A stretch of DNA of 64,000 bases from Nitrospirota bacterium (GTDB lineage Bacteria > Nitrospirota > UBA9217): contig CAVVUN010000015.1 of NCBI GenBank assembly GCA_963751455.1, positions 1,408,001 to 1,472,000 on the forward strand, given 5' to 3'. Below are positions 1 through 64,000 of this stretch, piece by piece. Position 1 is the first letter of the stretch. The number at the start of each line of letters is the position of its first letter. Made by a program: the position numbers and the translations under genes. The notes under the pieces were generated by a model. It did not search any database. It was given only the letters and a program-made list of their open reading frames with translations, and was not told the DNA's origin.

Positions 1-1102
1 TAATTATGAATTGCGCCGCCATATCGTAAGCATCGGCAACGACGGTCTTCTGAGCCCGAAGGGAGCATACGGGACCGATGCGGACGACGTGAAGCATATC
101 TTTGAGGATTACTTCCCGGAAACGACGGCCGAATGGAAGAAAAAGCGCATCCTGCTGTATGCGCACGGCGGACTCGTGGACGAAGAGTCCGCGGTCCAGC
201 GTCTGGCGGACTACCGGCCGATCATGCTTGGGGCGGAAGTATATCCGGTTTTCTTCATCTGGCATACGGACCTCTGGTCCACGCTTGGCGATATATTACA
301 GGATGCGGTCAAGCGCCGCAGGCCCGAAGGTTTCATGGAAGCAGCAAAAGACTTCCTGCTCGACCGCCTGGATGACAGGCTCGAACGACTTGCCCGCCTG
401 CTCGGCGGAGCGCGCATCTGGAGCGAAATGAAAGAAAATGCCGGGAAGGCGTCGGCAGAAAAACACGGCGCGGCTATTACAGCCTCCTTCCTCAAGCAAC
501 TGCTCGAAGAAAAACCCGGACCTCGAAGTCCATATCGCGGGACACAGCGCGGGAAGTATTTTTCATGCACATCTCGTTCATCTCCTGGCCGGGACCGGTA
601 ACGTCAAGGTAAAAACCTGCACTCTCTGGGCGCCGGCATGCACGACCGGACTCTTTAAGCAAACATATCTGCCCGCCCTCGGCAGGAACATCGAACGTCT
701 GGCCATGTTCACTCTTACCGACAAAGCCGAGCAGGACGACAATTGCGTAAATATCTACAACAAGTCCCTGCTCTATCTTGTTTCAAATGCCTTTGAGGAC
801 AAGCAGCACATTCCGCTTATCAGCGACGGCGAGCCTTTGCTCGGATGGAAAAATTCATCAGTGCCGACAATCAACTGAAAGACCTTTTTACGAGCGGCGC
901 CGCAGACTGGGTCCGCGCCCCCAATAATGAAACCGACCGGCTCAAGCACTCGACGGCGAGGCACCACCAGGATTTCGACGACGATGCGCCCACGATCCAG
1001 GCGACGCTTGCCAGGATCCTCGGCGACGGGGAGACGCGGGTTCCGCTCAAGTTCCACAAATCCGCATCAGCGTACAAAAGCCAGCGAAAAAGGCTGCAGT
1101 GA
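1..1102 (+). CDS. C-terminal part of an alpha/beta-hydrolase-domain protein (5' end lies outside the window); read across two compensating frameshifts (~510 and ~844)
   Basis: ORFs 11-601, 438-878 and 845-1102 join into one protein: LYAHGGL oxyanion motif, GHSAGS nucleophile elbow, terminal HQDFDDD. Both shifts fall in short homopolymers (A5 at 510-514, GG at 843-844). Confidence 0.7.
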
Positions 1103-1140
1103 TTGTATATAATTGAATTTCATTTCAAAGGAGGCATTTT

Positions 1141-1716
1141 ATGGCTGAAATCAATGATTTTTTAAACCCGAAGTCCATGATCACACCGGGCATTACCGTC
1201 ACTCTTACCGTCAGTATCTCGACAGCCCTCGCCAATGCCTTTAGTTTAAGATTCCCCTGGGTAGCCATTTTTGTGAGCTTTATGATCGCTGTGCTTGTTG
1301 TATTGCCGCGCGAGAAGGACCACATCAAGGGTAAAAGGCCGCATCTCGAGCGTCCAGTGTATTGTATTTTAAATACGCTCATCATTTTTTCAATGAGCCT
1401 CGGAACGGGAAAATCGATCGATGCCGCACCGAAGCCCCCGGAACCTTCTCCGGCGATACTGGATATTCTGAAAAAAATTGACGCAACGAAAGCCGGTGAA
1501 TCCGGATTCAATTTATTCGGAATCCAGGCGGCGTACGCCCAGGAAAACGGGAAGGGAAAGGGAACAACAGATAAGCCCGGGAAAAAGGATTCAAAGTCCA
1601 GGAAGCAGTCGAAAAAACTGAGTGACGCGGAGCAGCAGCAGTTACAGGAATACCTCAAAGAGCTGAAGGACTATGAGGAGAAAAAGGAGAAACATGATAA
1701 AAAATGGTCGTTCTGA
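1141..1716 (+). CDS. hypothetical membrane protein (about 3 hydrophobic segments, charged C-terminus)
   Basis: GGAGG RBS, 191-aa ORF, hydrophobic stretches in the N-terminal half. Confidence 0.75.
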   Translation: MAEINDFLNPKSMITPGITVTLTVSISTALANAFSLRFPWVAIFVSFMIAVLVVLPREKDHIKGKRPHLERPVYCILNTLIIFSMSLGTGKSIDAAPKPPEPSPAILDILKKIDATKAGESGFNLFGIQAAYAQENGKGKGTTDKPGKKDSKSRKQSKKLSDAEQQQLQEYLKELKDYEEKKEKHDKKWSF

Positions 1717-1752
1717 TATGTCGATCACTTGACGGGATAAAGGGAGATCACT

Positions 1753-2352
1753 ATGGCGGAACCGTTAGGACTTCCGAAAACCGGAAAACCGCGGCTGTCT
1801 ACCGCTGACCTGGAGACGCTTCTAGCGCCTTTTGCGCTCGACAGGACTCGTCACCCTCTGATCGTGCTGGGGTATCGAGGCTATTACCGGAATACCATGG
1901 GCGCTCCGGGAGTCAACGACCGCGGCATATACGACGACGCGCTGTTTCTGCATTCACCGGGCGCTTTTGCCGCTTTCAACGGGAATACGGACCCGTCCAG
2001 ATATCGAAAAGGGACCGGCACAAATAAAAACAAGGGCATGGCTACGCTCAAGGCGGGCGCATGGTACGTGCATAAGTTCGACAAGCACAACGGGAAGTAT
2101 CTTGCGCTCTGCCAGCGGCTGGGCCCGGTCACGGTCCTTCGGGACGGAGACCCTCCGTACGACCATACCGGCGAGTTCGGGATCAACATTCACCGGGGAG
2201 GCTACACGACAACGTCGAGCGAAGGGTGCCAGACGATCCATCCCGAGCAATGGGAGAGTTTTATAACCCTCGCAGTCGATCAGGCCAGACGGTACCATGG
2301 GGAAAAATGGAATAAGAGTGTGATCCGTTACATCTTATTGGAAAATGTCTAG
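1753..2352 (+). CDS. putative peptidoglycan-acting enzyme, L,D-transpeptidase (YkuD)-like
   Basis: INIHRGG-x5-SEGCQT resembles the YkuD H...SxGC catalytic motif; GGAG RBS. Confidence 0.55.
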   Translation: MAEPLGLPKTGKPRLSTADLETLLAPFALDRTRHPLIVLGYRGYYRNTMGAPGVNDRGIYDDALFLHSPGAFAAFNGNTDPSRYRKGTGTNKNKGMATLKAGAWYVHKFDKHNGKYLALCQRLGPVTVLRDGDPPYDHTGEFGINIHRGGYTTTSSEGCQTIHPEQWESFITLAVDQARRYHGEKWNKSVIRYILLENV

Positions 2353-2367
2353 GGGGGAAACGACGAA

Positions 2368-3300
2368 ATGGCAACGAGCAAGGCTAAGGTTCAAAAAGCA
2401 AAACGCAAGACAAAGGCCCAGGCAAAGAAGACAAGGGAAAAGCGGTTACTGAAAGTGACGATCCGTGAGACTGTTGCAGAAAGACAGGAAATTCTGGCAA
2501 AGCGGGTCGAGATGGATCGTGATGAACGCTTCAAGGAATATGTAAATAAAATCAGGAAACCCGGTCCTCGCCGGTTGGCACTGACGGCCAAAAGGCAGCG
2601 TACAATTCTGGCAGAAGGCGATTCCTGGTTTAAATACCCGCTTGAAAACGGGGGAATCATCTCGTTTCTGCAGAATCTGCTCGATATCGAGATTTGCCTG
2701 GCCCATCCTGGAGATGAAGTTCGGAACATGATGGGAGTTTCTCAACGAAAGGAATTGATCAAGAGATTGTCCGATACGCGGGTGCACTTCGATATCCTGC
2801 TCTTTTCAGGAGGGGGAAACGATCTCGTGGGGGACCAGTTCTGTATCTGGCTCAACGAGTATAAGGAAGGAAACATTGCCGTACAGATCATAGACCAGAA
2901 TCGCCTTGACGCGGTCCTCTCCCTCCTCGAAGCCGGGTACCGCGACCTGATTGCGATACGCGACGCGGTAAGTCCGGATACAAAACTGTTCTTTCACGGA
3001 TATGATTTCCCGGATCCGAACGGAGTGAAGGCGTGCTTCGTCGGCCCCTGGCTGAAGCCCTCGCTCGAGTTCAGGTGCGTACCGAAGGCACTTCGGTATG
3101 ATGTCGTGAAGATCATGCTGGAAAAATTTGGACAGATGCTTCAGAGGCTGTCTGCGGTGCATGCGAATGTTTTTTATATTCCGACGCAAAACAGCTTGCA
3201 GCCGACAGAGCAATGGTGGGCGAATGAAATTCATCCGTCACCGGAAGGGTTCCGAAGACTGGCTGAGGTATTCAAAAATGAGCTGGACCGGCACATGTAA
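2368..3300 (+). CDS. SGNH/GDSL hydrolase with Lys/Arg-rich N-terminus
   Basis: AEGDSWF, SGGGND and NEIHP blocks. Confidence 0.85.
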   Translation: MATSKAKVQKAKRKTKAQAKKTREKRLLKVTIRETVAERQEILAKRVEMDRDERFKEYVNKIRKPGPRRLALTAKRQRTILAEGDSWFKYPLENGGIISFLQNLLDIEICLAHPGDEVRNMMGVSQRKELIKRLSDTRVHFDILLFSGGGNDLVGDQFCIWLNEYKEGNIAVQIIDQNRLDAVLSLLEAGYRDLIAIRDAVSPDTKLFFHGYDFPDPNGVKACFVGPWLKPSLEFRCVPKALRYDVVKIMLEKFGQMLQRLSAVHANVFYIPTQNSLQPTEQWWANEIHPSPEGFRRLAEVFKNELDRHM

Positions 3301-3378
3301 TAAATAAAGAAGGATCAAATCTTACAGGCATCGGGATAATTCGGGCGAATACAACTGCAAATACCAAAAGGGGATAAG

Positions 3379-4374
3379 ATGATAAAAAACATTGTTCTGT
3401 TCATCGCAGTATTGCTTTTGCCTGGTTTCTTGTGTACAGAAGTGCAAGCTGAAGCGCCGGCTCCTGCTCCTTTGACGGTCAAATCGCTCAGTCCCAAGGC
3501 AGGTATTGAAAACACGATATTGACTATCAACGGAACCGGTTTTGGAGATAAAAAAGAAGATGTATCCGTCAAATTTACATCGAACACCTCGGAATTCGAG
3601 GGTTTTGTTTTAACCTGCGCTGAGCAAAAAATTACAGTTCTCATACCGCCGCTCATGGAGAGTGATCTGGTCACCGTAACAGTTACGAGGAACAAAACAT
3701 CTACTGTCCCCGTTCCCTTTGCAATATACGCGAGCACTCTTGTAGATGAAGCTATAAGCCTTAAAAAAGCCGGGAAGTCGGACGAGTTCATTGCGGATTT
3801 ACTATATAATCAGAGAAAATTATCTTCAGAAAAGGGTGTCGAGCAGGACCAGGTTTTTGGTGTTTACCATTTCGCGGCTGGGGAACCGGAAAGACTCTCT
3901 CAGGCGGGTTTGAGTGACGATTTTATAAAAAAATTGCAGGGTCAGAACCAATATATTACCGTCGGCCTTGCCGGTGTCTGGCTGAACAGGACCTCGGAAT
4001 TCGTACCTGCCCCGCTGGTCCGCATTTTTTTGATACCCAGAAGCTATTATGACTGGGAAACGGAATATTTCCCGCACGTGAAGATTCCCGGGTTGACCTG
4101 GCTGCTATGGCCTGCCGGTCTTGGACAACTGAAGAGATGGGACCTCAATATCGGAGTTACCACTTCAACATCAACCACGGAGAATCCGGGCGATCCGGAC
4201 GGCAAGACAAATTATATCATGGTAGGTTTATCTCATGAAATCAACAGGGCCGCGCTTCTTAATGTGGGCGTAGGTGTGGCCACAGGAAGCACTGAAGGGA
4301 TAAAGAAACAGACGTATTTCGGAGTTACTGTTGATTCCAATCTCTTGAAGCTCCTGGGCATTATGAACCCGTAA
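3379..4374 (+). CDS. secreted IPT/TIG-domain protein
   Basis: N-terminal signal peptide; VKSLSP...LTINGTGFG IPT signature; beta-rich C-terminus. Confidence 0.7.
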   Translation: MIKNIVLFIAVLLLPGFLCTEVQAEAPAPAPLTVKSLSPKAGIENTILTINGTGFGDKKEDVSVKFTSNTSEFEGFVLTCAEQKITVLIPPLMESDLVTVTVTRNKTSTVPVPFAIYASTLVDEAISLKKAGKSDEFIADLLYNQRKLSSEKGVEQDQVFGVYHFAAGEPERLSQAGLSDDFIKKLQGQNQYITVGLAGVWLNRTSEFVPAPLVRIFLIPRSYYDWETEYFPHVKIPGLTWLLWPAGLGQLKRWDLNIGVTTSTSTTENPGDPDGKTNYIMVGLSHEINRAALLNVGVGVATGSTEGIKKQTYFGVTVDSNLLKLLGIMNP

Positions 4375-4700
4375 GCAGGGCGTCAGAAGCAGCCGAAATG
4401 CAGCGCAATTTCAACGAACGGATCTTGTCCCATGAGGTCATATTTGCATTGTTAAGCTGGACGGATTTCTCCAGGGTCTTGGATACATCCAAAAGAAGAG
4501 TTTGACAACCTGATGTTTCAGTGCGGCGCCAAAATCGGCAGATTGTGATGCGTACCATGAAAATCGAAAGTGACCTGTTCGAATTTCATGGCAGCGAAGC
4601 AGCTTGACAGCACTTGCGATCCTGAGTAAAATCACTCAACGTATTGAGTAATTTGTAAATTGTATTTTCCCTATCGCTCAGGCAGGAGGCCCGTCCGAAG

Positions 4701-5894
4701 ATGTACCATCGCCCCATGTATCATACATTGCTGAAGAGACTGCGGGAACCGCGCAGATTCATTCAGGTCCTTGCGGGACCGAGGCAAACCGGGAAAACGA
4801 CCATGGTGCGGCAGGTGGCGGACGAGACCGGCATCCCGGTCCACTACGCCTCGGCGGACGAGCCCACGCTCCAGAGCCGGATATGGATCGAGCAACAGTG
4901 GGAAGCGGGAAGGCTTTTGGCAGCGGAAGCGGCTGCGGGCGGCACCGTCCTGGTCCTTGATGAGATCCAGAAGGTGACCGGCTGGTCCGAGGTGGTAAAG
5001 AAGCTTTGGGACGCGGACACCCGCAAGAAGACCGCCCTGAAGGTCGTTCTCCTTGGTTCCGCGCCGCTCCTCATACAGCGGGGACTGACCGAAAGCCTTG
5101 CCGGCCGGTTTGAGACCATCCCTGTTTCTCACTGGTCTTACGCCGAGATGCAGGAAGCCTTCGGATGGGAACTTGACCGCTACATCTACTTCGGCGGCTA
5201 TCCCGGAGCGGCCGACCTGATCGCCGACCGGCACCGCTGGTCGCGCTACATCATCGATTCGCTCATCGAGACCACGATTTCCCGGGATATCCTGCTCCTC
5301 ACGCGGGTCGACAAACCCGCGCTGCTCAGGCGGCTTTTCCAACTAGGCTGCTCGCATTCCGGCCAGATCCTTTCCTATCAAAAGATGACCGGGCAACTTC
5401 AGGACGCCGGCAACACGACGACCCTGGCCCATTACCTGGAATTGCTCGCCGGCGCGGGCATGCTGACCGGCCTGCATAAGTTCGCCGCAGGGCGGGTCCG
5501 CGAGCGGGCGTCGAGCCCCAAGTTGCAGGTATTGAACACCGCGCTCATCAGCGCGCAATCACCGTTGACCTTCGAGGAGGCCCTCAAAGACCGGGAGTTC
5601 TGGGGCAGGCTCGTAGAATCGGCGGTCGGCGCTCACCTGATAAACAGCGCGGTGGAAACGGGCGTCGAGGTTTTCTACTGGCGTGAACGAAATCGAGAAG
5701 TGGATTTTGTTCTTCGCTCCGGCAAAACCACGGTCGCCATCGAGGTAAAGAGCGGCTCGCACAAGGAGGGGCTCCCGGGCATGGACGCCTTTGAAAAGGC
5801 CTTCAAACCGAAGCGCAAAGTGCTGGTCGGCGAAGACGGCATTACTCTTGAAAAGTTCATGCGAACCCCGGCGGAGGAATGGGTTGCGCGTTGA
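4701..5894 (+). CDS. AAA_14 ATPase with DUF4143 domain
   Basis: GPRQTGKT Walker A, LVLDEIQ Walker B, ESLAGR, GGYP, EVDFV...AIEVKS. Confidence 0.9.
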   Translation: MYHRPMYHTLLKRLREPRRFIQVLAGPRQTGKTTMVRQVADETGIPVHYASADEPTLQSRIWIEQQWEAGRLLAAEAAAGGTVLVLDEIQKVTGWSEVVKKLWDADTRKKTALKVVLLGSAPLLIQRGLTESLAGRFETIPVSHWSYAEMQEAFGWELDRYIYFGGYPGAADLIADRHRWSRYIIDSLIETTISRDILLLTRVDKPALLRRLFQLGCSHSGQILSYQKMTGQLQDAGNTTTLAHYLELLAGAGMLTGLHKFAAGRVRERASSPKLQVLNTALISAQSPLTFEEALKDREFWGRLVESAVGAHLINSAVETGVEVFYWRERNREVDFVLRSGKTTVAIEVKSGSHKEGLPGMDAFEKAFKPKRKVLVGEDGITLEKFMRTPAEEWVAR

Positions 5895-6519
5895 CCCGTC
5901 GAGCCGGGGGGTTACGCGATTCAAAATTTAGGCCCTGCAGTCTTTCTCCGCATCTCGGCGGTAAATAGAGGTTTTTTTGTGGTCGGGATTACCGGGGAAG
6001 TACCGGAGAAGTTCAAAGGCTCTGCGTGCTGACGGTTAGAGACGGCTAGAGTCAGAAAAACTTTAATTTTGTTACATAGTATGATATTCTGTCGCTGTCA
6101 ATAGCCTGATTGGTGCCCGCCTGGCTGTATATCCTTTATCTCTGCGGCCCGTGTCGTGATTTCTTTTTTGAAGGAGAAGTAACGGCCGCATGACCCCTGG
6201 ACCTGAAGATATATCCCGTGAACAGATAGACCGCATGCCGGTGTCTGCAGGCTGGGCTGTTCAGGACGCGAAGGCGGTCAATCTTTACGCGAAACAGGGC
6301 GTGGCTATTCGTGAGTTCGAGCTTAAGTCCGGCTTCGGTACGGCTGATTATCTGCTCTACGTGGACGGTAAAGCAGCCGGTGTGATCGAAGCAAAAAAAG
6401 GCGGAGCGACGCTCACCGGCGTTGAGATCCAGTCAGCGAAATACAGCAAGGGCTTGCCTGATAGTCTTCCTGCATGGACGCGTCCGCTTCCGTTTTGCTA
6501 TCAATCAACAGTTACTTCA

Positions 6520-6985
6520 TTTGTGATTGCAGATTTGAGATTGCCGATTTGGGCGTGGCCATCTGAGATCGATGATTTGCGATTGACGATGTAAAGACTA
6601 AATCTCAAAACGGCAATCTTAAATCCCAAAATTGGGGAGATATGCAAAAGAACAGCGATGAACTGAAGAAAAGGACAAAGAAATTTGCTCTGCAGGTCAT
6701 TGAGGCTGTGAAGCGATTTCCGAGAACGATGGAGGGAGAAATCATTGGGAAACAAGTCATGCCGTTGACGCGAAGATTATGAACGAAACTGAAGCTGCCC
6801 CGCTTCTTAAAGAGGCGGATGAATTGACGGCAATCTTTACTGCATCAAGAAAAACAGCGAGAAAGAATAAAGTTTGAGATTGACGCATTTGGCTGGTAGA
6901 TTCGGTAATCTCCAGATCTAAAATCGGAAATCATAAAATGAATTACATAAATCTCAGATCGCAGATCTGCAATCGTGAAATCTCT
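6520..6985. mobile_element. element bounded by heptamer-repeat inverted arms, carrying a four-helix-bundle gene remnant
   Basis: Left arm GATTGCAGATTTGAGATTGCCGATTT is complementary to right arm AAATCTCAGATCGCAGATCTGCAATC; 7-nt periodicity. Confidence 0.6.
6642..6877 (+). pseudogene. four-helix-bundle protein (TIGR02436 / 23S-IVS-protein-like), internally deleted
   Basis: MQKNSDELKKRTKKFALQVIEAVKRFPRTMEGEIIGKQ, then in another frame PLLKEADELTAIFTASRKTA; GGAGA RBS. Confidence 0.75.
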
Positions 6986-7320
6986 TTTGTGGAAGCCGAT
7001 TTTTACGTGGACAAGCGCGACCGCGAGACCCGGGCCGTGCGGTGGGAGCGGCTCGATGATGCGGCGGCTTTTCAATGCGGCTTGCGAGGTCTTTGGCTAC
7101 TCGCCATTCGCATAGCACGGAGGTCTTGGAAAACTGCACATGATATTCGGAAAGGACTACGCGAAGATACTCGATGAGTTGAGCGGCTCTCTTGGCATGA
7201 GCGCGTGGACGAGGATCCGGCTTTGCATAAAACGAATTGGGTACTTTCCAATTAAATGGATAAGGAATTGGGTAAAGTCGAAGGGTTTCTTGTATACAAC
7301 AATATTGTTGTTGAATGATT

Positions 7321-7674
7321 ATGGATTTTATTGTAGAATTCTATGAGACGGAAACAGGCGCGTGTCCCGTGCGGGATTTTCTGGGCGAGCTGAAAAACTC
7401 CGATCCGGATGACTTCGCCGCCGTGATCGCCGGCCTGGCGAAACTGCGGAACCGTCAGTACCATCGGGAGCCGCTGTCCAAGGCGCTTGGAGCAGGGCTG
7501 TATGAACTGCGCCATGTGGGTAAACTCAACACTCGCGTTCTCTGGTTCTTCGTAAAGGACCGCAGAATCGTCGCCGTACACGGAATCCGGAACAAGGGCC
7601 GGGCCATTCCGGAGCGAGATATGGCAACCGCACGGGAACGGATGCGAGACTGGCTGAAGAGGGTAGAACGATGA
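7321..7674 (+). CDS. higB: RelE/HigB-family toxin (Gp49/DUF891-like)
   Basis: CPVRDFL...LYELR...RVLWF...VAVHG; toxin-first, overlaps the HTH gene. Confidence 0.8.
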   Translation: MDFIVEFYETETGACPVRDFLGELKNSDPDDFAAVIAGLAKLRNRQYHREPLSKALGAGLYELRHVGKLNTRVLWFFVKDRRIVAVHGIRNKGRAIPERDMATARERMRDWLKRVER

Positions 7675-8042
7675 AAAAGACTAATTTTGATAAATATCTC
7701 GACGAGCAATTGAAGGACCCGGAGTTTGCAGCTCGCTTCGAGCGTGCCGGGGAGGCCTGGGACGTGGCTCTCCAGATCGCCGCGCTTCGCACGCAAGCCG
7801 GACTTTCCCAGAAGGACCTCGCGAAGCTTCTCAAAGTATCCCAGCAGCAGATCAGCAGACTTGAATCGCCGGGCTACGAAGGCCATTCCCTGAGCACCCT
7901 GAGGAGTGTGGCTAAGGCCCTGCACGCGCGTGTGCGCGTGACCTTCGAGCCGGAGAAGAAAAGGGCCGGGATGCGCGTCGCCGAACGCTGTGAGAAATAT
8001 GGGACGAGACGCGTAATGGGCGCTCGCACGAGAGCAAAATAA
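7671..8042 (+). CDS. higA: XRE-family HTH antitoxin
   Basis: LSQKDLAKLLKVSQQQISRLE helix-turn-helix; ATGA overlap with the toxin gene. Confidence 0.85.
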   Translation: MKKTNFDKYLDEQLKDPEFAARFERAGEAWDVALQIAALRTQAGLSQKDLAKLLKVSQQQISRLESPGYEGHSLSTLRSVAKALHARVRVTFEPEKKRAGMRVAERCEKYGTRRVMGARTRAK

Positions 8043-8152
8043 GGAAGCAGTCCTTGATTTTCTTGACAAAAAGGTTCAACTCAACCATAATCAAATCCAA
8101 CCACGATAGTTTCCTTCCTGGATAAAAAAATCTTATTTAAGCCAGAAGGCAG

Positions 8153-9826
8153 ATGATGCCAGGATCCGAAGACATAGCCCGCGAACAGATTGACCGGATG
8201 CTGGAACAGGCAGGCTGGTCTGTTCAGGATGTGGGCAAGGCGAACATCCATGAAAAGAGGGGCGTCGCTCTTCGGGAGTTCCCGCTAAAAAACGGCTGCG
8301 GATTCGCGGATTACCTTCTCTATGTTAACGGCCAGGCAGCGGGTGTGATCGAGGCGAAGAAAGAAGGTTCAACCCTTACCGGTGTCGAGATCCAATCGGA
8401 CAAGTATAGTAAAGGCCTCCCTGATGGGCTTCCTGCCTGGTGCCGGCCGCTTCCTTTCTGCTACCAATCAACCGGAACCGAAACCAGATTCACGAACGGT
8501 TTCGATCCCGAGCCTTGTTCCAGAAACGTCTTCAGCTTTCACCGGCCTGAAACACTTTCCTCGTGGTTAATTGATGGTGTACCCGGACATGACCTCGCTG
8601 CTGAAGCTGCTGTCGTTTACGGCAAACAATCGACCCTCAACTCCCGCATCCGCCAGATGCCGCCGTTGATCGAAGACGGCCTCTGGCCGGCGCAGATAGT
8701 CGCGATCAAGAACCTCGAAAAGTCTCTTGCCGAGAACCGTCCCCGCGCCCTTATCCAGATGGCGACGGGAAGCGGCAAAACCTTCACCGCCATCACCTTC
8801 CTGTACCGGTTGATCAAGTTCGGCGGAGCCAAGCGGGTCCTGTTCCTCGTTGACCGGGGCAATCTCGGCAGGCAGGCCTTGAAGGAATTCCAGCAGTACC
8901 TCTCGCCCTACAACAACTTCAAGTTCACCGAAGAGTACATCGCCCAGCGCCTCACGTCCAATACGCTCGATACTACCGCCCGGGTCTGCATCTGCACGAT
9001 ACAGCGACTCTACTCCATGCTCAAAGGCGTGGATCTGCCCGAAGAAGGGGACGAGGAGTCCGCGCAGGGTCTGGAAACTGTTTATAAGGAAGTGCCGCCC
9101 CTGGAATACAACCCCGCCATTCCCATCGAAACCTTCGACATCATCGTGACCGACGAATGCCACCGCTCCATCTACAACCTCTGGCGCCAGGTGCTCGAAT
9201 ACTTCGACGCTTCGATCATTGGCCTTACCGCCACACCGAACAAACAGACCTTCGGGTTCTTCCATCAGAATCTCGTGATGGAGTACGGACACGAGCAGGC
9301 AGTTGCCGACGGCGTGAACGTGAACTACGACGTTTACCGCATCAAGACCGCGATCACCGAGGCTGGCGGAAGGGTCGAGGCCGGCTTTTATGTGGACAAG
9401 CGCGACCGCGAGACCCGGGCTGTGCGGTGGGAGCGGCTCGACGAGGACCTGGCCTACGATCCTGACCAGCTCGACCGGCAGGTTGTTACGCCTGACCAGA
9501 TACGCACCGTGGTCCGGACCTATAAGGATAAGGTGCTGACCGAGATCTTCCCGGGCAGGACCTGGGTGCCCAAAACGCTCATCTTTGCCAAGGACGATTC
9601 CCATGCCGAAGATATAGTAAAGATCGTGCGCGAAGAGTTCGCCAAAGGCAATGACTTCTGTCAGAAGATCACCTACAAGACCACGGGCAGAAAGCCTGAG
9701 GACCTGATCGCCGAGTTCCGCACCAGCCCCATGCCGCGTATCGCCGTTACGGTCGACATGATCGCGACCGGCACGGACATCAAGCCCCTATTTATCGAAA
9801 GGGAATACATATATGGCACAAATTAG
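8153..9826 (+). pseudogene. hsdR: type I restriction enzyme R subunit (EcoEI-like), truncated at ~9790
   Basis: ADY..IEAK nuclease motif, MATGSGKT, DECH, TATP, ATGTDIKPL, then an abrupt end; later helicase motifs and the C-terminal domain are absent. Confidence 0.9.
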
Positions 9827-12284
9827 TCGCGAAAGAACTGGCGAATTTCTGAAGGAAACGTTGCGTGTTCTCAAGGAAAAGGGTGGAGAGTATCCGTCCG
9901 GCGAGTTGATAAAAGTGGCCGGCAAGCGACTATCACTTTCGCCATATGAAAAAAGCATTAACAACTCGGGACAATATCGCTGGATAACAAATCTCCGCTT
10001 CTATTCTATCGGCCTTGTTAAAGCCGGGTGGGTCGAAAAGAGTGGAAGAACATGGAAGTTGACAGATTCGGCAAGAGATTTTGAAACTCTGGCACCGATC
10101 GAAATCTTTAACTTCATTGTTGAGGCATATGACAAGTGGAATGCTAATCGAAGCGGCAAGGAGGTTCTTGGGGAAGTTGAGATAGAGGACGACCAGGAGC
10201 CAGAAGTACTGATGGAGGTAAAGCCAGACGACATCACATTTCAGAATTTAATAGTCGGCATCACTAATCGCAAAATACAAATTCCTCCATTTCAGCGCTC
10301 TTTTGTGTGGCAACCTTCAGATATTCGATATTTGTTAGATAGTATTTACCGCGGATATCCGGTTGGCAGTTTTATCTTTTGGAAAACGAATCGTAAACTA
10401 CCGCGCACGAGAAATATCGGCAACCTCTCGCTGGATAGCAAGGATATATCTCAAGGAACTGAAATATCATATGTACTTGACGGACAGCAAAGAATTACCT
10501 CTCTCTATGCTGCAGTAAAAGAATCAACTATAGACGATGAGAAATACCGTTTTTTATTTGATTTACGCGGGAAGAAATTCATTGTTGGCAAGTCAGACGA
10601 CGAGGGTAATGGGAACTTATTAGCAAAGGATAAAGACAATCTTCAGATCTCAATCGGAACCATATTTAGCGAAAGTCGTTCATCCTATCGTCAGATAATC
10701 CGTCAATATCCTGACGAATACGAGGCAATCCTCGACAACCTCTACGACCGTTTCGTAAGTTACCGGTTTTCTGTTATTCAGGTCATAGATCAAAACCCCT
10801 CAACCGATGAAAAACAAACTGAGGGTGTGCGTCAGGTTGTTCGTATGTTTTCAAGGATAAACGAGACGGGACGTAAGCTGACCGTAGTTGCTAAAATGGT
10901 TGCACGATGTTGGGGGGAAGGGTTTGACCTTCGCGAATCATTAGACGCATTCTTTTCACGAGAAAAGGAGCTCGAGGTAATCAGAGAAGAAACGCTGTTG
11001 CAAGCAGCCTCCGTTATTCTAAATTTCAAGAAAGCTCGGTCACGAGATATTTTGGATAAAACGAATATCCGCAAATTAGAAGCTGAATGGGACAATATTA
11101 TTTCAGCCTTTTTGCTGGCAGTTGAATTCGTTAAGTCGAAAGTGAAAATAAGGACGCTGGATTACTTGCCGTTTGACATTCTCTTAGTGCCCCTGGCCTA
11201 TATTTTCTATAAGAAGCCAGCGTTAGACCACAAACAGACGCAGATAGTAGAAAATTGGTTCTGGCGCGCGTGTCTATCCAATAGATACGATGCGACGGTC
11301 GAAGCCAAAATTGAAGAAGACTGTGATACGTTCGACGAACTGCTTGAAGGTAAAAAGCCAACATTTGATTACCTCATCGATTGGGAGACCCTTAAGAGTC
11401 GCCTTGTTGCTCAAAGATATAATTTACGCAATGCATTTGTGAAGACAATTCTCGCGCTGTACTCGTATGTAGAGCCAAAGAATCTTGCTGATGGAAGAGC
11501 CGTTTCTTTTGAGAAAGTTTTTTCTGGTTACTATAAACATAACTTGCATCATATATTTCCACAAGCCTACCTTCGAAAACATGAGCCTGGAAAAAAGGAT
11601 ATGTTCGATAGCGTCATGAATATAATGTTTATACCGGCAATTACCAACATTGAAATTAGAGACGCTGCACCCGGTAAGTATTTTACTGATCTTCAAATTG
11701 CGAATGAAGAATTCGACGAGATCCTGCAGTCACACTATATTCCTAAATATCAGAAATCAGGACTGCCGGAAAATAAATTTTTAGAGTTTCTGGATTATAG
11801 GGCTAACCAACTTTTCAAAGCGTTTCGAGTCAGGACTGGTATCGCCTCGCCTACAGAGGAGTATTTCGATAAGAATCCGTCAAAGCCGATCGATATTCTT
11901 GAGAATCGAATGCGAAATATTATTCATGAGACATTACGGCAACAAGTTGAAGGGTCATATTGGGGTGACTACATTCCAACAGATATTCAAACTGCTGTGG
12001 ATAAAAAAATCCAAGAAGATCTCAAGCGACATCCATATAAACTCGAAGAATATATGCGCGACGATGTGCGAATCACATTTCTTGATATTATGGACTATTC
12101 AAAGATCATCCTGCTTAATTGGTCTGTATTTGGCCAGATATTTTCCAGCAAAGGTGAAATTGAACCACGTTTTCTTGCGCTGAAAAATTACAGAAATCCA
12201 GTTAAGCATGGCAGAGAATTAAGTGAAGTAGATAAGCAAAAAGGCGAGGCGGCTGTGCTGTGGTTAGAAAAGATACTTCAATAA
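9813..12284 (+). CDS. GmrSD-like nuclease: Mrr-N-like wHTH + DUF262 + DUF1524/HNH-like + C-terminal HEPN
   Basis: IPPFQRSFVW, LDGQQR, FSRINETG (DUF262); HHIFP...N (DUF1524); RNPVKH (HEPN Rx4H). Confidence 0.85.
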   Translation: MAQISRERTGEFLKETLRVLKEKGGEYPSGELIKVAGKRLSLSPYEKSINNSGQYRWITNLRFYSIGLVKAGWVEKSGRTWKLTDSARDFETLAPIEIFNFIVEAYDKWNANRSGKEVLGEVEIEDDQEPEVLMEVKPDDITFQNLIVGITNRKIQIPPFQRSFVWQPSDIRYLLDSIYRGYPVGSFIFWKTNRKLPRTRNIGNLSLDSKDISQGTEISYVLDGQQRITSLYAAVKESTIDDEKYRFLFDLRGKKFIVGKSDDEGNGNLLAKDKDNLQISIGTIFSESRSSYRQIIRQYPDEYEAILDNLYDRFVSYRFSVIQVIDQNPSTDEKQTEGVRQVVRMFSRINETGRKLTVVAKMVARCWGEGFDLRESLDAFFSREKELEVIREETLLQAASVILNFKKARSRDILDKTNIRKLEAEWDNIISAFLLAVEFVKSKVKIRTLDYLPFDILLVPLAYIFYKKPALDHKQTQIVENWFWRACLSNRYDATVEAKIEEDCDTFDELLEGKKPTFDYLIDWETLKSRLVAQRYNLRNAFVKTILALYSYVEPKNLADGRAVSFEKVFSGYYKHNLHHIFPQAYLRKHEPGKKDMFDSVMNIMFIPAITNIEIRDAAPGKYFTDLQIANEEFDEILQSHYIPKYQKSGLPENKFLEFLDYRANQLFKAFRVRTGIASPTEEYFDKNPSKPIDILENRMRNIIHETLRQQVEGSYWGDYIPTDIQTAVDKKIQEDLKRHPYKLEEYMRDDVRITFLDIMDYSKIILLNWSVFGQIFSSKGEIEPRFLALKNYRNPVKHGRELSEVDKQKGEAAVLWLEKILQ

Positions 12285-12329
12285 AAAAATCAATAGCGTA
12301 TTACACTATAAAAGCGATGGGAGGTTTGA

Positions 12330-13760
12330 ATGGGCACGCTACATAGGCAGTTGCAATATATCAATCCTCAGGATATAGCGTTTGATAAGGATAACCCACG
12401 TGGCTGGACGGAAGATCAAATTGTGAATGATCCTAATTTTAAGAAATTGAAATCTTCTATCGAAGAATATGGAATTCTAGAGCCAGTCATAATAAAGAAA
12501 GATGAATCTAACGAAGCTGCTTATGTTTTAATTGACGGTGAGCGACGATTGCGCGCTGCCTTAGCGGCTGATCAAAAAGAAGTCCCTAGTTTAATCGCAA
12601 AGGACGATACTGATGGAAGAATATTGGCATATCAAGTCCACATGCTCCGCAATAATTGGGACAAGGCTGCCGAAACTAAAGCTATTAAGAAATTGATTGG
12701 AGATCTTAGGAATGAGAATCCGTCAATTACTGAAGATGCGATAAAAGCTAAATTAATTAAGATCACCGCGCATAAAGATCATGAATTGAACGATATTCTC
12801 GAATTAATAAAATATGACGATCACATTATCGAATCAGTAATAAGTAAACAATTGAACATGAGTTATTTAGTTCAGATTGAACGCAGTTTTATAAATCCGT
12901 TAAAAAGGCATTATGATGGGATTGTTACCGCATATGGCGAGGATAATATTCGTCGCATACTAATTCAAAAAGCTATTGGCGGCAATCTAGTAAATACCAG
13001 ATTCTTAATGGATAAGTTTAAAGTTGTTTTTGCAGATGAAATGGGGCGGAAGGATAAAATATCAAAAATACTGACCAGTTTTTTGGGAGCTAAGAATAAA
13101 TCGATTCAAAAATCGCTTGATGAATATTCTAATTTAGATAAGCATCGAGAACAGAAAGCCGTAAAGACACCGAAGAAAGCGGTAACAAGTAAAACCGCAT
13201 TGGCAAAAAAGGAGTCGCAAGTAGAGATCTTTAGCTACAAGAAGATCCGAGTCACGAAGAAACAATTAACTTCGATCGAAGACATTCGAGCTAATTATGA
13301 AAAGATCGGTACAAGTTATAGTGAAGAGGAGAATGAATATATTGCAGAAGCCCTTTTCTGCCTAGAGAAGCACTGCTTCAAGGCTGCAACCTTAATGATC
13401 TGGTCTTCCAGTATCAGCCGGATACTAAATTATATTGGTAGTAATTTGGCAGATTTTAATAAAGCAACTACCAATATGATCGCGAATCCAAAAAATGTTT
13501 ACAAATATATTGCAAAGAATTTTATGAAGGGTGCTGGTTCGGTTGATGATATTCGCCTAAATAGTAACGATAGACATGCAATAAGTTTTATATATTACAA
13601 AAACTTTATTACCGAAACTCAATGTAAAAAATTGTTTAGTGATTACTCAACAAGATGCGACTGTGCGCATCCAACGGATATTAAGATATCTCCTAATCAG
13701 GCAATATCCATATTTGAAAATATTTACGATTTGATTCTAAATAACCCGAAAATAAAATGA
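12330..13760 (+). CDS. ParB/Srx-like N-terminal domain fused to a putative C-terminal HEPN domain
   Basis: NPR...SIEEYGILEPVI...LIDGERRLRA; C-terminal FKAATLMIW...RCDCAH (Rx4H). Confidence 0.75.
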   Translation: MGTLHRQLQYINPQDIAFDKDNPRGWTEDQIVNDPNFKKLKSSIEEYGILEPVIIKKDESNEAAYVLIDGERRLRAALAADQKEVPSLIAKDDTDGRILAYQVHMLRNNWDKAAETKAIKKLIGDLRNENPSITEDAIKAKLIKITAHKDHELNDILELIKYDDHIIESVISKQLNMSYLVQIERSFINPLKRHYDGIVTAYGEDNIRRILIQKAIGGNLVNTRFLMDKFKVVFADEMGRKDKISKILTSFLGAKNKSIQKSLDEYSNLDKHREQKAVKTPKKAVTSKTALAKKESQVEIFSYKKIRVTKKQLTSIEDIRANYEKIGTSYSEEENEYIAEALFCLEKHCFKAATLMIWSSSISRILNYIGSNLADFNKATTNMIANPKNVYKYIAKNFMKGAGSVDDIRLNSNDRHAISFIYYKNFITETQCKKLFSDYSTRCDCAHPTDIKISPNQAISIFENIYDLILNNPKIK

Positions 13761-14857
13761 ACATACTATTAGTCGAGCCTGAATATCCGATTCCGGCAAA
13801 AAGCAAAAACCACTGCAATTTTCTCCCCATTGGTCTTCTAAAGATAGCCGCCTATCATAGATCGATAGGCGATAAAATTTCATTGCACAGAGGTAATTAT
13901 CACGGCAGAAAACAACCTGATGAGATTAAGATAACCTCGCTTTTTACCTATTGGTCTAAGCAAGTATGGGATAGCGTATCGTTTTACAAGAATGCATACC
14001 CTAGTGCCAGTATACAAGTGGGTGGAATCTACGCATCCTTAATGCCTGAGCATGCTAAACAATCAGGCTGTGATAATGTTCAAGTTGGTTTATATCAAAA
14101 GGGGTTGGCTGAGAAGTGTAACCCAGCTTACGATTTGGTTGATGTTGATTACCAAATTGTTCATGCATCGCGTGGTTGTTTCCGAAAATGTAATTTTTGC
14201 GGCACATGGAAAATCGAACCGGACGTCACATATAAGAAGGGCATTAGGAGCGAGATTAAGAAAAAGAGACTTGTTTTCTATGACAATAACTTAATTGCCA
14301 ATCCGCATATAAAGGATATCCTGACAGAACTTGAAGAATATAGATTCCGTGATAGAAGCTGTGTAAGTTGCGAAAGTCAGAGTGGGTTGGATGGGAGGTT
14401 GTTGACAAAAGATCCTGAGATTGCAACTTTGCTAAAGAAAGCACATTTCAAATTTCCGAGGATAGCTTGGGATGGCCCATATAATCACTGGCCCAAGATA
14501 AAGGACCAAATCCAAATTCTAAAGGAAGCTGGATTTCCAGATATGGATATATTTGTATTTATGATATTTAATCACCATCTCTCATATGAGGAAATGAGAA
14601 GCAAGCTCGACGCTTGCCGTCGATGGGGCGTTCGGGTAATAGATTGTAGATATAGACCGCTTATCAGCACGCATGATGGATACAATTCGCGAGTGAAAAG
14701 CCAAACGGAAGAGGAATATTTTATACATGATGGTTGGACAGATAAACAAGTAAGGTTTTTTCGACGCGCGGTGAGAAGACAGAATATCGCCATAATGTTA
14801 GAGTTGCCGAATGGGCGATATATTGAAGGTGTCGAAAGGAAATATATTTACTTCTAG
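13757..14857 (+). CDS. cobalamin-binding-type radical SAM protein
   Basis: PIGLLKIAAY and VGGIYASLMPE (B12-binding-like); RGCFRKCNFC (CxxxCxxC); FYDNN; ATGA overlap with the ParB gene. Confidence 0.85.
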   Translation: MNILLVEPEYPIPAKSKNHCNFLPIGLLKIAAYHRSIGDKISLHRGNYHGRKQPDEIKITSLFTYWSKQVWDSVSFYKNAYPSASIQVGGIYASLMPEHAKQSGCDNVQVGLYQKGLAEKCNPAYDLVDVDYQIVHASRGCFRKCNFCGTWKIEPDVTYKKGIRSEIKKKRLVFYDNNLIANPHIKDILTELEEYRFRDRSCVSCESQSGLDGRLLTKDPEIATLLKKAHFKFPRIAWDGPYNHWPKIKDQIQILKEAGFPDMDIFVFMIFNHHLSYEEMRSKLDACRRWGVRVIDCRYRPLISTHDGYNSRVKSQTEEEYFIHDGWTDKQVRFFRRAVRRQNIAIMLELPNGRYIEGVERKYIYF

Positions 14858-14883
14858 CGTCTTAAAAGGAACCAATAAAATTT

Positions 14884-16206
14884 ATGCCTGCGTGCGTGGG
14901 TGATAAAGAGTTAAGGCGTATTATAAGCACAGAGGGCGTGAGTAAAAAGTGCGCAATTTGTTCAGCGCGTCGAAAGTGTATTACGTTGGGGGAGTTAGCA
15001 TCCCTCGTGGATGGAGTCTATAGGGAATTCTATAGGCCTGGCCGGGAGGAACCGATCTTTGACGACGAGGGTGATGGTGTGCGCTATGAACAGGAAGGCG
15101 ATTCCCCAGAAGACATAATCGCAGAAATTACAGGTACAGACACTGATATTGGAGTCGCTATCAGAGACATTCTGGCAGAACAAAATGTTCGGGACATTCG
15201 GGATGGCGATGACCCCTACTATGATTCCGGATTTCGCTATGAACCAATCAGCCTTTACCCTTATCATCTTCATGAAACATGGCTGGCCTTTTGTGAGAGG
15301 ATAAAGCACGTTAGAAGATTTTATGATGAAGACAGTAAGACCATGTTGTCAACTCTGTTAGGACAAATCAAGGATATACCATCTACAAGTTCTATATCGA
15401 CGTTAGTGCGGACATTTAAGCCAGGAGTAAGTGAATTTCATTTATACCGGGCTCGCCGAGCTAAGAACGCCGATGAACTCAAGCAAATAATGACAAATCC
15501 GGAAATGGAACTTGGTCCGCCATCTGGTAAATTTGGTTATAGTGGCCGAATGAATCCTCACGGTATTTCGGTTTTTTATGGAGGGCTGAAAAAAGACATC
15601 TGCATTTCAGAAGTAAGGCCATTTGTCGGTGAATATGTAGTAGTGGGAGAATTTCAAGTTCTGAAAGAATTGCAAATGCTAGATTTGAGTTATTTTGACA
15701 AGCCTCCAATTTCCGGGAGCATGTTTGAGCAAGGTTATCGAGAAAGAGCTGAACTCCGGATGTTTATGCGATCTTTCCAAAATATTATTTCGCGCCCAAT
15801 TCAACCGCACGAAGAAAACATTGAATACATTCCGACGCAAGCAGTCGCGGAATATCTTGCAAATGTCTTGAAATTTGATGGTCTGATCTATTTGTCAGCA
15901 CAAACGGGACAGACTAGCCCTGATAATGTCGTGATGTTCAGCCATGCTGCCCATGTTGCTGCTGAGAGTAAACCTAAAAAATCAACATCGATAAAGCGTA
16001 AAAGCAGATCTCGCTTATCAAAATTCGCGCTGGATTCCACATTGGAAAACTGGAGCATAATACCGGAGCCAGCACTTCAATATGTTAAAGGCAGTGCTGA
16101 AATTTATAGGATAACAAGCAATAATTATAATCATGAACAGCTCCCAGAGGTTGTATCATCTCTTGATGATGCGGGGTTGCAGAGATTCTTGGGGGCAGAA
16201 GACTAA
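14884..16206 (+). CDS. RES-domain protein with N-terminal Cys-containing (HEPN-associated-like) domain
   Basis: YRAR, GRMNPHGISVFY, SEVRP, YIPTQAVAEY, DGLIYLS; N-terminal CAIC. Confidence 0.85.
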   Translation: MPACVGDKELRRIISTEGVSKKCAICSARRKCITLGELASLVDGVYREFYRPGREEPIFDDEGDGVRYEQEGDSPEDIIAEITGTDTDIGVAIRDILAEQNVRDIRDGDDPYYDSGFRYEPISLYPYHLHETWLAFCERIKHVRRFYDEDSKTMLSTLLGQIKDIPSTSSISTLVRTFKPGVSEFHLYRARRAKNADELKQIMTNPEMELGPPSGKFGYSGRMNPHGISVFYGGLKKDICISEVRPFVGEYVVVGEFQVLKELQMLDLSYFDKPPISGSMFEQGYRERAELRMFMRSFQNIISRPIQPHEENIEYIPTQAVAEYLANVLKFDGLIYLSAQTGQTSPDNVVMFSHAAHVAAESKPKKSTSIKRKSRSRLSKFALDSTLENWSIIPEPALQYVKGSAEIYRITSNNYNHEQLPEVVSSLDDAGLQRFLGAED

Positions 16207-16321
16207 TATTTTGAATAACCGAGAATCTTCCACGAGTCCCAAAACAAGTTCCAAGGGACTGATTGGGGTCTGACTTAAGTCTGTAATTATTTATAGCCCT
16301 GCTGCAATCGTATCGAAACTC

Positions 16322-16343
16322 GGAACCTATAGGGTCAGGTCTT
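16322..16343 (+). repeat. GGAACCTATAGGGTCA junction motif (other copies at 19079, 24641, 25987 and 33303; partial copy at 24606)
   Basis: Read directly from the sequence; all copies in the same orientation. Confidence 0.75.
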
Positions 16344-16501
16344 TCTTCTTGATATTGCTTCTTTTTGACGTTGTGTGCGGGATAAATCATTAGGGTTGCC
16401 TCTTGCAGTGGGCAATTTATGAGACACTTTTCTTGCATAATAGATTGTGCGATGTTGGATTGTGATGCATAACCACGCTGTAACCGTTTGGAGAAGCTGA
16501 T

Positions 16502-17407
16502 ATGAGCGACAAGGACAAATTCCTTTTCTACACTGCGGAAGACGGCTCGGTAAAGGTTGAGGTTCTGTATAAGGAAGAAACTGTCTGGCTGACTCAGAAG
16601 GCGCTGGCCGAGCTTTTCGGTGTTCGTGTCCCGGCCGTTAATAAACATTTGAAAAATATATTCGAAACCCACGAATTAGTGGAAGATTCAGTTGTTTCCA
16701 TTTTGGAAACAACTGCGGCTGACGGTAAAAGTTACAAAACCAGGTACTACAACCTCGATGCCATCATTGCCGTCGGGTGCCGGGTCAACAGCTATCAGGC
16801 GACGCAATTCCGCATCTGGGCGACCAAGACGCTGAAGGAATTCATCATCAAGGGCTTTGTGCTGGATGACGAACGGCTCAAACAGGGGAAGACGGTCTTC
16901 GGCAAGGATTATTTCGATGAACTGCTGGAACGCATTCGGGAAATACGCGCAAGCGAGCGGCGATTCTATGAGAAAATAACGGATATCTACGCGCTGTCGG
17001 CGGATTACGACAGGGAATCACCTCTGACCAAGGAATTCTTCTCCACCGTTCAGAACAAATTACACTGGGCCATCTCCGGCAAAACCGCAGCTGAAATCAT
17101 TTATCCCTCGGCTGATGCGACCAGGATTTACATGGGACTCACGAATTGGAAGCACGCGCCCGGCGGCAAAATATTGAAGTCCGATGTGGTCGTGGTCAAG
17201 AACTATCTCAGTGAAAAGCATATCAAAGAATTGAACCGCATCGTTTCCGCATACCTGGACCTCGCTGAGAACCGTGCAGAGCGGCAGATCCTCATGAAAA
17301 TGGAAGACTGGATCGGATTTCTTCATGGTTTTCTGGATCTGTCCAATTATCCTATCCTGAAAGACAGCGGCAAGGTTAACCAATGGGTAAAGGAAACGGT
17401 AGCTTAA
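16502..17407 (+). CDS. rhuM: virulence RhuM family protein, C-terminus probably truncated
   Basis: ETVWLTQ, YYNLDAIIAVG, ATQFRIWAT, IKGFVLDDERLK, IREIRASE. Confidence 0.9.
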   Translation: MSDKDKFLFYTAEDGSVKVEVLYKEETVWLTQKALAELFGVRVPAVNKHLKNIFETHELVEDSVVSILETTAADGKSYKTRYYNLDAIIAVGCRVNSYQATQFRIWATKTLKEFIIKGFVLDDERLKQGKTVFGKDYFDELLERIREIRASERRFYEKITDIYALSADYDRESPLTKEFFSTVQNKLHWAISGKTAAEIIYPSADATRIYMGLTNWKHAPGGKILKSDVVVVKNYLSEKHIKELNRIVSAYLDLAENRAERQILMKMEDWIGFLHGFLDLSNYPILKDSGKVNQWVKETVA

Positions 17408-17484
17408 AGTACATTGTGCGTGCGGTTATTCACTGATTTGCTGAACTACTACGCTAATAATATACTGTGGAATAGGAACGATTC

Positions 17485-18183
17485 ATGATGACTGAGTTTT
17501 GTGAGATGAATATCTATTGTGACGAGAGCAGGCATACTTCTAACCCCGAAGATGCCTATATGGTCATCGGTGCGTTGTCGTGTCCGCGCGATCAGAAAAC
17601 GATGCTCACGCAAAAGATAAATCTTATAAAGAAAGAACATGGTATCGGTGGTGAATTCGGCTGGAAAAAGCTATCTCCTAATCACAAGAAATTTTATTGG
17701 GCCTTGCTTGAGCTCTTTAAAAAAGAGAATGCCCTTGCTTTCCGTTGTCTTGTTGTTGATCGTAATCTTCTCGATCACGGTCAATATAATCTAGGTGATG
17801 AAGAACTAGGATTTTATAAGCTCTACTATCAGATGCTGGGTAATTGGCTGAGGCCTCGTTGTTCGTATCATATATACCTCGACTGGCAGCGAAACAAGAC
17901 TCAGAAGCGATTTGTTGATCTTCGGGAGTTACTGAGGCGAAAGCTGATCGGCAAGGCGAAGATTGCCTGCCTAGAACCGGTAAGCTCCCATAATCTGCCA
18001 CTGCTTCAGTTGTCCGATTTGTTTATAGGCGCGGTTGGATATGCTTGGAATGAAAGAACTGGTAGCGCAACTAAGATCGAATTTTGTAATGACTTGGCTG
18101 CAGCTGTTGGATTTGCACAGTTGAAAGTGTCAACGTTCCCGAGTGCTGAAAAATTCAATATATTTCACTTCACGGGGCGCTGA
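17485..18183 (+). CDS. DUF3800-domain protein
   Basis: IYCDES N-terminal motif; LQLSDLFIGAV C-terminal motif. Confidence 0.85.
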   Translation: MMTEFCEMNIYCDESRHTSNPEDAYMVIGALSCPRDQKTMLTQKINLIKKEHGIGGEFGWKKLSPNHKKFYWALLELFKKENALAFRCLVVDRNLLDHGQYNLGDEELGFYKLYYQMLGNWLRPRCSYHIYLDWQRNKTQKRFVDLRELLRRKLIGKAKIACLEPVSSHNLPLLQLSDLFIGAVGYAWNERTGSATKIEFCNDLAAAVGFAQLKVSTFPSAEKFNIFHFTGR

Positions 18184-18184
18184 G

Positions 18185-18697
18185 ATGGCTGATCATCTTT
18201 GGCCACTCCTGGAATTGGAAACAAATTCCGCGGAAGAGCTTCGAGAGGCATATCGAAAGATTTTTATTGAGACATATGTCCAGACGGCAGAAGGTGAGCC
18301 GATTGAGATATGTGATTGGAACGGCATACGCGTTCATTTCAATCCTAAGAACTTCGAGCATGCTTTTTCTGAAAGCACTGATTATCGGTTCGGCTTAGGT
18401 GAGCACGATATTCCCGTATCAATCAAACGGGTCTGCCGTATATTGTGGATTAAAGAAGTCTTAGCTGCGTCTAAGGGAACAATTGAACGATGGAATCAAA
18501 TGAGAAAAGATAGTCGTAATAGAATGAAAAAGCGGAGAGTTCTTTTGGTCGTCGAAGAACGGTATTTAGTCGTTTTGGAAGAGACAGCTAAAACCGGTCA
18601 ATTGGAATTTGTTTCAGCGTTTCCGGCTAGCAGCGTTTATCTCGAAAAAATCAAAAAAGAGAGCGTCTGGATAGAAACAAAAAAGCCCCAGTCTTAA
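18185..18697 (+). CDS. hypothetical protein, possibly PBECR/RelE-like nuclease fold
   Basis: ATG 1 nt after the DUF3800 stop; VHF..FEHAF, R.LWIKEVL, YLVVL...FVSAF pattern. Confidence 0.6.
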   Translation: MADHLWPLLELETNSAEELREAYRKIFIETYVQTAEGEPIEICDWNGIRVHFNPKNFEHAFSESTDYRFGLGEHDIPVSIKRVCRILWIKEVLAASKGTIERWNQMRKDSRNRMKKRRVLLVVEERYLVVLEETAKTGQLEFVSAFPASSVYLEKIKKESVWIETKKPQS

Positions 18698-18760
18698 CGG
18701 CGACTGAGGCGCTGCCACGGTCCTAAACCATAGGTAAAGGGCCACAAGCCTTGCGGCTTG
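18679..18760 (-). ncRNA. candidate ~80-nt structured antisense sRNA, copy 1 (DUF3800-associated)
   Basis: CAAGCC-GCAA-GGCUUG hairpin, middle stem, 3' GCCUCAGUC/GACUGGGGC-U6 terminator; has its own promoter; duplicated at 21932. Confidence 0.7.
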
Positions 18761-18765
18761 GTAAT

Positions 18766-18794
18766 AATATACAATTGTATATTAAATTTGTCAA
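18766..18794 (-). promoter_or_regulatory. sigma70 promoter of the sRNA, overlapped by a perfect palindrome
   Basis: TTGACA-17 nt-TATATT on the minus strand; palindrome AATATACAATTGTATATT at 18766-18783. Confidence 0.7.
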
Positions 18795-18870
18795 AAGAAA
18801 ATTTGACAATTGTCAATAAAAAAATTGACAATCCACAGTAAAGCTATTGTAAATAAAAGGAAATTATTAA

Positions 18871-19077
18871 ATGACCCCTGCGGCAATCGTATCAAAACTC
18901 TGGAACTACTGTAACGTCCTCCGGGACGATGGGATGAGCTACGGCGATTACCCTTCGACTTCGCTCAGGACAGGCTCAGAGCAGCTCACGTATCTGCTGT
19001 TCCTCAAGATGGCCGACGAGCGCACGAAGCCGCCGTACAACCAGCCGAGTGCCGTGCCGGCGAAGTACAATTGGCCC
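18871..19077 (+). pseudogene. hsdM: 5' fragment of hsdM
   Basis: Near-identical to 22069-22275; breaks off at the junction motif at 19079. Confidence 0.9.
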
Positions 19078-19380
19078 AGAACCTATAGGGTCAAGTCTTG
19101 CCTCTTGCATTAGACAATTTATGAGACGTTATTCTTGCCTGATAAGTTGTTCGATGTTGGGTTGTGATGCAGATTCAGTTATTTCCATTTTGGAAACAAC
19201 TGCCGTGGACGGGAAAGCTTATGGAATGAAATGCGACACAAGGAGCTTTGGGAAAGACATTATCAATGGTAAAAAGGCTGCTTGGCATGAGGAAAAGCGG
19301 CTACTCGGCTCGATGCTGTTTACAGTACCGAAGATCCATCAACCGCAACAATCGCGCGAAAGGATCGGGAGAACGAAAAT

Positions 19381-20430
19381 ATGAGATCGATCGAACACGG
19401 CTATTATCTGGATACGCCCCTTTCTCACCGGCTGCTTATGACGATGCGCTCCCTCGGAGAATTCAGGGGCCGGCAGCATCTCTACGCGGATCAGTTTCCC
19501 GAGGTGCTGGCTACACTGCGGCGCGTCGCAATCGTGCAAAGCACGGAATCGTCCAACAGGATCGAGGGTATTACCGTCGCGCCCGATAGAATAGACGCAC
19601 TCGTCCTCAAGAAGATCAAACCGCGAGACCGCTCGGAACAGGAGGTCGCGGGCTACCGAGACGTGCTCTCGTCCATCCATGCCAACCATGAAAATATTCG
19701 ATTATCGACAGGCCAGATCCTGGAATGGCACCGCGCCCTCTACCGCTTCACCGAAGAACGCGGAGGCGAATGGAAGGCAAAGGACAATGCAATCCTTGAG
19801 GTCCGGCCTGACGGTCGTCAGGTTGTCCGGTTTCAACCGGTGTCGGCGCTTGCAACGCCGGAATTCATGGATAAACTCTTATCGTTGTTCGACCGGGCGA
19901 TGGACAAGGCGGAAACCGACCCGCTTTTGTTGATCGCCACGTTTGTTTTCGATTTCGAATGCATTCATCCCTTCCGCGACGGCAACGGTCGCATCGGCCG
20001 TCTGCTCACGCTTCTGCTGCTCTACCAGGCAGGATATGAAGTGGGTCGCTATATCAGTCTTGAGCGCATCGTTGAAGAGAGCAAGGAAACCTATTACGAT
20101 GCCCTGTACAAGAGTTCCCAGGGCTGGCACGAGGCAAAACACGACCTCCGTCCCTGGTGGGATTATTTTCTCGGCACGCTGATTGCCGCTTATAAGGAAT
20201 TCGAGCAGCGAGTGGGAACTATCACGTCTGCGCGGGGCGCGAAGCGCGAGATGGTCAGAAGCGCCATCGAGCGAATGCCCGGGCTGTTTACTATCGGCGA
20301 TTTGAAACGGGTCTGTCCGGGGGTGAGCTATCCAACGCTCCAACGAGCGCTCACGGACCTGAAAAAAGAAGGAAAGGTAAAGTGTCTCGGGCGCGGCCCC
20401 GATGCCCGATGGCAGCGTATCGAGGGTTGA
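19381..20430 (+). CDS. Fic-family protein with C-terminal wHTH
   Basis: HPFRDGNGRIGR catalytic motif; SSNRIEG inhibitory motif. Confidence 0.92.
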   Translation: MRSIEHGYYLDTPLSHRLLMTMRSLGEFRGRQHLYADQFPEVLATLRRVAIVQSTESSNRIEGITVAPDRIDALVLKKIKPRDRSEQEVAGYRDVLSSIHANHENIRLSTGQILEWHRALYRFTEERGGEWKAKDNAILEVRPDGRQVVRFQPVSALATPEFMDKLLSLFDRAMDKAETDPLLLIATFVFDFECIHPFRDGNGRIGRLLTLLLLYQAGYEVGRYISLERIVEESKETYYDALYKSSQGWHEAKHDLRPWWDYFLGTLIAAYKEFEQRVGTITSARGAKREMVRSAIERMPGLFTIGDLKRVCPGVSYPTLQRALTDLKKEGKVKCLGRGPDARWQRIEG

Positions 20431-20479
20431 TAAGATAATCTTATCACGAAGTCATTTGGTGATAAGATTAGTCGCGAAC

Positions 20480-20683
20480 CTAGTGAGCGATGTCTGATTC
20501 TATTTCATCAGGAGTGTATTGCGAAGAACGGGCGTGGATTTTGCGAAGCACTGCATCGAACCGCTTCTGCCATTCGTCATGGGAGAGGATTTTCAGTTCG
20601 ACCTGTTCATGTTCTTTGAGGTCTATTTTCTGAAGCGGCTTGAGAACGCCGTTCTCGAAAATTGCATTGACTACTTTGGACAT
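20480..20683 (-). CDS. antitoxin AF2212/DUF104-like protein
   Basis: VNAIFENGVLKPLQKIDLKE motif; AGGAGG RBS; no cognate PIN toxin follows. Confidence 0.75.
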   Translation of the reverse strand: MSKVVNAIFENGVLKPLQKIDLKEHEQVELKILSHDEWQKRFDAVLRKIHARSSQYTPDEIESDIAH

Positions 20684-20838
20684 GCGGACCTCCTTTTCGA
20701 CGGTTTCCTGGCTTTTATGCCGGGCAGTTTTACCCCTTCAATCGCAGAAGAGGTCACAACGGAGGTATAGAGCATGGCCTTCCGCTGGGCAGGGTTTTTG
20801 AGGTATGGGTTGGTTTTGCTTAACGATTTTTTCTGCAT
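20671..20838 (-). CDS. 55-aa VbhA-like Fic antitoxin candidate (not in the ORF track)
   Basis: MQKKSLSKTNPYLKNPAQRKAMLYTSVVTSSAIEGVKLP... contains (S/T)xxxEG. Confidence 0.6.
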   Translation of the reverse strand: MQKKSLSKTNPYLKNPAQRKAMLYTSVVTSSAIEGVKLPGIKARKPSKRRSACPK

Positions 20839-21093
20839 ACGAATATTACGATTATCATTTACCGTCTAATGACATTATAATTGATATCCGTATCAAGTCA
20901 ATCGATTCTTGGACCGACTCGGGGACGTTGATGCATTTGATGCATTCAATTTTAGTTGTTAGGTTGTGATGCAAATTCAGTTATTTCCATTTTGGAACAT
21001 ACTGGCTAATACGGTGAACATTGAGTAATATCAGCTTTCTGCGCTAGACCGTTTCACTCGGAATTGTTATCATACATTCAAGAGGACCATTTG

Positions 21094-21690
21094 ATGTCTG
21101 AAAAGAATCCGCATGTCATTGTCATAGCCGGACCAAACGGGGCCGGGAAATCAACGACAGCGCCGCTGCTTCTCAAGGGGACGCTGGGAGTGACGGAGTT
21201 CGTAAATGCCGACGTCATTGCCCAGGGACTCTCGGCGTTCCAGCCGGAGAGCGCGGCGTTTCATGCAGGCCGGGTCATGCTGGAGCGGCTGCATTATCTT
21301 GCGAAGGAGCGAGTTGATTTCGCCTTTGAGACGACCTTGGCGAGCAGAACTTTTGCGCCCTGGATTGCAAAACTGAAGCAAAGCGGGTATACTTTCCACC
21401 TGGTGTTCCTATGGCTTCCGAGCGCGGATTTTGCCGTTGCCCGCGTTGCCGAGCGGGTCCGCATGGGCGGGCATGATGTGCCTGAGGAAACCATTCGGAG
21501 GCGGTATAATAAGGGTATCGAGAACTTCTTCCGGCTATATAGGCCGCTGTCTGACACCTTGCGGATATACAATAATTCGGTCCGTACGGGGCCACGGATT
21601 GTGGCAGATGGCGGGACAGGGAGAAGAGAAGCAATTTACGATTCGGCAACATGGAGCATGATCAGAGGTGGACACAATGAGCGTAGCTGA
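21094..21690 (+). CDS. zeta-toxin-like P-loop ATPase
   Basis: IAGPNGAGKST, VNADVIA, FETTLA, RVRMGGHDVP. Confidence 0.88.
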   Translation: MSEKNPHVIVIAGPNGAGKSTTAPLLLKGTLGVTEFVNADVIAQGLSAFQPESAAFHAGRVMLERLHYLAKERVDFAFETTLASRTFAPWIAKLKQSGYTFHLVFLWLPSADFAVARVAERVRMGGHDVPEETIRRRYNKGIENFFRLYRPLSDTLRIYNNSVRTGPRIVADGGTGRREAIYDSATWSMIRGGHNERS

Positions 21691-21871
21691 AAAGAAAACA
21701 ATTGATGAACTCTTTCGCGATGGAAAAGAAATCGATACCGCCTTACGGAATGCAGTCCAGCAGGCCCTCTTGCAGCACAAAAAGGCCGGAAACCCTGTGG
21801 CCGAGTGGCGTGATGGCAAGGTCGTCTTGATTAAACCGGAAGATATTGTTGTTGAAGAGAAGCAAAAGTAA
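21677..21871 (+). CDS. small partner protein of the zeta-like ATPase
   Basis: Overlaps the upstream stop; HKKAGNPVAEWRDGKVV motif. Confidence 0.7.
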   Translation: MSVAEKKTIDELFRDGKEIDTALRNAVQQALLQHKKAGNPVAEWRDGKVVLIKPEDIVVEEKQK

Positions 21872-21931
21872 AAACCCTCTCCGGATTCCTTCCCCCTCAC
21901 ACAGCCCTCTCCCCTCGGGGAAAGAATCAAT

Positions 21932-22013
21932 AAAAAAGCCCCAGTCTCAACGGCGACTGAGGCGCTGCCACGGCCCTGAACCATAGGTAATGGACCACCA
22001 GCCTTGCGGCTTA
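21932..22013 (-). ncRNA. candidate structured sRNA, copy 2
   Basis: Close copy of 18679-18760; upstream TTGAAC-16 nt-TATATT on the minus strand. Confidence 0.65.
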
Positions 22014-22068
22014 GCAATATACGCAGTGAATAATAGAGTTCAAGTTAAAAGAAAGGCATCATCGGTTT

Positions 22069-23592
22069 ATGACACCAGCAGCAATCGTTTCAAAACTCTG
22101 GAACTACTGTAACGTCCTCCGGGACGATGGGATGAGCTACGGCGATTACCCTTCGACTTCGCTCAGGACAGGCTCAGAGCAGCTCACGTACCTGCTGTTC
22201 CTCAAGATGGCCGACGAGCGCACGAAGCCGCCGTACAACCAGCCGAGTGCAGTGCCTGCAAAGTACAACTGGCCCACGCTCTTAAAGAAAGACGGCGACG
22301 ATCTGTTCGACCACTATCGCCACATGCTTGAAAGCCTGGGCAATGAAAAAGGTCTGCTCGGCCTGATCTTCAATAAATCCCAGAACAAGTTCCAGGACCC
22401 TTCTAAACTGCGACGGCTTGTTGTTGACCTGATCGATAAGGAAAACTGGTCGGTGATGAGCGCTGATGTGAAAGGGGACGCATACGAAGGCCTCCTGGAG
22501 AAGAACGCACAGGACACCAAGTCCGGCGCTGGCCAGTACTTCACTCCCCGTCCTCTGATCCAGGCCATGGTTGACGTGATCCAGCCGAAGCCGAAAGAGA
22601 CCCTCTGCGATCCTGCGTGCGGCACCGGCGGGTTTCTCCTTGCCGCGCACGATTATGTGGTCAAGCACAATCCGAACATGAGCGCCGACGAGAAACGCAA
22701 GCTCAAAGGCTCAACCTTCAAGGGCTGGGAGCTGGTCCAGAGCACGGCCAGGCTCTGTGCCATGAATTTGATGCTCCACAGCATCGGGACCGACAAGGAC
22801 CTTCCTATCATCGTTTCGGACTCTCTTGCCGCCGACCCGGGTGACCGGTTCGATATCGTACTGACCAATCCTCCCTTCGGCAAGAAGAGCAGCACCACGA
22901 TTGTTGCCGAAAACGGCAAGGTATCACGAGAAACCGATATCATCGAGCGCGAGGACTTCTGGGCCACGACGTCCAACAAACAGCTCAACTTCATCCAGCA
23001 TGTAAAGACCCTTTTAAAGCAGAATGGCCGCGCGGCAGTTGTCGTGCCGGATAACGTCCTGTTCGAAGGCGGGGCAGGGGAGACGGTCAGGCGAAAGCTC
23101 CTGCACGAGTGCGACGTGCACACGCTCCTGCGCCTGCCCACGGGCCTGTTCTATGCCCAGGGCGTGAAAGCGAACGTCCTGTTCTTCGACAAAAAGCCCG
23201 CATCCGAAACGCCCTGGACCAAGAAGCTCTGGATCTACGATCTCCGCACGAACATGCACTTCACGCTCAAGACGAGCTCCCTCCAGCGCTCTGACCTCGA
23301 CGAGTTTGTGAAAAACTATAATCCCGAGAACCGCCATCAGCGCAAGGCCACGTGGACCGAGAAAAAACAAGACGGTCGCTGGCGCTCGTATAACTATGAC
23401 GAACTCGTAAGTCGCGATAAGGCGAGCCTCGACATATTCTGGCTCAAAGACGAATCCCTCGAAGCCTCCGACAACCTCCCCGATCCTGATGTCATCGCGC
23501 AGGAGATCGTGGAAGATCTGGAAGCGGCGCTGGAGCAGTTTCGGGAGATCGCGGGGGATTTGGGTAATGGGAAATCACCATGCGTATCTTAG
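22069..23592 (+). CDS. hsdM: type I R-M N6-adenine methyltransferase with an 8-aa repeat-derived insertion
   Basis: GQYFTPR, DPACGTGGF, TNPPFG; PSTSLRTG inserted in GDY-x-EQL. Confidence 0.95.
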   Translation: MTPAAIVSKLWNYCNVLRDDGMSYGDYPSTSLRTGSEQLTYLLFLKMADERTKPPYNQPSAVPAKYNWPTLLKKDGDDLFDHYRHMLESLGNEKGLLGLIFNKSQNKFQDPSKLRRLVVDLIDKENWSVMSADVKGDAYEGLLEKNAQDTKSGAGQYFTPRPLIQAMVDVIQPKPKETLCDPACGTGGFLLAAHDYVVKHNPNMSADEKRKLKGSTFKGWELVQSTARLCAMNLMLHSIGTDKDLPIIVSDSLAADPGDRFDIVLTNPPFGKKSSTTIVAENGKVSRETDIIEREDFWATTSNKQLNFIQHVKTLLKQNGRAAVVVPDNVLFEGGAGETVRRKLLHECDVHTLLRLPTGLFYAQGVKANVLFFDKKPASETPWTKKLWIYDLRTNMHFTLKTSSLQRSDLDEFVKNYNPENRHQRKATWTEKKQDGRWRSYNYDELVSRDKASLDIFWLKDESLEASDNLPDPDVIAQEIVEDLEAALEQFREIAGDLGNGKSPCVS

Positions 23593-23784
23593 TATCATTA
23601 CATAACCGGAATCACCAACACATAATGAGGAACGAAACGACGCCTGAGTCTGCCTGCCTCCGCAGGGAGCAATATTTTCCGCGCCGGAGGTTGCTACCAC
23701 AACAAAAGATCTTATCCGATTGTTTTCTATCGCTCTAAGTTATATTTCAGAGACTTGTGATGCTCTGATCAAAGGAGGCGAAAC

Positions 23785-24594
23785 ATGAACATCAATCTTG
23801 ACGCCTGGGGGATAGTGCGAAAGCTGACTCTGCAGGATGTCCTGCTCGTTCTGGCCGTGCTGGTTTCGGCCTGGCTGCTGGTCTTCGTCGTTCGGTGGGC
23901 CCTCAGGCATGCGGCGGAAAAGGCGCATCCGCGCATGCGCCTGGCCATCCTTCGCGTGCCGCCCATTGCGCGCGTCCTTATTGATGTTGTCGCTGTTCTG
24001 ATCATCGTGCATATCCTGGTCGAGCCGACGTTTCAGAATATCATCGCCCTCCTGGCAGCCATCGGCCTGACCCTGGCCTTCGCGCTCAAGGACTATGGGA
24101 GCAGTCTCGTCGCGGGCGTGGTGACGGTCCTGGAAAACACCTACCAGCCCGGGGACTGGATCGAAGTGGATGGCGTGTACGGGGAAGTGAGGTTCGTCGG
24201 GGTCCGGGCCGTGCGCCTCGTGACGCCCGATGACACCGAGGTAGTCATCCCGCACTCCCGCCTCTGGTCCACGAGCGTTTTCAACGCCAGCAGCGGCAAC
24301 CGCAGCCTCCTGTGCGTGACGGATTTCTACATTCACCCCGACCACGACGCAGCAGCGGTCAGGAAGCGGTTGACGCAGGTGGCGGAAGCAAGCTCGTACC
24401 GTAAGCCCGAAACGCCGGTAACAGTGATCGTCCTGGAAAAACCCTGGGGCACCCACTACCGGGTAAAGGCCTACGTGAAGGAAAGCCGTGAGCAGTTTCT
24501 GTTCATCACGGATCTGACGGTCCGGGGCAAGGAGGAACTGCGGGGCATGAATATTCGGTTTGCGCAGGCGCCTTACGCTGCAACCGGCAAGTGA
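23785..24594 (+). CDS. mscS: small-conductance mechanosensitive channel family protein
   Basis: Three TM helices, YQPGDWIEVDGVYGEV, VVIPHS. Confidence 0.85.
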   Translation: MNINLDAWGIVRKLTLQDVLLVLAVLVSAWLLVFVVRWALRHAAEKAHPRMRLAILRVPPIARVLIDVVAVLIIVHILVEPTFQNIIALLAAIGLTLAFALKDYGSSLVAGVVTVLENTYQPGDWIEVDGVYGEVRFVGVRAVRLVTPDDTEVVIPHSRLWSTSVFNASSGNRSLLCVTDFYIHPDHDAAAVRKRLTQVAEASSYRKPETPVTVIVLEKPWGTHYRVKAYVKESREQFLFITDLTVRGKEELRGMNIRFAQAPYAATGK

Positions 24595-24722
24595 TCACAG
24601 GGGAGGCTATAGGGTCTATATTCTTGATGTTGTCTTTTTTGGAAATCTTTAGGGTCAGGTCTTGCCTCTTGACATTTGATATTGTTGATCGCGTCACACC
24701 GTTTCTTAGCTCTCTATAACTC

Positions 24723-25979
24723 ATGATATCCAATTTCGACAGCATCATCCGACAATATAAAACAGACAGCGAATCAGTGTACAACACCTGGTTCATCAAC
24801 AATGAAGAGCGGCTGAAGGCTTTTCGATCGATCCGGCGTGGCGTGATGCAGGTCATAGCCGACATCAAAGCAAAGAAATTCGGCAATGACTTCAAGGGCA
24901 GCTCTCTTGAAGTAGTTCTGAACTCCATTACCGAACAGAAGCAGGTTTTCGAGGGCGCTGCGCATCCATTCTACTGGAAGCCGAAGCTGCGCATACCCGA
25001 CATTTACGAGAACGAGCAGAACAAGACGGCATTCGGCCAGTTTCTGGAGAACGTGCTGAAAGCAACTACAGAAGAACAGATCATTAGGGAAATCATTCAT
25101 CTGGACAGCCTCAAGATAAAAGGTCTCGGTCCGGCAGTCGCGAGCATTGTTTATTTTCTTCATCCTACCATTATCCCGCCCTTCAATACCGCGATTCTGA
25201 ACGGCTTCAATTATCTTTTCAAAGATAAGAAGAAACTTGGTTCCTGGAACGAATATCTCAAAATCAGGGAAGTGTTTGTCGAATTCAATAATAAGTACAA
25301 AGCCGACCTGTCCTCGGACTTTGGCGCTATTGCGGGACTGCTGTTCGAAGTCGGCAATCAAAGGCTGGTGCTCGGCACGGACGAGTATCTTTCAGAGACG
25401 GAGCGGGCGAAAATCGAGGGCCTGATCGACAAACGCCACAAGGAAGTTAAAGCTGAAAAAGATGAAGAGAACCTGCATACGGAGATGCAGTTCCATCTGC
25501 TGAAAATAGGCAAAGCGCTGGGGTACGACGTCATGTGCGCGGTGAACGACAGGTCGCGGTCGTTCAATGGTAACAATTTCTCATTCTTATGCCTGCCTGA
25601 TTTTCCTCAAATGATTGGTGACAAAGATGCATTGAATACCGTGAAACTCATCGACGTGCTCTGGTTCAAAAAGGGCACCGGCAACATCATCGGCGCATTC
25701 GAGATCGAGAAGAGCACCAGCATTTACTCCGGCATATTGCGCCTGACCGACCTGGCGCTCTCCATAGCGGACGGGGACGAAGTATTTTACATCATCATCC
25801 CGGACAAGAGGGAAAAGGACCTCAGGCTTCAGCTTTCCCGGCCGTCGTTCAAGGGCAGCAAGGTGCTGATCAATTACATCCTGTTCTCGGACCTCCGGCA
25901 GCATTGTGAGGCTTTGTGTAAGTTCGGCGACAGCCATGAGATCCTGAAGAAGATAGCAAAGACGGTAGACGCGGTCTAG
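24723..25979 (+). CDS. PD-(D/E)xK restriction-endonuclease-like protein
   Basis: HTEMQ...IDVLW...AFEIEKSTSIYSGILRL. Confidence 0.75.
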   Translation: MISNFDSIIRQYKTDSESVYNTWFINNEERLKAFRSIRRGVMQVIADIKAKKFGNDFKGSSLEVVLNSITEQKQVFEGAAHPFYWKPKLRIPDIYENEQNKTAFGQFLENVLKATTEEQIIREIIHLDSLKIKGLGPAVASIVYFLHPTIIPPFNTAILNGFNYLFKDKKKLGSWNEYLKIREVFVEFNNKYKADLSSDFGAIAGLLFEVGNQRLVLGTDEYLSETERAKIEGLIDKRHKEVKAEKDEENLHTEMQFHLLKIGKALGYDVMCAVNDRSRSFNGNNFSFLCLPDFPQMIGDKDALNTVKLIDVLWFKKGTGNIIGAFEIEKSTSIYSGILRLTDLALSIADGDEVFYIIIPDKREKDLRLQLSRPSFKGSKVLINYILFSDLRQHCEALCKFGDSHEILKKIAKTVDAV

Positions 25980-26197
25980 GGATCACGGAACCTATAGGGT
26001 CACGTCTTTTAATTTGACATTCTCCTTAGCATTATTCCACGATCAGCAATATTTTGTTGCCAATTTTATTGAGACGACATGAAAGCGGACGCTAACCTAA
26101 TGGGCTACGATGGAGTGTCAGTCATTAAGAAAGTTGAAATTCGACTTTTTTTGGCCTTTTTGTCTATGACTGCTGCGAATTCCAACGGGAGGTGCAG

Positions 26198-27966
26198 ATG
26201 ATACCGGTTGGTACGAACCTGGAGCGAAAGAAACTGCCCGTGGCCGTGCTTGGGCTGATCCTGATCAATTGCGCAGTGTTCATCCTGGAGCTGATGATGC
26301 CGAAGGAGTCCCTGCTCTGGACGTTTCAGCATCTCGGGTTCGGTCCGGCTACTCGAAATCCTTTTTCTCCCATAACCTCTCTCTTTCTGCACGGAGATAT
26401 TTACCACATTGCATTCAACATGCTTTTCCTCTGGATTTTCGGAGGACCAGTTGAAGAACGCGTGGGCACGAAGAATTTTATCAAGTTTTACTTCGGCGCT
26501 GGACTCGCAGCCGGTGTGTTGAGCGTAGTCATGGAGGTCATCGCGCGGCCCAACTCAACCACGCCCGGAATCGGTGCCTCAGGGGCCATTTCCGGGATTA
26601 TGGCTCTTTTCCTCTACCGGTGTTTTTATGCAAAGTTGAAAATGGTTATCTCGCCGATCCTGCTGCCGACGAAGGTGAGCATTCCGGTCATCCCGCTGGT
26701 GCTGTTATGGTTTTTCCAGGAACTGGTCATGGGCATTTTTTCGCTCTCTGTTCCCACGGGCATCGGCCACTGGGCACACTTGGGCGGGTTTGCGTTCGGG
26801 ATCGGCATCGCCAGGATCAAGCGGTACGGCCACGAGGGGCAGGTGGAGAAGCTCAGGGCCAAGGTTCTGAAAACGCTTTCCGACGGCGGAGGGTGGAAGG
26901 CAGCGGAGAAAGACCTTCTGGAATTGCTGGCTAAGGCGCCGCACGACCCGGAAGTTCACCACGATCTCGCTCGCCTCTATGCCGAGCAAGGGCAAACGGG
27001 TCCCGCAGAGCGCCATTATGTTGCCGCTGTCCAGCGATACTTTACGACCGAGCCGATGACAGCTGCCTACGTTGCGATTGAGCACGCAACTGTCCTGTCA
27101 AAACCCATTGCCCCCCAGTACCTGCTCAAGGCAGCGGAAACGCTGATCAGGCAGTATGAGTACGAGGACGCGCATCGACTGCTTATGCCCGTTCCCGAAC
27201 AGTCGCTCCTTTCCGGCCAGCTCGTTGAAAAAAGCATAGTGCTCTTTATCCAGCTCTCTCTGCACTTGAACCATAAAGAGGAAGCGCAGGACGTCATGCG
27301 GCTGTTTACCGAACGCTTTCCCCGGAGCAAATACGAGGCGCAGCTCAAGCAGGCTATGGCGAAAAAGCCCGGCGAAGTTTTCCCCCGGCACCCGTCACAC
27401 CTGCGGGGACAACCGCAACGGGAGCGCGTTCGGCCGAGGCTAAGGAGGCTGATCGCCTGGGACTTATCGATATATTCGAGCGTTTCTTTGCCGATCCGGT
27501 TTTCTGGCTTCTTCTGCTCGCGCTGAACATATTCACGCCTTTTCTCTTTCCACGTATCTATTTCAGTCAGGCTTCGCCGATCTATCTTTTCATCGGCGCG
27601 TTCGTTATGACGATTCTTCACCGTGCAGGGTCGATCGGAGATCTCTGGTCGGCGATGAACGGGCCGTCGGAAAAGAAAGCCAGGGAGGAGTGCGCGCGCC
27701 AAAGGCTGTTCGACGATGCGGTGATGTCCGAGAAAAAAGAGCTCTATCCCGCGGCCGCGACGCTTTATGAAAAATTTCTGACCCAGGAACCTGGGAACTT
27801 TCAGGCACGTTTCAATCTCGCCCGCATCTATCATAGGAGGTTGCAAAACGTGGTCAGCGCCAGGCGTCATTATCGCTTCCTTCTTGAACATGCGCCCAAA
27901 GAACACCCTTTTTTCAATGAAGCAGAAAACGGCTTGAAAGACCTGAGACCGGCCAGCCAGGCGTGA
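26198..27966 (+). CDS. rhomboid serine protease with TPR region; frameshift at the C5 run 27382-27386
   Basis: FLH..HIAFNM, GASG, AHLGG; adding one C joins ORF 26192 to ORF 27607-27966. Confidence 0.8.
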
Positions 27967-28018
27967 TAAACACCCGAAGGGGACGTTGTTGTACCCGTTG
28001 CGTGCTGCTCCATAATCT

Positions 28019-28116
28019 ATGATATCCAACCTCGATAGTATTATCCGGCAATATAAAACCGATAGCGAATCAGCGTACAACACCTGGTTCATCAACAATG
28101 AAGAGCGGCTGAAGGC
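28019..28116 (+). pseudogene. 5' fragment duplicate of the 24723 endonuclease gene
   Basis: Matches 24723-24820 (MISN.DSIIRQYKTDSES.YNTWFINNEERLKA). Confidence 0.85.
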
Positions 28117-28164
28117 ATCATCGTGAGTGAACAGCTATTAATTTCTTTCCGGAGGTAGGAAACC

Positions 28165-28947
28165 GTGAACTATAAGGACCTTCAAAAGAACATCACTGCC
28201 GCATATCTCTCTCTTCGCGTTGGGATCGCCGGAATGGCAATTGCGTTACCCTTCGTGCTGTGGATAGGAGGTCATATCGTCTCACATCAGCCGCTTCAGG
28301 GATCCATGAGCGCGTATTATCACTGCGGCGCAGGAGCGATGAGAGATATATTTGTCGGCTTCCTCTTTGCTATCGGCGCCTTCCTTTATCTCTATAAGGG
28401 TTATACCGAGCTCGAAAACTATGCGCTGAATTTTGCCGGGGTCTTTGTGATCGGGGTAGCGCTGGTTCCCATGGAGTGGGACTGCGGAAGTGCATGCAAC
28501 AAGTTTACACTTCACGGTACCTTAGCGGTTCTCTTCTTTTTATCCATCGCATACGTTTGTATCTTCAGGGCATCAGACACCCTGAGTTTAATACCCGATA
28601 AGAAATCAAAGACCCGATACAGAAAAATCTATAAACTTCTTGGCGTGGCGATGATCGTTCTTCCCACCATTGCCGTAGCGCTGAGCTCGATCCTTGAGCA
28701 TGATTCCAAGCGGCCGAAAGGGACCTTCTTTGTTGAAGCAGCCGGTGTTCTCGTTTTTGCGTCGTACTGGATCGTTAAAAGCTTCGAGATTGCGCGTACT
28801 GATGCCGAGCAGTTTGCGCTCAAAGGCAAGCTGAAGGCTCGTCCGTACCGGGCTGTAGACGCATTTAAAGAAATACCTGTGGAAATAGTTCAACCGCAAC
28901 TCGAGCAGCAGCAGGATCTTGGCAGATCTTCGTCGAACAAGAATTAA
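28165..28947 (+). CDS. integral membrane protein (DUF998-like)
   Basis: Multiple TM helices, SMSAYYH, LHG..A..FF; GGAGG RBS. Confidence 0.7.
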   Translation: MNYKDLQKNITAAYLSLRVGIAGMAIALPFVLWIGGHIVSHQPLQGSMSAYYHCGAGAMRDIFVGFLFAIGAFLYLYKGYTELENYALNFAGVFVIGVALVPMEWDCGSACNKFTLHGTLAVLFFLSIAYVCIFRASDTLSLIPDKKSKTRYRKIYKLLGVAMIVLPTIAVALSSILEHDSKRPKGTFFVEAAGVLVFASYWIVKSFEIARTDAEQFALKGKLKARPYRAVDAFKEIPVEIVQPQLEQQQDLGRSSSNKN

Positions 28948-29058
28948 GTCGTCTCGGAGGTGGAAAATCCAACTTTTAAACCATATCCGAGGGTCTTGTG
29001 GAAAAGGACTGGATATGATTACAAGCCGGAAATCTCCAGGGCGACCAAAAAGGCGACT

Positions 29059-29253
29059 ATGAATGGAACAAAACGTGCCGACATCAGGCCAGGAATGCGT
29101 GTTAAAATCGTGTTGAAGCAGGACCAGCGGACGGGAAACATGACAGAGGGAATCGTCGCCGAGATCCTGACGAAATCTTCCACTCATCCCCACGGGATCA
29201 AAGTGCGCCTCGAAAGCGGGGCAGTAGGGCGTGTACAATTGATTTTCTCATAA
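29059..29253 (+). CDS. YwbE/DUF2196 family protein
   Basis: IVLKQDQRTG...ILTKS..HPHGIKVRL..G.VGRV. Confidence 0.85.
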   Translation: MNGTKRADIRPGMRVKIVLKQDQRTGNMTEGIVAEILTKSSTHPHGIKVRLESGAVGRVQLIFS

Positions 29254-29317
29254 AGCATGCGGAATACTTTACTGAACCTGCAAAGGTATTAGCTATTTTG
29301 AAGCGAAACATTTTTAT

Positions 29318-29425
29318 GAACAGGCTGCGGATCTTGGAAAGCCTCCTGCCACAGCAAACCCGATGACCTGTTGCCGCTATTTGATAGGACGTCTCTTTCG
29401 TGAATAATGGAAACGACAAGCAGCA
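29318..29425 (+). repeat. degenerate duplicate of the RNB gene upstream region and first codons (30847-30952)
   Basis: GCTATTTGATAGGA.GTCTCTTTC.TGAATAATGGAAACGACAAGCAGCA is present in both copies. Confidence 0.85.
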
Positions 29426-29462
29426 GAGACTTATTGCGGCACTTCTTTCAATGAAAATAACA

Positions 29463-29487
29463 AAGGCCCGGGAATCTCCCGGGCCTT
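29463..29487. terminator. terminator-like hairpin between convergent genes
   Basis: AAGGCCCGGGA-atc-TCCCGGGCCTT. Confidence 0.7.
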
Positions 29488-29536
29488 CTTATTTACTACT
29501 ACGCTTACTTACTTCGTTCCGCCGGCTACCGGCCCC

Positions 29537-30538
29537 TTAAAGGCCGAGAAATGCCTTCGTGGTTCTATATTCGTGGCATGCAACACAGCTCTTTTTGGCC
29601 TGCTCATCAGATATTTTCCAGACATGGGGCTTGTGGCACTCCTTGCACTTCATGCCGCCATCCTGAATATGGGTCTTGTGTTTGCCGATTGTCATGATAT
29701 TTTTATGACACGAGAGGCAGTTGCCCCAGTCAGGCCGTGAGGCTTTGTGCGGCTTGTGGCATTCATAGCAGTTGAACTGCATGGGTCCGTTTTCCGGCCG
29801 GTCTATCTTGATCGCCCGCTGGATCGTTTTCTCGCTGGGCTGGAAATGGGTGACGTCGAGTGTCGCGTCAGCCAGGAGTTCTTTCCGGTATTTTTCAGCG
29901 CCATGGCAATAGAGGCACTTCTTCACCCCCGGCTTGAGGTCCTTTGTCCTGTCCGTATGGCAGTTGAGGCACGCAAGCTTCTCCATCCCTGTTCCGTGGA
30001 CCTCCCGGTCCTTGTGGCACGTCAGGCAATACCGTTCCTCGAGGCTGAACTGATGGGTCCGGTAGCCGTGGCATTTCGTGCATTCGATCTTTTCCATAAA
30101 GACATGCTTTGCGTGGTACCGCGAATTGGCGATGCTCGGCGCGTTCGGCTCTTTTTCGTTCTTATCCCAATGGCAGCCAAAGCATGTCTTCCAGGGCACG
30201 ATCACTTCACCGTGCCGGGGTGAAACCTTGTTGTGCCCGAGCACGGCAAAAGCGAAGACCTGTTTCACCTGGTCGCGCTTGGTGGAATGATGGCACTCAT
30301 GGCAGTTGATTCCATGATGTACGCTGGTAGACCATGCCTTGTTTGCGTCATCATGGACATGACAGGTAGAGCATGCATTGGGATTGTTCTCGAAATAATC
30401 ATTGATCTTATACGCGGTAAAAAGAGACCCGATTAAAAAAAGGACCAGGACTGCGATGATGATGATTCTGGCTTTGCGTGAAATGCCTGTGCTGAACCAC
30501 TCGCTTATTCTTGTTAGAATTGAAAACGGATTAAACAT
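29537..30538 (-). CDS. membrane-anchored 11-heme cytochrome c with NapC/NirT-like N-terminus
   Basis: N-terminal TM helix; 11 CxxCH motifs counted. Confidence 0.9.
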   Translation of the reverse strand: MFNPFSILTRISEWFSTGISRKARIIIIAVLVLFLIGSLFTAYKINDYFENNPNACSTCHVHDDANKAWSTSVHHGINCHECHHSTKRDQVKQVFAFAVLGHNKVSPRHGEVIVPWKTCFGCHWDKNEKEPNAPSIANSRYHAKHVFMEKIECTKCHGYRTHQFSLEERYCLTCHKDREVHGTGMEKLACLNCHTDRTKDLKPGVKKCLYCHGAEKYRKELLADATLDVTHFQPSEKTIQRAIKIDRPENGPMQFNCYECHKPHKASRPDWGNCLSCHKNIMTIGKHKTHIQDGGMKCKECHKPHVWKISDEQAKKSCVACHEYRTTKAFLGL

Positions 30539-30926
30539 GCTTTAAACCTCCCCCTTAAAAGCGCTCTATTTTTTTGTCGCTGCGTGAGGCGTTCGAATTG
30601 AGCTTTTAGTCCGGATCTGGAGATGACCGCGAAAAATTTTTTTGTGCACTAATTAATATACTACTCTGCAACAAAATGCAATAAAAAAGCATCTTGAAAC
30701 ATCCTGGATTACGTCTATAAAGTTTAGAGCGGGCGTGGAAGGGGTTCGACTGGGAGACGATGAAGACCTCTAAGCGTCCGGTCTTTCTCCTTGAAATTAT
30801 CCTCAAAGCCTGCTATCGTCGCGACAATACGGCTCTCGACTGCCGAGAACAGCTGCAGATCTTGACGTCATCCCGCCAGATTAAACCCCGATGATCTTTG
30901 CTGCTATTTGATAGGAGGTCTCTTTC

Positions 30927-32411
30927 ATGAATAATGGAAACGACAAGCAGCACAGGACCATTTTACGGCGGATCGCCCACAGGAGCATGCTTGAACGCGG
31001 ACTGTTGCCGGACTTTTCCCGTCAGGCGCTTGCCGAACTCATAGCGATCCAGGGGATTGCCACGGAGACGGAAGTACAATCGCGCGACCTGCGGCACCTG
31101 CTCTGGTGTTCCATTGACAACGATGACTCTCTCGACCTCGACCAGCTTACCGTGGCCGAAGCTCTGCCTGACAATGCTGCCAAGATTTTTGTCGCGATCG
31201 CCGATGTGGACTCGCTGGTCAAGAAGAACTCGGCCATCGACGGCCACGCGCGCCAGAACACTACGTCGGTCTATACCGAGGCCAGGATCTTTCCGATGCT
31301 GCCCGAGAAGCTATCAAACGACCTGACCTCGCTCAATTTAGCGACAGAGCGGTATGCCATTGTGGTGGAAATGGTCATTGCAGGGGATGGGTCGCTGCAG
31401 CGATCGGACGTCTCCGGTGCATTGGTGAAGAACAGGGCAAAGCTCTGCTACAACAGCGTTGCCGACTGGCTGGACGGGACGGGGCCGATGCCGAAGGAGA
31501 TGGCTGAGGTCGAGGGTCTTGCCGAAAACCTCCGGCTCCAAGACCGGGTCGCGCAGGAGATGAAGAAATTCCGGCACGATCACGGAGCACTGACGCTCGA
31601 AACGATCGAAGCGAAGATGGTGTTCGAAGCGGACCAGCTCAAGGACGTGGAGGCCGACAAAGGAGGCCGTGCCCATGACATCATCGAGAACTTCATGGTC
31701 GGCGCGAACGGTGTCACGTCCCGCTTCCTGGCATCTAAAAAGCTTCCCTCCATCCGGCGCGTGGTGCGCTCGCCCAAGAGGTGGGACCGGATCGTCGAGC
31801 TTGCTGCCGAGAAAGGCTTCACCTTGCCCTCTGTGCCGGATTCAAAGGCGCTCGAACATTTTTTGACCCAACAGCGTGCCGCTGATCCGCTCAGGTTCCC
31901 TGATCTGTCCCTGTCCGTTATCAAGCTGATGGGGCCCGGTGAATATGCGGTCCGACGTCCTGATGCAAAAGCCGACAGCAGCAACGGTCACTTCGGCCTG
32001 GCGGTCAGGGATTACGCCCACTCGACGGCGCCCAACCGCCGCTACCCTGATGTGATCACGCAGCGGCTTTTGAAAGCAGCGCTTTCCGGCCAAGCTCTGC
32101 CATACCAGCATGGCGAGCTCGATTCGCTCGCAAAGCATTGCACGGAAAAAGAGGATGCGGCGAAGAAAGTGGAGCGGCAGGTGCGGAAATCTGCAGCGGC
32201 CATGCTGCTCGAATCAAGGATCGGAGAGCGCTTCGATGCTATTGTGACCGGCGCAGCTGAGAAGGGCACCTGGGTCCGTCTCCTGCATCCGCCGATCGAA
32301 GGCCGGTTGTCGAGCGGTTTTGAAGGGCTTGACGTCGGCCATAAACTGCGGGTGAAGCTTATGAGCACGGATGTGGAGCGTGGGCATATAGACTTCAAGC
32401 GTATAGAGTAA
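30927..32411 (+). CDS. RNB-domain ribonuclease (RNase II/R family, short form)
   Basis: SIDNDDSLDLDQ, HFGL, HSTAPNRRYPD, C-terminal S1-like domain. Confidence 0.92.
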   Translation: MNNGNDKQHRTILRRIAHRSMLERGLLPDFSRQALAELIAIQGIATETEVQSRDLRHLLWCSIDNDDSLDLDQLTVAEALPDNAAKIFVAIADVDSLVKKNSAIDGHARQNTTSVYTEARIFPMLPEKLSNDLTSLNLATERYAIVVEMVIAGDGSLQRSDVSGALVKNRAKLCYNSVADWLDGTGPMPKEMAEVEGLAENLRLQDRVAQEMKKFRHDHGALTLETIEAKMVFEADQLKDVEADKGGRAHDIIENFMVGANGVTSRFLASKKLPSIRRVVRSPKRWDRIVELAAEKGFTLPSVPDSKALEHFLTQQRAADPLRFPDLSLSVIKLMGPGEYAVRRPDAKADSSNGHFGLAVRDYAHSTAPNRRYPDVITQRLLKAALSGQALPYQHGELDSLAKHCTEKEDAAKKVERQVRKSAAAMLLESRIGERFDAIVTGAAEKGTWVRLLHPPIEGRLSSGFEGLDVGHKLRVKLMSTDVERGHIDFKRIE

Positions 32412-32568
32412 TACCAGGACAGGGTAAACTTAATGAACGTTTTGTCCCACGTGTTATTTTAGTTTCGAGCTCTTTTCAGAACGGCGGAGACGTAAAACTT
32501 TACTTTGCAGACTGCTCTCGTCAGCCGGCACTCTTTGGATGACAAGTGCTCCGCCCTGTGATAAAATA

Positions 32569-32587
32569 TTGTACAAAATGTACAAAA
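32569..32587 (+). promoter_or_regulatory. probable TA autoregulatory operator
   Basis: Tandem TGTACA palindromes just upstream of the antitoxin gene. Confidence 0.5.
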
Positions 32588-32611
32588 TAGCCTTTCTCCG
32601 GGAGATCGCTC

Positions 32612-32881
32612 ATGAAGACGGTCATATCCATATCTGAAGCCCGTAAACAATTGCCGGGCATCATAAAAAAGCTGAGAGAGTCGCCCGATACGGTATATCA
32701 GGTGACGGTGCATGATGAAGTCGTTGCGGAAATCAAGACCTCTCCCAGGGTAAAACCGGGAGAAGCCGCTAAGCAGCTTCTTGCATTGCGGAAGCGAACC
32801 GCGAAAAAAGGTAAAGCGAAAAAGTATCCCGTTTCGGAAAATATCAAGGCGCACCTTTACGTTGCCGAGGACAAGTCGTGA
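32612..32881 (+). CDS. Phd/YefM-like antitoxin
   Basis: ISISEARKQL N-terminus; overlaps the PIN gene. Confidence 0.75.
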   Translation: MKTVISISEARKQLPGIIKKLRESPDTVYQVTVHDEVVAEIKTSPRVKPGEAAKQLLALRKRTAKKGKAKKYPVSENIKAHLYVAEDKS

Positions 32882-33300
32882 ACTTTCCCCAGAGCAGGGC
32901 CTTTTGCGATACATCATTTTTTTTTGCTTCGCTCTACACCGGGGACACGAACTATGACAGGGCAGGGGACATCCTCGCGGAGTGTCAGGCACGATCGATT
33001 ACGCTTCATACTACATGGGATATTGTCAGCGAGACCGTCACTCTTCTTCGCTATCGGGCAGGCTACAAGACAGCGGTTCAGTTTTTGGATGTGATAAAAC
33101 CGGCACTGGCGATCGTTCGGTATGATGATTCAGTCCGGTCGGCCGCGGAAAAAATATTTAAAAAGCTTTCAAAGGACAAAAAACTCTCCTACTGCGATGC
33201 GCTTTCTTTCGTGATCATCAACGGACTGCTCGATAATATGCCCTGCCTGACCTTTGACGGAGATTTCAGAAGTCTCGGACTTACGGTCTATCCGGAATAA
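32878..33300 (+). CDS. vapC: PIN-domain toxin
   Basis: FCDTS, SETVT, SYCDALS, TFDGDF. Confidence 0.88.
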   Translation: MNFPQSRAFCDTSFFFASLYTGDTNYDRAGDILAECQARSITLHTTWDIVSETVTLLRYRAGYKTAVQFLDVIKPALAIVRYDDSVRSAAEKIFKKLSKDKKLSYCDALSFVIINGLLDNMPCLTFDGDFRSLGLTVYPE

Positions 33301-33441
33301 ATGGAACCCTTAGGGGTCATCCCTGAAGATCGTGTTCTGGAGCGCTTATCAGGGCCGTGTTGCACTCTGGAGAGTTGATAGAAGCAGTTTTGGCTCGAGT
33401 GTTTTAAATCTTGGTAAGGCAGAGGCCGGATCGACAAGGCA

Positions 33442-34014
33442 ATGACAACAAACATCAAACGCTGCGCCTGGGCAACAGGCGATCCCCTTCTGACTGAGTA
33501 TCATGACAAGGAATGGGGCAGGCCTGTTCACGATGACAGAAAACTCTTCGAGTTTCTTATTCTGGAGGGTGCGCAGGCAGGCCTGTCATGGCTGACGGTT
33601 CTCAGGAAGCGCGAAAATTATCGCTCAGCTTTTGGCGGGTTCGATCCGGTTTCCATTGCCGGGTACAAAGAAGAGGACATTCAGCGCCTGCTTCAGAACG
33701 AAGGCATTATCCGCAATCGGTTAAAGATTGGAGCCTCGATCACGAATGCGAAGACGTTTCTCGCTGTGCAAAAGGAAATCGGGTCATTCGATGCATACAT
33801 CTGGAGCTTTGTCGGTGAGAAGACACTTAACCATCGCCTATCGTCCCGGAACCGGATACCGGCAACCACGAAGGAATCCGACGCCATGAGCAAAGACTTA
33901 AAAAAACGGGGCTTCAAATTCGTGGGTTCGACCATCTGTTACGCCTTTATGCAGGCCGTGGGAATGGTGAACGACCACACCACGGACTGTTTCCTGCATA
34001 AGAAGGCCAGATAA
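33442..34014 (+). CDS. tag: DNA-3-methyladenine glycosylase I
   Basis: RCAW, YHDKEWG, LEGAQAGLSW, IIRNRLKI, NDH..C. Confidence 0.95.
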   Translation: MTTNIKRCAWATGDPLLTEYHDKEWGRPVHDDRKLFEFLILEGAQAGLSWLTVLRKRENYRSAFGGFDPVSIAGYKEEDIQRLLQNEGIIRNRLKIGASITNAKTFLAVQKEIGSFDAYIWSFVGEKTLNHRLSSRNRIPATTKESDAMSKDLKKRGFKFVGSTICYAFMQAVGMVNDHTTDCFLHKKAR

Positions 34015-34094
34015 CGGAAAAATCCAGGGGACGTTGAACCAGCGATTGTTTCTGTGCTTCCACAGGTCTTTAATACATATCCACAGGAGGATGT

Positions 34095-34889
34095 ATGAAT
34101 ATTCAGGACCTCATTGCGTTGGTGCAGAAATATTTAGAGCCCGGGCAGTTAAAGACCTTAATGGTGATCTTGGCAATTGCAGTCCCACTCTATATTTTAA
34201 TAAATCTATCCGGTTTCCTTGATTCCTTTTACAGTTTCCGAAAAAGAAAACAGGCGGTCATCAAGGATTACTTAGATAAAGATATTCCACGGGACGCTCA
34301 CACTGAAAAGGCGATTCTCGATGCCCGTGAAGCGCGGTATTTTAAGTACATTATAGGGATCTATGCCGAAGAGCAGTTCCGACACGCTTTAATACAGCTG
34401 CATGCCAAATTATCGCCGGCAGTGGATTGGAGGAAGATCCGAAAGGCACTGCGTTATTTACGGAACCGGGACGGGCAGATCCAGGTATCCTTGGGCTTGT
34501 CGGCTCTCATCGCTTATACATTATATTTTCCTCTCTATTTTCTTGTCAGTTATATTATTTTGATACTCGTTCACCAGTTCTTTCTGGAGCCTCTTCTGTT
34601 CCTTCAGACCGCGAACAAGATTGCCTATTCTCTGGCATATTCTGTTCTCTTCTGGGTACTGCTGCAGGAAATATGGACCATCAATTCCGCTGTTTATATA
34701 TGGAAGAAGCTGAATAGCGGAAAAACCAGGCTGGACCTGGTGAAGATCATAGTAAAATCCACATTCAACAAGGAGACCAGGCTGGATCCCCGCTATTCGG
34801 TCAATATCCGAGGTTTTCAGAAAAACCGCCTTTATGATGTGGGTCATATTCTAACTTTTGGCCGCTATGGTATTCTTTCTTCGTTTTGA
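34095..34889 (+). CDS. hypothetical membrane protein
   Basis: AGGAGG RBS; three hydrophobic segments. Confidence 0.65.
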   Translation: MNIQDLIALVQKYLEPGQLKTLMVILAIAVPLYILINLSGFLDSFYSFRKRKQAVIKDYLDKDIPRDAHTEKAILDAREARYFKYIIGIYAEEQFRHALIQLHAKLSPAVDWRKIRKALRYLRNRDGQIQVSLGLSALIAYTLYFPLYFLVSYIILILVHQFFLEPLLFLQTANKIAYSLAYSVLFWVLLQEIWTINSAVYIWKKLNSGKTRLDLVKIIVKSTFNKETRLDPRYSVNIRGFQKNRLYDVGHILTFGRYGILSSF

Positions 34890-34920
34890 TAGCGGTTACC
34901 CATTCCATAAGGAGGCGAAT

Positions 34921-36609
34921 ATGCAGAAAAGGGTTGTTGCAACAGTTGCAGCATTGTTGATCGGCATCATGATAAACGGCACCAGCAACGCTGAAGAGGG
35001 CCGGTACAAAAAGGCAGGTGGAGTAAAAGCCGCAGGCGAGAAGAATGCTGATGTGAAGACCTGCTACGAGTGCCATGACCCGGTGAAGCAGCTTCACACC
35101 ATGGGCAAGCACATCAAGGTCAATTGCGTGAATTGTCACAGCGGTCTCGCCAGGCACTTGACGAACCCGGGTCCCGACACCCGCCCGGGCACGGACACGT
35201 CCTGGGAAGCCTGCGGCAAGTGCCACAAGGACCAGTTCGAAAGTTTCATGCAGGTCGCAAAGCACCGTCCTGCCCGTGACGAAAAATCGCAGCTGACGAA
35301 CAGGGCGCCCAACCCCTTCTGGGATAAACTGATGGCGGGTCACGGGTTTACCAAGGAGCATGACCTTACCCGCAGCCATGTAAACATGCTGCCCGACCAC
35401 CTTGTCGTGGACCGGTCTTATGGCGGCAGGTTTCAACCCAGGAACGGCTGGCAGTATGTCAACGAGAAGGGCAAGGCCTGGGACATCTTGATTGATACTC
35501 ATCCCGAGTCCAGGGAGCAGAAGACCTTTCTGACCCAAGGCGCTGCCGCGGCAAACCCGGTTTGCCTCCAGTGCAAGAGCCAGGACCAGATCCTGAAGTG
35601 GTCCTACCTCGGCACTAAGGTCGAAGGCAAGACAACGTGGGACCGCACTTCGAACGTCGTCGAACTTGCGAAGGACCTGAACCACGGGCTCAACTGTTTC
35701 TATTGCCATGACCCTCATGCAGCCAAGCCTCGAGTCGTGCGCGACGGCCTGATCGCGGCGCTTACCCGCCAGGAGGCCGACACGCTCTGGCACAAGGACC
35801 CGAAGCATACAAACTTCAAGGTCATCGACATGGGTTTGCGCGGCTTCGACCGCAAGATAGCGATCCTCGAAAAATACGACACCAGGCTCCAATGCGGTCA
35901 GTGCCACGTAGAGTACAACTGCAACGACGGCTACGACCCCGGGAACCCGGATACCTCCAGGAAGAGTGTGGGCTACAACAGTCCGCTCACGAATCACTTC
36001 CCCTATAAGGACGTCTTCGGGCTCTATGACCATTACGTGAACCAGGTCAACTTCCTCGACTTCAAGCACGCCATCACCGGAGGGCTGCTCTGGAAGGCGC
36101 AGCATCCCGAATCAGAAAGCTTCTACAACTCGAAGCATGCCAAGGCCGGCGCGGGATGCGACTCCTGCCATACGCCGAAGATGAAGAACAAGCAGGGCAA
36201 GGTCTTTACGTCGCACTTTGCAGTGACGCCTCGCGTGCAGGTGAAGGAGACGTGCCTCACCTCCAAGTGCCATCCAAAATGGTCCGAGCAGGATGCGGTC
36301 TACGCCATGGATTCGGTGAAGGCCCACATCCGGGGCAAAATGCGCAAGGCGGAGTTCCGCATTTCAGCGCTGATCGACAAAATCGCGGCGGCAAAGGCGG
36401 CAGGAGTGGATGCCGGGGTGATCAAGAAAGCCCGGGACCAGCACCTGAAGGCGCACATCCTCTGGGAGTATTGGACAGCCGAGAATTCAGACGGGTTCCA
36501 TAACCCCGACATGGCCAAAGAGTCGCTCCTCAAGTCGGCCCAGGCAGCCTTTGACGGTATAAAGATCATCGACGACGCCTTGGTCCCGAAGACCGGATCC
36601 GCACATTAG
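34921..36609 (+). CDS. octaheme cytochrome c nitrite reductase (ammonia-forming, TvNiR/ONR type)
   Basis: Signal peptide; six CxxCH, one Cx4CH and catalytic CLQCK; CHVEY, KAQHPE, AENSDGFH; AGGAGG RBS. Confidence 0.92.
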   Translation: MQKRVVATVAALLIGIMINGTSNAEEGRYKKAGGVKAAGEKNADVKTCYECHDPVKQLHTMGKHIKVNCVNCHSGLARHLTNPGPDTRPGTDTSWEACGKCHKDQFESFMQVAKHRPARDEKSQLTNRAPNPFWDKLMAGHGFTKEHDLTRSHVNMLPDHLVVDRSYGGRFQPRNGWQYVNEKGKAWDILIDTHPESREQKTFLTQGAAAANPVCLQCKSQDQILKWSYLGTKVEGKTTWDRTSNVVELAKDLNHGLNCFYCHDPHAAKPRVVRDGLIAALTRQEADTLWHKDPKHTNFKVIDMGLRGFDRKIAILEKYDTRLQCGQCHVEYNCNDGYDPGNPDTSRKSVGYNSPLTNHFPYKDVFGLYDHYVNQVNFLDFKHAITGGLLWKAQHPESESFYNSKHAKAGAGCDSCHTPKMKNKQGKVFTSHFAVTPRVQVKETCLTSKCHPKWSEQDAVYAMDSVKAHIRGKMRKAEFRISALIDKIAAAKAAGVDAGVIKKARDQHLKAHILWEYWTAENSDGFHNPDMAKESLLKSAQAAFDGIKIIDDALVPKTGSAH

Positions 36610-36844
36610 CCGAACGGCGGGGCCAAAGAGGATGGCATCGGGTCACGCCCTGTCTTTCAAGACTCACTCAGCTAATCAAGGTCAAGGAACCGGGCAATGC
36701 CTTTTTTATTTTTTACCCGGAACCAGGGGGCACCAGTCGAAAATAATTGTGCTATATTTACTTAGTTTTCAGTGCCGCCCTCTCGCGTAAGGCGGACCGT
36801 ATTCGGCAGGCAATAGCCAGGGCATTTTAAGAAAAGGAGGTTGC

Positions 36845-37003
36845 ATGGATAAGTGGAAATGCACGGTTTGCGACTGGACCTATGATCCGGCAGCAGGCGA
36901 CCCTGACGGAGGCATCGCCCCCGGCACGCCCTTTGAAAAGATACCCGATTCCTGGGTGTGTCCTGTATGCGGTGCGGGCAAAGACGAATTTGTAAAAATG
37001 TAG
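36845..37003 (+). CDS. rubredoxin (52 aa, not in the ORF track)
   Basis: [15 protein letters not shown]...[10 protein letters not shown]; AGGAGG RBS. Confidence 0.95.
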
Positions 37004-37049
37004 ATTGGGTTTCAGCGCTTCATAGTTTTTTCAACCACTCGGAGGTGCC

Positions 37050-37751
37050 ATGTCAAAGAAAACAGCTTTCCTGATTTTTATTCTGGGTACCCTTTCCTCT
37101 GGAGTTCTCTTCCTCTATCTTACCTGGGACACTCACCAGCAGGTAAAGATCCTGTCGAATGCGGACAAACTTTCAGAACAAGTGATCCAGGGAAAAAGAG
37201 CATTTGAAAAGTACAACTGCAACGACTGCCACACCATCCTCGGTTTCGGCGCGTATTACGCTCCGGATCTTACCAAGGTGGTCCGGCGCGTAGGGGAAGA
37301 CGGCATCCGCTTCCGGATCAAAGACCCGGGCAAGGCGTTCGCAGCATCATGGCGCAAGATGCCGAACCAGAACGTGAGCGACGCCGAGATTGACAGCCTT
37401 GTTGCTTTTTTCGCCTGGGTAGGGAACATCGACAACGGGGACTGGCCGCCGCAGGACAGCAAGGCGCAGTTCACGCGCGGCGAGCAACGAATGGTCGCCG
37501 GTGCGGGTGTCTCGCCGGGAGCTGCGGTGTTTAAGTCGCGAGGGTGCATGAACTGCCATTCGCTTCACGGCAAGGGCGGCTCGGCCGGACCGCCGCTGGA
37601 TACCGTGGGCAGGAGAATGAACAGGGAACAGCTTGAGCACTATATAAAAGATCCGAAAAGCGTTAATCCCAAGGCGATGATGCCGCCCCAGAAAGACCTG
37701 TCCGAAAAAGAACTGGAAGCAGTGGCCGGGTTCCTGGAAAATCTAAAATAG
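37050..37751 (+). CDS. norC: nitric oxide reductase cytochrome c subunit, diheme
   Basis: TM anchor; CNDCHT..G.GAYYAPDL; second domain with CMNCH. Confidence 0.88.
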   Translation: MSKKTAFLIFILGTLSSGVLFLYLTWDTHQQVKILSNADKLSEQVIQGKRAFEKYNCNDCHTILGFGAYYAPDLTKVVRRVGEDGIRFRIKDPGKAFAASWRKMPNQNVSDAEIDSLVAFFAWVGNIDNGDWPPQDSKAQFTRGEQRMVAGAGVSPGAAVFKSRGCMNCHSLHGKGGSAGPPLDTVGRRMNREQLEHYIKDPKSVNPKAMMPPQKDLSEKELEAVAGFLENLK

Positions 37752-37757
37752 GAGGAC

Positions 37758-39089
37758 ATGATGGAATACCGATCACAAAAAATAGCGTACTGGTATTTTG
37801 CTGTTGCCCTGCTCCTGTTCTCTCTTCAGGTCGTGCTTGGGCTCTGGCTTGCCTTCAGTTACAGCTTTACGGTGCCGCAGCAGATCGTCGACGTCTTTCC
37901 CTTTGCAACGGCGCGGGCCATGCATACGAACCTCCTCGTTCTCTGGATGCTGCTCGGATTCATGGGCGGCACATACTATATTGTGCCTGAGGAAACCAAA
38001 AGCGAGATCTATTCCGAAAAGCTCGCCTGGTTCCAGCTTGCGGCCCTGGTCGCAACGGGAGTGACGGCGCTGGTCGGGTTCTTCTTCGGCTGGACGCAGG
38101 GCCGTCCGCTCCTGGAAATACCGACAAGCCTCGATCTTGTCGTGGTCGTGGGCGCCCTCGTGTTCCTGTTCAACGTGGGGATGACGATGATCCTGGCGAA
38201 ACGCTGGACTGCTATCCAGGGCACGCTCCTGGGCGGACTCGTGTTTCTCGCGCTCCTGTATCTCTTCGGCATACCGTTCTATGACAACGAAGTGATTGAC
38301 TGGTACTACTGGTGGTGGGTCATCCATCTCTGGGTTGAAGGGGCATGGGAACTGGTCACGGCAGCGATCTTCGCTTTCGTCCTGATGAAACTGACCGGTG
38401 TGGACCGTCACGTGGTCGAAAAATGGCTGTACGTCGAAATCGGCCTCTTTCTCTTTACCGGGATCGCGGGCACGGGCCACCACTACTACTGGATCGGGGC
38501 TCCCCAGTACTGGCTCTGGATCGGCGGCGTGTTCTCGGCGCTGGAACCGCTCCCGATCCTGCTTATGCTGATCGATACGATGATGCATGTCAGGGATAGG
38601 AAGGCGAAGATCAAAAATCAACTGACTTGGACCATTGCGATAGGCTGCGCCGTCATGCACTTTATCGGCGCCGGCATATGGGGCTTCATGCATACCCTGC
38701 CGCAGATCAACTACTACACGCACGGGTCGCAGGTAACGGTTTCCCATGGCCATCTCGCCTTCTTCGGGGCCTACGCGCTCCTGAACATCATGGTCTTTTA
38801 TTTTGCCATGCCGAAACTGAAGGGGATCGATGTATACGATCCGAAGCGCGGAACGATCGCCTTCTGGATCATGACCTCATCCATGATGCTCATGGGCATC
38901 TCCCTGGGCGTGGCGGGTGTTGTGCAGTCATACCTCGAACGGGTGCTCGGCATGGGATACATGGTGGCCCAATCGTACATGCGGCTCTGGATGGGCGTGA
39001 CCTTCTTTCTCGGGATCTGTTTTTTCATAGGGGTAGCCATCATGGTTCTGGACCTCTTGACGCTGCGGCCTCTGCGAAAGACTGTCTGA
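37758..39089 (+). CDS. norB: nitric oxide reductase large subunit (cNOR)
   Basis: HLWVEG, GTGHHYYW, SALEP, HGHLAF. Confidence 0.95.
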   Translation: MMEYRSQKIAYWYFAVALLLFSLQVVLGLWLAFSYSFTVPQQIVDVFPFATARAMHTNLLVLWMLLGFMGGTYYIVPEETKSEIYSEKLAWFQLAALVATGVTALVGFFFGWTQGRPLLEIPTSLDLVVVVGALVFLFNVGMTMILAKRWTAIQGTLLGGLVFLALLYLFGIPFYDNEVIDWYYWWWVIHLWVEGAWELVTAAIFAFVLMKLTGVDRHVVEKWLYVEIGLFLFTGIAGTGHHYYWIGAPQYWLWIGGVFSALEPLPILLMLIDTMMHVRDRKAKIKNQLTWTIAIGCAVMHFIGAGIWGFMHTLPQINYYTHGSQVTVSHGHLAFFGAYALLNIMVFYFAMPKLKGIDVYDPKRGTIAFWIMTSSMMLMGISLGVAGVVQSYLERVLGMGYMVAQSYMRLWMGVTFFLGICFFIGVAIMVLDLLTLRPLRKTV

Positions 39090-39107
39090 ACCCCGGAAAA
39101 CCCTCTT

Positions 39108-39135
39108 GCCCCTGCCCAGTCGGCAGGGGCTTTTT
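39108..39135 (+). terminator. intrinsic terminator of the nor operon
   Basis: GCCCCTGCC-cagtc-GGCAGGGGC-TTTTT. Confidence 0.85.
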
Positions 39136-39148
39136 AGTACAGCGACAT

Positions 39149-39201
39149 CTCAGGACATCGGCAAGCTCAGGACAGGCCCTTCGGCTATGCTCAGGACAGG
39201 C
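39149..39201 (+). repeat. tandem copies of the 24-nt CCTTCGnnnnnGCTCAGGACAGGC repeat
   Basis: Same unit as the in-frame insertions at 18952 and 22150. Confidence 0.8.
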
Positions 39202-39263
39202 TTCACTGCACCAGCATTGGGTTTCCTGTATTTTCGGTTGACTGATTTCCGGATAACGGTATA

Positions 39264-40685
39264 ATGCCTTCCATGCGGGAACTGCTCAAAGGCGAGGAAT
39301 TTTACGACGGTACGGCGCTGCTGGGGGATCCGGTTCACGGCTATATCTCGTTTACGACTCCGCGCGGCGGGGGCGAGAAGACCGAAAAGGACCTGATCGA
39401 CAACCCCTGGATGCAGCGGCTGAGGCAGATCTACCAGCTCCAGAGCGCGCGCTGGGTCTATCCTTCGGCCGAGCACAGCAGGTTCCAGCATTCTCTCGGC
39501 GCAATGAATCTTGCCGGCAGGTTTGCCCGGCACCTGCATCCCTCCCTTAAGGCAACGGTTCCCGACTGTCCTTCCGCTAGTTATATAGAAGAGCTGCTTC
39601 GCGTTGCTGCACTGCTGCATGATGTTGGCCATGGCCCCTTCGGCCATTTTTTCGATGACAACTACCTCGAGCATTTCGGCCTTACGCACGAAAAAGTCGG
39701 TCAGTACATCATCAAGAACGAACTCGGGGAAAGCATCAAGGCGATCCGCAGAAGTCCCGTAGGCGAGTTCTCGAAAGGGGACCCGAAGCTCAGCCCTGAG
39801 CAGATCGCGTTCCTGATCGGGAAGGGCCCGGCGAGCACAATCAAACAGCCGCGGTGGCTCCAGTTTCTTCAGCCCCTTCTGTCCGGCATCTACACCGTGG
39901 ACAACCTCGACTATGTTCTCCGGGACGCGTACATGTGCGGCGTTGCGATCGGTGCGGTTGACATAGACCGCCTGATGTACTATACGTTCTTTACGGACAA
40001 GGGCCTTACCCTGCACAAGTCCGGCCTATCAGCGCTCAATATGTTTCTGAATGCCCGGCTCTACATGTATACAAACGTGTATTATCACCGGACCACGCGC
40101 GCGATCGACGAGCACCTGAAGGAGCTTTTTAAAGACACCATGGCCTCGCTTTTTCCCTACAACCCCCTTGAGAACCTCGATGAATATCTCGAGCTGACGG
40201 ACTGGTCCCTGCTCGAAGGCGTGCGCAGGTGGGGCAAAAAGGACAATGGAGCAACGGCAGGGCTCGGACGTCAGTGGGGCGCTATCCTTTCCCGCGAAGT
40301 GAAATGGAAAATGGCCTATGATATAACCCTGTCCATGCGGGCCTTTGAAAAGGGCAAGACTCTTATCGATGCGGCAGAGTTGACGAAGCGAATAAGAAAG
40401 AACCTGCCCCAGAAAATCAAGGACCTGGAATTCCGGGTCGACATGGCGAGCCAGGACCCGCGGCCGATCAACCCCCTTATGATGGGCGAACGCCAGATCC
40501 ACGTATTCAATCCATCGACCCACAAAGTGGAGAAAGAACCGCTCAAGGATTTTTTCGATTATATCCCCGCGCGCGTGGTCCAGTGCCGTGTATTCACGCT
40601 GAACCACGATCATGATTTGATTCTGTCCGAGATAGTTGAAAAGGTCCTCGGGATCCAGGAAGACAGCATCAAAACGAACGTCTGA
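39264..40685 (+). CDS. HD-domain phosphohydrolase (dNTP triphosphohydrolase/SAMHD1-like); start may be 39273
   Basis: DPVHG, QRLRQI.Q, HSRFQHSLG, LLHDVGHGPFGH, DYVLRD. Confidence 0.9.
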   Translation: MPSMRELLKGEEFYDGTALLGDPVHGYISFTTPRGGGEKTEKDLIDNPWMQRLRQIYQLQSARWVYPSAEHSRFQHSLGAMNLAGRFARHLHPSLKATVPDCPSASYIEELLRVAALLHDVGHGPFGHFFDDNYLEHFGLTHEKVGQYIIKNELGESIKAIRRSPVGEFSKGDPKLSPEQIAFLIGKGPASTIKQPRWLQFLQPLLSGIYTVDNLDYVLRDAYMCGVAIGAVDIDRLMYYTFFTDKGLTLHKSGLSALNMFLNARLYMYTNVYYHRTTRAIDEHLKELFKDTMASLFPYNPLENLDEYLELTDWSLLEGVRRWGKKDNGATAGLGRQWGAILSREVKWKMAYDITLSMRAFEKGKTLIDAAELTKRIRKNLPQKIKDLEFRVDMASQDPRPINPLMMGERQIHVFNPSTHKVEKEPLKDFFDYIPARVVQCRVFTLNHDHDLILSEIVEKVLGIQEDSIKTNV

Positions 40686-40968
40686 ACATACCTCTGGTGT
40701 CACGCTCTTTGATTTGGCAGCCGCAAACTACAGTTTGTATTTTTTCCATATCGTTATAACATCCTTATATCCGGGACGCTGCTTTGGCTCGACGTCACGC
40801 TCAGGTCCTTCCTGTCCGGACCTTTCCTGCAGAGGAGAGGGAAATTAATGATAGAAAACGAGTACTTACGGCTTCACATTATTATTATTTTGAGGTAATT
40901 TTCCCTTTTTTCGCGGTCCTGTTTGGGGTATACTTTTGTGTGACCGGGGGCCCTGTTCGGGGAGGGGA

Positions 40969-42474
40969 ATGTTCAAGATCCAGAACAAAATAATGGCGTT
41001 GTCGATCGTCGCAGCTGCGGCCGTTTGGGTTTTCGACAGCGCCGTGGATGCCGTCATCTTTCATGAGCATGGTTTCCTTACGGGTTTGCTCTTTGATGTA
41101 ACCCCTCACGAATTATTCATCCGGTCTGTTTTCATCCTCTTCCTGCTGGTCTTCGGTTTCACGAGTTCCCGCATTGTTGCAAAACGAACCCAAGCGGAAG
41201 AAAAACTCAAGAATTTATCTGCAGCGATAGAATCCTCGATGGACGGCGTCGCGGTATACGATCGCGACGGCAAATACCTCTACGTTAATCAATCCTATGC
41301 CGCTGTAAACGGCTATGACGACCCTGAGGAAGTCATCGGCAAAACCTACCAGCTGGTATACGATGAGAAGGAACTGGAACGAATGCAGAAGCTTCTGGAA
41401 CCTTCGCTTTCAAAGAACGGAAAATGGCGGGGAGAGCTGATCGCAAGGAGAAAGAACGGAAGCGTTTATTTCCAGGAAGCATCGGTCACGACGCTCGAGG
41501 ACGGTGGGCGCGTCTGCATTGTCCGCGACATTACGTGGCGCAAGAGAAGCGAGGAGCGGATGCTTCGCTCGGAACGTTTCCTCAATACTATTTTCGACAG
41601 CATCAGGGACCCCTTTTGCATCTTCGACTCCGAATTCCGCATCATCAAGGTGAACGAGGCGTATGCGCGTCTGAAGAGCAAACAAGTCGACGAGTTGATC
41701 GGGAAAAAATGTTTTAAAGTCCTGGAGGAGAGAGAAACTGTTTGTGAAGGATGCGTCGTGAATAAAACACTCAGCTCATCGGACCCCTGCGCCAAGGACA
41801 AGCAATTCAGGCTGCGTGATGGGAGCGAGGGCTGGCTCGAAATTTACACGTATCCGATCCTCGATGAAGAGAGCAGGGTCACTCACGTCATAGAATACAC
41901 CCGCGACATTACCGATCGCCGGAAATCGGAGGAGGAGAAACGGCTCCTGATCGAGAAACTGGAGCACCTTTCGAGGACCGACGGCCTTACCGGGCTGATC
42001 AACAGGAGGGCGCTCGCCGATACACTCTGCTACGAGATAGACCGCGTGCAGCGTTTCAAGTCGGAGCTTTCGCTGATACTCTGCGATATCGACAATTTCA
42101 AGGCAATTAATGACACCTATGGGCACGACGCGGGTGATCGCGCTCTCCAGATCGTATCCGCAACCCTGAAAACCATTCTTCGGAAAACGGATATCGCCGG
42201 CCGGTACGGCGGCGACGAGTTCATGGCAATACTGCCGGAAACTTCGCGTGCGGGCGCGGAAAGGCTCGCTGAGAAGCTGCTGAAAGCCACGCGGGAAACA
42301 GGGCTCCCCATTCATGGCCACAGTGTAATACCGTTATCTATGAGCATCGGTGTGGCTTCCATAGAGGGCAACTATGGAAACGAAACGATCGATTCGCTGG
42401 TAAGGCGGGCAGACGCTGCAATGTATCGTTCAAAACAAGACGGCAGAAACCGCATCACGAGCGTTGCTTCGTAA
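40969..42474 (+). CDS. PAS-PAS diguanylate cyclase with two TM helices
   Basis: DGLTGL.NRR, DIDNFK, RYGGDEF; RKTD I-site. Confidence 0.92.
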   Translation: MFKIQNKIMALSIVAAAAVWVFDSAVDAVIFHEHGFLTGLLFDVTPHELFIRSVFILFLLVFGFTSSRIVAKRTQAEEKLKNLSAAIESSMDGVAVYDRDGKYLYVNQSYAAVNGYDDPEEVIGKTYQLVYDEKELERMQKLLEPSLSKNGKWRGELIARRKNGSVYFQEASVTTLEDGGRVCIVRDITWRKRSEERMLRSERFLNTIFDSIRDPFCIFDSEFRIIKVNEAYARLKSKQVDELIGKKCFKVLEERETVCEGCVVNKTLSSSDPCAKDKQFRLRDGSEGWLEIYTYPILDEESRVTHVIEYTRDITDRRKSEEEKRLLIEKLEHLSRTDGLTGLINRRALADTLCYEIDRVQRFKSELSLILCDIDNFKAINDTYGHDAGDRALQIVSATLKTILRKTDIAGRYGGDEFMAILPETSRAGAERLAEKLLKATRETGLPIHGHSVIPLSMSIGVASIEGNYGNETIDSLVRRADAAMYRSKQDGRNRITSVAS

Positions 42475-42534
42475 GCGGAAAACCGCGAAAGGCGGTAGAG
42501 CAGAAGCGGGTAGGGGAAAAATCCTCAATGATCA

Positions 42535-42867
42535 ATTGGGACACGGAAGAATCGGATTTACCGGATAAAAATCTGATAATCCTAAAAACGGCATTTGAAC
42601 ACGGATGAACACGGTAACAGCGGATCAAAACAATGTGATAGAGCAAAAAGCCATCTCGCCTTTTGGGTGAATCCATTACTGTTCGTAACTTCCTATAAAT
42701 CCGTGTTGATCAGATTTTATCCGTGTCCAACTGCTTTTTTCAGGATAATTCAATTGCCTTTTGACGAATTTGTGACGAATACAATCGTCTTTTCACGTTT
42801 CCGGACAAAAGTGAGCCACTGGGGCTTGGTGGTTTATCCGCGAAAATCCGCGTTTATCTGCGTCCAA
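42535..42867. repeat. 9-mer-armed hairpin(s) of the ACACGGAT/ATCCGTGT family
   Basis: TTGGGACACGGA...TCCGTGTCCAA at 42535-42730; an extra arm at 42833-42867. Confidence 0.7.
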
Positions 42868-42873
42868 GAGCCG

Positions 42874-44850
42874 TTACGATTTTTTTGCCCCTGACGGCTT
42901 TCGCTCTCCCGACGTTGCTTTAGCGGTTTTACCTGTTGTTTTGGGCTTCAATTTCGTTTCTATTGGTTTGGCCTTCACCTTCGCCTTCGTTGCCCTGGCC
43001 TTTTTCGGCGCTTCACGCGGCTGCACAATCTCCTTTACTTTCCTTACGATCGCTTCTGCGGATATTTCCTCGTAATCCAGGAGTTCAGCCGGCTTGCCGC
43101 TTCGCGGCATTGCGCGAACCGCGAGCGAATAGACAGGCACCGGGTTCTGTGCGAGCGAAGTCATGACCGCTTCCCCGATCCCGCCCGCTGCAAAATGGTC
43201 CTCAACCGTTATCAAGGCCCCGGTCTCGTCGGCCGCGGCCCGCAGCGTACTTTCGTCCAGGGGTTTGACGCTGTACAGGTCGATCACCCGAATGGATATG
43301 CCTTCTTTTTCCAGTATGTCATGGGCCTTGAGCGCCTCATGCACCGTTATTCCCGCGGCAATGATTGCGGCGGCATCCTGTTTGTCCGATTTTAAAACTT
43401 TGCATCCGCCGATCGGGAACAGCTCGTCATTCCCGTAAAGGATCGGGGTATCTTTTCTCGTGGTGCGGAGGTACGCGATGCCCCGGTGCTCCGCCATTGC
43501 TTCAACCAGTTTTTCCGCTGATACCGCGTCCGAAGGATACAGGACTACGCTGTCCAGCAGCGTCCTGAACATCGCGATGTCTTCCAGGCCCATCTGCGAG
43601 GCTCCGTCCTCCCCGATCGAAACACCCGCGTGAGAACCGCAGAACTTGATGTTGGCATCGGAGTACTGGCTCATGCGGATCTGATCAAAGGCCCTGGTAA
43701 GGAAAGCGGCGAAGGTTGAAACAAACGGAATTTTGCCGCGGATGGAAAGGCCCAGGGCGCTCCCGACCATGTTCTGCTCCGCAATGAACATCTCGAAGAA
43801 CCGTTCCGGATATTTTTTCTGGAATATTTCGGAATACGTCGAATTACTCACCTCTCCGTCGAGCACTACCATGTTCGGGAAACGGGGATGGATTCTCTCG
43901 AGCGCCGTGCCGTACGCATGCCGCGTGGCCACAGGTTTGTCCGGCGGGAAGGAAACAGGCTTTGCCGAAGCAGGTTTTTGTTCTGCAGGTTTCAGGTCTT
44001 CCGGTTTCGGCACGGTTCCTCTGGCGTTTTTATCTATGGGGCCCAGTTCCTCCAGAGCCGCCGGGAGGTCCTCTTTTTTCAGCGGTTTGCCGTGCCAGCC
44101 GTTCTTGTCCTCGACGATTGAAACGCCTTTTCCTTTTAATGTTTTCGCTATAATCATCACAGGCTTGCCCGTGATCTGCCTTGCCAGCTTATACGCTCCA
44201 ACGATCTGCGTCATGTTATGCCCGTCCACTTCGATCGTTTCCCATCCAAAGGCCTGCGCGCGGTTTTTGTACACGTACAGGTTATGGCCGTACATGGTCT
44301 CGCCCCGCTGCCCCCACCGGTTAACGTCAAGAATGCCGATCAGGTTGTCGAGCTTATAATACGCGGCAAGCTGCATGGCTTCCCACTGCGAACCTTCGGC
44401 CATTTCGCTGTCGCCCAGCAGCACATAGGTGCGATAGGGCAGTTTATCGATATATTTCGCGTTCATTGCCATGCCGACGCCGATCGAAAGGCCCTGGCCG
44501 AGCGACCCGGTTGCCGCCTCGGTATATTTGAACGCGCGCGTGGGGTGCCCTTCCAGGCTGCTTCCGAACTTCCTGTAGGTCATCAATTCCTGCTCACTCA
44601 CTTTTCCCGCTGCCGCCCAGAGGCAATAGAAAAGCGGTGACGCATGGCCCTTTGAAAAGATCAAACGGTCATTGTTCGGATGGCCCGGGTTGCCCAGGTC
44701 GTACGTAAAGGAACCGCCGAAGACGAGGCCCGTCATCAGGTCCGCCGCGGACATCGAAGACGTGGGATGTCCGGAGCCGGCGTTGGTAGACATGACGAGG
44801 CTGTAATAGCGGATCAGTTTGGCAATGCTTTCGAGGTTGTTGTTCGTCAT
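42874..44850 (-). CDS. tkt: transketolase with Lys-rich C-terminal tail
   Basis: SGHP, SKGHA, TGSLGQG, GDSE.AEG, IAEQNM, GEDGASQ. Confidence 0.95.
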   Translation of the reverse strand: MTNNNLESIAKLIRYYSLVMSTNAGSGHPTSSMSAADLMTGLVFGGSFTYDLGNPGHPNNDRLIFSKGHASPLFYCLWAAAGKVSEQELMTYRKFGSSLEGHPTRAFKYTEAATGSLGQGLSIGVGMAMNAKYIDKLPYRTYVLLGDSEMAEGSQWEAMQLAAYYKLDNLIGILDVNRWGQRGETMYGHNLYVYKNRAQAFGWETIEVDGHNMTQIVGAYKLARQITGKPVMIIAKTLKGKGVSIVEDKNGWHGKPLKKEDLPAALEELGPIDKNARGTVPKPEDLKPAEQKPASAKPVSFPPDKPVATRHAYGTALERIHPRFPNMVVLDGEVSNSTYSEIFQKKYPERFFEMFIAEQNMVGSALGLSIRGKIPFVSTFAAFLTRAFDQIRMSQYSDANIKFCGSHAGVSIGEDGASQMGLEDIAMFRTLLDSVVLYPSDAVSAEKLVEAMAEHRGIAYLRTTRKDTPILYGNDELFPIGGCKVLKSDKQDAAAIIAAGITVHEALKAHDILEKEGISIRVIDLYSVKPLDESTLRAAADETGALITVEDHFAAGGIGEAVMTSLAQNPVPVYSLAVRAMPRSGKPAELLDYEEISAEAIVRKVKEIVQPREAPKKARATKAKVKAKPIETKLKPKTTGKTAKATSGERKPSGAKKS

Positions 44851-44870
44851 AGGAACTCCTTTTAAATGTA

Positions 44871-45007
44871 AGTATCAGAGTATCAGAGTGTCAGATTCAG
44901 CGAACAGCAAAAGAGTCAGCGAACAGCCATAAAGCTGACGGATGAGTATCAGAGTATCAGAGGACTGCTCGGCTTTGACACGTTGACTCTTTGATTCTTT
45001 GACACTT
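44871..45007. repeat. 8-mer-armed hairpin (AGTATCAG/TTTGACAC) between nuoN and tkt
   Basis: Tandem AGTRTCAG units and a complementary arm. Confidence 0.75.
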
Positions 45008-45008
45008 G

Positions 45009-46436
45009 CTATTTCACACTCTGCACTATTCGTTCTATCACCTCTATCACCGGCGTCGGGTACACGCCGAGCCAGATCAGAACGATCGCAAGCGCTGTAA
45101 GAATTGCGCTGCCTGTCCGAGAAAGTGATGCCGTTGTAATTCCGCTTTCCTCGGGAGTCGAGTAGACCGCAATGATGATTCTCAAATAATAGAACAGCCC
45201 GATTGCGCTGTTGATGAGCAGAATGATAACGAGCATCCAGAGGGCAGACCCCACACCGGCCGCGACCACATAGAATTTTCCCACGAAGCCGGCAGTAAGC
45301 GGAATGCCGGCAAGCGAAAGCAGCATGGCCGTGAAGATACCCGCAAGCCAGGGCCTGCGCCACGCAAGCCCGGCATACTCTTCCATGCTGTCAGCGTCCC
45401 GGTCAGCCCGGGAGAGTACGGTGACGACCCCGAACGCGCCGAGCATAGTCACGAAATACGCCGCCAGATAGAATGCGGCAGCGCTCATCGCGAGCGGACC
45501 TGATGAAAGAAGTGTCACGAGGAGATACCCCAGGTGCGAAATGGAGGAATACGCGAGAATGCGCTTTACGTTTTTCTGAAGGAGCGCGAGCAGGTTTCCG
45601 GCGAACATTGAGGCAACGGCTATGATGAACAGGATAACGAAGAGCGGGCCGTACGCCTGGACGTCAAGCCGCGAAAAATAACGGAATACGACAGCGAATA
45701 CTCCGCCCTTCGAGACAGTGGCAATAAACGCGCTGACCGGGGCAGGCGCGCCTTCATACACGTCGGGTGTCCACATATGGAAGGGGACGACTGCCAGCTT
45801 GAAGCCGAGCCCCGTGATGATCAGCCCGATTCCGGCGGTGAACGGCACGCTCTGCAGGGACGCAGCCTGAGAGGCGATCCGGTACAGTTCCATGCTGCCG
45901 GTTTCCGCATATACCAGAGCCATGCCGAACAGGATGAAGGCTGAAGAAACCGCGGCCAGGATAAGATACTTTACGCCCGCTTCGATGCTTTGCTCCCGGT
46001 GCCTGAGGTACGCTGCCATAGCGTACAGCGACACGCTCAGGATTTCGAGGCCCAGGAACAGGGAAGCAAAATGCGTGCTTGTCGTGAGAACGGCGGTGCC
46101 GAGCGTTGCAAAAAGCAGGAGCAGATAAAATTCCTCATGGTGCCCGGCCTGAGAGTTAAGGTATGAATAGGAGAGACACGCTACGCAGAAGCTCGCGAAG
46201 AATATCAGTCCCATATAATAGAGGGCGAAGCGGTCTACGACCAAAAGGGGCGTGACCATGCGAGGCGTCAGCGAGGTTATAAACGGGAGCGAAGCCAGAG
46301 CAGCCAGGAGGCCTGCAAGCGTGAGCATGTTCGCGACAACGTGACTCCGGTAAAAGGCGATCACCATCATGAGAACGATTGCGGTTCCGGCCGTGATGAT
46401 GAGGGGGAGCAGGGCGATGATATCAATGAAGTCCAT
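45009..46436 (-). CDS. nuoN: NADH-quinone oxidoreductase subunit N
   Basis: EAGVKY, FKLAVVPFHMWTPDVYEGAP. Confidence 0.95.
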   Translation of the reverse strand: MDFIDIIALLPLIITAGTAIVLMMVIAFYRSHVVANMLTLAGLLAALASLPFITSLTPRMVTPLLVVDRFALYYMGLIFFASFCVACLSYSYLNSQAGHHEEFYLLLLFATLGTAVLTTSTHFASLFLGLEILSVSLYAMAAYLRHREQSIEAGVKYLILAAVSSAFILFGMALVYAETGSMELYRIASQAASLQSVPFTAGIGLIITGLGFKLAVVPFHMWTPDVYEGAPAPVSAFIATVSKGGVFAVVFRYFSRLDVQAYGPLFVILFIIAVASMFAGNLLALLQKNVKRILAYSSISHLGYLLVTLLSSGPLAMSAAAFYLAAYFVTMLGAFGVVTVLSRADRDADSMEEYAGLAWRRPWLAGIFTAMLLSLAGIPLTAGFVGKFYVVAAGVGSALWMLVIILLINSAIGLFYYLRIIIAVYSTPEESGITTASLSRTGSAILTALAIVLIWLGVYPTPVIEVIERIVQSVK

Positions 46437-47967
46437 TTCGCGCCTCCTGCTCATCGATCCGAAGTTCATTCGCGCTGGTTGTCGCGGCGGCTGAAGAAGC
46501 GCCGGATTGCAGGCGGCCCAACACAGGGGCCGTCGTGTTCAATGCCGGCATCGGGTAAAGTCCCAGCCAGAAGATTGCAATAATAAGCGCGGCCATTATT
46601 CCAGTCTCGCGGCCGGACAGGTCAACGATTTTCCGGATCGCGCGCGGTTGTCCATGAAATGCGCGCTGCACCATCCAGAGCGCATATATTGCGGCCAATA
46701 CGAGCCCGAGCGCAGCGAACAGCGTCATGAGCGGACTGGTCCTGAAGGACCCGAGAAGAACCATGAATTCCGCCACGAAATTGCCGAAGCCGGGCAGGCC
46801 GAGTGAAGCGAGGCCGAAGACGAGGCCGATTGCGCTCAGGCGCGGTACCACTGACCACATGCCGCCCATATCGTCCATGTCGCGGGTATGGATTCGTTCC
46901 TGAATCATGCCGACGATGATGAACAGGGCGCCGGTGCTCACGCCGTGCGCAAGCATCTGCATGATTGCGCCCTGCAGCGAAGCCGCGTTCCCTGCAAAAA
47001 TGCCGAGCAGCACAAACCCCATATGGCTGACGCTGGTGTAGGCCACGAGCCGTTTAAGATCGGTCTGGGCAAAGGCAAGGACCGCCCCGTAGATGATGCC
47101 GATGACGGCGACCACCATTACTGCCCTGCTTACGCCTGCGGCCGCTCCGGGAAAGAGCGGCAGCACGAAACGGAGAATTCCGTAAGCGCCGGTCTTGAGC
47201 AGCAAACCCGCCAGAATAACACTGCCCGCGGTCGGGGCTTCGGTGTGTGCGTCCGGCAGCCAGACATGAAAGGGAACAGCCGGCAGCTTCACCGTAAAGG
47301 AGATGAGGAAGCCGAGCATGAGCCAGAAGGCGGTTTTCGGCTCGATCTTCGTTCCGAGGAGCAGGGAGTAGTCAAAGGTCATCACACCCGTTGTCCGCAG
47401 ATGGACCATGGAAAGGGCCAGGATCGAAAGAAACATCAGCAGGCCGCCGGCCTGCGTGAAGATGAAGAATTTGAGCGAAGCGTAGACCCGGTTCTCATGT
47501 CCCCAGATGCTGATCAGAAAATACATGGGCACGAGCATCAGTTCCCAGAAAAAATAGAAGAGAAACAGGTCCAGGGAAAGGAAGACGCCCATAATGCCGG
47601 AGAGTATTGCCATCAGGTTCATATGGAAGAAGCCGACGCGGCCGCGGATTTCCGTCCAGGAGCAGATTACCGAGATGATGCCGAGAAAGAGCGTAAGCGC
47701 AACGAACACGAGGCTCAGGCCGTCGATCGCGAGATGCAGACCTATGCCGAGTCCGGGGATCCAGGGCTGGTTCAATTCGACAAGCCAGGTCCCGCGGTTG
47801 AGCGCTGCCTGCGATGAAGGCCGCAGCCACAGCGATACCAGCAGCACCAGGTCGAGTGCAAGCGCGGCAAGCGAAATCCAACGGATCAGAACGTTGTTCC
47901 GCCTGCCCAGTAGCCACGCGGCTACTCCGCCTATCAGCGGTATGATTATCAACCAGGCAAGGATCAT
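46423..47967 (-). CDS. nuoM: NADH-quinone oxidoreductase subunit M
   Basis: FWELMLVPMY, PFHVWLPDAHTEAP. Confidence 0.95.
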   Translation of the reverse strand: MILAWLIIIPLIGGVAAWLLGRRNNVLIRWISLAALALDLVLLVSLWLRPSSQAALNRGTWLVELNQPWIPGLGIGLHLAIDGLSLVFVALTLFLGIISVICSWTEIRGRVGFFHMNLMAILSGIMGVFLSLDLFLFYFFWELMLVPMYFLISIWGHENRVYASLKFFIFTQAGGLLMFLSILALSMVHLRTTGVMTFDYSLLLGTKIEPKTAFWLMLGFLISFTVKLPAVPFHVWLPDAHTEAPTAGSVILAGLLLKTGAYGILRFVLPLFPGAAAGVSRAVMVVAVIGIIYGAVLAFAQTDLKRLVAYTSVSHMGFVLLGIFAGNAASLQGAIMQMLAHGVSTGALFIIVGMIQERIHTRDMDDMGGMWSVVPRLSAIGLVFGLASLGLPGFGNFVAEFMVLLGSFRTSPLMTLFAALGLVLAAIYALWMVQRAFHGQPRAIRKIVDLSGRETGIMAALIIAIFWLGLYPMPALNTTAPVLGRLQSGASSAAATTSANELRIDEQEARNGLH

Positions 47968-48000
47968 AAATTATTACCCACCTCAAAGGCGAAGAATATT

Positions 48001-48099
48001 TCGCGCAAAGTCGCCAAGTCGCAAAGAAAGGCAGAATTACCTTGATTTATTCAAGACTGGAAACGTATCTTTGCTCCGCGTCTTTGCGGCTTTGCGCGA
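48001..48099. repeat. 8-mer-armed hairpin (CGCAAAG/CTTTGCG) between nuoL and nuoM
   Basis: TCGCGCAAAGTCGCCAAGTCGCAAAG...CTTTGCGGCTTTGCGCGA. Confidence 0.75.
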
Positions 48100-48142
48100 G
48101 TCCATTTTCCGGTGCTACTTCCGTGATGATCCAATCAGCGAC

Positions 48143-48204
48143 TGAACTTGATCCGGCATCCAAAACGCTACGAAAAGCTGGATTCCGGCTTTCGCCGGAA
48201 TGAC
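48143..48204. repeat. REP/dRS3-like palindromic repeat
   Basis: ...GGCATCCA...CTGGATTCCGGCTTTCGCCGGAATGAC. Confidence 0.6.
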
Positions 48205-48240
48205 GATCTTTGGGTTTATTGGCATTTTAAAATATAGATG

Positions 48241-50145
48241 CTAGCCGAATATTACTACAATCCCCACAAACACCACGGCCCCGAGCGTCAGAGCCATCGC
48301 ATACCAACGGATATTTCCTGTCTGGGTGCTGCTCAAGAGAGAATGCATTCCACGGTTTATTGCCGCAATTCCGGAATAGCCGGCATCGAAAAAATCACTT
48401 TTATTTATCCGCGCAATCCAGAGAAACGGCCGGACCAGAAACGTATCATAAAGCCGGTCAAAGCCCCATCCTGAGAACCAGAAGCTGCCAAGCCGCAAGC
48501 CGAGGGGGCTTTGCGAAAGACTGTGCGCTATTTCGGGCCGCCTAATAAATAATACAAAGGCTGCCAGAATACCGGCGAGTGATACGATCGATGCAATTGC
48601 CATGGACATCAGTTCATTGGTTTCAATTCCCTGTTCCGTCAGAGGCTCCGAAAACACGGGTATCAGAAAATCGGAAAAGAGATGAACGTTGCCGACCGTT
48701 TCGGGCATCTGCACGAAGCCGCCGACTATGGACAAAAGGGCGAGTATGACCAGAGGCAGCCTGGTTATCACTCCCGGCTTCCAGCTCACTTCCAGCTTCG
48801 CTTTCCCGAAGAACGTCACGAACACCATGCGAAACGTGTAGAGAGAGGTGATCAATGCTCCCGCAAGACCTGCAATCCAGAGCCAGAGGCCGCCCTGTTG
48901 AAAACTTAATGCCCGGGCCAGGATGAGGTCCTTGCTGTAGAAGCCCGCGGTGACGAGCGGAAGCGCAGAAAGCGAGGCCGCGCCAATAACAAAAGTCCAG
49001 AACGTAACCGGAAGCCTTGTACGCAAGCCGCCCATCTTCGACATATCGTGCTCTTCATGCTGCGCAAGAATGACCACGCCTGCGCCGAGAAACAGGAGCG
49101 CCTTGAAAAACGCATGCGTCATGAAATGAAACATTGCCGCCGACCATGCGCCCACGCCCAGGGCCAGGAACATGTACCCGATCTGGCTGATCGTGGAGTA
49201 CGCGAGCACGCGCTTGATGTCCTTTTGAACGAGGGCGCTGCATCCCGCAAGCAAAAGCGTGGCAGCGCCGATCACGGCAACAGCGATTTGCACGGAAGGC
49301 GCCAGAGAAAAAAGCACATGGGTACGGGCGATAAGGTACACACCCGCGGTCACCATGGTTGCCGCATGGATCAAAGCGCTGACAGGGGTAGGGCCGGCCA
49401 TGGCATCGGGCAGCCACGTCTGGAGCGGCAGCTGAGCGGATTTACCGACAGCGCCGCCGAGCAGGAGCGCTGCGGCAATTGTCGGCAGCGTTGATCCCAC
49501 AGGCCAGTTCTGAGCCGCGGCCTGCATCAACTCCCGGATATTCAAGGTGCCGAGGTGCGTTAAAAGCAGAAAAAGTCCCAAAGCCATGGCCGTGTCGCCC
49601 ACCCGGGTAACAATGAAAGCCTTCCGGGCGGCATAGCCGTTGACCGGGTCTTTATACCAGAAGCCGATCAGCAAATAGCTGCAGAGGCCGACGCCTTCCC
49701 ATCCGAGATACAGAAGCAGCAGGTTGTCGGCCAGCACCAGCACGAGCATGGAGCCTACGAAAAGATTCATGTACGCGAAGAACCGGGAGTAGCCTTCTTC
49801 GTTCGCCATATGCTCGACGGAGTAAAGATGAATAAGGAACCCTACGATTGTGATGACCAGCGTCATGAGCAGGGAGAGGGGATCGAGCGTAAAGGATACG
49901 TCGACAGCATATCTTTCGAACTGCATCCACGTCCATAGTGTTTGGGTAAAGCTCCGGTCCTGAGGAAGCCTGGCCGCTAAATCGATTGCCGTGACTGTTG
50001 AAAGAAGAGCCGACATTCCTACAGAGCCTGTTCCTGCAAGCGCGACGGAAAACTTCGAAAGACGTTTTCCGAAGAGCGCCAGAAGCAGGAACCCGGCAAA
50101 GGGAAGAGCTGGTATAAGAAATAGAAATTTTAACATATCAACCAT
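48241..50145 (-). CDS. nuoL: NADH-quinone oxidoreductase subunit L (start 50145 or 50136)
   Basis: GWEGVGLCSY, GKSAQLPLQTWLPDAMAGPTP. Confidence 0.95.
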   Translation of the reverse strand: MVDMLKFLFLIPALPFAGFLLLALFGKRLSKFSVALAGTGSVGMSALLSTVTAIDLAARLPQDRSFTQTLWTWMQFERYAVDVSFTLDPLSLLMTLVITIVGFLIHLYSVEHMANEEGYSRFFAYMNLFVGSMLVLVLADNLLLLYLGWEGVGLCSYLLIGFWYKDPVNGYAARKAFIVTRVGDTAMALGLFLLLTHLGTLNIRELMQAAAQNWPVGSTLPTIAAALLLGGAVGKSAQLPLQTWLPDAMAGPTPVSALIHAATMVTAGVYLIARTHVLFSLAPSVQIAVAVIGAATLLLAGCSALVQKDIKRVLAYSTISQIGYMFLALGVGAWSAAMFHFMTHAFFKALLFLGAGVVILAQHEEHDMSKMGGLRTRLPVTFWTFVIGAASLSALPLVTAGFYSKDLILARALSFQQGGLWLWIAGLAGALITSLYTFRMVFVTFFGKAKLEVSWKPGVITRLPLVILALLSIVGGFVQMPETVGNVHLFSDFLIPVFSEPLTEQGIETNELMSMAIASIVSLAGILAAFVLFIRRPEIAHSLSQSPLGLRLGSFWFSGWGFDRLYDTFLVRPFLWIARINKSDFFDAGYSGIAAINRGMHSLLSSTQTGNIRWYAMALTLGAVVFVGIVVIFG

Positions 50146-50155
50146 CAAAGGCTTT

Positions 50156-50230
50156 ATCCGCAGATTTCGCAGATCGAATGAATACAAGAACTGACTCGTT
50201 TAATCTTTAAAATCTGTGTAATCTGCGGAT
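50156..50230. repeat. 9-mer-armed hairpin (CGCAGATT family) between nuoK and nuoL
   Basis: ATCCGCAGATTTCGCAGAT...ATCTGTGTAATCTGCGGAT. Confidence 0.8.
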
Positions 50231-50239
50231 TATGGTGCA

Positions 50240-50551
50240 TCAGCCCTTCATTCTGCTTGCAGCGTCCGCATCGAGGGTGTCAAATCTGTGATACATCTGC
50301 AGCACCAGCGCAAGACCCACGGATACCTCGGCAGCAGCCATGGTCACGATAAATATGAACATAACTTGCCCGTCAGCCTGTGCCCATTTGGCGCCTGCCG
50401 ACACGAAGGCAAGGCCGACTGCGTTCAGCATAATTTCGACCGACATGAGCATAAATACGATGTTCCGACGGACCAGCACGCCGATCAATCCCAGAACAAA
50501 AAGGATTGCAGCAAGCATGAGGCCGTGTTCCATGGGGACGTTTGCGATCAT
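50240..50551 (-). CDS. nuoK: NADH-quinone oxidoreductase subunit K
   Basis: RRN, EIMLN, AAAE.SVGLAL. Confidence 0.95.
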
Positions 50552-50568
50552 TGAAACTCCGGGAGAAT

Positions 50569-50668
50569 GAATTGTAAATTGTAAATATTAAATTGCAAAA
50601 CGCAAAGTGATTTGATTGAAATACCTTTTCACTTTAAAATTTGCAATTTGCACCTTGCAATTTGAAAT
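50569..50668. repeat. 7-mer-armed hairpin (TGCAAAN family) between nuoJ and nuoK
   Basis: AATTGTAAATTGTAAA...TTTGCAATTTGCACCTTGCAATTTGAAAT. Confidence 0.8.
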
Positions 50669-50670
50669 GC

Positions 50671-51162
50671 TTAATGCTTATGCGGCCTGCCCAGATGGTA
50701 TGCGCCGATCAGCCCTGCGAGCAAAAGCATGGATGCCAGCTCGACACCGAGCACGTAAGGGCCGAACAAGGCTATGCCGATCTGCTTCGGCCCGACAGCA
50801 TTTCCGGACGCCATTTTGGGGCCCCCGATCAATACATATATAAGCTCGAGAGCGAGCACCAGCGCAAGGAGCGATGGCCCGAGCCATACCCGAGGGCTCA
50901 GCCACAGCGATTCCTGTTTCGCAGCTTCCGGGCCGATGTTCAGCATCATAATTACGAAAACGAAGAGAACCATGATTGCGCCGGCATAGATGATTACTTC
51001 CAGGGCCGACGCAAACGACGCGCCGAGGGACAAAAAAACGAGCGCCACGGCGAGCAGGGAAACGATGAGATAGAGCAATGCATGCACAGCGTTCTTCCCG
51101 CTCACGACCATGAAGGTCGCCAGTACGGCAACGACAGCTGATATGTAGAAAAGAAGATTCAT
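50671..51162 (-). CDS. nuoJ: NADH-quinone oxidoreductase subunit J
   Basis: IIYAGAIMVLFVFVIM. Confidence 0.95.
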   Translation of the reverse strand: MNLLFYISAVVAVLATFMVVSGKNAVHALLYLIVSLLAVALVFLSLGASFASALEVIIYAGAIMVLFVFVIMMLNIGPEAAKQESLWLSPRVWLGPSLLALVLALELIYVLIGGPKMASGNAVGPKQIGIALFGPYVLGVELASMLLLAGLIGAYHLGRPHKH

Positions 51163-51197
51163 TGAATACTCAGTTAAACTTCACGCAATACCGTCTA

Positions 51198-51302
51198 GCC
51201 GCAAAAATGCCACAAAAATCGCAAAATTAATCTTGCGCCTCTTGCCTGCACCCAGTGCTTACGAGTGCGCTCGCGCGAATGCAGGGTGCGCCTTTTTGCG
51301 GC
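51198..51302. repeat. ~9-mer-armed hairpin between nuoI and nuoJ with a nested CCTGCAC...GAATGCAGGGTG insert (51245-51288)
   Basis: GCCGCAAAAA...TTTTTGCGGC arms; right arm interrupted by the insert. Confidence 0.75.
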
Positions 51303-51331
51303 AAATATTATTTTATCCTTTGTAAAATACC

Positions 51332-51847
51332 TTACGGCAGCAAACTCTTCACATCCACAACCGGCTCTTCTTCGATCCCTTCGCCCTTGCCCTTTCCTCC
51401 GATCGGGATTCCGGCTACCTTGTAATAATTATACCCGTGATACTTGCCCTGTCCGTCGATCAGCAGGTGCTCCTTCTCGTAAACCATTGACTGCCTTTTG
51501 TACTCGCTCATCTCGTATTCGGGGGTAAGCTGAATCGCGTATGTAGGACAAGCTTCCTCGCAAAACCCGCAAAAGATGCAGCGCGAAAAATTGATCCTGA
51601 AGAAGGCGGGATAGCGTCTTCCGGTTTCGTCGGTTGCCGCCTGGAGCGCAATGCAGTCGACCGGGCACGCAACCGCGCAGAGATAACAGGCGACGCATCG
51701 TTCCTTGCCGTCGGGATCCCGTGAAAGGATGATCCGTCCGCGCCAGCGGGGCGGGAGTCGCTGTTTCTCTTCCGGATACTGGATCGTCACCCTTTTCCGG
51801 AACGTGTGCAATAACATACCACCGATGGTTTTTATTATACTCAGCAT
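51332..51847 (-). CDS. nuoI: NADH-quinone oxidoreductase subunit I
   Basis: [24 protein letters not shown]. Confidence 0.95.
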
Positions 51848-51853
51848 GGGATC

Positions 51854-52807
51854 CTATCCTTTTGCAAGCACAATCCCCCCGGTCACCAGCAGATTCAGCA
51901 GTACAAGGGGCAGCATGACTTTCCAGCCGAACGCCATCAACTGGTCGAACCTGAGCCGGGGCAGCGATGCCCGGAGCAGGATGAACAGGCAGATGAACAC
52001 GAACGTCTTGAGGAAAAACCAGATAAACGGCGGGAGCACAGGGCCCAGCCAGCCGCCGAAAAACAGGGTCGTTATCATTGAGGCTATCAGCGTGATCCCG
52101 AGGTATTCGCCGACGAAGAACATCCCGAATTTGAGTCCTGAATATTCCGCATGAAAGCCGGCAACCAGCTCGTTCTCGGCCTCCGGCAGGTCGAACGGCA
52201 GGCGGTGCGTCTCGGCCACTCCCGCGATGAGGAAGATCACAAAGCCCGGAAATTGCGGAAAGACAAACCAGAGCCCGCGCTGAGCGTCAACGATATCGAC
52301 AAGATTGAACGAGCCCGCGAGCATCACCGTGCCCATGAGCGAAAGTCCCATGAAGACCTCATAGCTCAACATCTGCGCCGCTCCCCGCAGTCCCCCGATC
52401 AGCGCGTATTTGCTGTTTGATGCCCACCCGGCAAGGACTACGCTGTATACTCCGAGCGAGGACATCGCCAGGAAGAAGAGCACTCCGACGTTGAGGTCCA
52501 CCACCTGGATCCCGGGAGCAAACGGTATCACGGCAAATGACAAAAAGGTCGTGATCATGATGACGGCAGGGGCGAGCACGAATACCGGCTTGTCTGCAAA
52601 AGGCGGGACCCAGTCCTCCTTTGTGAATATTTTAATCATGTCCGCGACGACCTGCAGCAGGCCGAACGGCCCGACACGGTTCGGTCCGTACCGGTCCTGC
52701 CAGAGCGCAAGCAGCCTTCGCTCCAGCCAGATCAAGCCTGCGCTTACCGTGGTAAGGCCGAATAAAACGACGCTTATTATCGCAAGCGGGATGAGGATGG
52801 ATCTCAT
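51854..52807 (-). CDS. nuoH: NADH-quinone oxidoreductase subunit H
   Basis: [20 protein letters not shown]. Confidence 0.95.
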
Positions 52808-55596
52808 GGCCCGGCCTCCTGAATATTCTTTACAGCCCTTGCTATCGTTCCCCTGAGAGGAAGATTGGTCGTATACCCTTCCGGCAGCCCGTGGGGCAGG
52901 GCAGCGAGCCCCGAGGGAAGGCCTTGAAGGTGTTTTACCGCAAAAATATATGAAGAGGCATTTAGCTTGACGAGGACTTTTTCTCCTTCATGCGCCTTGA
53001 GTTTCATCGCGTCCTCCGGGTTCAGCCCCACATACGGTTTGGGTGACAGTTCTGCTATCCCCGGTGACAATGCGCTCAGCTCCTCGGACCCGAATATGTG
53101 AAAAAACGGGATGAACAGCCATGAATCCTTGCGGGGCGTAAACGCAAGAGGAATTTTTTTAAAAAAGGACAGTGCTCCTGCGGATCCGGGCTCAAGCAGC
53201 CTCCTTCCCGGATCTCCTCCCTGCAGCGGTCCGCCGACTTCCGCCTGGAACTTATTCATGGCCTGGGGCGAGTTCCATCCCGGCGCCCAGAAGCGCGGAA
53301 TCAGGCTGGAGGGCGGCTTTCCCGGAAAGCCTTCCATTGTAAACGCTAGGGGCGTGTCCGGATCTTTCGCCGGTTTCGGTTCAAAAACGGTTTTATCTGC
53401 GAACATTGCCGTGCGTCCGCTGTACCGGTGCGGCTTGCGCGGTATTTTCATTCCCGCGATACGAAACGCGGCAGAGGGCGCTATGTCAGTGATCCCTCTG
53501 AATACCGGCATTGCCAGAGCCAGGGCATTTATCACATTGTCCAAGCCTTCCCAAGCGCTGTTGGAAGACCGGCCCGATACGCGCAGGATGTCCCTGATCC
53601 AGCGCCAGCTCTCGCTGATTTCGCCAGCCGGAACAAATGCCTGGTAAAAACGCTGCGCTCGACCTTCGTTGTTTATAAGAGTGCCGTCGGCTTCTGCGAA
53701 TGCAGCTGCGGGAAGGACGATGTTTGCTTTTGCCGCGGTCCGGGTTGCCAGATTATCGATCACGATGACATGCTTTATTTTGGCAAAAAAATCGTTTACT
53801 GCGTTCTCATCAGCGCGCCGGTAAAGATCATTTTCCAGAATAACGGCAGTATCGGCCTTGCCTTCCTTAACCTTCTGGAACGCTTTATCAAGGCTGTTGG
53901 CTCCCATCAGCCCCAGGCCCATGGTGTTGCATTCAGGAACCGCATAGGTGAGACAGCAGATCCTGTCGGGTTTAGACAATGCCCATGCCACATTTGCCGC
54001 GGCCTGAATGATTGCATCGCTGCCGCATCCCACGCCCGAAACAATAAGAGGCCGCTGGGCCTTCCCAAGGTCCTGCGCGATAGAAGCTGCAAGGAAGCGT
54101 GACGCATCATCAAGTCCCGAAACGGGAGGCATCGCGCTGTTCAACTCGTGTGCCACAGCGAAACCGAGCCGCGCAATATCGTCAGGCGCAGCGCGATAGA
54201 CGCGGGCTGCCAGGTCATCAAGCCTGGTCGGATAGGGCGCTGCAATCGAGAGAGCCGGCTTGACGCCCTGTGCTGCATTGCGCACTGCGGCGTCGTCCCA
54301 GAGGGGAATACCCTGCTTCGCGGCAGTTTCGAATTCCTTGTGCCGGGCTGCCTGCCTGAGCGCAAGAGCGAGCAGGGGCGCTGTATTGGTCGCGTCCTCT
54401 CCGAGTACTAATATTGCGTCGCACGATTCTACCTCCCGAAGGGAAGGAGAGCGGGCAGGTCCATTTCGCAGAATATCGATAATCAGGGATACAAGGTTTG
54501 CATCGTTGTGGAACATGCCTGTGTAGAAGTTTTGCTCTCCAACCAGCGTGCGAAGGGCGAAATTCGATTCCAATGAGGCGCGGGGAGATCCGATGCCGAT
54601 GATGCCTTTGCTTGCGGACAGGATCTTACTGATCTCCTCAAGGGCTGTCTCCTTAGGAACAGGCTGTACCCCCTCACCCCGGCCCTCTCCCGCAGGAGGA
54701 GAGGGTGTAGCCCCTCGATCATGTAGCACGGGGAAGGGGGATTTCAGGAGAGCGTTTCTGATCCTCCGCTCGCTGTTCACGAACTCGTACCCGAAGCGGC
54801 CGCGGTCGCAGAGAAAATAACGGTTTACTTCTCCATTATATCTTGTGCGGATACGCCGGAGTTCGCCGTAGCGTTCGCCCGGTATGGTATTGCATCCAAC
54901 TCCGCAGTGAACGCAGATTGAAGGCGCTGTCTGCAGGTCCCATTTTCGTGTATAGCGCTTCTGGAAGGTCTTGTCCGTAAAAACGCCGGTAGGACAGATT
55001 TCGACCAGATTGCCGCTGAATTCATTTTCGAGTACGCCGTCCTTTTGCCGGCCGAAATAGACATGATCATGGCAGCCGAAAACGTCAAGGTCGCGCCCGC
55101 CCGCGTAATCCCGGTAATACCGGACGCAGCGGTAGCACTGAATGCAGCGGTTCATCTCATGCGCCACAAAAGGACCGAGATACTGGTTCGGGTACGTGCG
55201 CTTCCTGAATCTCGTCCTTCGATAAACATGCCCGGTCATAACGGTCATATCCTGCAAGTGGCATTCCCCGCCCTCGTCGCAGACCGGACAGTCGTGAGGA
55301 TGGTTCAGCATGAGCAGTTCTACGATGCTCTTGCGGAACGACTTTGCCTCTGGGTCCTCGATCGAGATGCGTATGCCTTCTGTTGCAGGAGTCATGCAGG
55401 ACATGACAATCTTGCCGCGAGTGTCCTTCTCGTCTTTAAACTGTTTCACCGCGCATTGCCTGCAGGCGCCCACGGAATGCATGGCCGGGTGCCAGCAGAA
55501 ATACGGGATGTCGAAGCCCAGGGAAAGGCAAGCGTGCAATAAATTTTGCCCGGGCTTGACTTGGTAAGGCTTGTTTTCGATATAAATGGTAATCAT
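52804..55596 (-). CDS. nuoG: NADH-quinone oxidoreductase subunit G with an in-frame palindromic insertion
   Basis: CWH...[33 protein letters not shown]. Confidence 0.95.
54669..54745. repeat. palindromic repeat inserted in-frame in nuoG
   Basis: CCCCTCACCCCGGCCCTCTCCCGCAGGAGGAGAGGG...GGGGAAGGGGGATT; related remnant at ~21892-21922. Confidence 0.7.
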
Positions 55597-55611
55597 GATT
55601 AAACCGAATCA

Positions 55612-55793
55612 GCCACGGATGAACACGGATACACACGGATAACTACTTCAATTTTTGGGAATGCGCTTCCACGTGGATTCGGCATCCACACATTTATTTT
55701 CATCCGTGTCAATCCGCCTGCACACAGCGTTTCGAGCCTGCGGCTAGCGCTTATGAGTGCAAAGCGCGAATGCAGGGTGTGTCCATCAGTGGC
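55612..55793. repeat. 9-mer-armed hairpin (ACACGGAT family) between nuoF and nuoG with nested insert 55717-55779
   Basis: GCCACGGATGAACACGGATACACACGGAT...ATCCGTGTCAATCCG[insert]TGTCCATCAGTGGC. Confidence 0.8.
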
Positions 55794-55800
55794 AAAGACT

Positions 55801-57075
55801 CTATTTTTTCCACGGGCATTTCTTCTCTTTAATATGCCGCTCAAAATCTTCCTTGAACATTTTGAGCCCGCTCCTGAGCGGCTCCATGGCGCCCGGAGCA
55901 AGCGCGCAGTAAGTCTTGCCGAGCCAGAGGTTGTCGCCGAGCATTTTGAGCTTGTCCATGTCGTCCGGCTCGCCCATGCCGTTTTCGATCGCTGCCAGGA
56001 TCCTCGTCACCCACGGCAGGCCCTCACGGCAGGGAGTGCACCAGCCGCACGATTCGCGGGCAAAGAAATATTCGAGATTATACAGCGCGGCAACCGGGCA
56101 TGTTTTGTCGTCGAGTACGATCATCGTCCCCGTGCCCATTCTGCTGCCGGCCTTCATGACCGAGTCGAAGTCCATTTTAACGTCGAAATGCTCCCTGCCG
56201 AGAAATTCGGTGGATGCGCCGCCGGGGATAAGGGCTTTGAACCCGTAGCCCTCCTTCATGCCTCCCGCATGCTCTTCGAAAATCTCCCGGATCGTCGTAC
56301 CCATGGGCAGCTCCCATAATCCGGGCTTCTTAACCCGCCCGCTCACACCGTAGATCTTTGTTCCGCTGTCCTCTGAACGGCTCAGTCCTCTGTACCATTC
56401 AGCGCCGTTGCGGATGATACCGGGAATGTTGCAGAGCGTCTCCGTGTTATTAACAATGGTCGGTTTACCCCATAAGCCGCTCACCTGCGGGAACGGAGGC
56501 TTCGACCGCGGCTGCGCGCGTTTCCCTTCAAGCGCGTTCAACAGTCCTGTCTCTTCTCCGCACATGTAGCGCCCCGCGCTTACATGGACGTGCAGCTCCA
56601 GGTCATAGCCGGACCCGAATATATTTTTACCGAGAAAGCCTTTCCGATAGGCCTCCTGTATCGCCGTAGCCAACCTTTTTTCAGAAAGCTTATATTCATA
56701 GCGCAGAAATATGTAGGCAATTCCTGCCCGGATCGCAAGGGCGCTTATGATCATTCCCTCGATGAGCAGGTGCGGATTTTTTTCTAGCAGCATCCGGTCC
56801 TTGAACGTGCCCGGCTCCATCTCGTCGGCGTTCGCGATCAGATACCTCGGTTTCGGCGCGTCGTCTCCCATCGGAACGAAGCTCCACTTCATGCCGGTAT
56901 TGAAGCCGGCGCCGCCGCGGCCGCGCAGGTTCGAGTTCTTTACGAGCTCCTGGATTTCTCCGGGAGCCATGGTTACGGCTTTGCGGGCCGCCTCGTAGCC
57001 GCCGGTCCTCTCGTATTCCGGGAGGGTCAAAGCCCCTCCATCGGCTTTCATATGTTGTGTAAGCGGACGTTCCAT
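55801..57075 (-). CDS. nuoF: NADH-quinone oxidoreductase subunit F
   Basis: GRGGAGF, NADE.EPG, YMCGEET, ESCGWCTPCREG. Confidence 0.95.
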   Translation of the reverse strand: MERPLTQHMKADGGALTLPEYERTGGYEAARKAVTMAPGEIQELVKNSNLRGRGGAGFNTGMKWSFVPMGDDAPKPRYLIANADEMEPGTFKDRMLLEKNPHLLIEGMIISALAIRAGIAYIFLRYEYKLSEKRLATAIQEAYRKGFLGKNIFGSGYDLELHVHVSAGRYMCGEETGLLNALEGKRAQPRSKPPFPQVSGLWGKPTIVNNTETLCNIPGIIRNGAEWYRGLSRSEDSGTKIYGVSGRVKKPGLWELPMGTTIREIFEEHAGGMKEGYGFKALIPGGASTEFLGREHFDVKMDFDSVMKAGSRMGTGTMIVLDDKTCPVAALYNLEYFFARESCGWCTPCREGLPWVTRILAAIENGMGEPDDMDKLKMLGDNLWLGKTYCALAPGAMEPLRSGLKMFKEDFERHIKEKKCPWKK

Positions 57076-57103
57076 GTATGATGTTAAACTCCCGAATCCT
57101 TTT

Positions 57104-57190
57104 TATCCGCAGATTACGCAGATGCCACAGATTAAGCCAAACTCGAATTATGGTTCTAAAATCTGCGTCCCTCGGCGTAATCTGCGGATA
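57104..57190. repeat. 9-mer-armed hairpin (CGCAGATT family) between nuoE and nuoF
   Basis: TATCCGCAGATTACGCAGAT...ATCTGCGT...GTAATCTGCGGATA. Confidence 0.8.
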
Positions 57191-57220
57191 GATTCTGTAA
57201 AGAGTTCCTGAATAGCAATG

Positions 57221-57685
57221 TTATTTCAATCTTCCCAATATCTCATCCAGCCTCCGGGGCGTAAGCTCGCCGTAGACCTCGCGGTCGATCATCATCGCGG
57301 GCGCCTGGTCGCACACACCGAGGCAGGGGATGGGAACAAGAGTGAACTTGCCGTCGGCACTCGTCCCTCCCCACGTGATTCCAAGACGCGACCTCAGATG
57401 ATCAAACACTTCCTGCTGCCCGACGATCCAGCAGCTGATGGTATTGCAGATATGGATTACATGCCTGCCGACCGGTTTGCGGTATATAAGATTGTAGAAC
57501 GTGGCAACGCTGTCCAACTCATCGGGCGTCATGTCCAGCATGCCGGCCACGTCTTTCAGTCCATCTTCGGAGACCCATCCGCGGTGCCGCTGAACGATCT
57601 TCAGCGCATCCACGCATGCAGCCCGCTTGTGCTCGTATTGCTTGAGCTCTGCCTCGATTTCCTGTTTTTCCTGTTCGCTTAGCAT
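57221..57685 (-). CDS. nuoE: NADH-quinone oxidoreductase subunit E
   Basis: VATFY, CNTISC, CLGVC. Confidence 0.93.
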   Translation of the reverse strand: MLSEQEKQEIEAELKQYEHKRAACVDALKIVQRHRGWVSEDGLKDVAGMLDMTPDELDSVATFYNLIYRKPVGRHVIHICNTISCWIVGQQEVFDHLRSRLGITWGGTSADGKFTLVPIPCLGVCDQAPAMMIDREVYGELTPRRLDEILGRLK

Positions 57686-57692
57686 AAAAATA

Positions 57693-57757
57693 TTATCCGC
57701 AGATTTCACAGATTTTCGCAGATTTTAATCCGAGTAATCTGCGTAATCTGTGGATAA
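57693..57757. repeat. 9-mer-armed hairpin (CGCAGATT family) between nuoCD and nuoE
   Basis: TTATCCGCAGATTTCACAGATT...AATCTGCGTAATCTGTGGATAA. Confidence 0.8.
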
Positions 57758-57761
57758 AAAA

Positions 57762-59498
57762 TCACCTATCCACATCCCCCATGATAAAATCGATGCTCCC
57801 CAGGATTGCGATCAGGTCCGAGATATTCCGTCCGCGGCACATCTTCGGCACCACCTGCAGGTGCGGGAACGAAGGGGTTCGGATGCGCGTGCGATAAGAC
57901 TGGGTATTCCCGTCGCTGATCAGGTAATAGGTATTGAAGCCCTTTGCTGCCTCCGTACCGAACGCTGCCTCTCCGGGAGGGATCACCGGTCCCCAGCTCA
58001 CATTCAGAAAGTGATCTATGAGCGTTTCAATATCGAACATGGTTTTGTCTTTACGGGGCGGCGTGGCGAGGGGATGGTCCGACTTCGACGGACCGGGAGG
58101 CATGTTATTCAGGCACTGCTCGACAATGCGAAGGCTCTGCCTCATTTCCTCAACGCGGACGAGCGCGCGGTCATAACTGTCGCCGTGCGTTGCGGTCGGG
58201 ATGTCGAACTCGAACTTGTCGTAACCCGAATACGGCCTCTTCTTGCGGACGTCCCATTCGAATCCGCACGCCCGCAGATTCGGCCCGGTTACCCCCCACT
58301 CGATCGCTTCATCGCGCGTCAACGCACCCACGCCTCTGGTGCGGGCCTTGACGATGCGGTTCTGCATTATCAGGCGGTCGTACTCTCGCAGCCTGGCCGG
58401 CATATAATCCAGAAAATCGCGGACCAGCCTCTCCCATCCGTTTGGAAGGTCTGCAGCAACTCCACCTATACGGAACCAGCCGGGGTGCATGCGGAACCCG
58501 CAGACAGCCTCGACAATCGTGTAAAAGCGCTCCCGGTCATTGAAGGTGAAGAACAGGGGCGATAACTGGCCCAGGTCTCCGGCAAACGTGCCGTACCATA
58601 TGAGGTGGTTCGCGATCCGGTAGAGTTCCGCAAGCATCACCCTTATCACTTTGGCCCTGTCGGGCACTTCTATTCCCGCGAGCTTTTCCACCGCGAGTAT
58701 ATACGGGAACTCGTTCAGGACTCCGGCAAGGTAATCGATCCTGTCCGTGTACGGAATATACGTATGCCATGTCTGACGCTCCGCCATCTTTTCCTGCGCG
58801 CGGTGGTGGTAGCCGATGTCCATGATCGCATTCACCACTTCTTCGCCGTCGAGCTCGAGGATTATGCGCAGCACTCCGTGCGTGCCCGTGTGATGAGGCC
58901 CGAGATTCAGGAACATGTAGTCGGTTCCGTTCTTCCTGCGAGGAAGTCCCCATTCCTCGGGATGGAACTCCATGGCCTGCTCCTCCTTTATTTCCTTGTC
59001 TTCCGACAGGCTGAACTTGCTGAGTTCAGTCCGGCGCGCAGGGTGTTCTTTGCGAAGCGGGTGGCCTTTCCAGGTTGCGGGCATCAGGATCCGGCGCAGA
59101 TGGGGATGGCCTTCGATGTTAATGCCGAACATGTCCCATACTTCACATTCATACCAGTCGGCTGATTGCCAGATGCCGGTTATGGACTTGACGGACGGTT
59201 TATCGCCTTTGAGGGAGACCTTGATCCTTACGTCGCTGTTGCGGTCAAAAGAGAGGAGGTGATAGACTACGGTAAAGTCGCTATCGGGCTGTTCCGGCCT
59301 GTTCGAACGGACCCGCTCGTCGATTGCGCTCATATCATACAGCATCTTGTACGGCGCGTCGGCCTCTGTTTTAAGGTATCTCAGGATTTCGTGGAGTGTG
59401 GCCTGGCCGGTCCAGAACGTCGGGATTTCATCACGGGTGGCCTGTGGCGTTATTGCTGACTCGCCGAATCGTCTTTGCAATTCCTGGATTATATCCAT
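57762..59498 (-). CDS. nuoC: fused NADH-quinone oxidoreductase subunit C/D
   Basis: WDMFGI..GHP.LRRI, GPHH..THGVLR, terminal GDVDR. Confidence 0.95.
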
Positions 59499-59512
59499 CA
59501 AGGCCTCAAGAT

Positions 59513-59599
59513 GAGTTGCAGTATCAGAGTGTCAGAATAGCAAGGTGTTGTCGTATCACTCGACCCTTGACGCTATGATACTTTGACACTTTGGCACTC
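59513..59599. repeat. 8-mer-armed hairpin (AGTRTCAG family) between nuoB and nuoCD
   Basis: AGTATCAGAGTGTCAG...TGATACTTTGACACTTTGGCACTC. Confidence 0.78.
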
Positions 59600-59604
59600 G
59601 GCTC

Positions 59605-60213
59605 TCATATCTTATCGGGAGGCGTCAGTTCCGTTACCTGCTGTCTCTTTTCACGCTTTAAATCGCGCATAACCGGCATCGGCCTTTTTTCCAGGCCCTG
59701 CGGACCGACCTTCCAACTGAGCGGACGCCTTTCACTCCCTACGAGGTCCTGAAGCAACAGCAGCCCCTCCATCAGCGTTTCCGGTCGAGGCGGACAGCCT
59801 TGAACATAAACGTCGACCGGCAGGAAGGAGTCTACCCCCTGGACGACGCTGTACACATCGAACATGCCTCCGGAGTTGGCGCAGGAACCCATTGAAATCA
59901 CCCAGCGCGGCTCCATCATCTGCTCATAAAGCCGCTTGACCATGGGAACAGTCTTTATGAAAACAGTGCCGGCAACCACCATGACGTCCGCCTCGCGCGG
60001 CGTGCTGCGGAGCACTTCCGATCCGAACCTCGCGATATCGTATTTACTCGTCAAACTGGTTGCCAGCTCTATGTAACAGCAGGAGAGCCCGAAGTTGAAG
60101 GGCCAGATCGAGTTTTTTCGCCCCCAGGCGACCAGGTCCTGGAGCGTGGTAAGAATTATGTTTTTCTGCGCGGTATCGCCTTCTTGCCCGGGTTTTGAAA
60201 GAGAGTAGTTCAT
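59605..60213 (-). CDS. nuoB: NADH-quinone oxidoreductase subunit B
   Basis: [24 protein letters not shown]. Confidence 0.95.
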
Positions 60214-60225
60214 AGATTAATCCTT

Positions 60226-60316
60226 ATTGCAAAATGCAAATTGCAAAGTGCAAATATTAAATTTGAAAAAAGATCAGGTTTTAAACTTTGCAATTTGCAA
60301 TTTGAAATTTTCAATG
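60226..60316. repeat. 7-mer-armed hairpin (TGCAAAN family) between nuoA and nuoB
   Basis: ATTGCAAAATGCAAATTGCAAAGT...ACTTTGCAATTTGCAATTTGAAAT. Confidence 0.8.
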
Positions 60317-60318
60317 AG

Positions 60319-60702
60319 TCACTTTGTACCGCTCCAATCCAGCGCTTTTATCCTCCAGAGATAGGCGAGGGCTGCGGCAAGAATGCTGATGAAGATGACC
60401 ATCTCAACATAGCCGGACCAGCCTGTCTCCCTGATCGAGATCACCCAGGCATATACGAACACAGCTTCGAGATCAAAGATCACGAAGAACATCGCTATGA
60501 GATAAAATCGGATGTGAAACCGCATTCTGGCCGTGCCTGTCGCAGCTACCCCTGATTCATAGGGTTCGGCCGTCTGCCTGTCCCTGTGACGTTCGCCCAG
60601 AAAATACGAGATGAAGATCATCATCGCAACAAGAATGACGACTGCCGCTGAATATATGCCAAGCGGCCAAAGAGACGCTCCATTATGCATATCCTCAATC
60701 AT
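60319..60702 (-). CDS. nuoA: NADH-quinone oxidoreductase subunit A
   Basis: PYESG, FYLIAMFFVIFDLE, ALDW. Confidence 0.95.
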   Translation of the reverse strand: MIEDMHNGASLWPLGIYSAAVVILVAMMIFISYFLGERHRDRQTAEPYESGVAATGTARMRFHIRFYLIAMFFVIFDLEAVFVYAWVISIRETGWSGYVEMVIFISILAAALAYLWRIKALDWSGTK

Positions 60703-60708
60703 GCTAAA

Positions 60709-60736
60709 AGAATAGCATAGTGGTTCTGAAAGTCAA
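60709..60736 (-). promoter_or_regulatory. candidate sigma70 promoter of the nuo operon
   Basis: TTGACT-16 nt-TATTCT with extended TG. Confidence 0.5.
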
Positions 60737-60931
60737 GGTATCGATTTCATTCAGAATTTCACCTGTTGACAAACGATGACAAGGCTGATAGTCTAAGCCT
60801 AAATGGTCATTCTCCGTAGTACTTGAAGGCCGGTCCCGACAAATATTCTCAAGTCAATTCGAACCACGATCGACGACAAGGAATTCGCTTGCCTGATATC
60901 CCGATAATCAATCCATGAAAGGAGCACAGTA

Positions 60932-61666
60932 ATGAAACCTGTATTCGCAATTGCATTATGTTGTCTGATTGCCGTAAGTCCCGCAGCAGCAGAGGAGAAG
61001 AAGCCGGAGGAGAAGAAACTGGAGCTCAAAACACAGAAGGAAAAAGCAAGTTATGCCATCGGTTTGGACATGGGAGGAAGTCTCAAGGCAAATGACATCG
61101 ATGTAGATGCCGAAACACTCATGCGAGGAATCAATGACGCGCTTTCAGGGGCGAAGCCGCTCATGACGAGCGACGAAATCAAGGAATCGATCACGGCCCT
61201 CAAGAACGACCTCCAGGCGAAACAGCAGGAAAAGATGAAAGTGGCAGGGGAGAAGAACAAAAAAGAGGGAGAAGCGTTTTTGGCTGCGAATAAGAAAAAG
61301 AAAGGCGTGAAAACGCTTGAGAGCGGTCTTCAGTATAAAATAATAACAAAAGGCACCGGCACAGGCGGGACGCCCAAAGCGACGGATACGGTGACCGTCA
61401 ATTACCGCGGCACCCTTATCGATGGGACGGAGTTCGACAGCTCCTATAAACGGGGTCAGCCGGCGACATTCCCGGTAAATGGTGTCATACCGGGCTGGAC
61501 CGAAGCCTTGCAGCTTATGAAGGAAGGATCCAAATGGGAGCTGTATATACCTTCGAAGCTTGCCTATGGCGAAAAAGGGGCGGGAAATACGATCGGGCCT
61601 AACGCAGTCCTCATTTTCGAGGTCGAACTCATTTCGATTAATAAATCAGCGCAGTCACCGCATTAA
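60932..61666 (+). CDS. FKBP-type peptidyl-prolyl isomerase (Mip/FkpA-like)
   Basis: Signal peptide, SYAIG, SGLQY, FDSS, VIPGWTEAL, LAYG, FEVEL. Confidence 0.95.
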   Translation: MKPVFAIALCCLIAVSPAAAEEKKPEEKKLELKTQKEKASYAIGLDMGGSLKANDIDVDAETLMRGINDALSGAKPLMTSDEIKESITALKNDLQAKQQEKMKVAGEKNKKEGEAFLAANKKKKGVKTLESGLQYKIITKGTGTGGTPKATDTVTVNYRGTLIDGTEFDSSYKRGQPATFPVNGVIPGWTEALQLMKEGSKWELYIPSKLAYGEKGAGNTIGPNAVLIFEVELISINKSAQSPH

Positions 61667-61707
61667 ACATTTTTTTCGCCTAAAACCGGAAATCCGGAAA
61701 AGTTTCA

Positions 61708-61780
61708 GCCACAGAGAACACAGAGGGAAACAGAAAAACTCTTCGTAGCTTTTCTCTGAGCCCTCTGTGAACTCTGTGGC
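61708..61780. repeat. 9-mer-armed hairpin (CACAGAG family)
   Basis: GCCACAGAGAACACAGAGGG...CCCTCTGTGAACTCTGTGGC. Confidence 0.8.
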
Positions 61781-61856
61781 AAATATTTGTGAAGCGTGGA
61801 TCTCGATTCTCAAGGTGAGGCTATAAACCGTACTCGCTCTCTATCTGCTTGCTCCT

Positions 61857-62651
61857 TTATTTATTCCTCGACTCCTCTTCCCATTCCCTGAGTCTGCTGC
61901 TGATGAATTGAATGATCGCAGCATGCTCCTCAACACCGCGGTCCCTGATCAGCATCGGCTTCCCAAAATCGAACCGAACACGCCGTGACGGAATTATTTT
62001 GCCGTAATCCTTCAGGAATCTGCCGTTGCTCCAGGCGTCGGTTTTAAGCGCGATGGGTACCACGGGGACGCCTGCTTTTTTTGCCAGTTTTATACCGATG
62101 GTGTTGAACGCTTCCGGATCGAAAACAGGCGTGCGGGTCGTCTGGGGGAAAATGATTATGGACAGGCCGGCCTTGAGCCGTTCAGCCCCTCCTTCGAGTA
62201 CGGCCCTCAGGTCCTCGCGGGCGTTTGATCTTCCGACCGTGATCGGGTTCCGCGACCGCATGATATGCTTGAAGACGGGATATTCGACCAGGCTTTGCTT
62301 TACCACGAACGTGGCGTCCTTGAACGGCGCGATGATCGCCGGAAGAACAAAGGTTTCAAGCGTGCTCATGTGGTTCGCTATGAATACGCACGGGCCTTCG
62401 AGGCTTTTGAACGGCTCCGTTCCGGTGATCTCTACGTCTACTCCGACCTTCTCGAGGGCCCGAAGCGTCGCCAGGCTGCTGCCGCACCATTCGGGTGTTC
62501 TGTACCCGCCCTGCCTGGCCAGCCGGCTGCCGCGCCACACGATCATGAAAGCGGCGCAGTAAAAGACCGGCGACGGCAGAGTTCTCGCAATGAAGGAAAC
62601 GGGATGCGACGGCGTCCTGTAAGAGCCGTTACTATAGCGGAGCTCTTCCAA
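61857..62651 (-). CDS. lysophospholipid (1-acyl-glycerol-3-phosphate) acyltransferase family protein
   Basis: ANHMSTLE, VVKQSL, IFPQTTR, PVVPIA. Confidence 0.85.
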   Translation of the reverse strand: MEELRYSNGSYRTPSHPVSFIARTLPSPVFYCAAFMIVWRGSRLARQGGYRTPEWCGSSLATLRALEKVGVDVEITGTEPFKSLEGPCVFIANHMSTLETFVLPAIIAPFKDATFVVKQSLVEYPVFKHIMRSRNPITVGRSNAREDLRAVLEGGAERLKAGLSIIIFPQTTRTPVFDPEAFNTIGIKLAKKAGVPVVPIALKTDAWSNGRFLKDYGKIIPSRRVRFDFGKPMLIRDRGVEEHAAIIQFISSRLREWEEESRNK

Positions 62652-62795
62652 CGAATCTCCTCTCAGGAGCAGTGGTAAAATGACTTTAAAAAAAACGTCT
62701 CAGTATACCATGTGAAACGAAAAGATGGAAGGGGAAAGGGAAAAAACGGAGAACCACACGCGGCATGCTGAGGTGCCGATAGCTCAAAGCTGAAA

Positions 62796-64000
62796 TCAGA
62801 CAAGATCGGCGGAAGGCTTTTTGATGTAAAATCCCTGGGCGTAATCTATGCCGGCAAGCTGGACTTCATTGAATATATCGGCGGTTTCCACATATTCCGC
62901 GATCGTTTTTATGCCGAGGCCGGAAGCGAGGGAAGCTATGCTCGAGACGATCGCTTTTTCGGGCGTATTCGTTCCGCACATGTTCCTGATGAACTCTCCG
63001 TCGACTTTTATAAAGTCTATGGTCAAAAGCCTGATGTAGTGGAACGAGGAATAGCCTGCCCCGAAATCGTCGACCGCGAACCGGAAACCTTCTTTCCTGA
63101 GGCCCTGGACCAGTTTCTGAATCGTGTTCAGGCTTTTCACTGTGTCGCGCTCGGTTATTTCAAACACCATCTTGGAGGGTTCGATGTGATAATTCTTGAG
63201 CAGCGTCCGGATCGTAGGTATGAATTCAGTCACGACCATTGTTTTCGGCGAGAGGTTCAGGAACAGGCTTCCCTGGTATCCGCATTCGCTGACCTTGCAG
63301 AGGGCCATCTCGATAAGCTGGTAATCCAGCTTGCCGATGGCGCCCATGTTTTCCGCGGTCTCGATGAACTCATGTGCGGAGACCACCCTGTCGGACATGG
63401 CGATCCGGGTGAGCACTTCATAGGCCTCTATCTTCATATCCTTCATGTTCATGATCGGCTGAAAATAGGGAATGATTTTCCTCTTCGACAGCGCTTCGAG
63501 CACCATTATGTTCTTCTCGCCCATGCTCTTCAGGAGCTCCACATCGTCATGCTCGCTCGGCATGCTTATTCTGTCCTTGCCGAACGTCTTTGCCTGCGCG
63601 ACCATGCTGTCTGCCAGCAGGTAGAGGTCTCTTGCCTGTTTTGCATGATCGGGGTAGACGGCGACGCCGATCGATGCCGTCAGTTTCACCGTCGCCCCGG
63701 AGGGTGTTACCAGCGAAAACTCACGGAGGTTTTCCAGGATCCTGCGGGCAACGATATACGCCTGGCCCTCGTCGCATACCGGCAGGATCGCCGTAAATTC
63801 GTCTCCGCCGTACCGGGCGGCTATATCTCCCGCACGGACCGCGGTTTTCAGAATTGAGGCGCATTCCTTCAGGAAGAGGTCCCCGACGTCGTGCCCGTAA
63901 TTGTCGTTGAGCGCCTTGAAATTATCAAGATCGAGGACGAGCAGGGAGAATCTGTAGTGCTGCCGTTTCGAGCGTTCGCTCTCATATTGCAGCAGGTCCC
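62796..64000 (-). CDS. GGDEF-EAL cyclic-di-GMP protein (5' end lies outside the window)
   Basis: ARYGGDEF on the minus strand near 63800-63820; EVLTR, FEITE, VDDFGAGYSS, IAEYVE, QGF. Confidence 0.92.
   Translation of the reverse strand, partial: DLLQYESERSKRQHYRFSLLVLDLDNFKALNDNYGHDVGDLFLKECASILKTAVRAGDIAARYGGDEFTAILPVCDEGQAYIVARRILENLREFSLVTPSGATVKLTASIGVAVYPDHAKQARDLYLLADSMVAQAKTFGKDRISMPSEHDDVELLKSMGEKNIMVLEALSKRKIIPYFQPIMNMKDMKIEAYEVLTRIAMSDRVVSAHEFIETAENMGAIGKLDYQLIEMALCKVSECGYQGSLFLNLSPKTMVVTEFIPTIRTLLKNYHIEPSKMVFEITERDTVKSLNTIQKLVQGLRKEGFRFAVDDFGAGYSSFHYIRLLTIDFIKVDGEFIRNMCGTNTPEKAIVSSIASLASGLGIKTIAEYVETADIFNEVQLAGIDYAQGFYIKKPSADLV

Follow-up and report, generated by a model that had tools for sequence, protein, structure and literature searches.

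Tandem-armed hairpins in the nuo operon of a Nitrospirota bacterium as probable gene-less remains of small mobile cassettes

Several described systems resemble the elements reported here, as far as the available parts of the cited papers show. Ssn nucleases with their NTS/SRM hairpins consist of a small single-domain nuclease gene with inverted hairpin repeats on both sides, accompanied by many gene-less repeats, and the authors propose nuclease-repeat pairs and compare the layout to a mobile element (PMC11893778). In RAYT/REPIN systems, several non-autonomous extragenic hairpin flavours are each tied to their own single-copy protein gene (PMC3116915), and REPINs, TIRtrons, and CGTC REPs, like the elements described below, are nested in one another (PMC3116915, PMC3733652). 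ORF-bearing intervening sequences of 23S rRNA are sporadic and horizontally acquired, and carry an S23p four-helix ORF between terminal inverted repeats that form a long stem (PMC4990558). Orphan intergenic heptamers, such as TAACTGA in Beggiatoaceae (PMC4679880) and GGGAATC in Xanthomonas (PMC4692102), form 7-nt tandem repeats between co-directional genes and are under-represented between divergent genes; they often occur as inverted pairs in Xanthomonas, and have been noted inside ribosomal-protein operons. A literature search, which table-level or supplementary mentions could escape and in which subscription coverage was thin, found no description of the cassette class presented here, and the mention of GxxExxY that it did find was incidental in the available text.

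The elements in this study differ from each of these systems. Ssn proteins are GIY-YIG nucleases, whereas the cargo proteins here are assigned by sequence to the PD-(D/E)XK (GxxExxY), DUF559, or four-helix-bundle types, and the arms, built of tandem 7-10-mers, form a single long stem by pairing across the gene; the five short GIY-YIG loci viewed were all without tandem arms of this type. As with REPINs, a non-autonomous extragenic hairpin doublet is dispersed as a unit; however, no HUH tyrosine transposase lies within the arms (the genome holds 33 Y1_Tnp matches), the tandem-arm consensus lacks a GTAG/CGTC tag, and the gene-bearing form itself sits at many different junctions. Gene-bearing relatives do hold a four-helix ORF within terminal inverted repeats, as in the 23S rRNA, but the elements of the window (the whole 64,000-nt stretch of DNA analysed) all lie between or in protein genes and none in an rRNA gene, their arms are periodic, and their stems show no mRNA-strand bias. 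For the orphan heptamers, regulatory or quadruplex roles are proposed and no cargo gene is linked in the available parts of those papers (PMC4679880, PMC4692102), whereas the present elements comprise several coexisting periods and families with ties to cassette genes.

The genes nuoA, B, CD, E, F, G, H, I, J, K, L, M, and N, followed by a transketolase gene (tkt), lie throughout on the minus strand. The gaps between them are 105 nt (A-B), 106 nt (B-CD), 76 nt (CD-E), 145 nt (E-F), 204 nt (F-G), -4 nt (G-H), 6 nt (H-I), 169 nt (I-J), 119 nt (J-K), 103 nt (K-L), 273 nt (L-M), -14 nt (M-N), and 158 nt (N-tkt). The preliminary description placed a hairpin at nearly every nuo junction, and repeat-armed hairpins do occupy ten of the thirteen junctions from nuoA to tkt, the one at N-tkt being decayed; the tight junctions G-H, H-I, and M-N are free of them, as had been stated. 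This run is the densest among about 350 repeat-armed hairpin spacers genome-wide. Whole-spacer folding z values of the nuo spacers range from -0.9 to -4.9, and those of the single hairpins on the mRNA strand, with element boundaries picked post hoc, from -2.3 to -8.4 in eight of the ten, with -1.9 at B-CD and about -1 at N-tkt. Rfam gave no family match across 42400-61900.

The arms belong to several families (coordinates carry no strand unless one is given). The A-B hairpin (60223..60318), with 7-mer AATTGCA-type arms, and the B-CD hairpin (59513..59599), with 8-mer GTRTCARA arms, are gene-less forms of four-helix-bundle cassettes; arms like the former flank four-helix genes in loci L233, L238, and L240, and the latter type flanks one in L194. 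The 9-mer CGCAGATT arms form the CD-E (57693..57757), E-F (57104..57190), and K-L (50156..50230) hairpins and flank GxxExxY genes in L031, L048, and at G000:C15:1252989, and the E-F hairpin, together with its loop, is matched by an 87% twin at G000:C1:275645. The F-G hairpin (55612..55793) has 10-mer CACGGAT arms and contains, within one arm, a small palindromic module (55716..55778, minus strand; 78 motif copies in the genome); another such module (51244..51287, minus strand) lies within one arm of the I-J hairpin (51198..51302, CGCAAAA arms). The ACACGGAT family is indeed tandem-armed as first described, with its repeat period corrected to 10 nt. The J-K hairpin (50569..50662) has 7-mer arms, and the L-M hairpin (48001..48099) has 8-mer CGCAAAG arms, a type which also flanks GxxExxY genes at G000:C2:422881-423342 and in L034, L044, and L047. 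The L-M spacer holds in addition a CGTC-tagged, REP-like palindrome with a decayed partner (48140..48207, minus strand), recognised from its sequence, assigned to the CGTC-type REP class following the available part of PMC3733652, and the sole member of that class among the window elements. The N-tkt element (44871..45012, 8-mer GTRTCARA arms) retains two left arms and one right arm. A hairpin downstream of the FKBP gene (61708..61780) has 9-mer CACAGAG arms, which also flank GxxExxY genes in L016 (J-K) and L024. Inside nuoG, alignment with relatives reveals an in-frame relic of DUF559-type arms (54669..54740, minus strand), which encodes about 20 additional residues and is missing from seven of the thirteen relatives aligned.

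Our preferred reading, to which we give a probability of roughly 0.6, is that the nuo hairpins are gene-less remains of small cassettes, a selfish DNA whose cargo proteins are each predicted to recognise their own arms. In an intact cassette, a single gene of about 125 codons is enclosed by two arms in inverted orientation, each built from tandem units of 7-10 nt. ORF-bearing versions were found, and they enclose the GxxExxY and four-helix-bundle genes that had been guessed: six of the seven arm families enclose one or the other elsewhere, the exception being the CGCAAAA family (I-J), whose gene-bearing copies were sought without success. Apart from the GxxExxY loci, the long versions that G000 has of these seven families turned out to be just nested repeats or ordinary genes with arms paired around them by chance. 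Of 33 GxxExxY genes, 23 lie between inverted arms (22 with a period of 8-10); the same is true of 25 among 30 four-helix genes (21 having a period of 7; mismatched-pair control 57/870) and, in a further set of 60 four-helix genes, of 54 (42 having a period of 7). The arm period tracks the cargo type, 7 nt for four-helix and 8-10 nt for GxxExxY genes. On the GxxExxY tree, arm labels set by a crude pattern cluster (16 changes against 20.2 when shuffled, 0/200), a clustering that is inflated since orthologous copies from one locus account for several rows.

The cargo genes match the profiles PF13366, PF04480, and TIGR02436, and, in genomes sampled from the host's family, GxxExxY genes occur in 20 of 25 and four-helix-bundle genes in 43 of 61. 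Seventeen GxxExxY protein sequences share residues E34, D73, E83, and K85 without variation, and the structural model (pLDDT 91.7) has Cas4, Hjc, and lambda exonuclease as its closest folds, with just one match below E 0.001. In two close pairs, cargo pN is 0.14 against a saturated pS. The solved relatives of the four-helix protein are all uncharacterised, and the protein itself has no known catalytic role.

These gene-bearing versions in six of seven families largely refute the idea that slippage and template switching created the hairpins on the spot, without a mobile ancestor, which we regard as very improbable. The units are short and degenerate and most elements are unique in sequence, as such an origin would have it, but the same arms surround particular gene clades in other genera, twins that include the loop are present at unrelated loci, and broken cassettes (F-G of L004 and J-K of L007) link the states.

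The same junctions were classified in 17 related nuo loci. Among 175 junctions, 61 are tight, 71 have a plain spacer, 30 a hairpin, 11 a gene-bearing element, and two a broken cassette, where shuffles gave 3/505. Relatives do have empty sites; every one of the thirteen nuo junctions is tight in one relative or more, and operons of other phyla are tight at most of them. The nearest related nuo operon is 80-82% identical in protein, which is too distant for a base-level empty-site alignment, and a NuoE scan for closer relatives (67 metagenome and 34 genome loci) reached about 65% identity at best, leaving the exact empty nuo site not alignable. The 11 gene-bearing junctions carry seven GxxExxY genes (PF13366, PDDEXK_3), three DUF559 genes (PF04480), and one gene without a match, all 11 in the operon's direction. 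At F-G, a GxxExxY gene is present in L007, L008, L014, L015, and L082, and the junction is tight in L006 and L012. The F-G cargos pair as L008 with L015 (78%) and L007 with L014 (72%), against 51-56% in cross pairs, but the host tree unites L014 and L015 (100/99), and both cargo pairings are rejected (p-AU 2.5e-12 and 1e-6). Therefore, it is likely, judging from this conflict among four cassettes, that F-G cassettes were swapped laterally between lineages, although ancient allele sorting could also produce it.

Genome-wide, tandem motifs are far above chance (CGCAGAT doublets number 228 and heptamer doublets 124, against 1 and 2 in shuffles), and a detector of periodic-arm hairpins marks 453 spacers against five in shuffled spacers. 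Repeat-armed hairpins favour co-directional spacers (296/2718) over divergent ones (14/473); for bare hairpins the values are 7.4% and 2.3%, whereas spacers with IS-ended MITEs show 2.8% and 2.7%. Twins of bare hairpins, loop included, occur at unrelated loci: among 285 bare hairpins of at least 60 nt, 22 are matched at 85% or more, one of them at 100%, with the likeness stopping at the hairpin base. Bare hairpins are mostly unique, a 90% twin being found in just 17 of 306, and a cargo remnant is detectable in only two of 346 spacers. Empty sites in relatives, ORF-bearing versions, loop-inclusive twins, and the co-directional preference all support the non-autonomous mobile behaviour proposed at the outset. 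Target duplications did not materialise: at bare-family sites of five families there was no excess of 3-6-bp direct repeats, and none was found at twin boundaries. Nor did the proposed targeting of highly expressed operons hold, as the ribosomal-protein operon is mostly spared, with about four to five of about 30 rpsL-rplQ junctions filled (by eye) against four consecutive ones in atp.

The element downstream of tkt illustrates how insertion sequences (IS) enter the picture. What had been described as a single hairpin at 42535 is actually a 164-nt MITE nested in an older armed element (42537..42868), with its left arm at about 42537-42575 and right arm at about 42834-42867. The MITE (42581..42744) has a CACGGAT-armed interior, is flanked by a 5-bp duplication (42576-42580 and 42745-42749), and belongs to a type with 55 copies of 160-170 nt; at G000:C2:320466, the left arm of the older element is joined to the right flank with a single copy of the 5-mer. 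Its ends match a 1624-bp IS1380-family element present in four copies (16/17 nt at one end), two of which have a matching duplication. Matching terminal inverted repeats, the 5-bp duplication, and multiple near-identical copies come together in 42581-42744; the IS1380 label fits this segment alone, and its interior is a captured tandem-armed hairpin. A first IS1380 group (10 copies) was ruled out as partner of the MITE, as its ends differ.

At least three IS-like MITE families carry tandem-armed hairpins: IS1380-type paired ends (75 of 96 with a 5-bp duplication), GTAAC-ended pairs (32 of 41 with an 8-bp duplication), and about 10 copies bounded by TTAA. Below 4 kb, no long GTAAC-ended element turned up, and the search for an autonomous partner of the TTAA-bounded MITE gave a single long copy, interrupted by an unrelated transposase gene which we take to be IS110-like. 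The IS-end comparison covered the ends of four multi-copy DDE elements. The largest recent hairpin bursts are IS-driven. It might be proposed from this that the cargo genes are passengers, that palindromic cassettes spread only via host recombination and capture between IS ends, and that the arms serve for autoregulatory binding or as protective structures rather than as mobility signals. The duplications at IS1380-type and GTAAC ends, the non-homology of the cargos, and the frequent persistence of one cassette at one locus across genera fit this proposal, which we nevertheless consider rather unlikely. None of the three MITE end types occurs in nuo spacers, and nuo stays at 8/13 junctions by the detector after their removal; bare twins stop at the hairpin base without duplication; single cargo clades sit at unrelated junctions (e.g. 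I-J of L015 vs L035/L036); and the GxxExxY nuclease residues are invariant.

A host function at the RNA level was also suggested. Under such a reading, the hairpins would be RNase III sites or stabilisers, retained by the host to divide the nuo transcript into segments and adjust subunit levels. The stems, of 25-45 bp, are situated within a polycistronic transcript, the genome has an RNase III gene, nuo is a real hotspot (8/13 junctions, 0/500 permutations), and RNase III excises a four-helix cassette from 23S rRNA, as given in the available part of PMC4990558. This explanation is improbable, however. G-U and A-C mismatches on the mRNA strand are balanced (237:248, p 0.65), and host RNA tuning is therefore unsupported; sense folding is no better, and arm families interchange freely at one site. 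Among 296 elements, U-rich tails number 26 sense vs 33 antisense, so that the U-rich tail on the transcribed strand by which intrinsic terminators are defined is not a feature of these elements, in agreement with the earlier remark that U-tails are lacking. The complexes of relatives are encoded with tight junctions, and Complex I contains one copy of each subunit, so that the suggested tuning of stoichiometry is not supported. Translational coupling was dropped as well, since the Shine-Dalgarno frequency downstream of elements (0.46-0.53) equals that at other junctions (0.46-0.53). Overall, it is likely that the hairpins are more a barely described selfish DNA swapping at gene junctions than an operon-tuning device.

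How such cassettes move can be proposed only tentatively. In one possible scheme, they are transposase-free, junction-homing cassettes in which unrelated small proteins, namely GxxExxY and DUF559 nucleases and four-helix-bundle proteins, read their own arms, cut or chaperone the single-stranded hairpin, and drive insertion downstream of stop codons and allele replacement between lineages. The GxxExxY nuclease is predicted to cut the single-stranded hairpin and thus start insertion, and arm-to-arm deletion would remove the gene and leave a hairpin that may still be copied in trans. Recombination in the conserved genes on either side, probably following DNA uptake, would swap whole junction alleles between lineages; ComEC is encoded in the genome. 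Selection would purge insertions in genes and promoters, and therefore survivors would lie behind stop codons and pile up in long conserved operons like nuo. Ordinary IS transposases would separately amplify some hairpins as passengers inside MITEs, and any effect of the hairpins on mRNA would be a by-product. Since three unrelated cargo families share one design, the host could do the moving.

GxxExxY and four-helix-bundle genes are common, unexplained protein families, and the 7-10-nt intergenic repeats have so far been read as regulatory signals with their origin unexplained. The cassette life cycle can be seen in all its stages in the nuo operon, at sites that are fixed and can be aligned, and nuo loci supply concrete protein-arm pairs together with evidence of cassette swapping between lineages at the same junction. 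IS transposases, moreover, recruit tandem-armed hairpins into ordinary MITEs, and caution is needed that such hairpins are not read as host regulation. If true, the junction-homing reading would account for what two large orphan protein families do and for the orphan 7-10-nt repeats of intergenic DNA, and would make new sequence-specific hairpin nucleases available.

In the window, a complete nuoA-N operon followed by the transketolase gene (tkt) lies on the minus strand, and ten of its 13 junctions are 76-273 nt long, each with an imperfect inverted repeat whose arms consist of two to four tandem units of 7-10 nt. The hairpin is absent from the G-H, H-I and M-N junctions, where the gaps are -4, 6 and -14 nt, respectively. 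The observation in the preliminary description that inverted repeats fill nearly all nuo junctions except the tight or overlapping ones still stands. Folding of the mRNA strand gave z values of -2.3 to -8.4 for eight trimmed elements, the boundaries of which were picked after inspection, -1.9 for the B-CD element and close to -1 for the N-tkt element, which is decayed. A palindromic module of ~45-60 nt (51244-51287 and 55716-55778; 78 motif copies in the host genome, G000) inserts into arms of many different repeat families and is apparently a parasite of hairpins. The C-terminal tail of transketolase (42874-43050) is lysine/alanine-rich and histone-like, and extends ~50 residues past the family model.

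Nineteen nuo loci of the same family were fetched and 17 were scored, the fragmentary L018 and L019 being excluded. Their 175 junctions comprise 61 tight junctions, 71 plain spacers (many of which, as judged by eye, retain half arms in a decayed form), 30 hairpins, two broken cassettes, and 11 gene-bearing junctions, a cassette being one small cargo gene between two inverted arms. GxxExxY genes occur at F-G in L007, L008, L014, and L015, at I-J in L015, and at H-I and J-K in L016; DUF559 genes occur at CD-E in L008 and at L-M in L008 and L010. One small unknown ORF occupies B-CD in L008 (2161-2427); it encodes a hydrophobic product of 89 aa without a Pfam match and lies between GxxExxY-type arms, and therefore cargo of an unrelated kind can sit within such arms. 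In the nearest operon, that of L004, both I-J and K-L are tight, in contrast to the hairpins at these junctions of the window, and F-G has a broken GxxExxY gene. The same junction holds different repeat families in different genomes, and most junctions in nuo operons of other phyla are tight. Similar operons come from many named Nitrospirota genomes, and thus the host probably belongs to this phylum. Overall, positions vary, ORF-bearing forms exist and junctions are favoured, all three in agreement with the earlier suggestion that the hairpins are mobile elements. Within nuoG itself, an in-frame relic of DUF559-type arms is found (54669-54740); related inserts at the same loop are present in L007, L010, L014, L015, and L004, and in none of seven other relatives.

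Gene calling in G000 by a custom script, which reproduced the window's genes and missed some small ones, gave 5199 genes (78% coding). Periodic-arm hairpins were detected in 453 of 3789 spacers, compared with 5 in shuffled spacers. Removal of spacers with any of three MITE end types left 346 bare elements (gene-less hairpins without IS-type ends), 19 of them still within wider repeats. Among the spacers tested, these occupy 296 of 2718 between co-directional genes, 36 of 434 between convergent genes, and 14 of 473 between divergent genes (p = 2e-9 for co-directional versus divergent; p = 0.11 for co-directional versus convergent), and spacers with IS-type ends, the internal control, showed no orientation bias (2.8% versus 2.7%). 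The nuo operon has the densest hairpin run in the genome, with 8 of 13 junctions scored by the detector (reached in 0 of 500 permutations) and a genome average of 7.4% for co-directional junctions; therefore, an extreme case had been described. High expression, proposed as the targeting rule, is not predictive alone, since the atp operon has four hairpins consecutively whereas about 4-5 were counted by eye across the roughly 30 junctions of the rpsL-rplQ region. In the rplN-rplX spacer (contig C15:1002541-1002736), a ~65-nt repeat that belongs to another family occurs three times in direct orientation. At C1:11300-11590 and about 8 more loci lies a composite repeat longer than 280 nt, in which hairpin families are nested. 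The genome also has 33 Y1 tyrosine-transposase matches, many of ~300 aa, and a second, distant nuoK-like gene (37%; C15:1500940), which points to another complex-I-like operon.

Longer copies enclosing ORFs, the existence of which had been raised as a question, were found for six of the seven repeat families, with GxxExxY or four-helix-bundle cargo. The heptamer family encloses four-helix genes in L233, L238, and L240, and the AGTRTCAG 8-mer family does so in L194; the CGCAAAG, CGCAGATT, CACGGAT, and CACAGAG families have GxxExxY-bearing copies, and no gene-bearing copy of the CGCAAAA family has been found so far in G000 and related loci. Most of the ten GxxExxY and nine four-helix matches in G000 lie between inverted tandem arms, and within the family as a whole such arms are present on both sides of 23 of 33 GxxExxY and 25 of 30 four-helix genes. 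The arm period tracks the cargo, being 8-10 nt in 22 of 23 GxxExxY cassettes and 7 nt in 21 of 25 four-helix cassettes; among 60 further four-helix loci, hand-picked from the remaining listed matches, 54 have arms, 42 of them of period 7. Arm labels placed on a tree built from 33 GxxExxY proteins change 16 times compared with 20.2 in shuffles (0 of 200); the labels are crude, and some of the proteins are orthologous copies at one locus. The GxxExxY proteins match PF13366 with E34, D73, E83, and K85 invariant, and the best structural matches of a predicted model are Cas4, Hjc resolvase, and lambda exonuclease, one match being below E 0.001. The sole solved relatives of the four-helix protein are uncharacterised. 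Two paralogous pairs of putative ferrochelatase-like and protoporphyrinogen-oxidase-like genes (C12:21596 and C2:30548) each have a GxxExxY cassette, placed at the same junction in both pairs. The arms differ between the two, and one is a pseudogene.

The element at 42535, previously grouped with the other hairpins, differs from them by containing a 164-nt IS1380-type MITE, of which 55 copies of 160-170 nt exist, most 97-100% identical. The ends of this MITE correspond to those of a 1624-bp element of the IS1380 family that occurs in four copies, 75 of 96 paired ends of this type have a 5-bp duplication, an uninterrupted site is seen at C2:320466, and sister MITEs with the same ends hold other arm families. 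A MITE of 168 nt with GTAAC ends (47 loci, e.g. C1:204792-204959) has CGCAGATT arms as its interior, and 32 of 41 pairs of its ends show an 8-bp duplication; its 12-nt ends also adjoin other arm families, and no partner transposase was found in G000. A TTAA-bounded MITE (about 10 copies) encloses a further arm family. Therefore, IS transposases amplify some hairpins as passengers, and this is the main support for the rival explanation that hairpins and cargos are carried along and do not move by themselves. A four-helix cassette at C2:320604-321052 is broken by the GTAAC MITE, and just upstream lies an uninterrupted copy of the 42537-42790 flank.

As for movement of the bare hairpins, 22 of 285 are matched elsewhere by a twin with 85% identity or more, loop included, and the likeness ends at the hairpin base; the E-F element of the window is among them (87%), and one twin is 100% identical. 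Target duplications, which the insertion-element proposal had led to be sought, were not seen in the five bare families examined. Most bare hairpins are unique in sequence and a cargo remnant is kept in only 2 of 346 bare spacers, and thus most insertions are old. At F-G, the cargos of L008 and L015 share 78% identity and those of L007 and L014 72%, compared with 51-56% for cross pairs. In the host tree of six Nuo proteins, L014 groups with L015 (100/99), and each of the two cargo pairings is rejected (p-AU 2.5e-12 and 1e-6). The simplest reading of this conflict is lateral replacement at a fixed junction; sorting of ancient alleles is another possible cause.

The stems might also have been selected by the host as RNA, as in the earlier proposal of signals tuning subunit stoichiometry, in which case G-U pairs should exceed A-C pairs on the mRNA strand. 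However, the counts are 237 to 248, U-rich tails are not commoner on the sense side (26 versus 33), and sense-strand folding is no better, all of which argue against host-tuned signals. RNase III, which is encoded in G000, cuts the 23S intervening sequence, as outlined in PMC4990558, and by analogy it might cut the nuo junction stems incidentally.

Overall, it appears somewhat probable (about 0.6) that these are selfish cassettes. Cassette anatomy, polymorphism, the arm-cargo association, and the tree conflict are observed, and we infer arm recognition, cutting, and the insertion route as follows. Each cargo protein would recognise its own arms, and GxxExxY would cut the single-stranded hairpin; deletion between the arms would remove the gene and leave a hairpin, which could be copied in trans, and junction alleles would be exchanged through recombination in the conserved flanking genes. 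ComEC is present in G000. The Ssn/SRM system, as outlined in PMC11893778, works likewise but with a different protein family, and so does RAYT/REPIN, as sketched in PMC3116915, although the repeats here lack its tag. The 23S intervening sequence shares the four-helix cargo and the long stem but differs in location, and the orphan repeats presented in PMC4679880 and PMC4692102 have similar arms. No description of the cassette class was found in a literature search. The nuo hairpins are real and represent an extreme case within a widespread class that has barely been described, and this class belongs with the nuclease-plus-hairpin-repeat systems as a variant.
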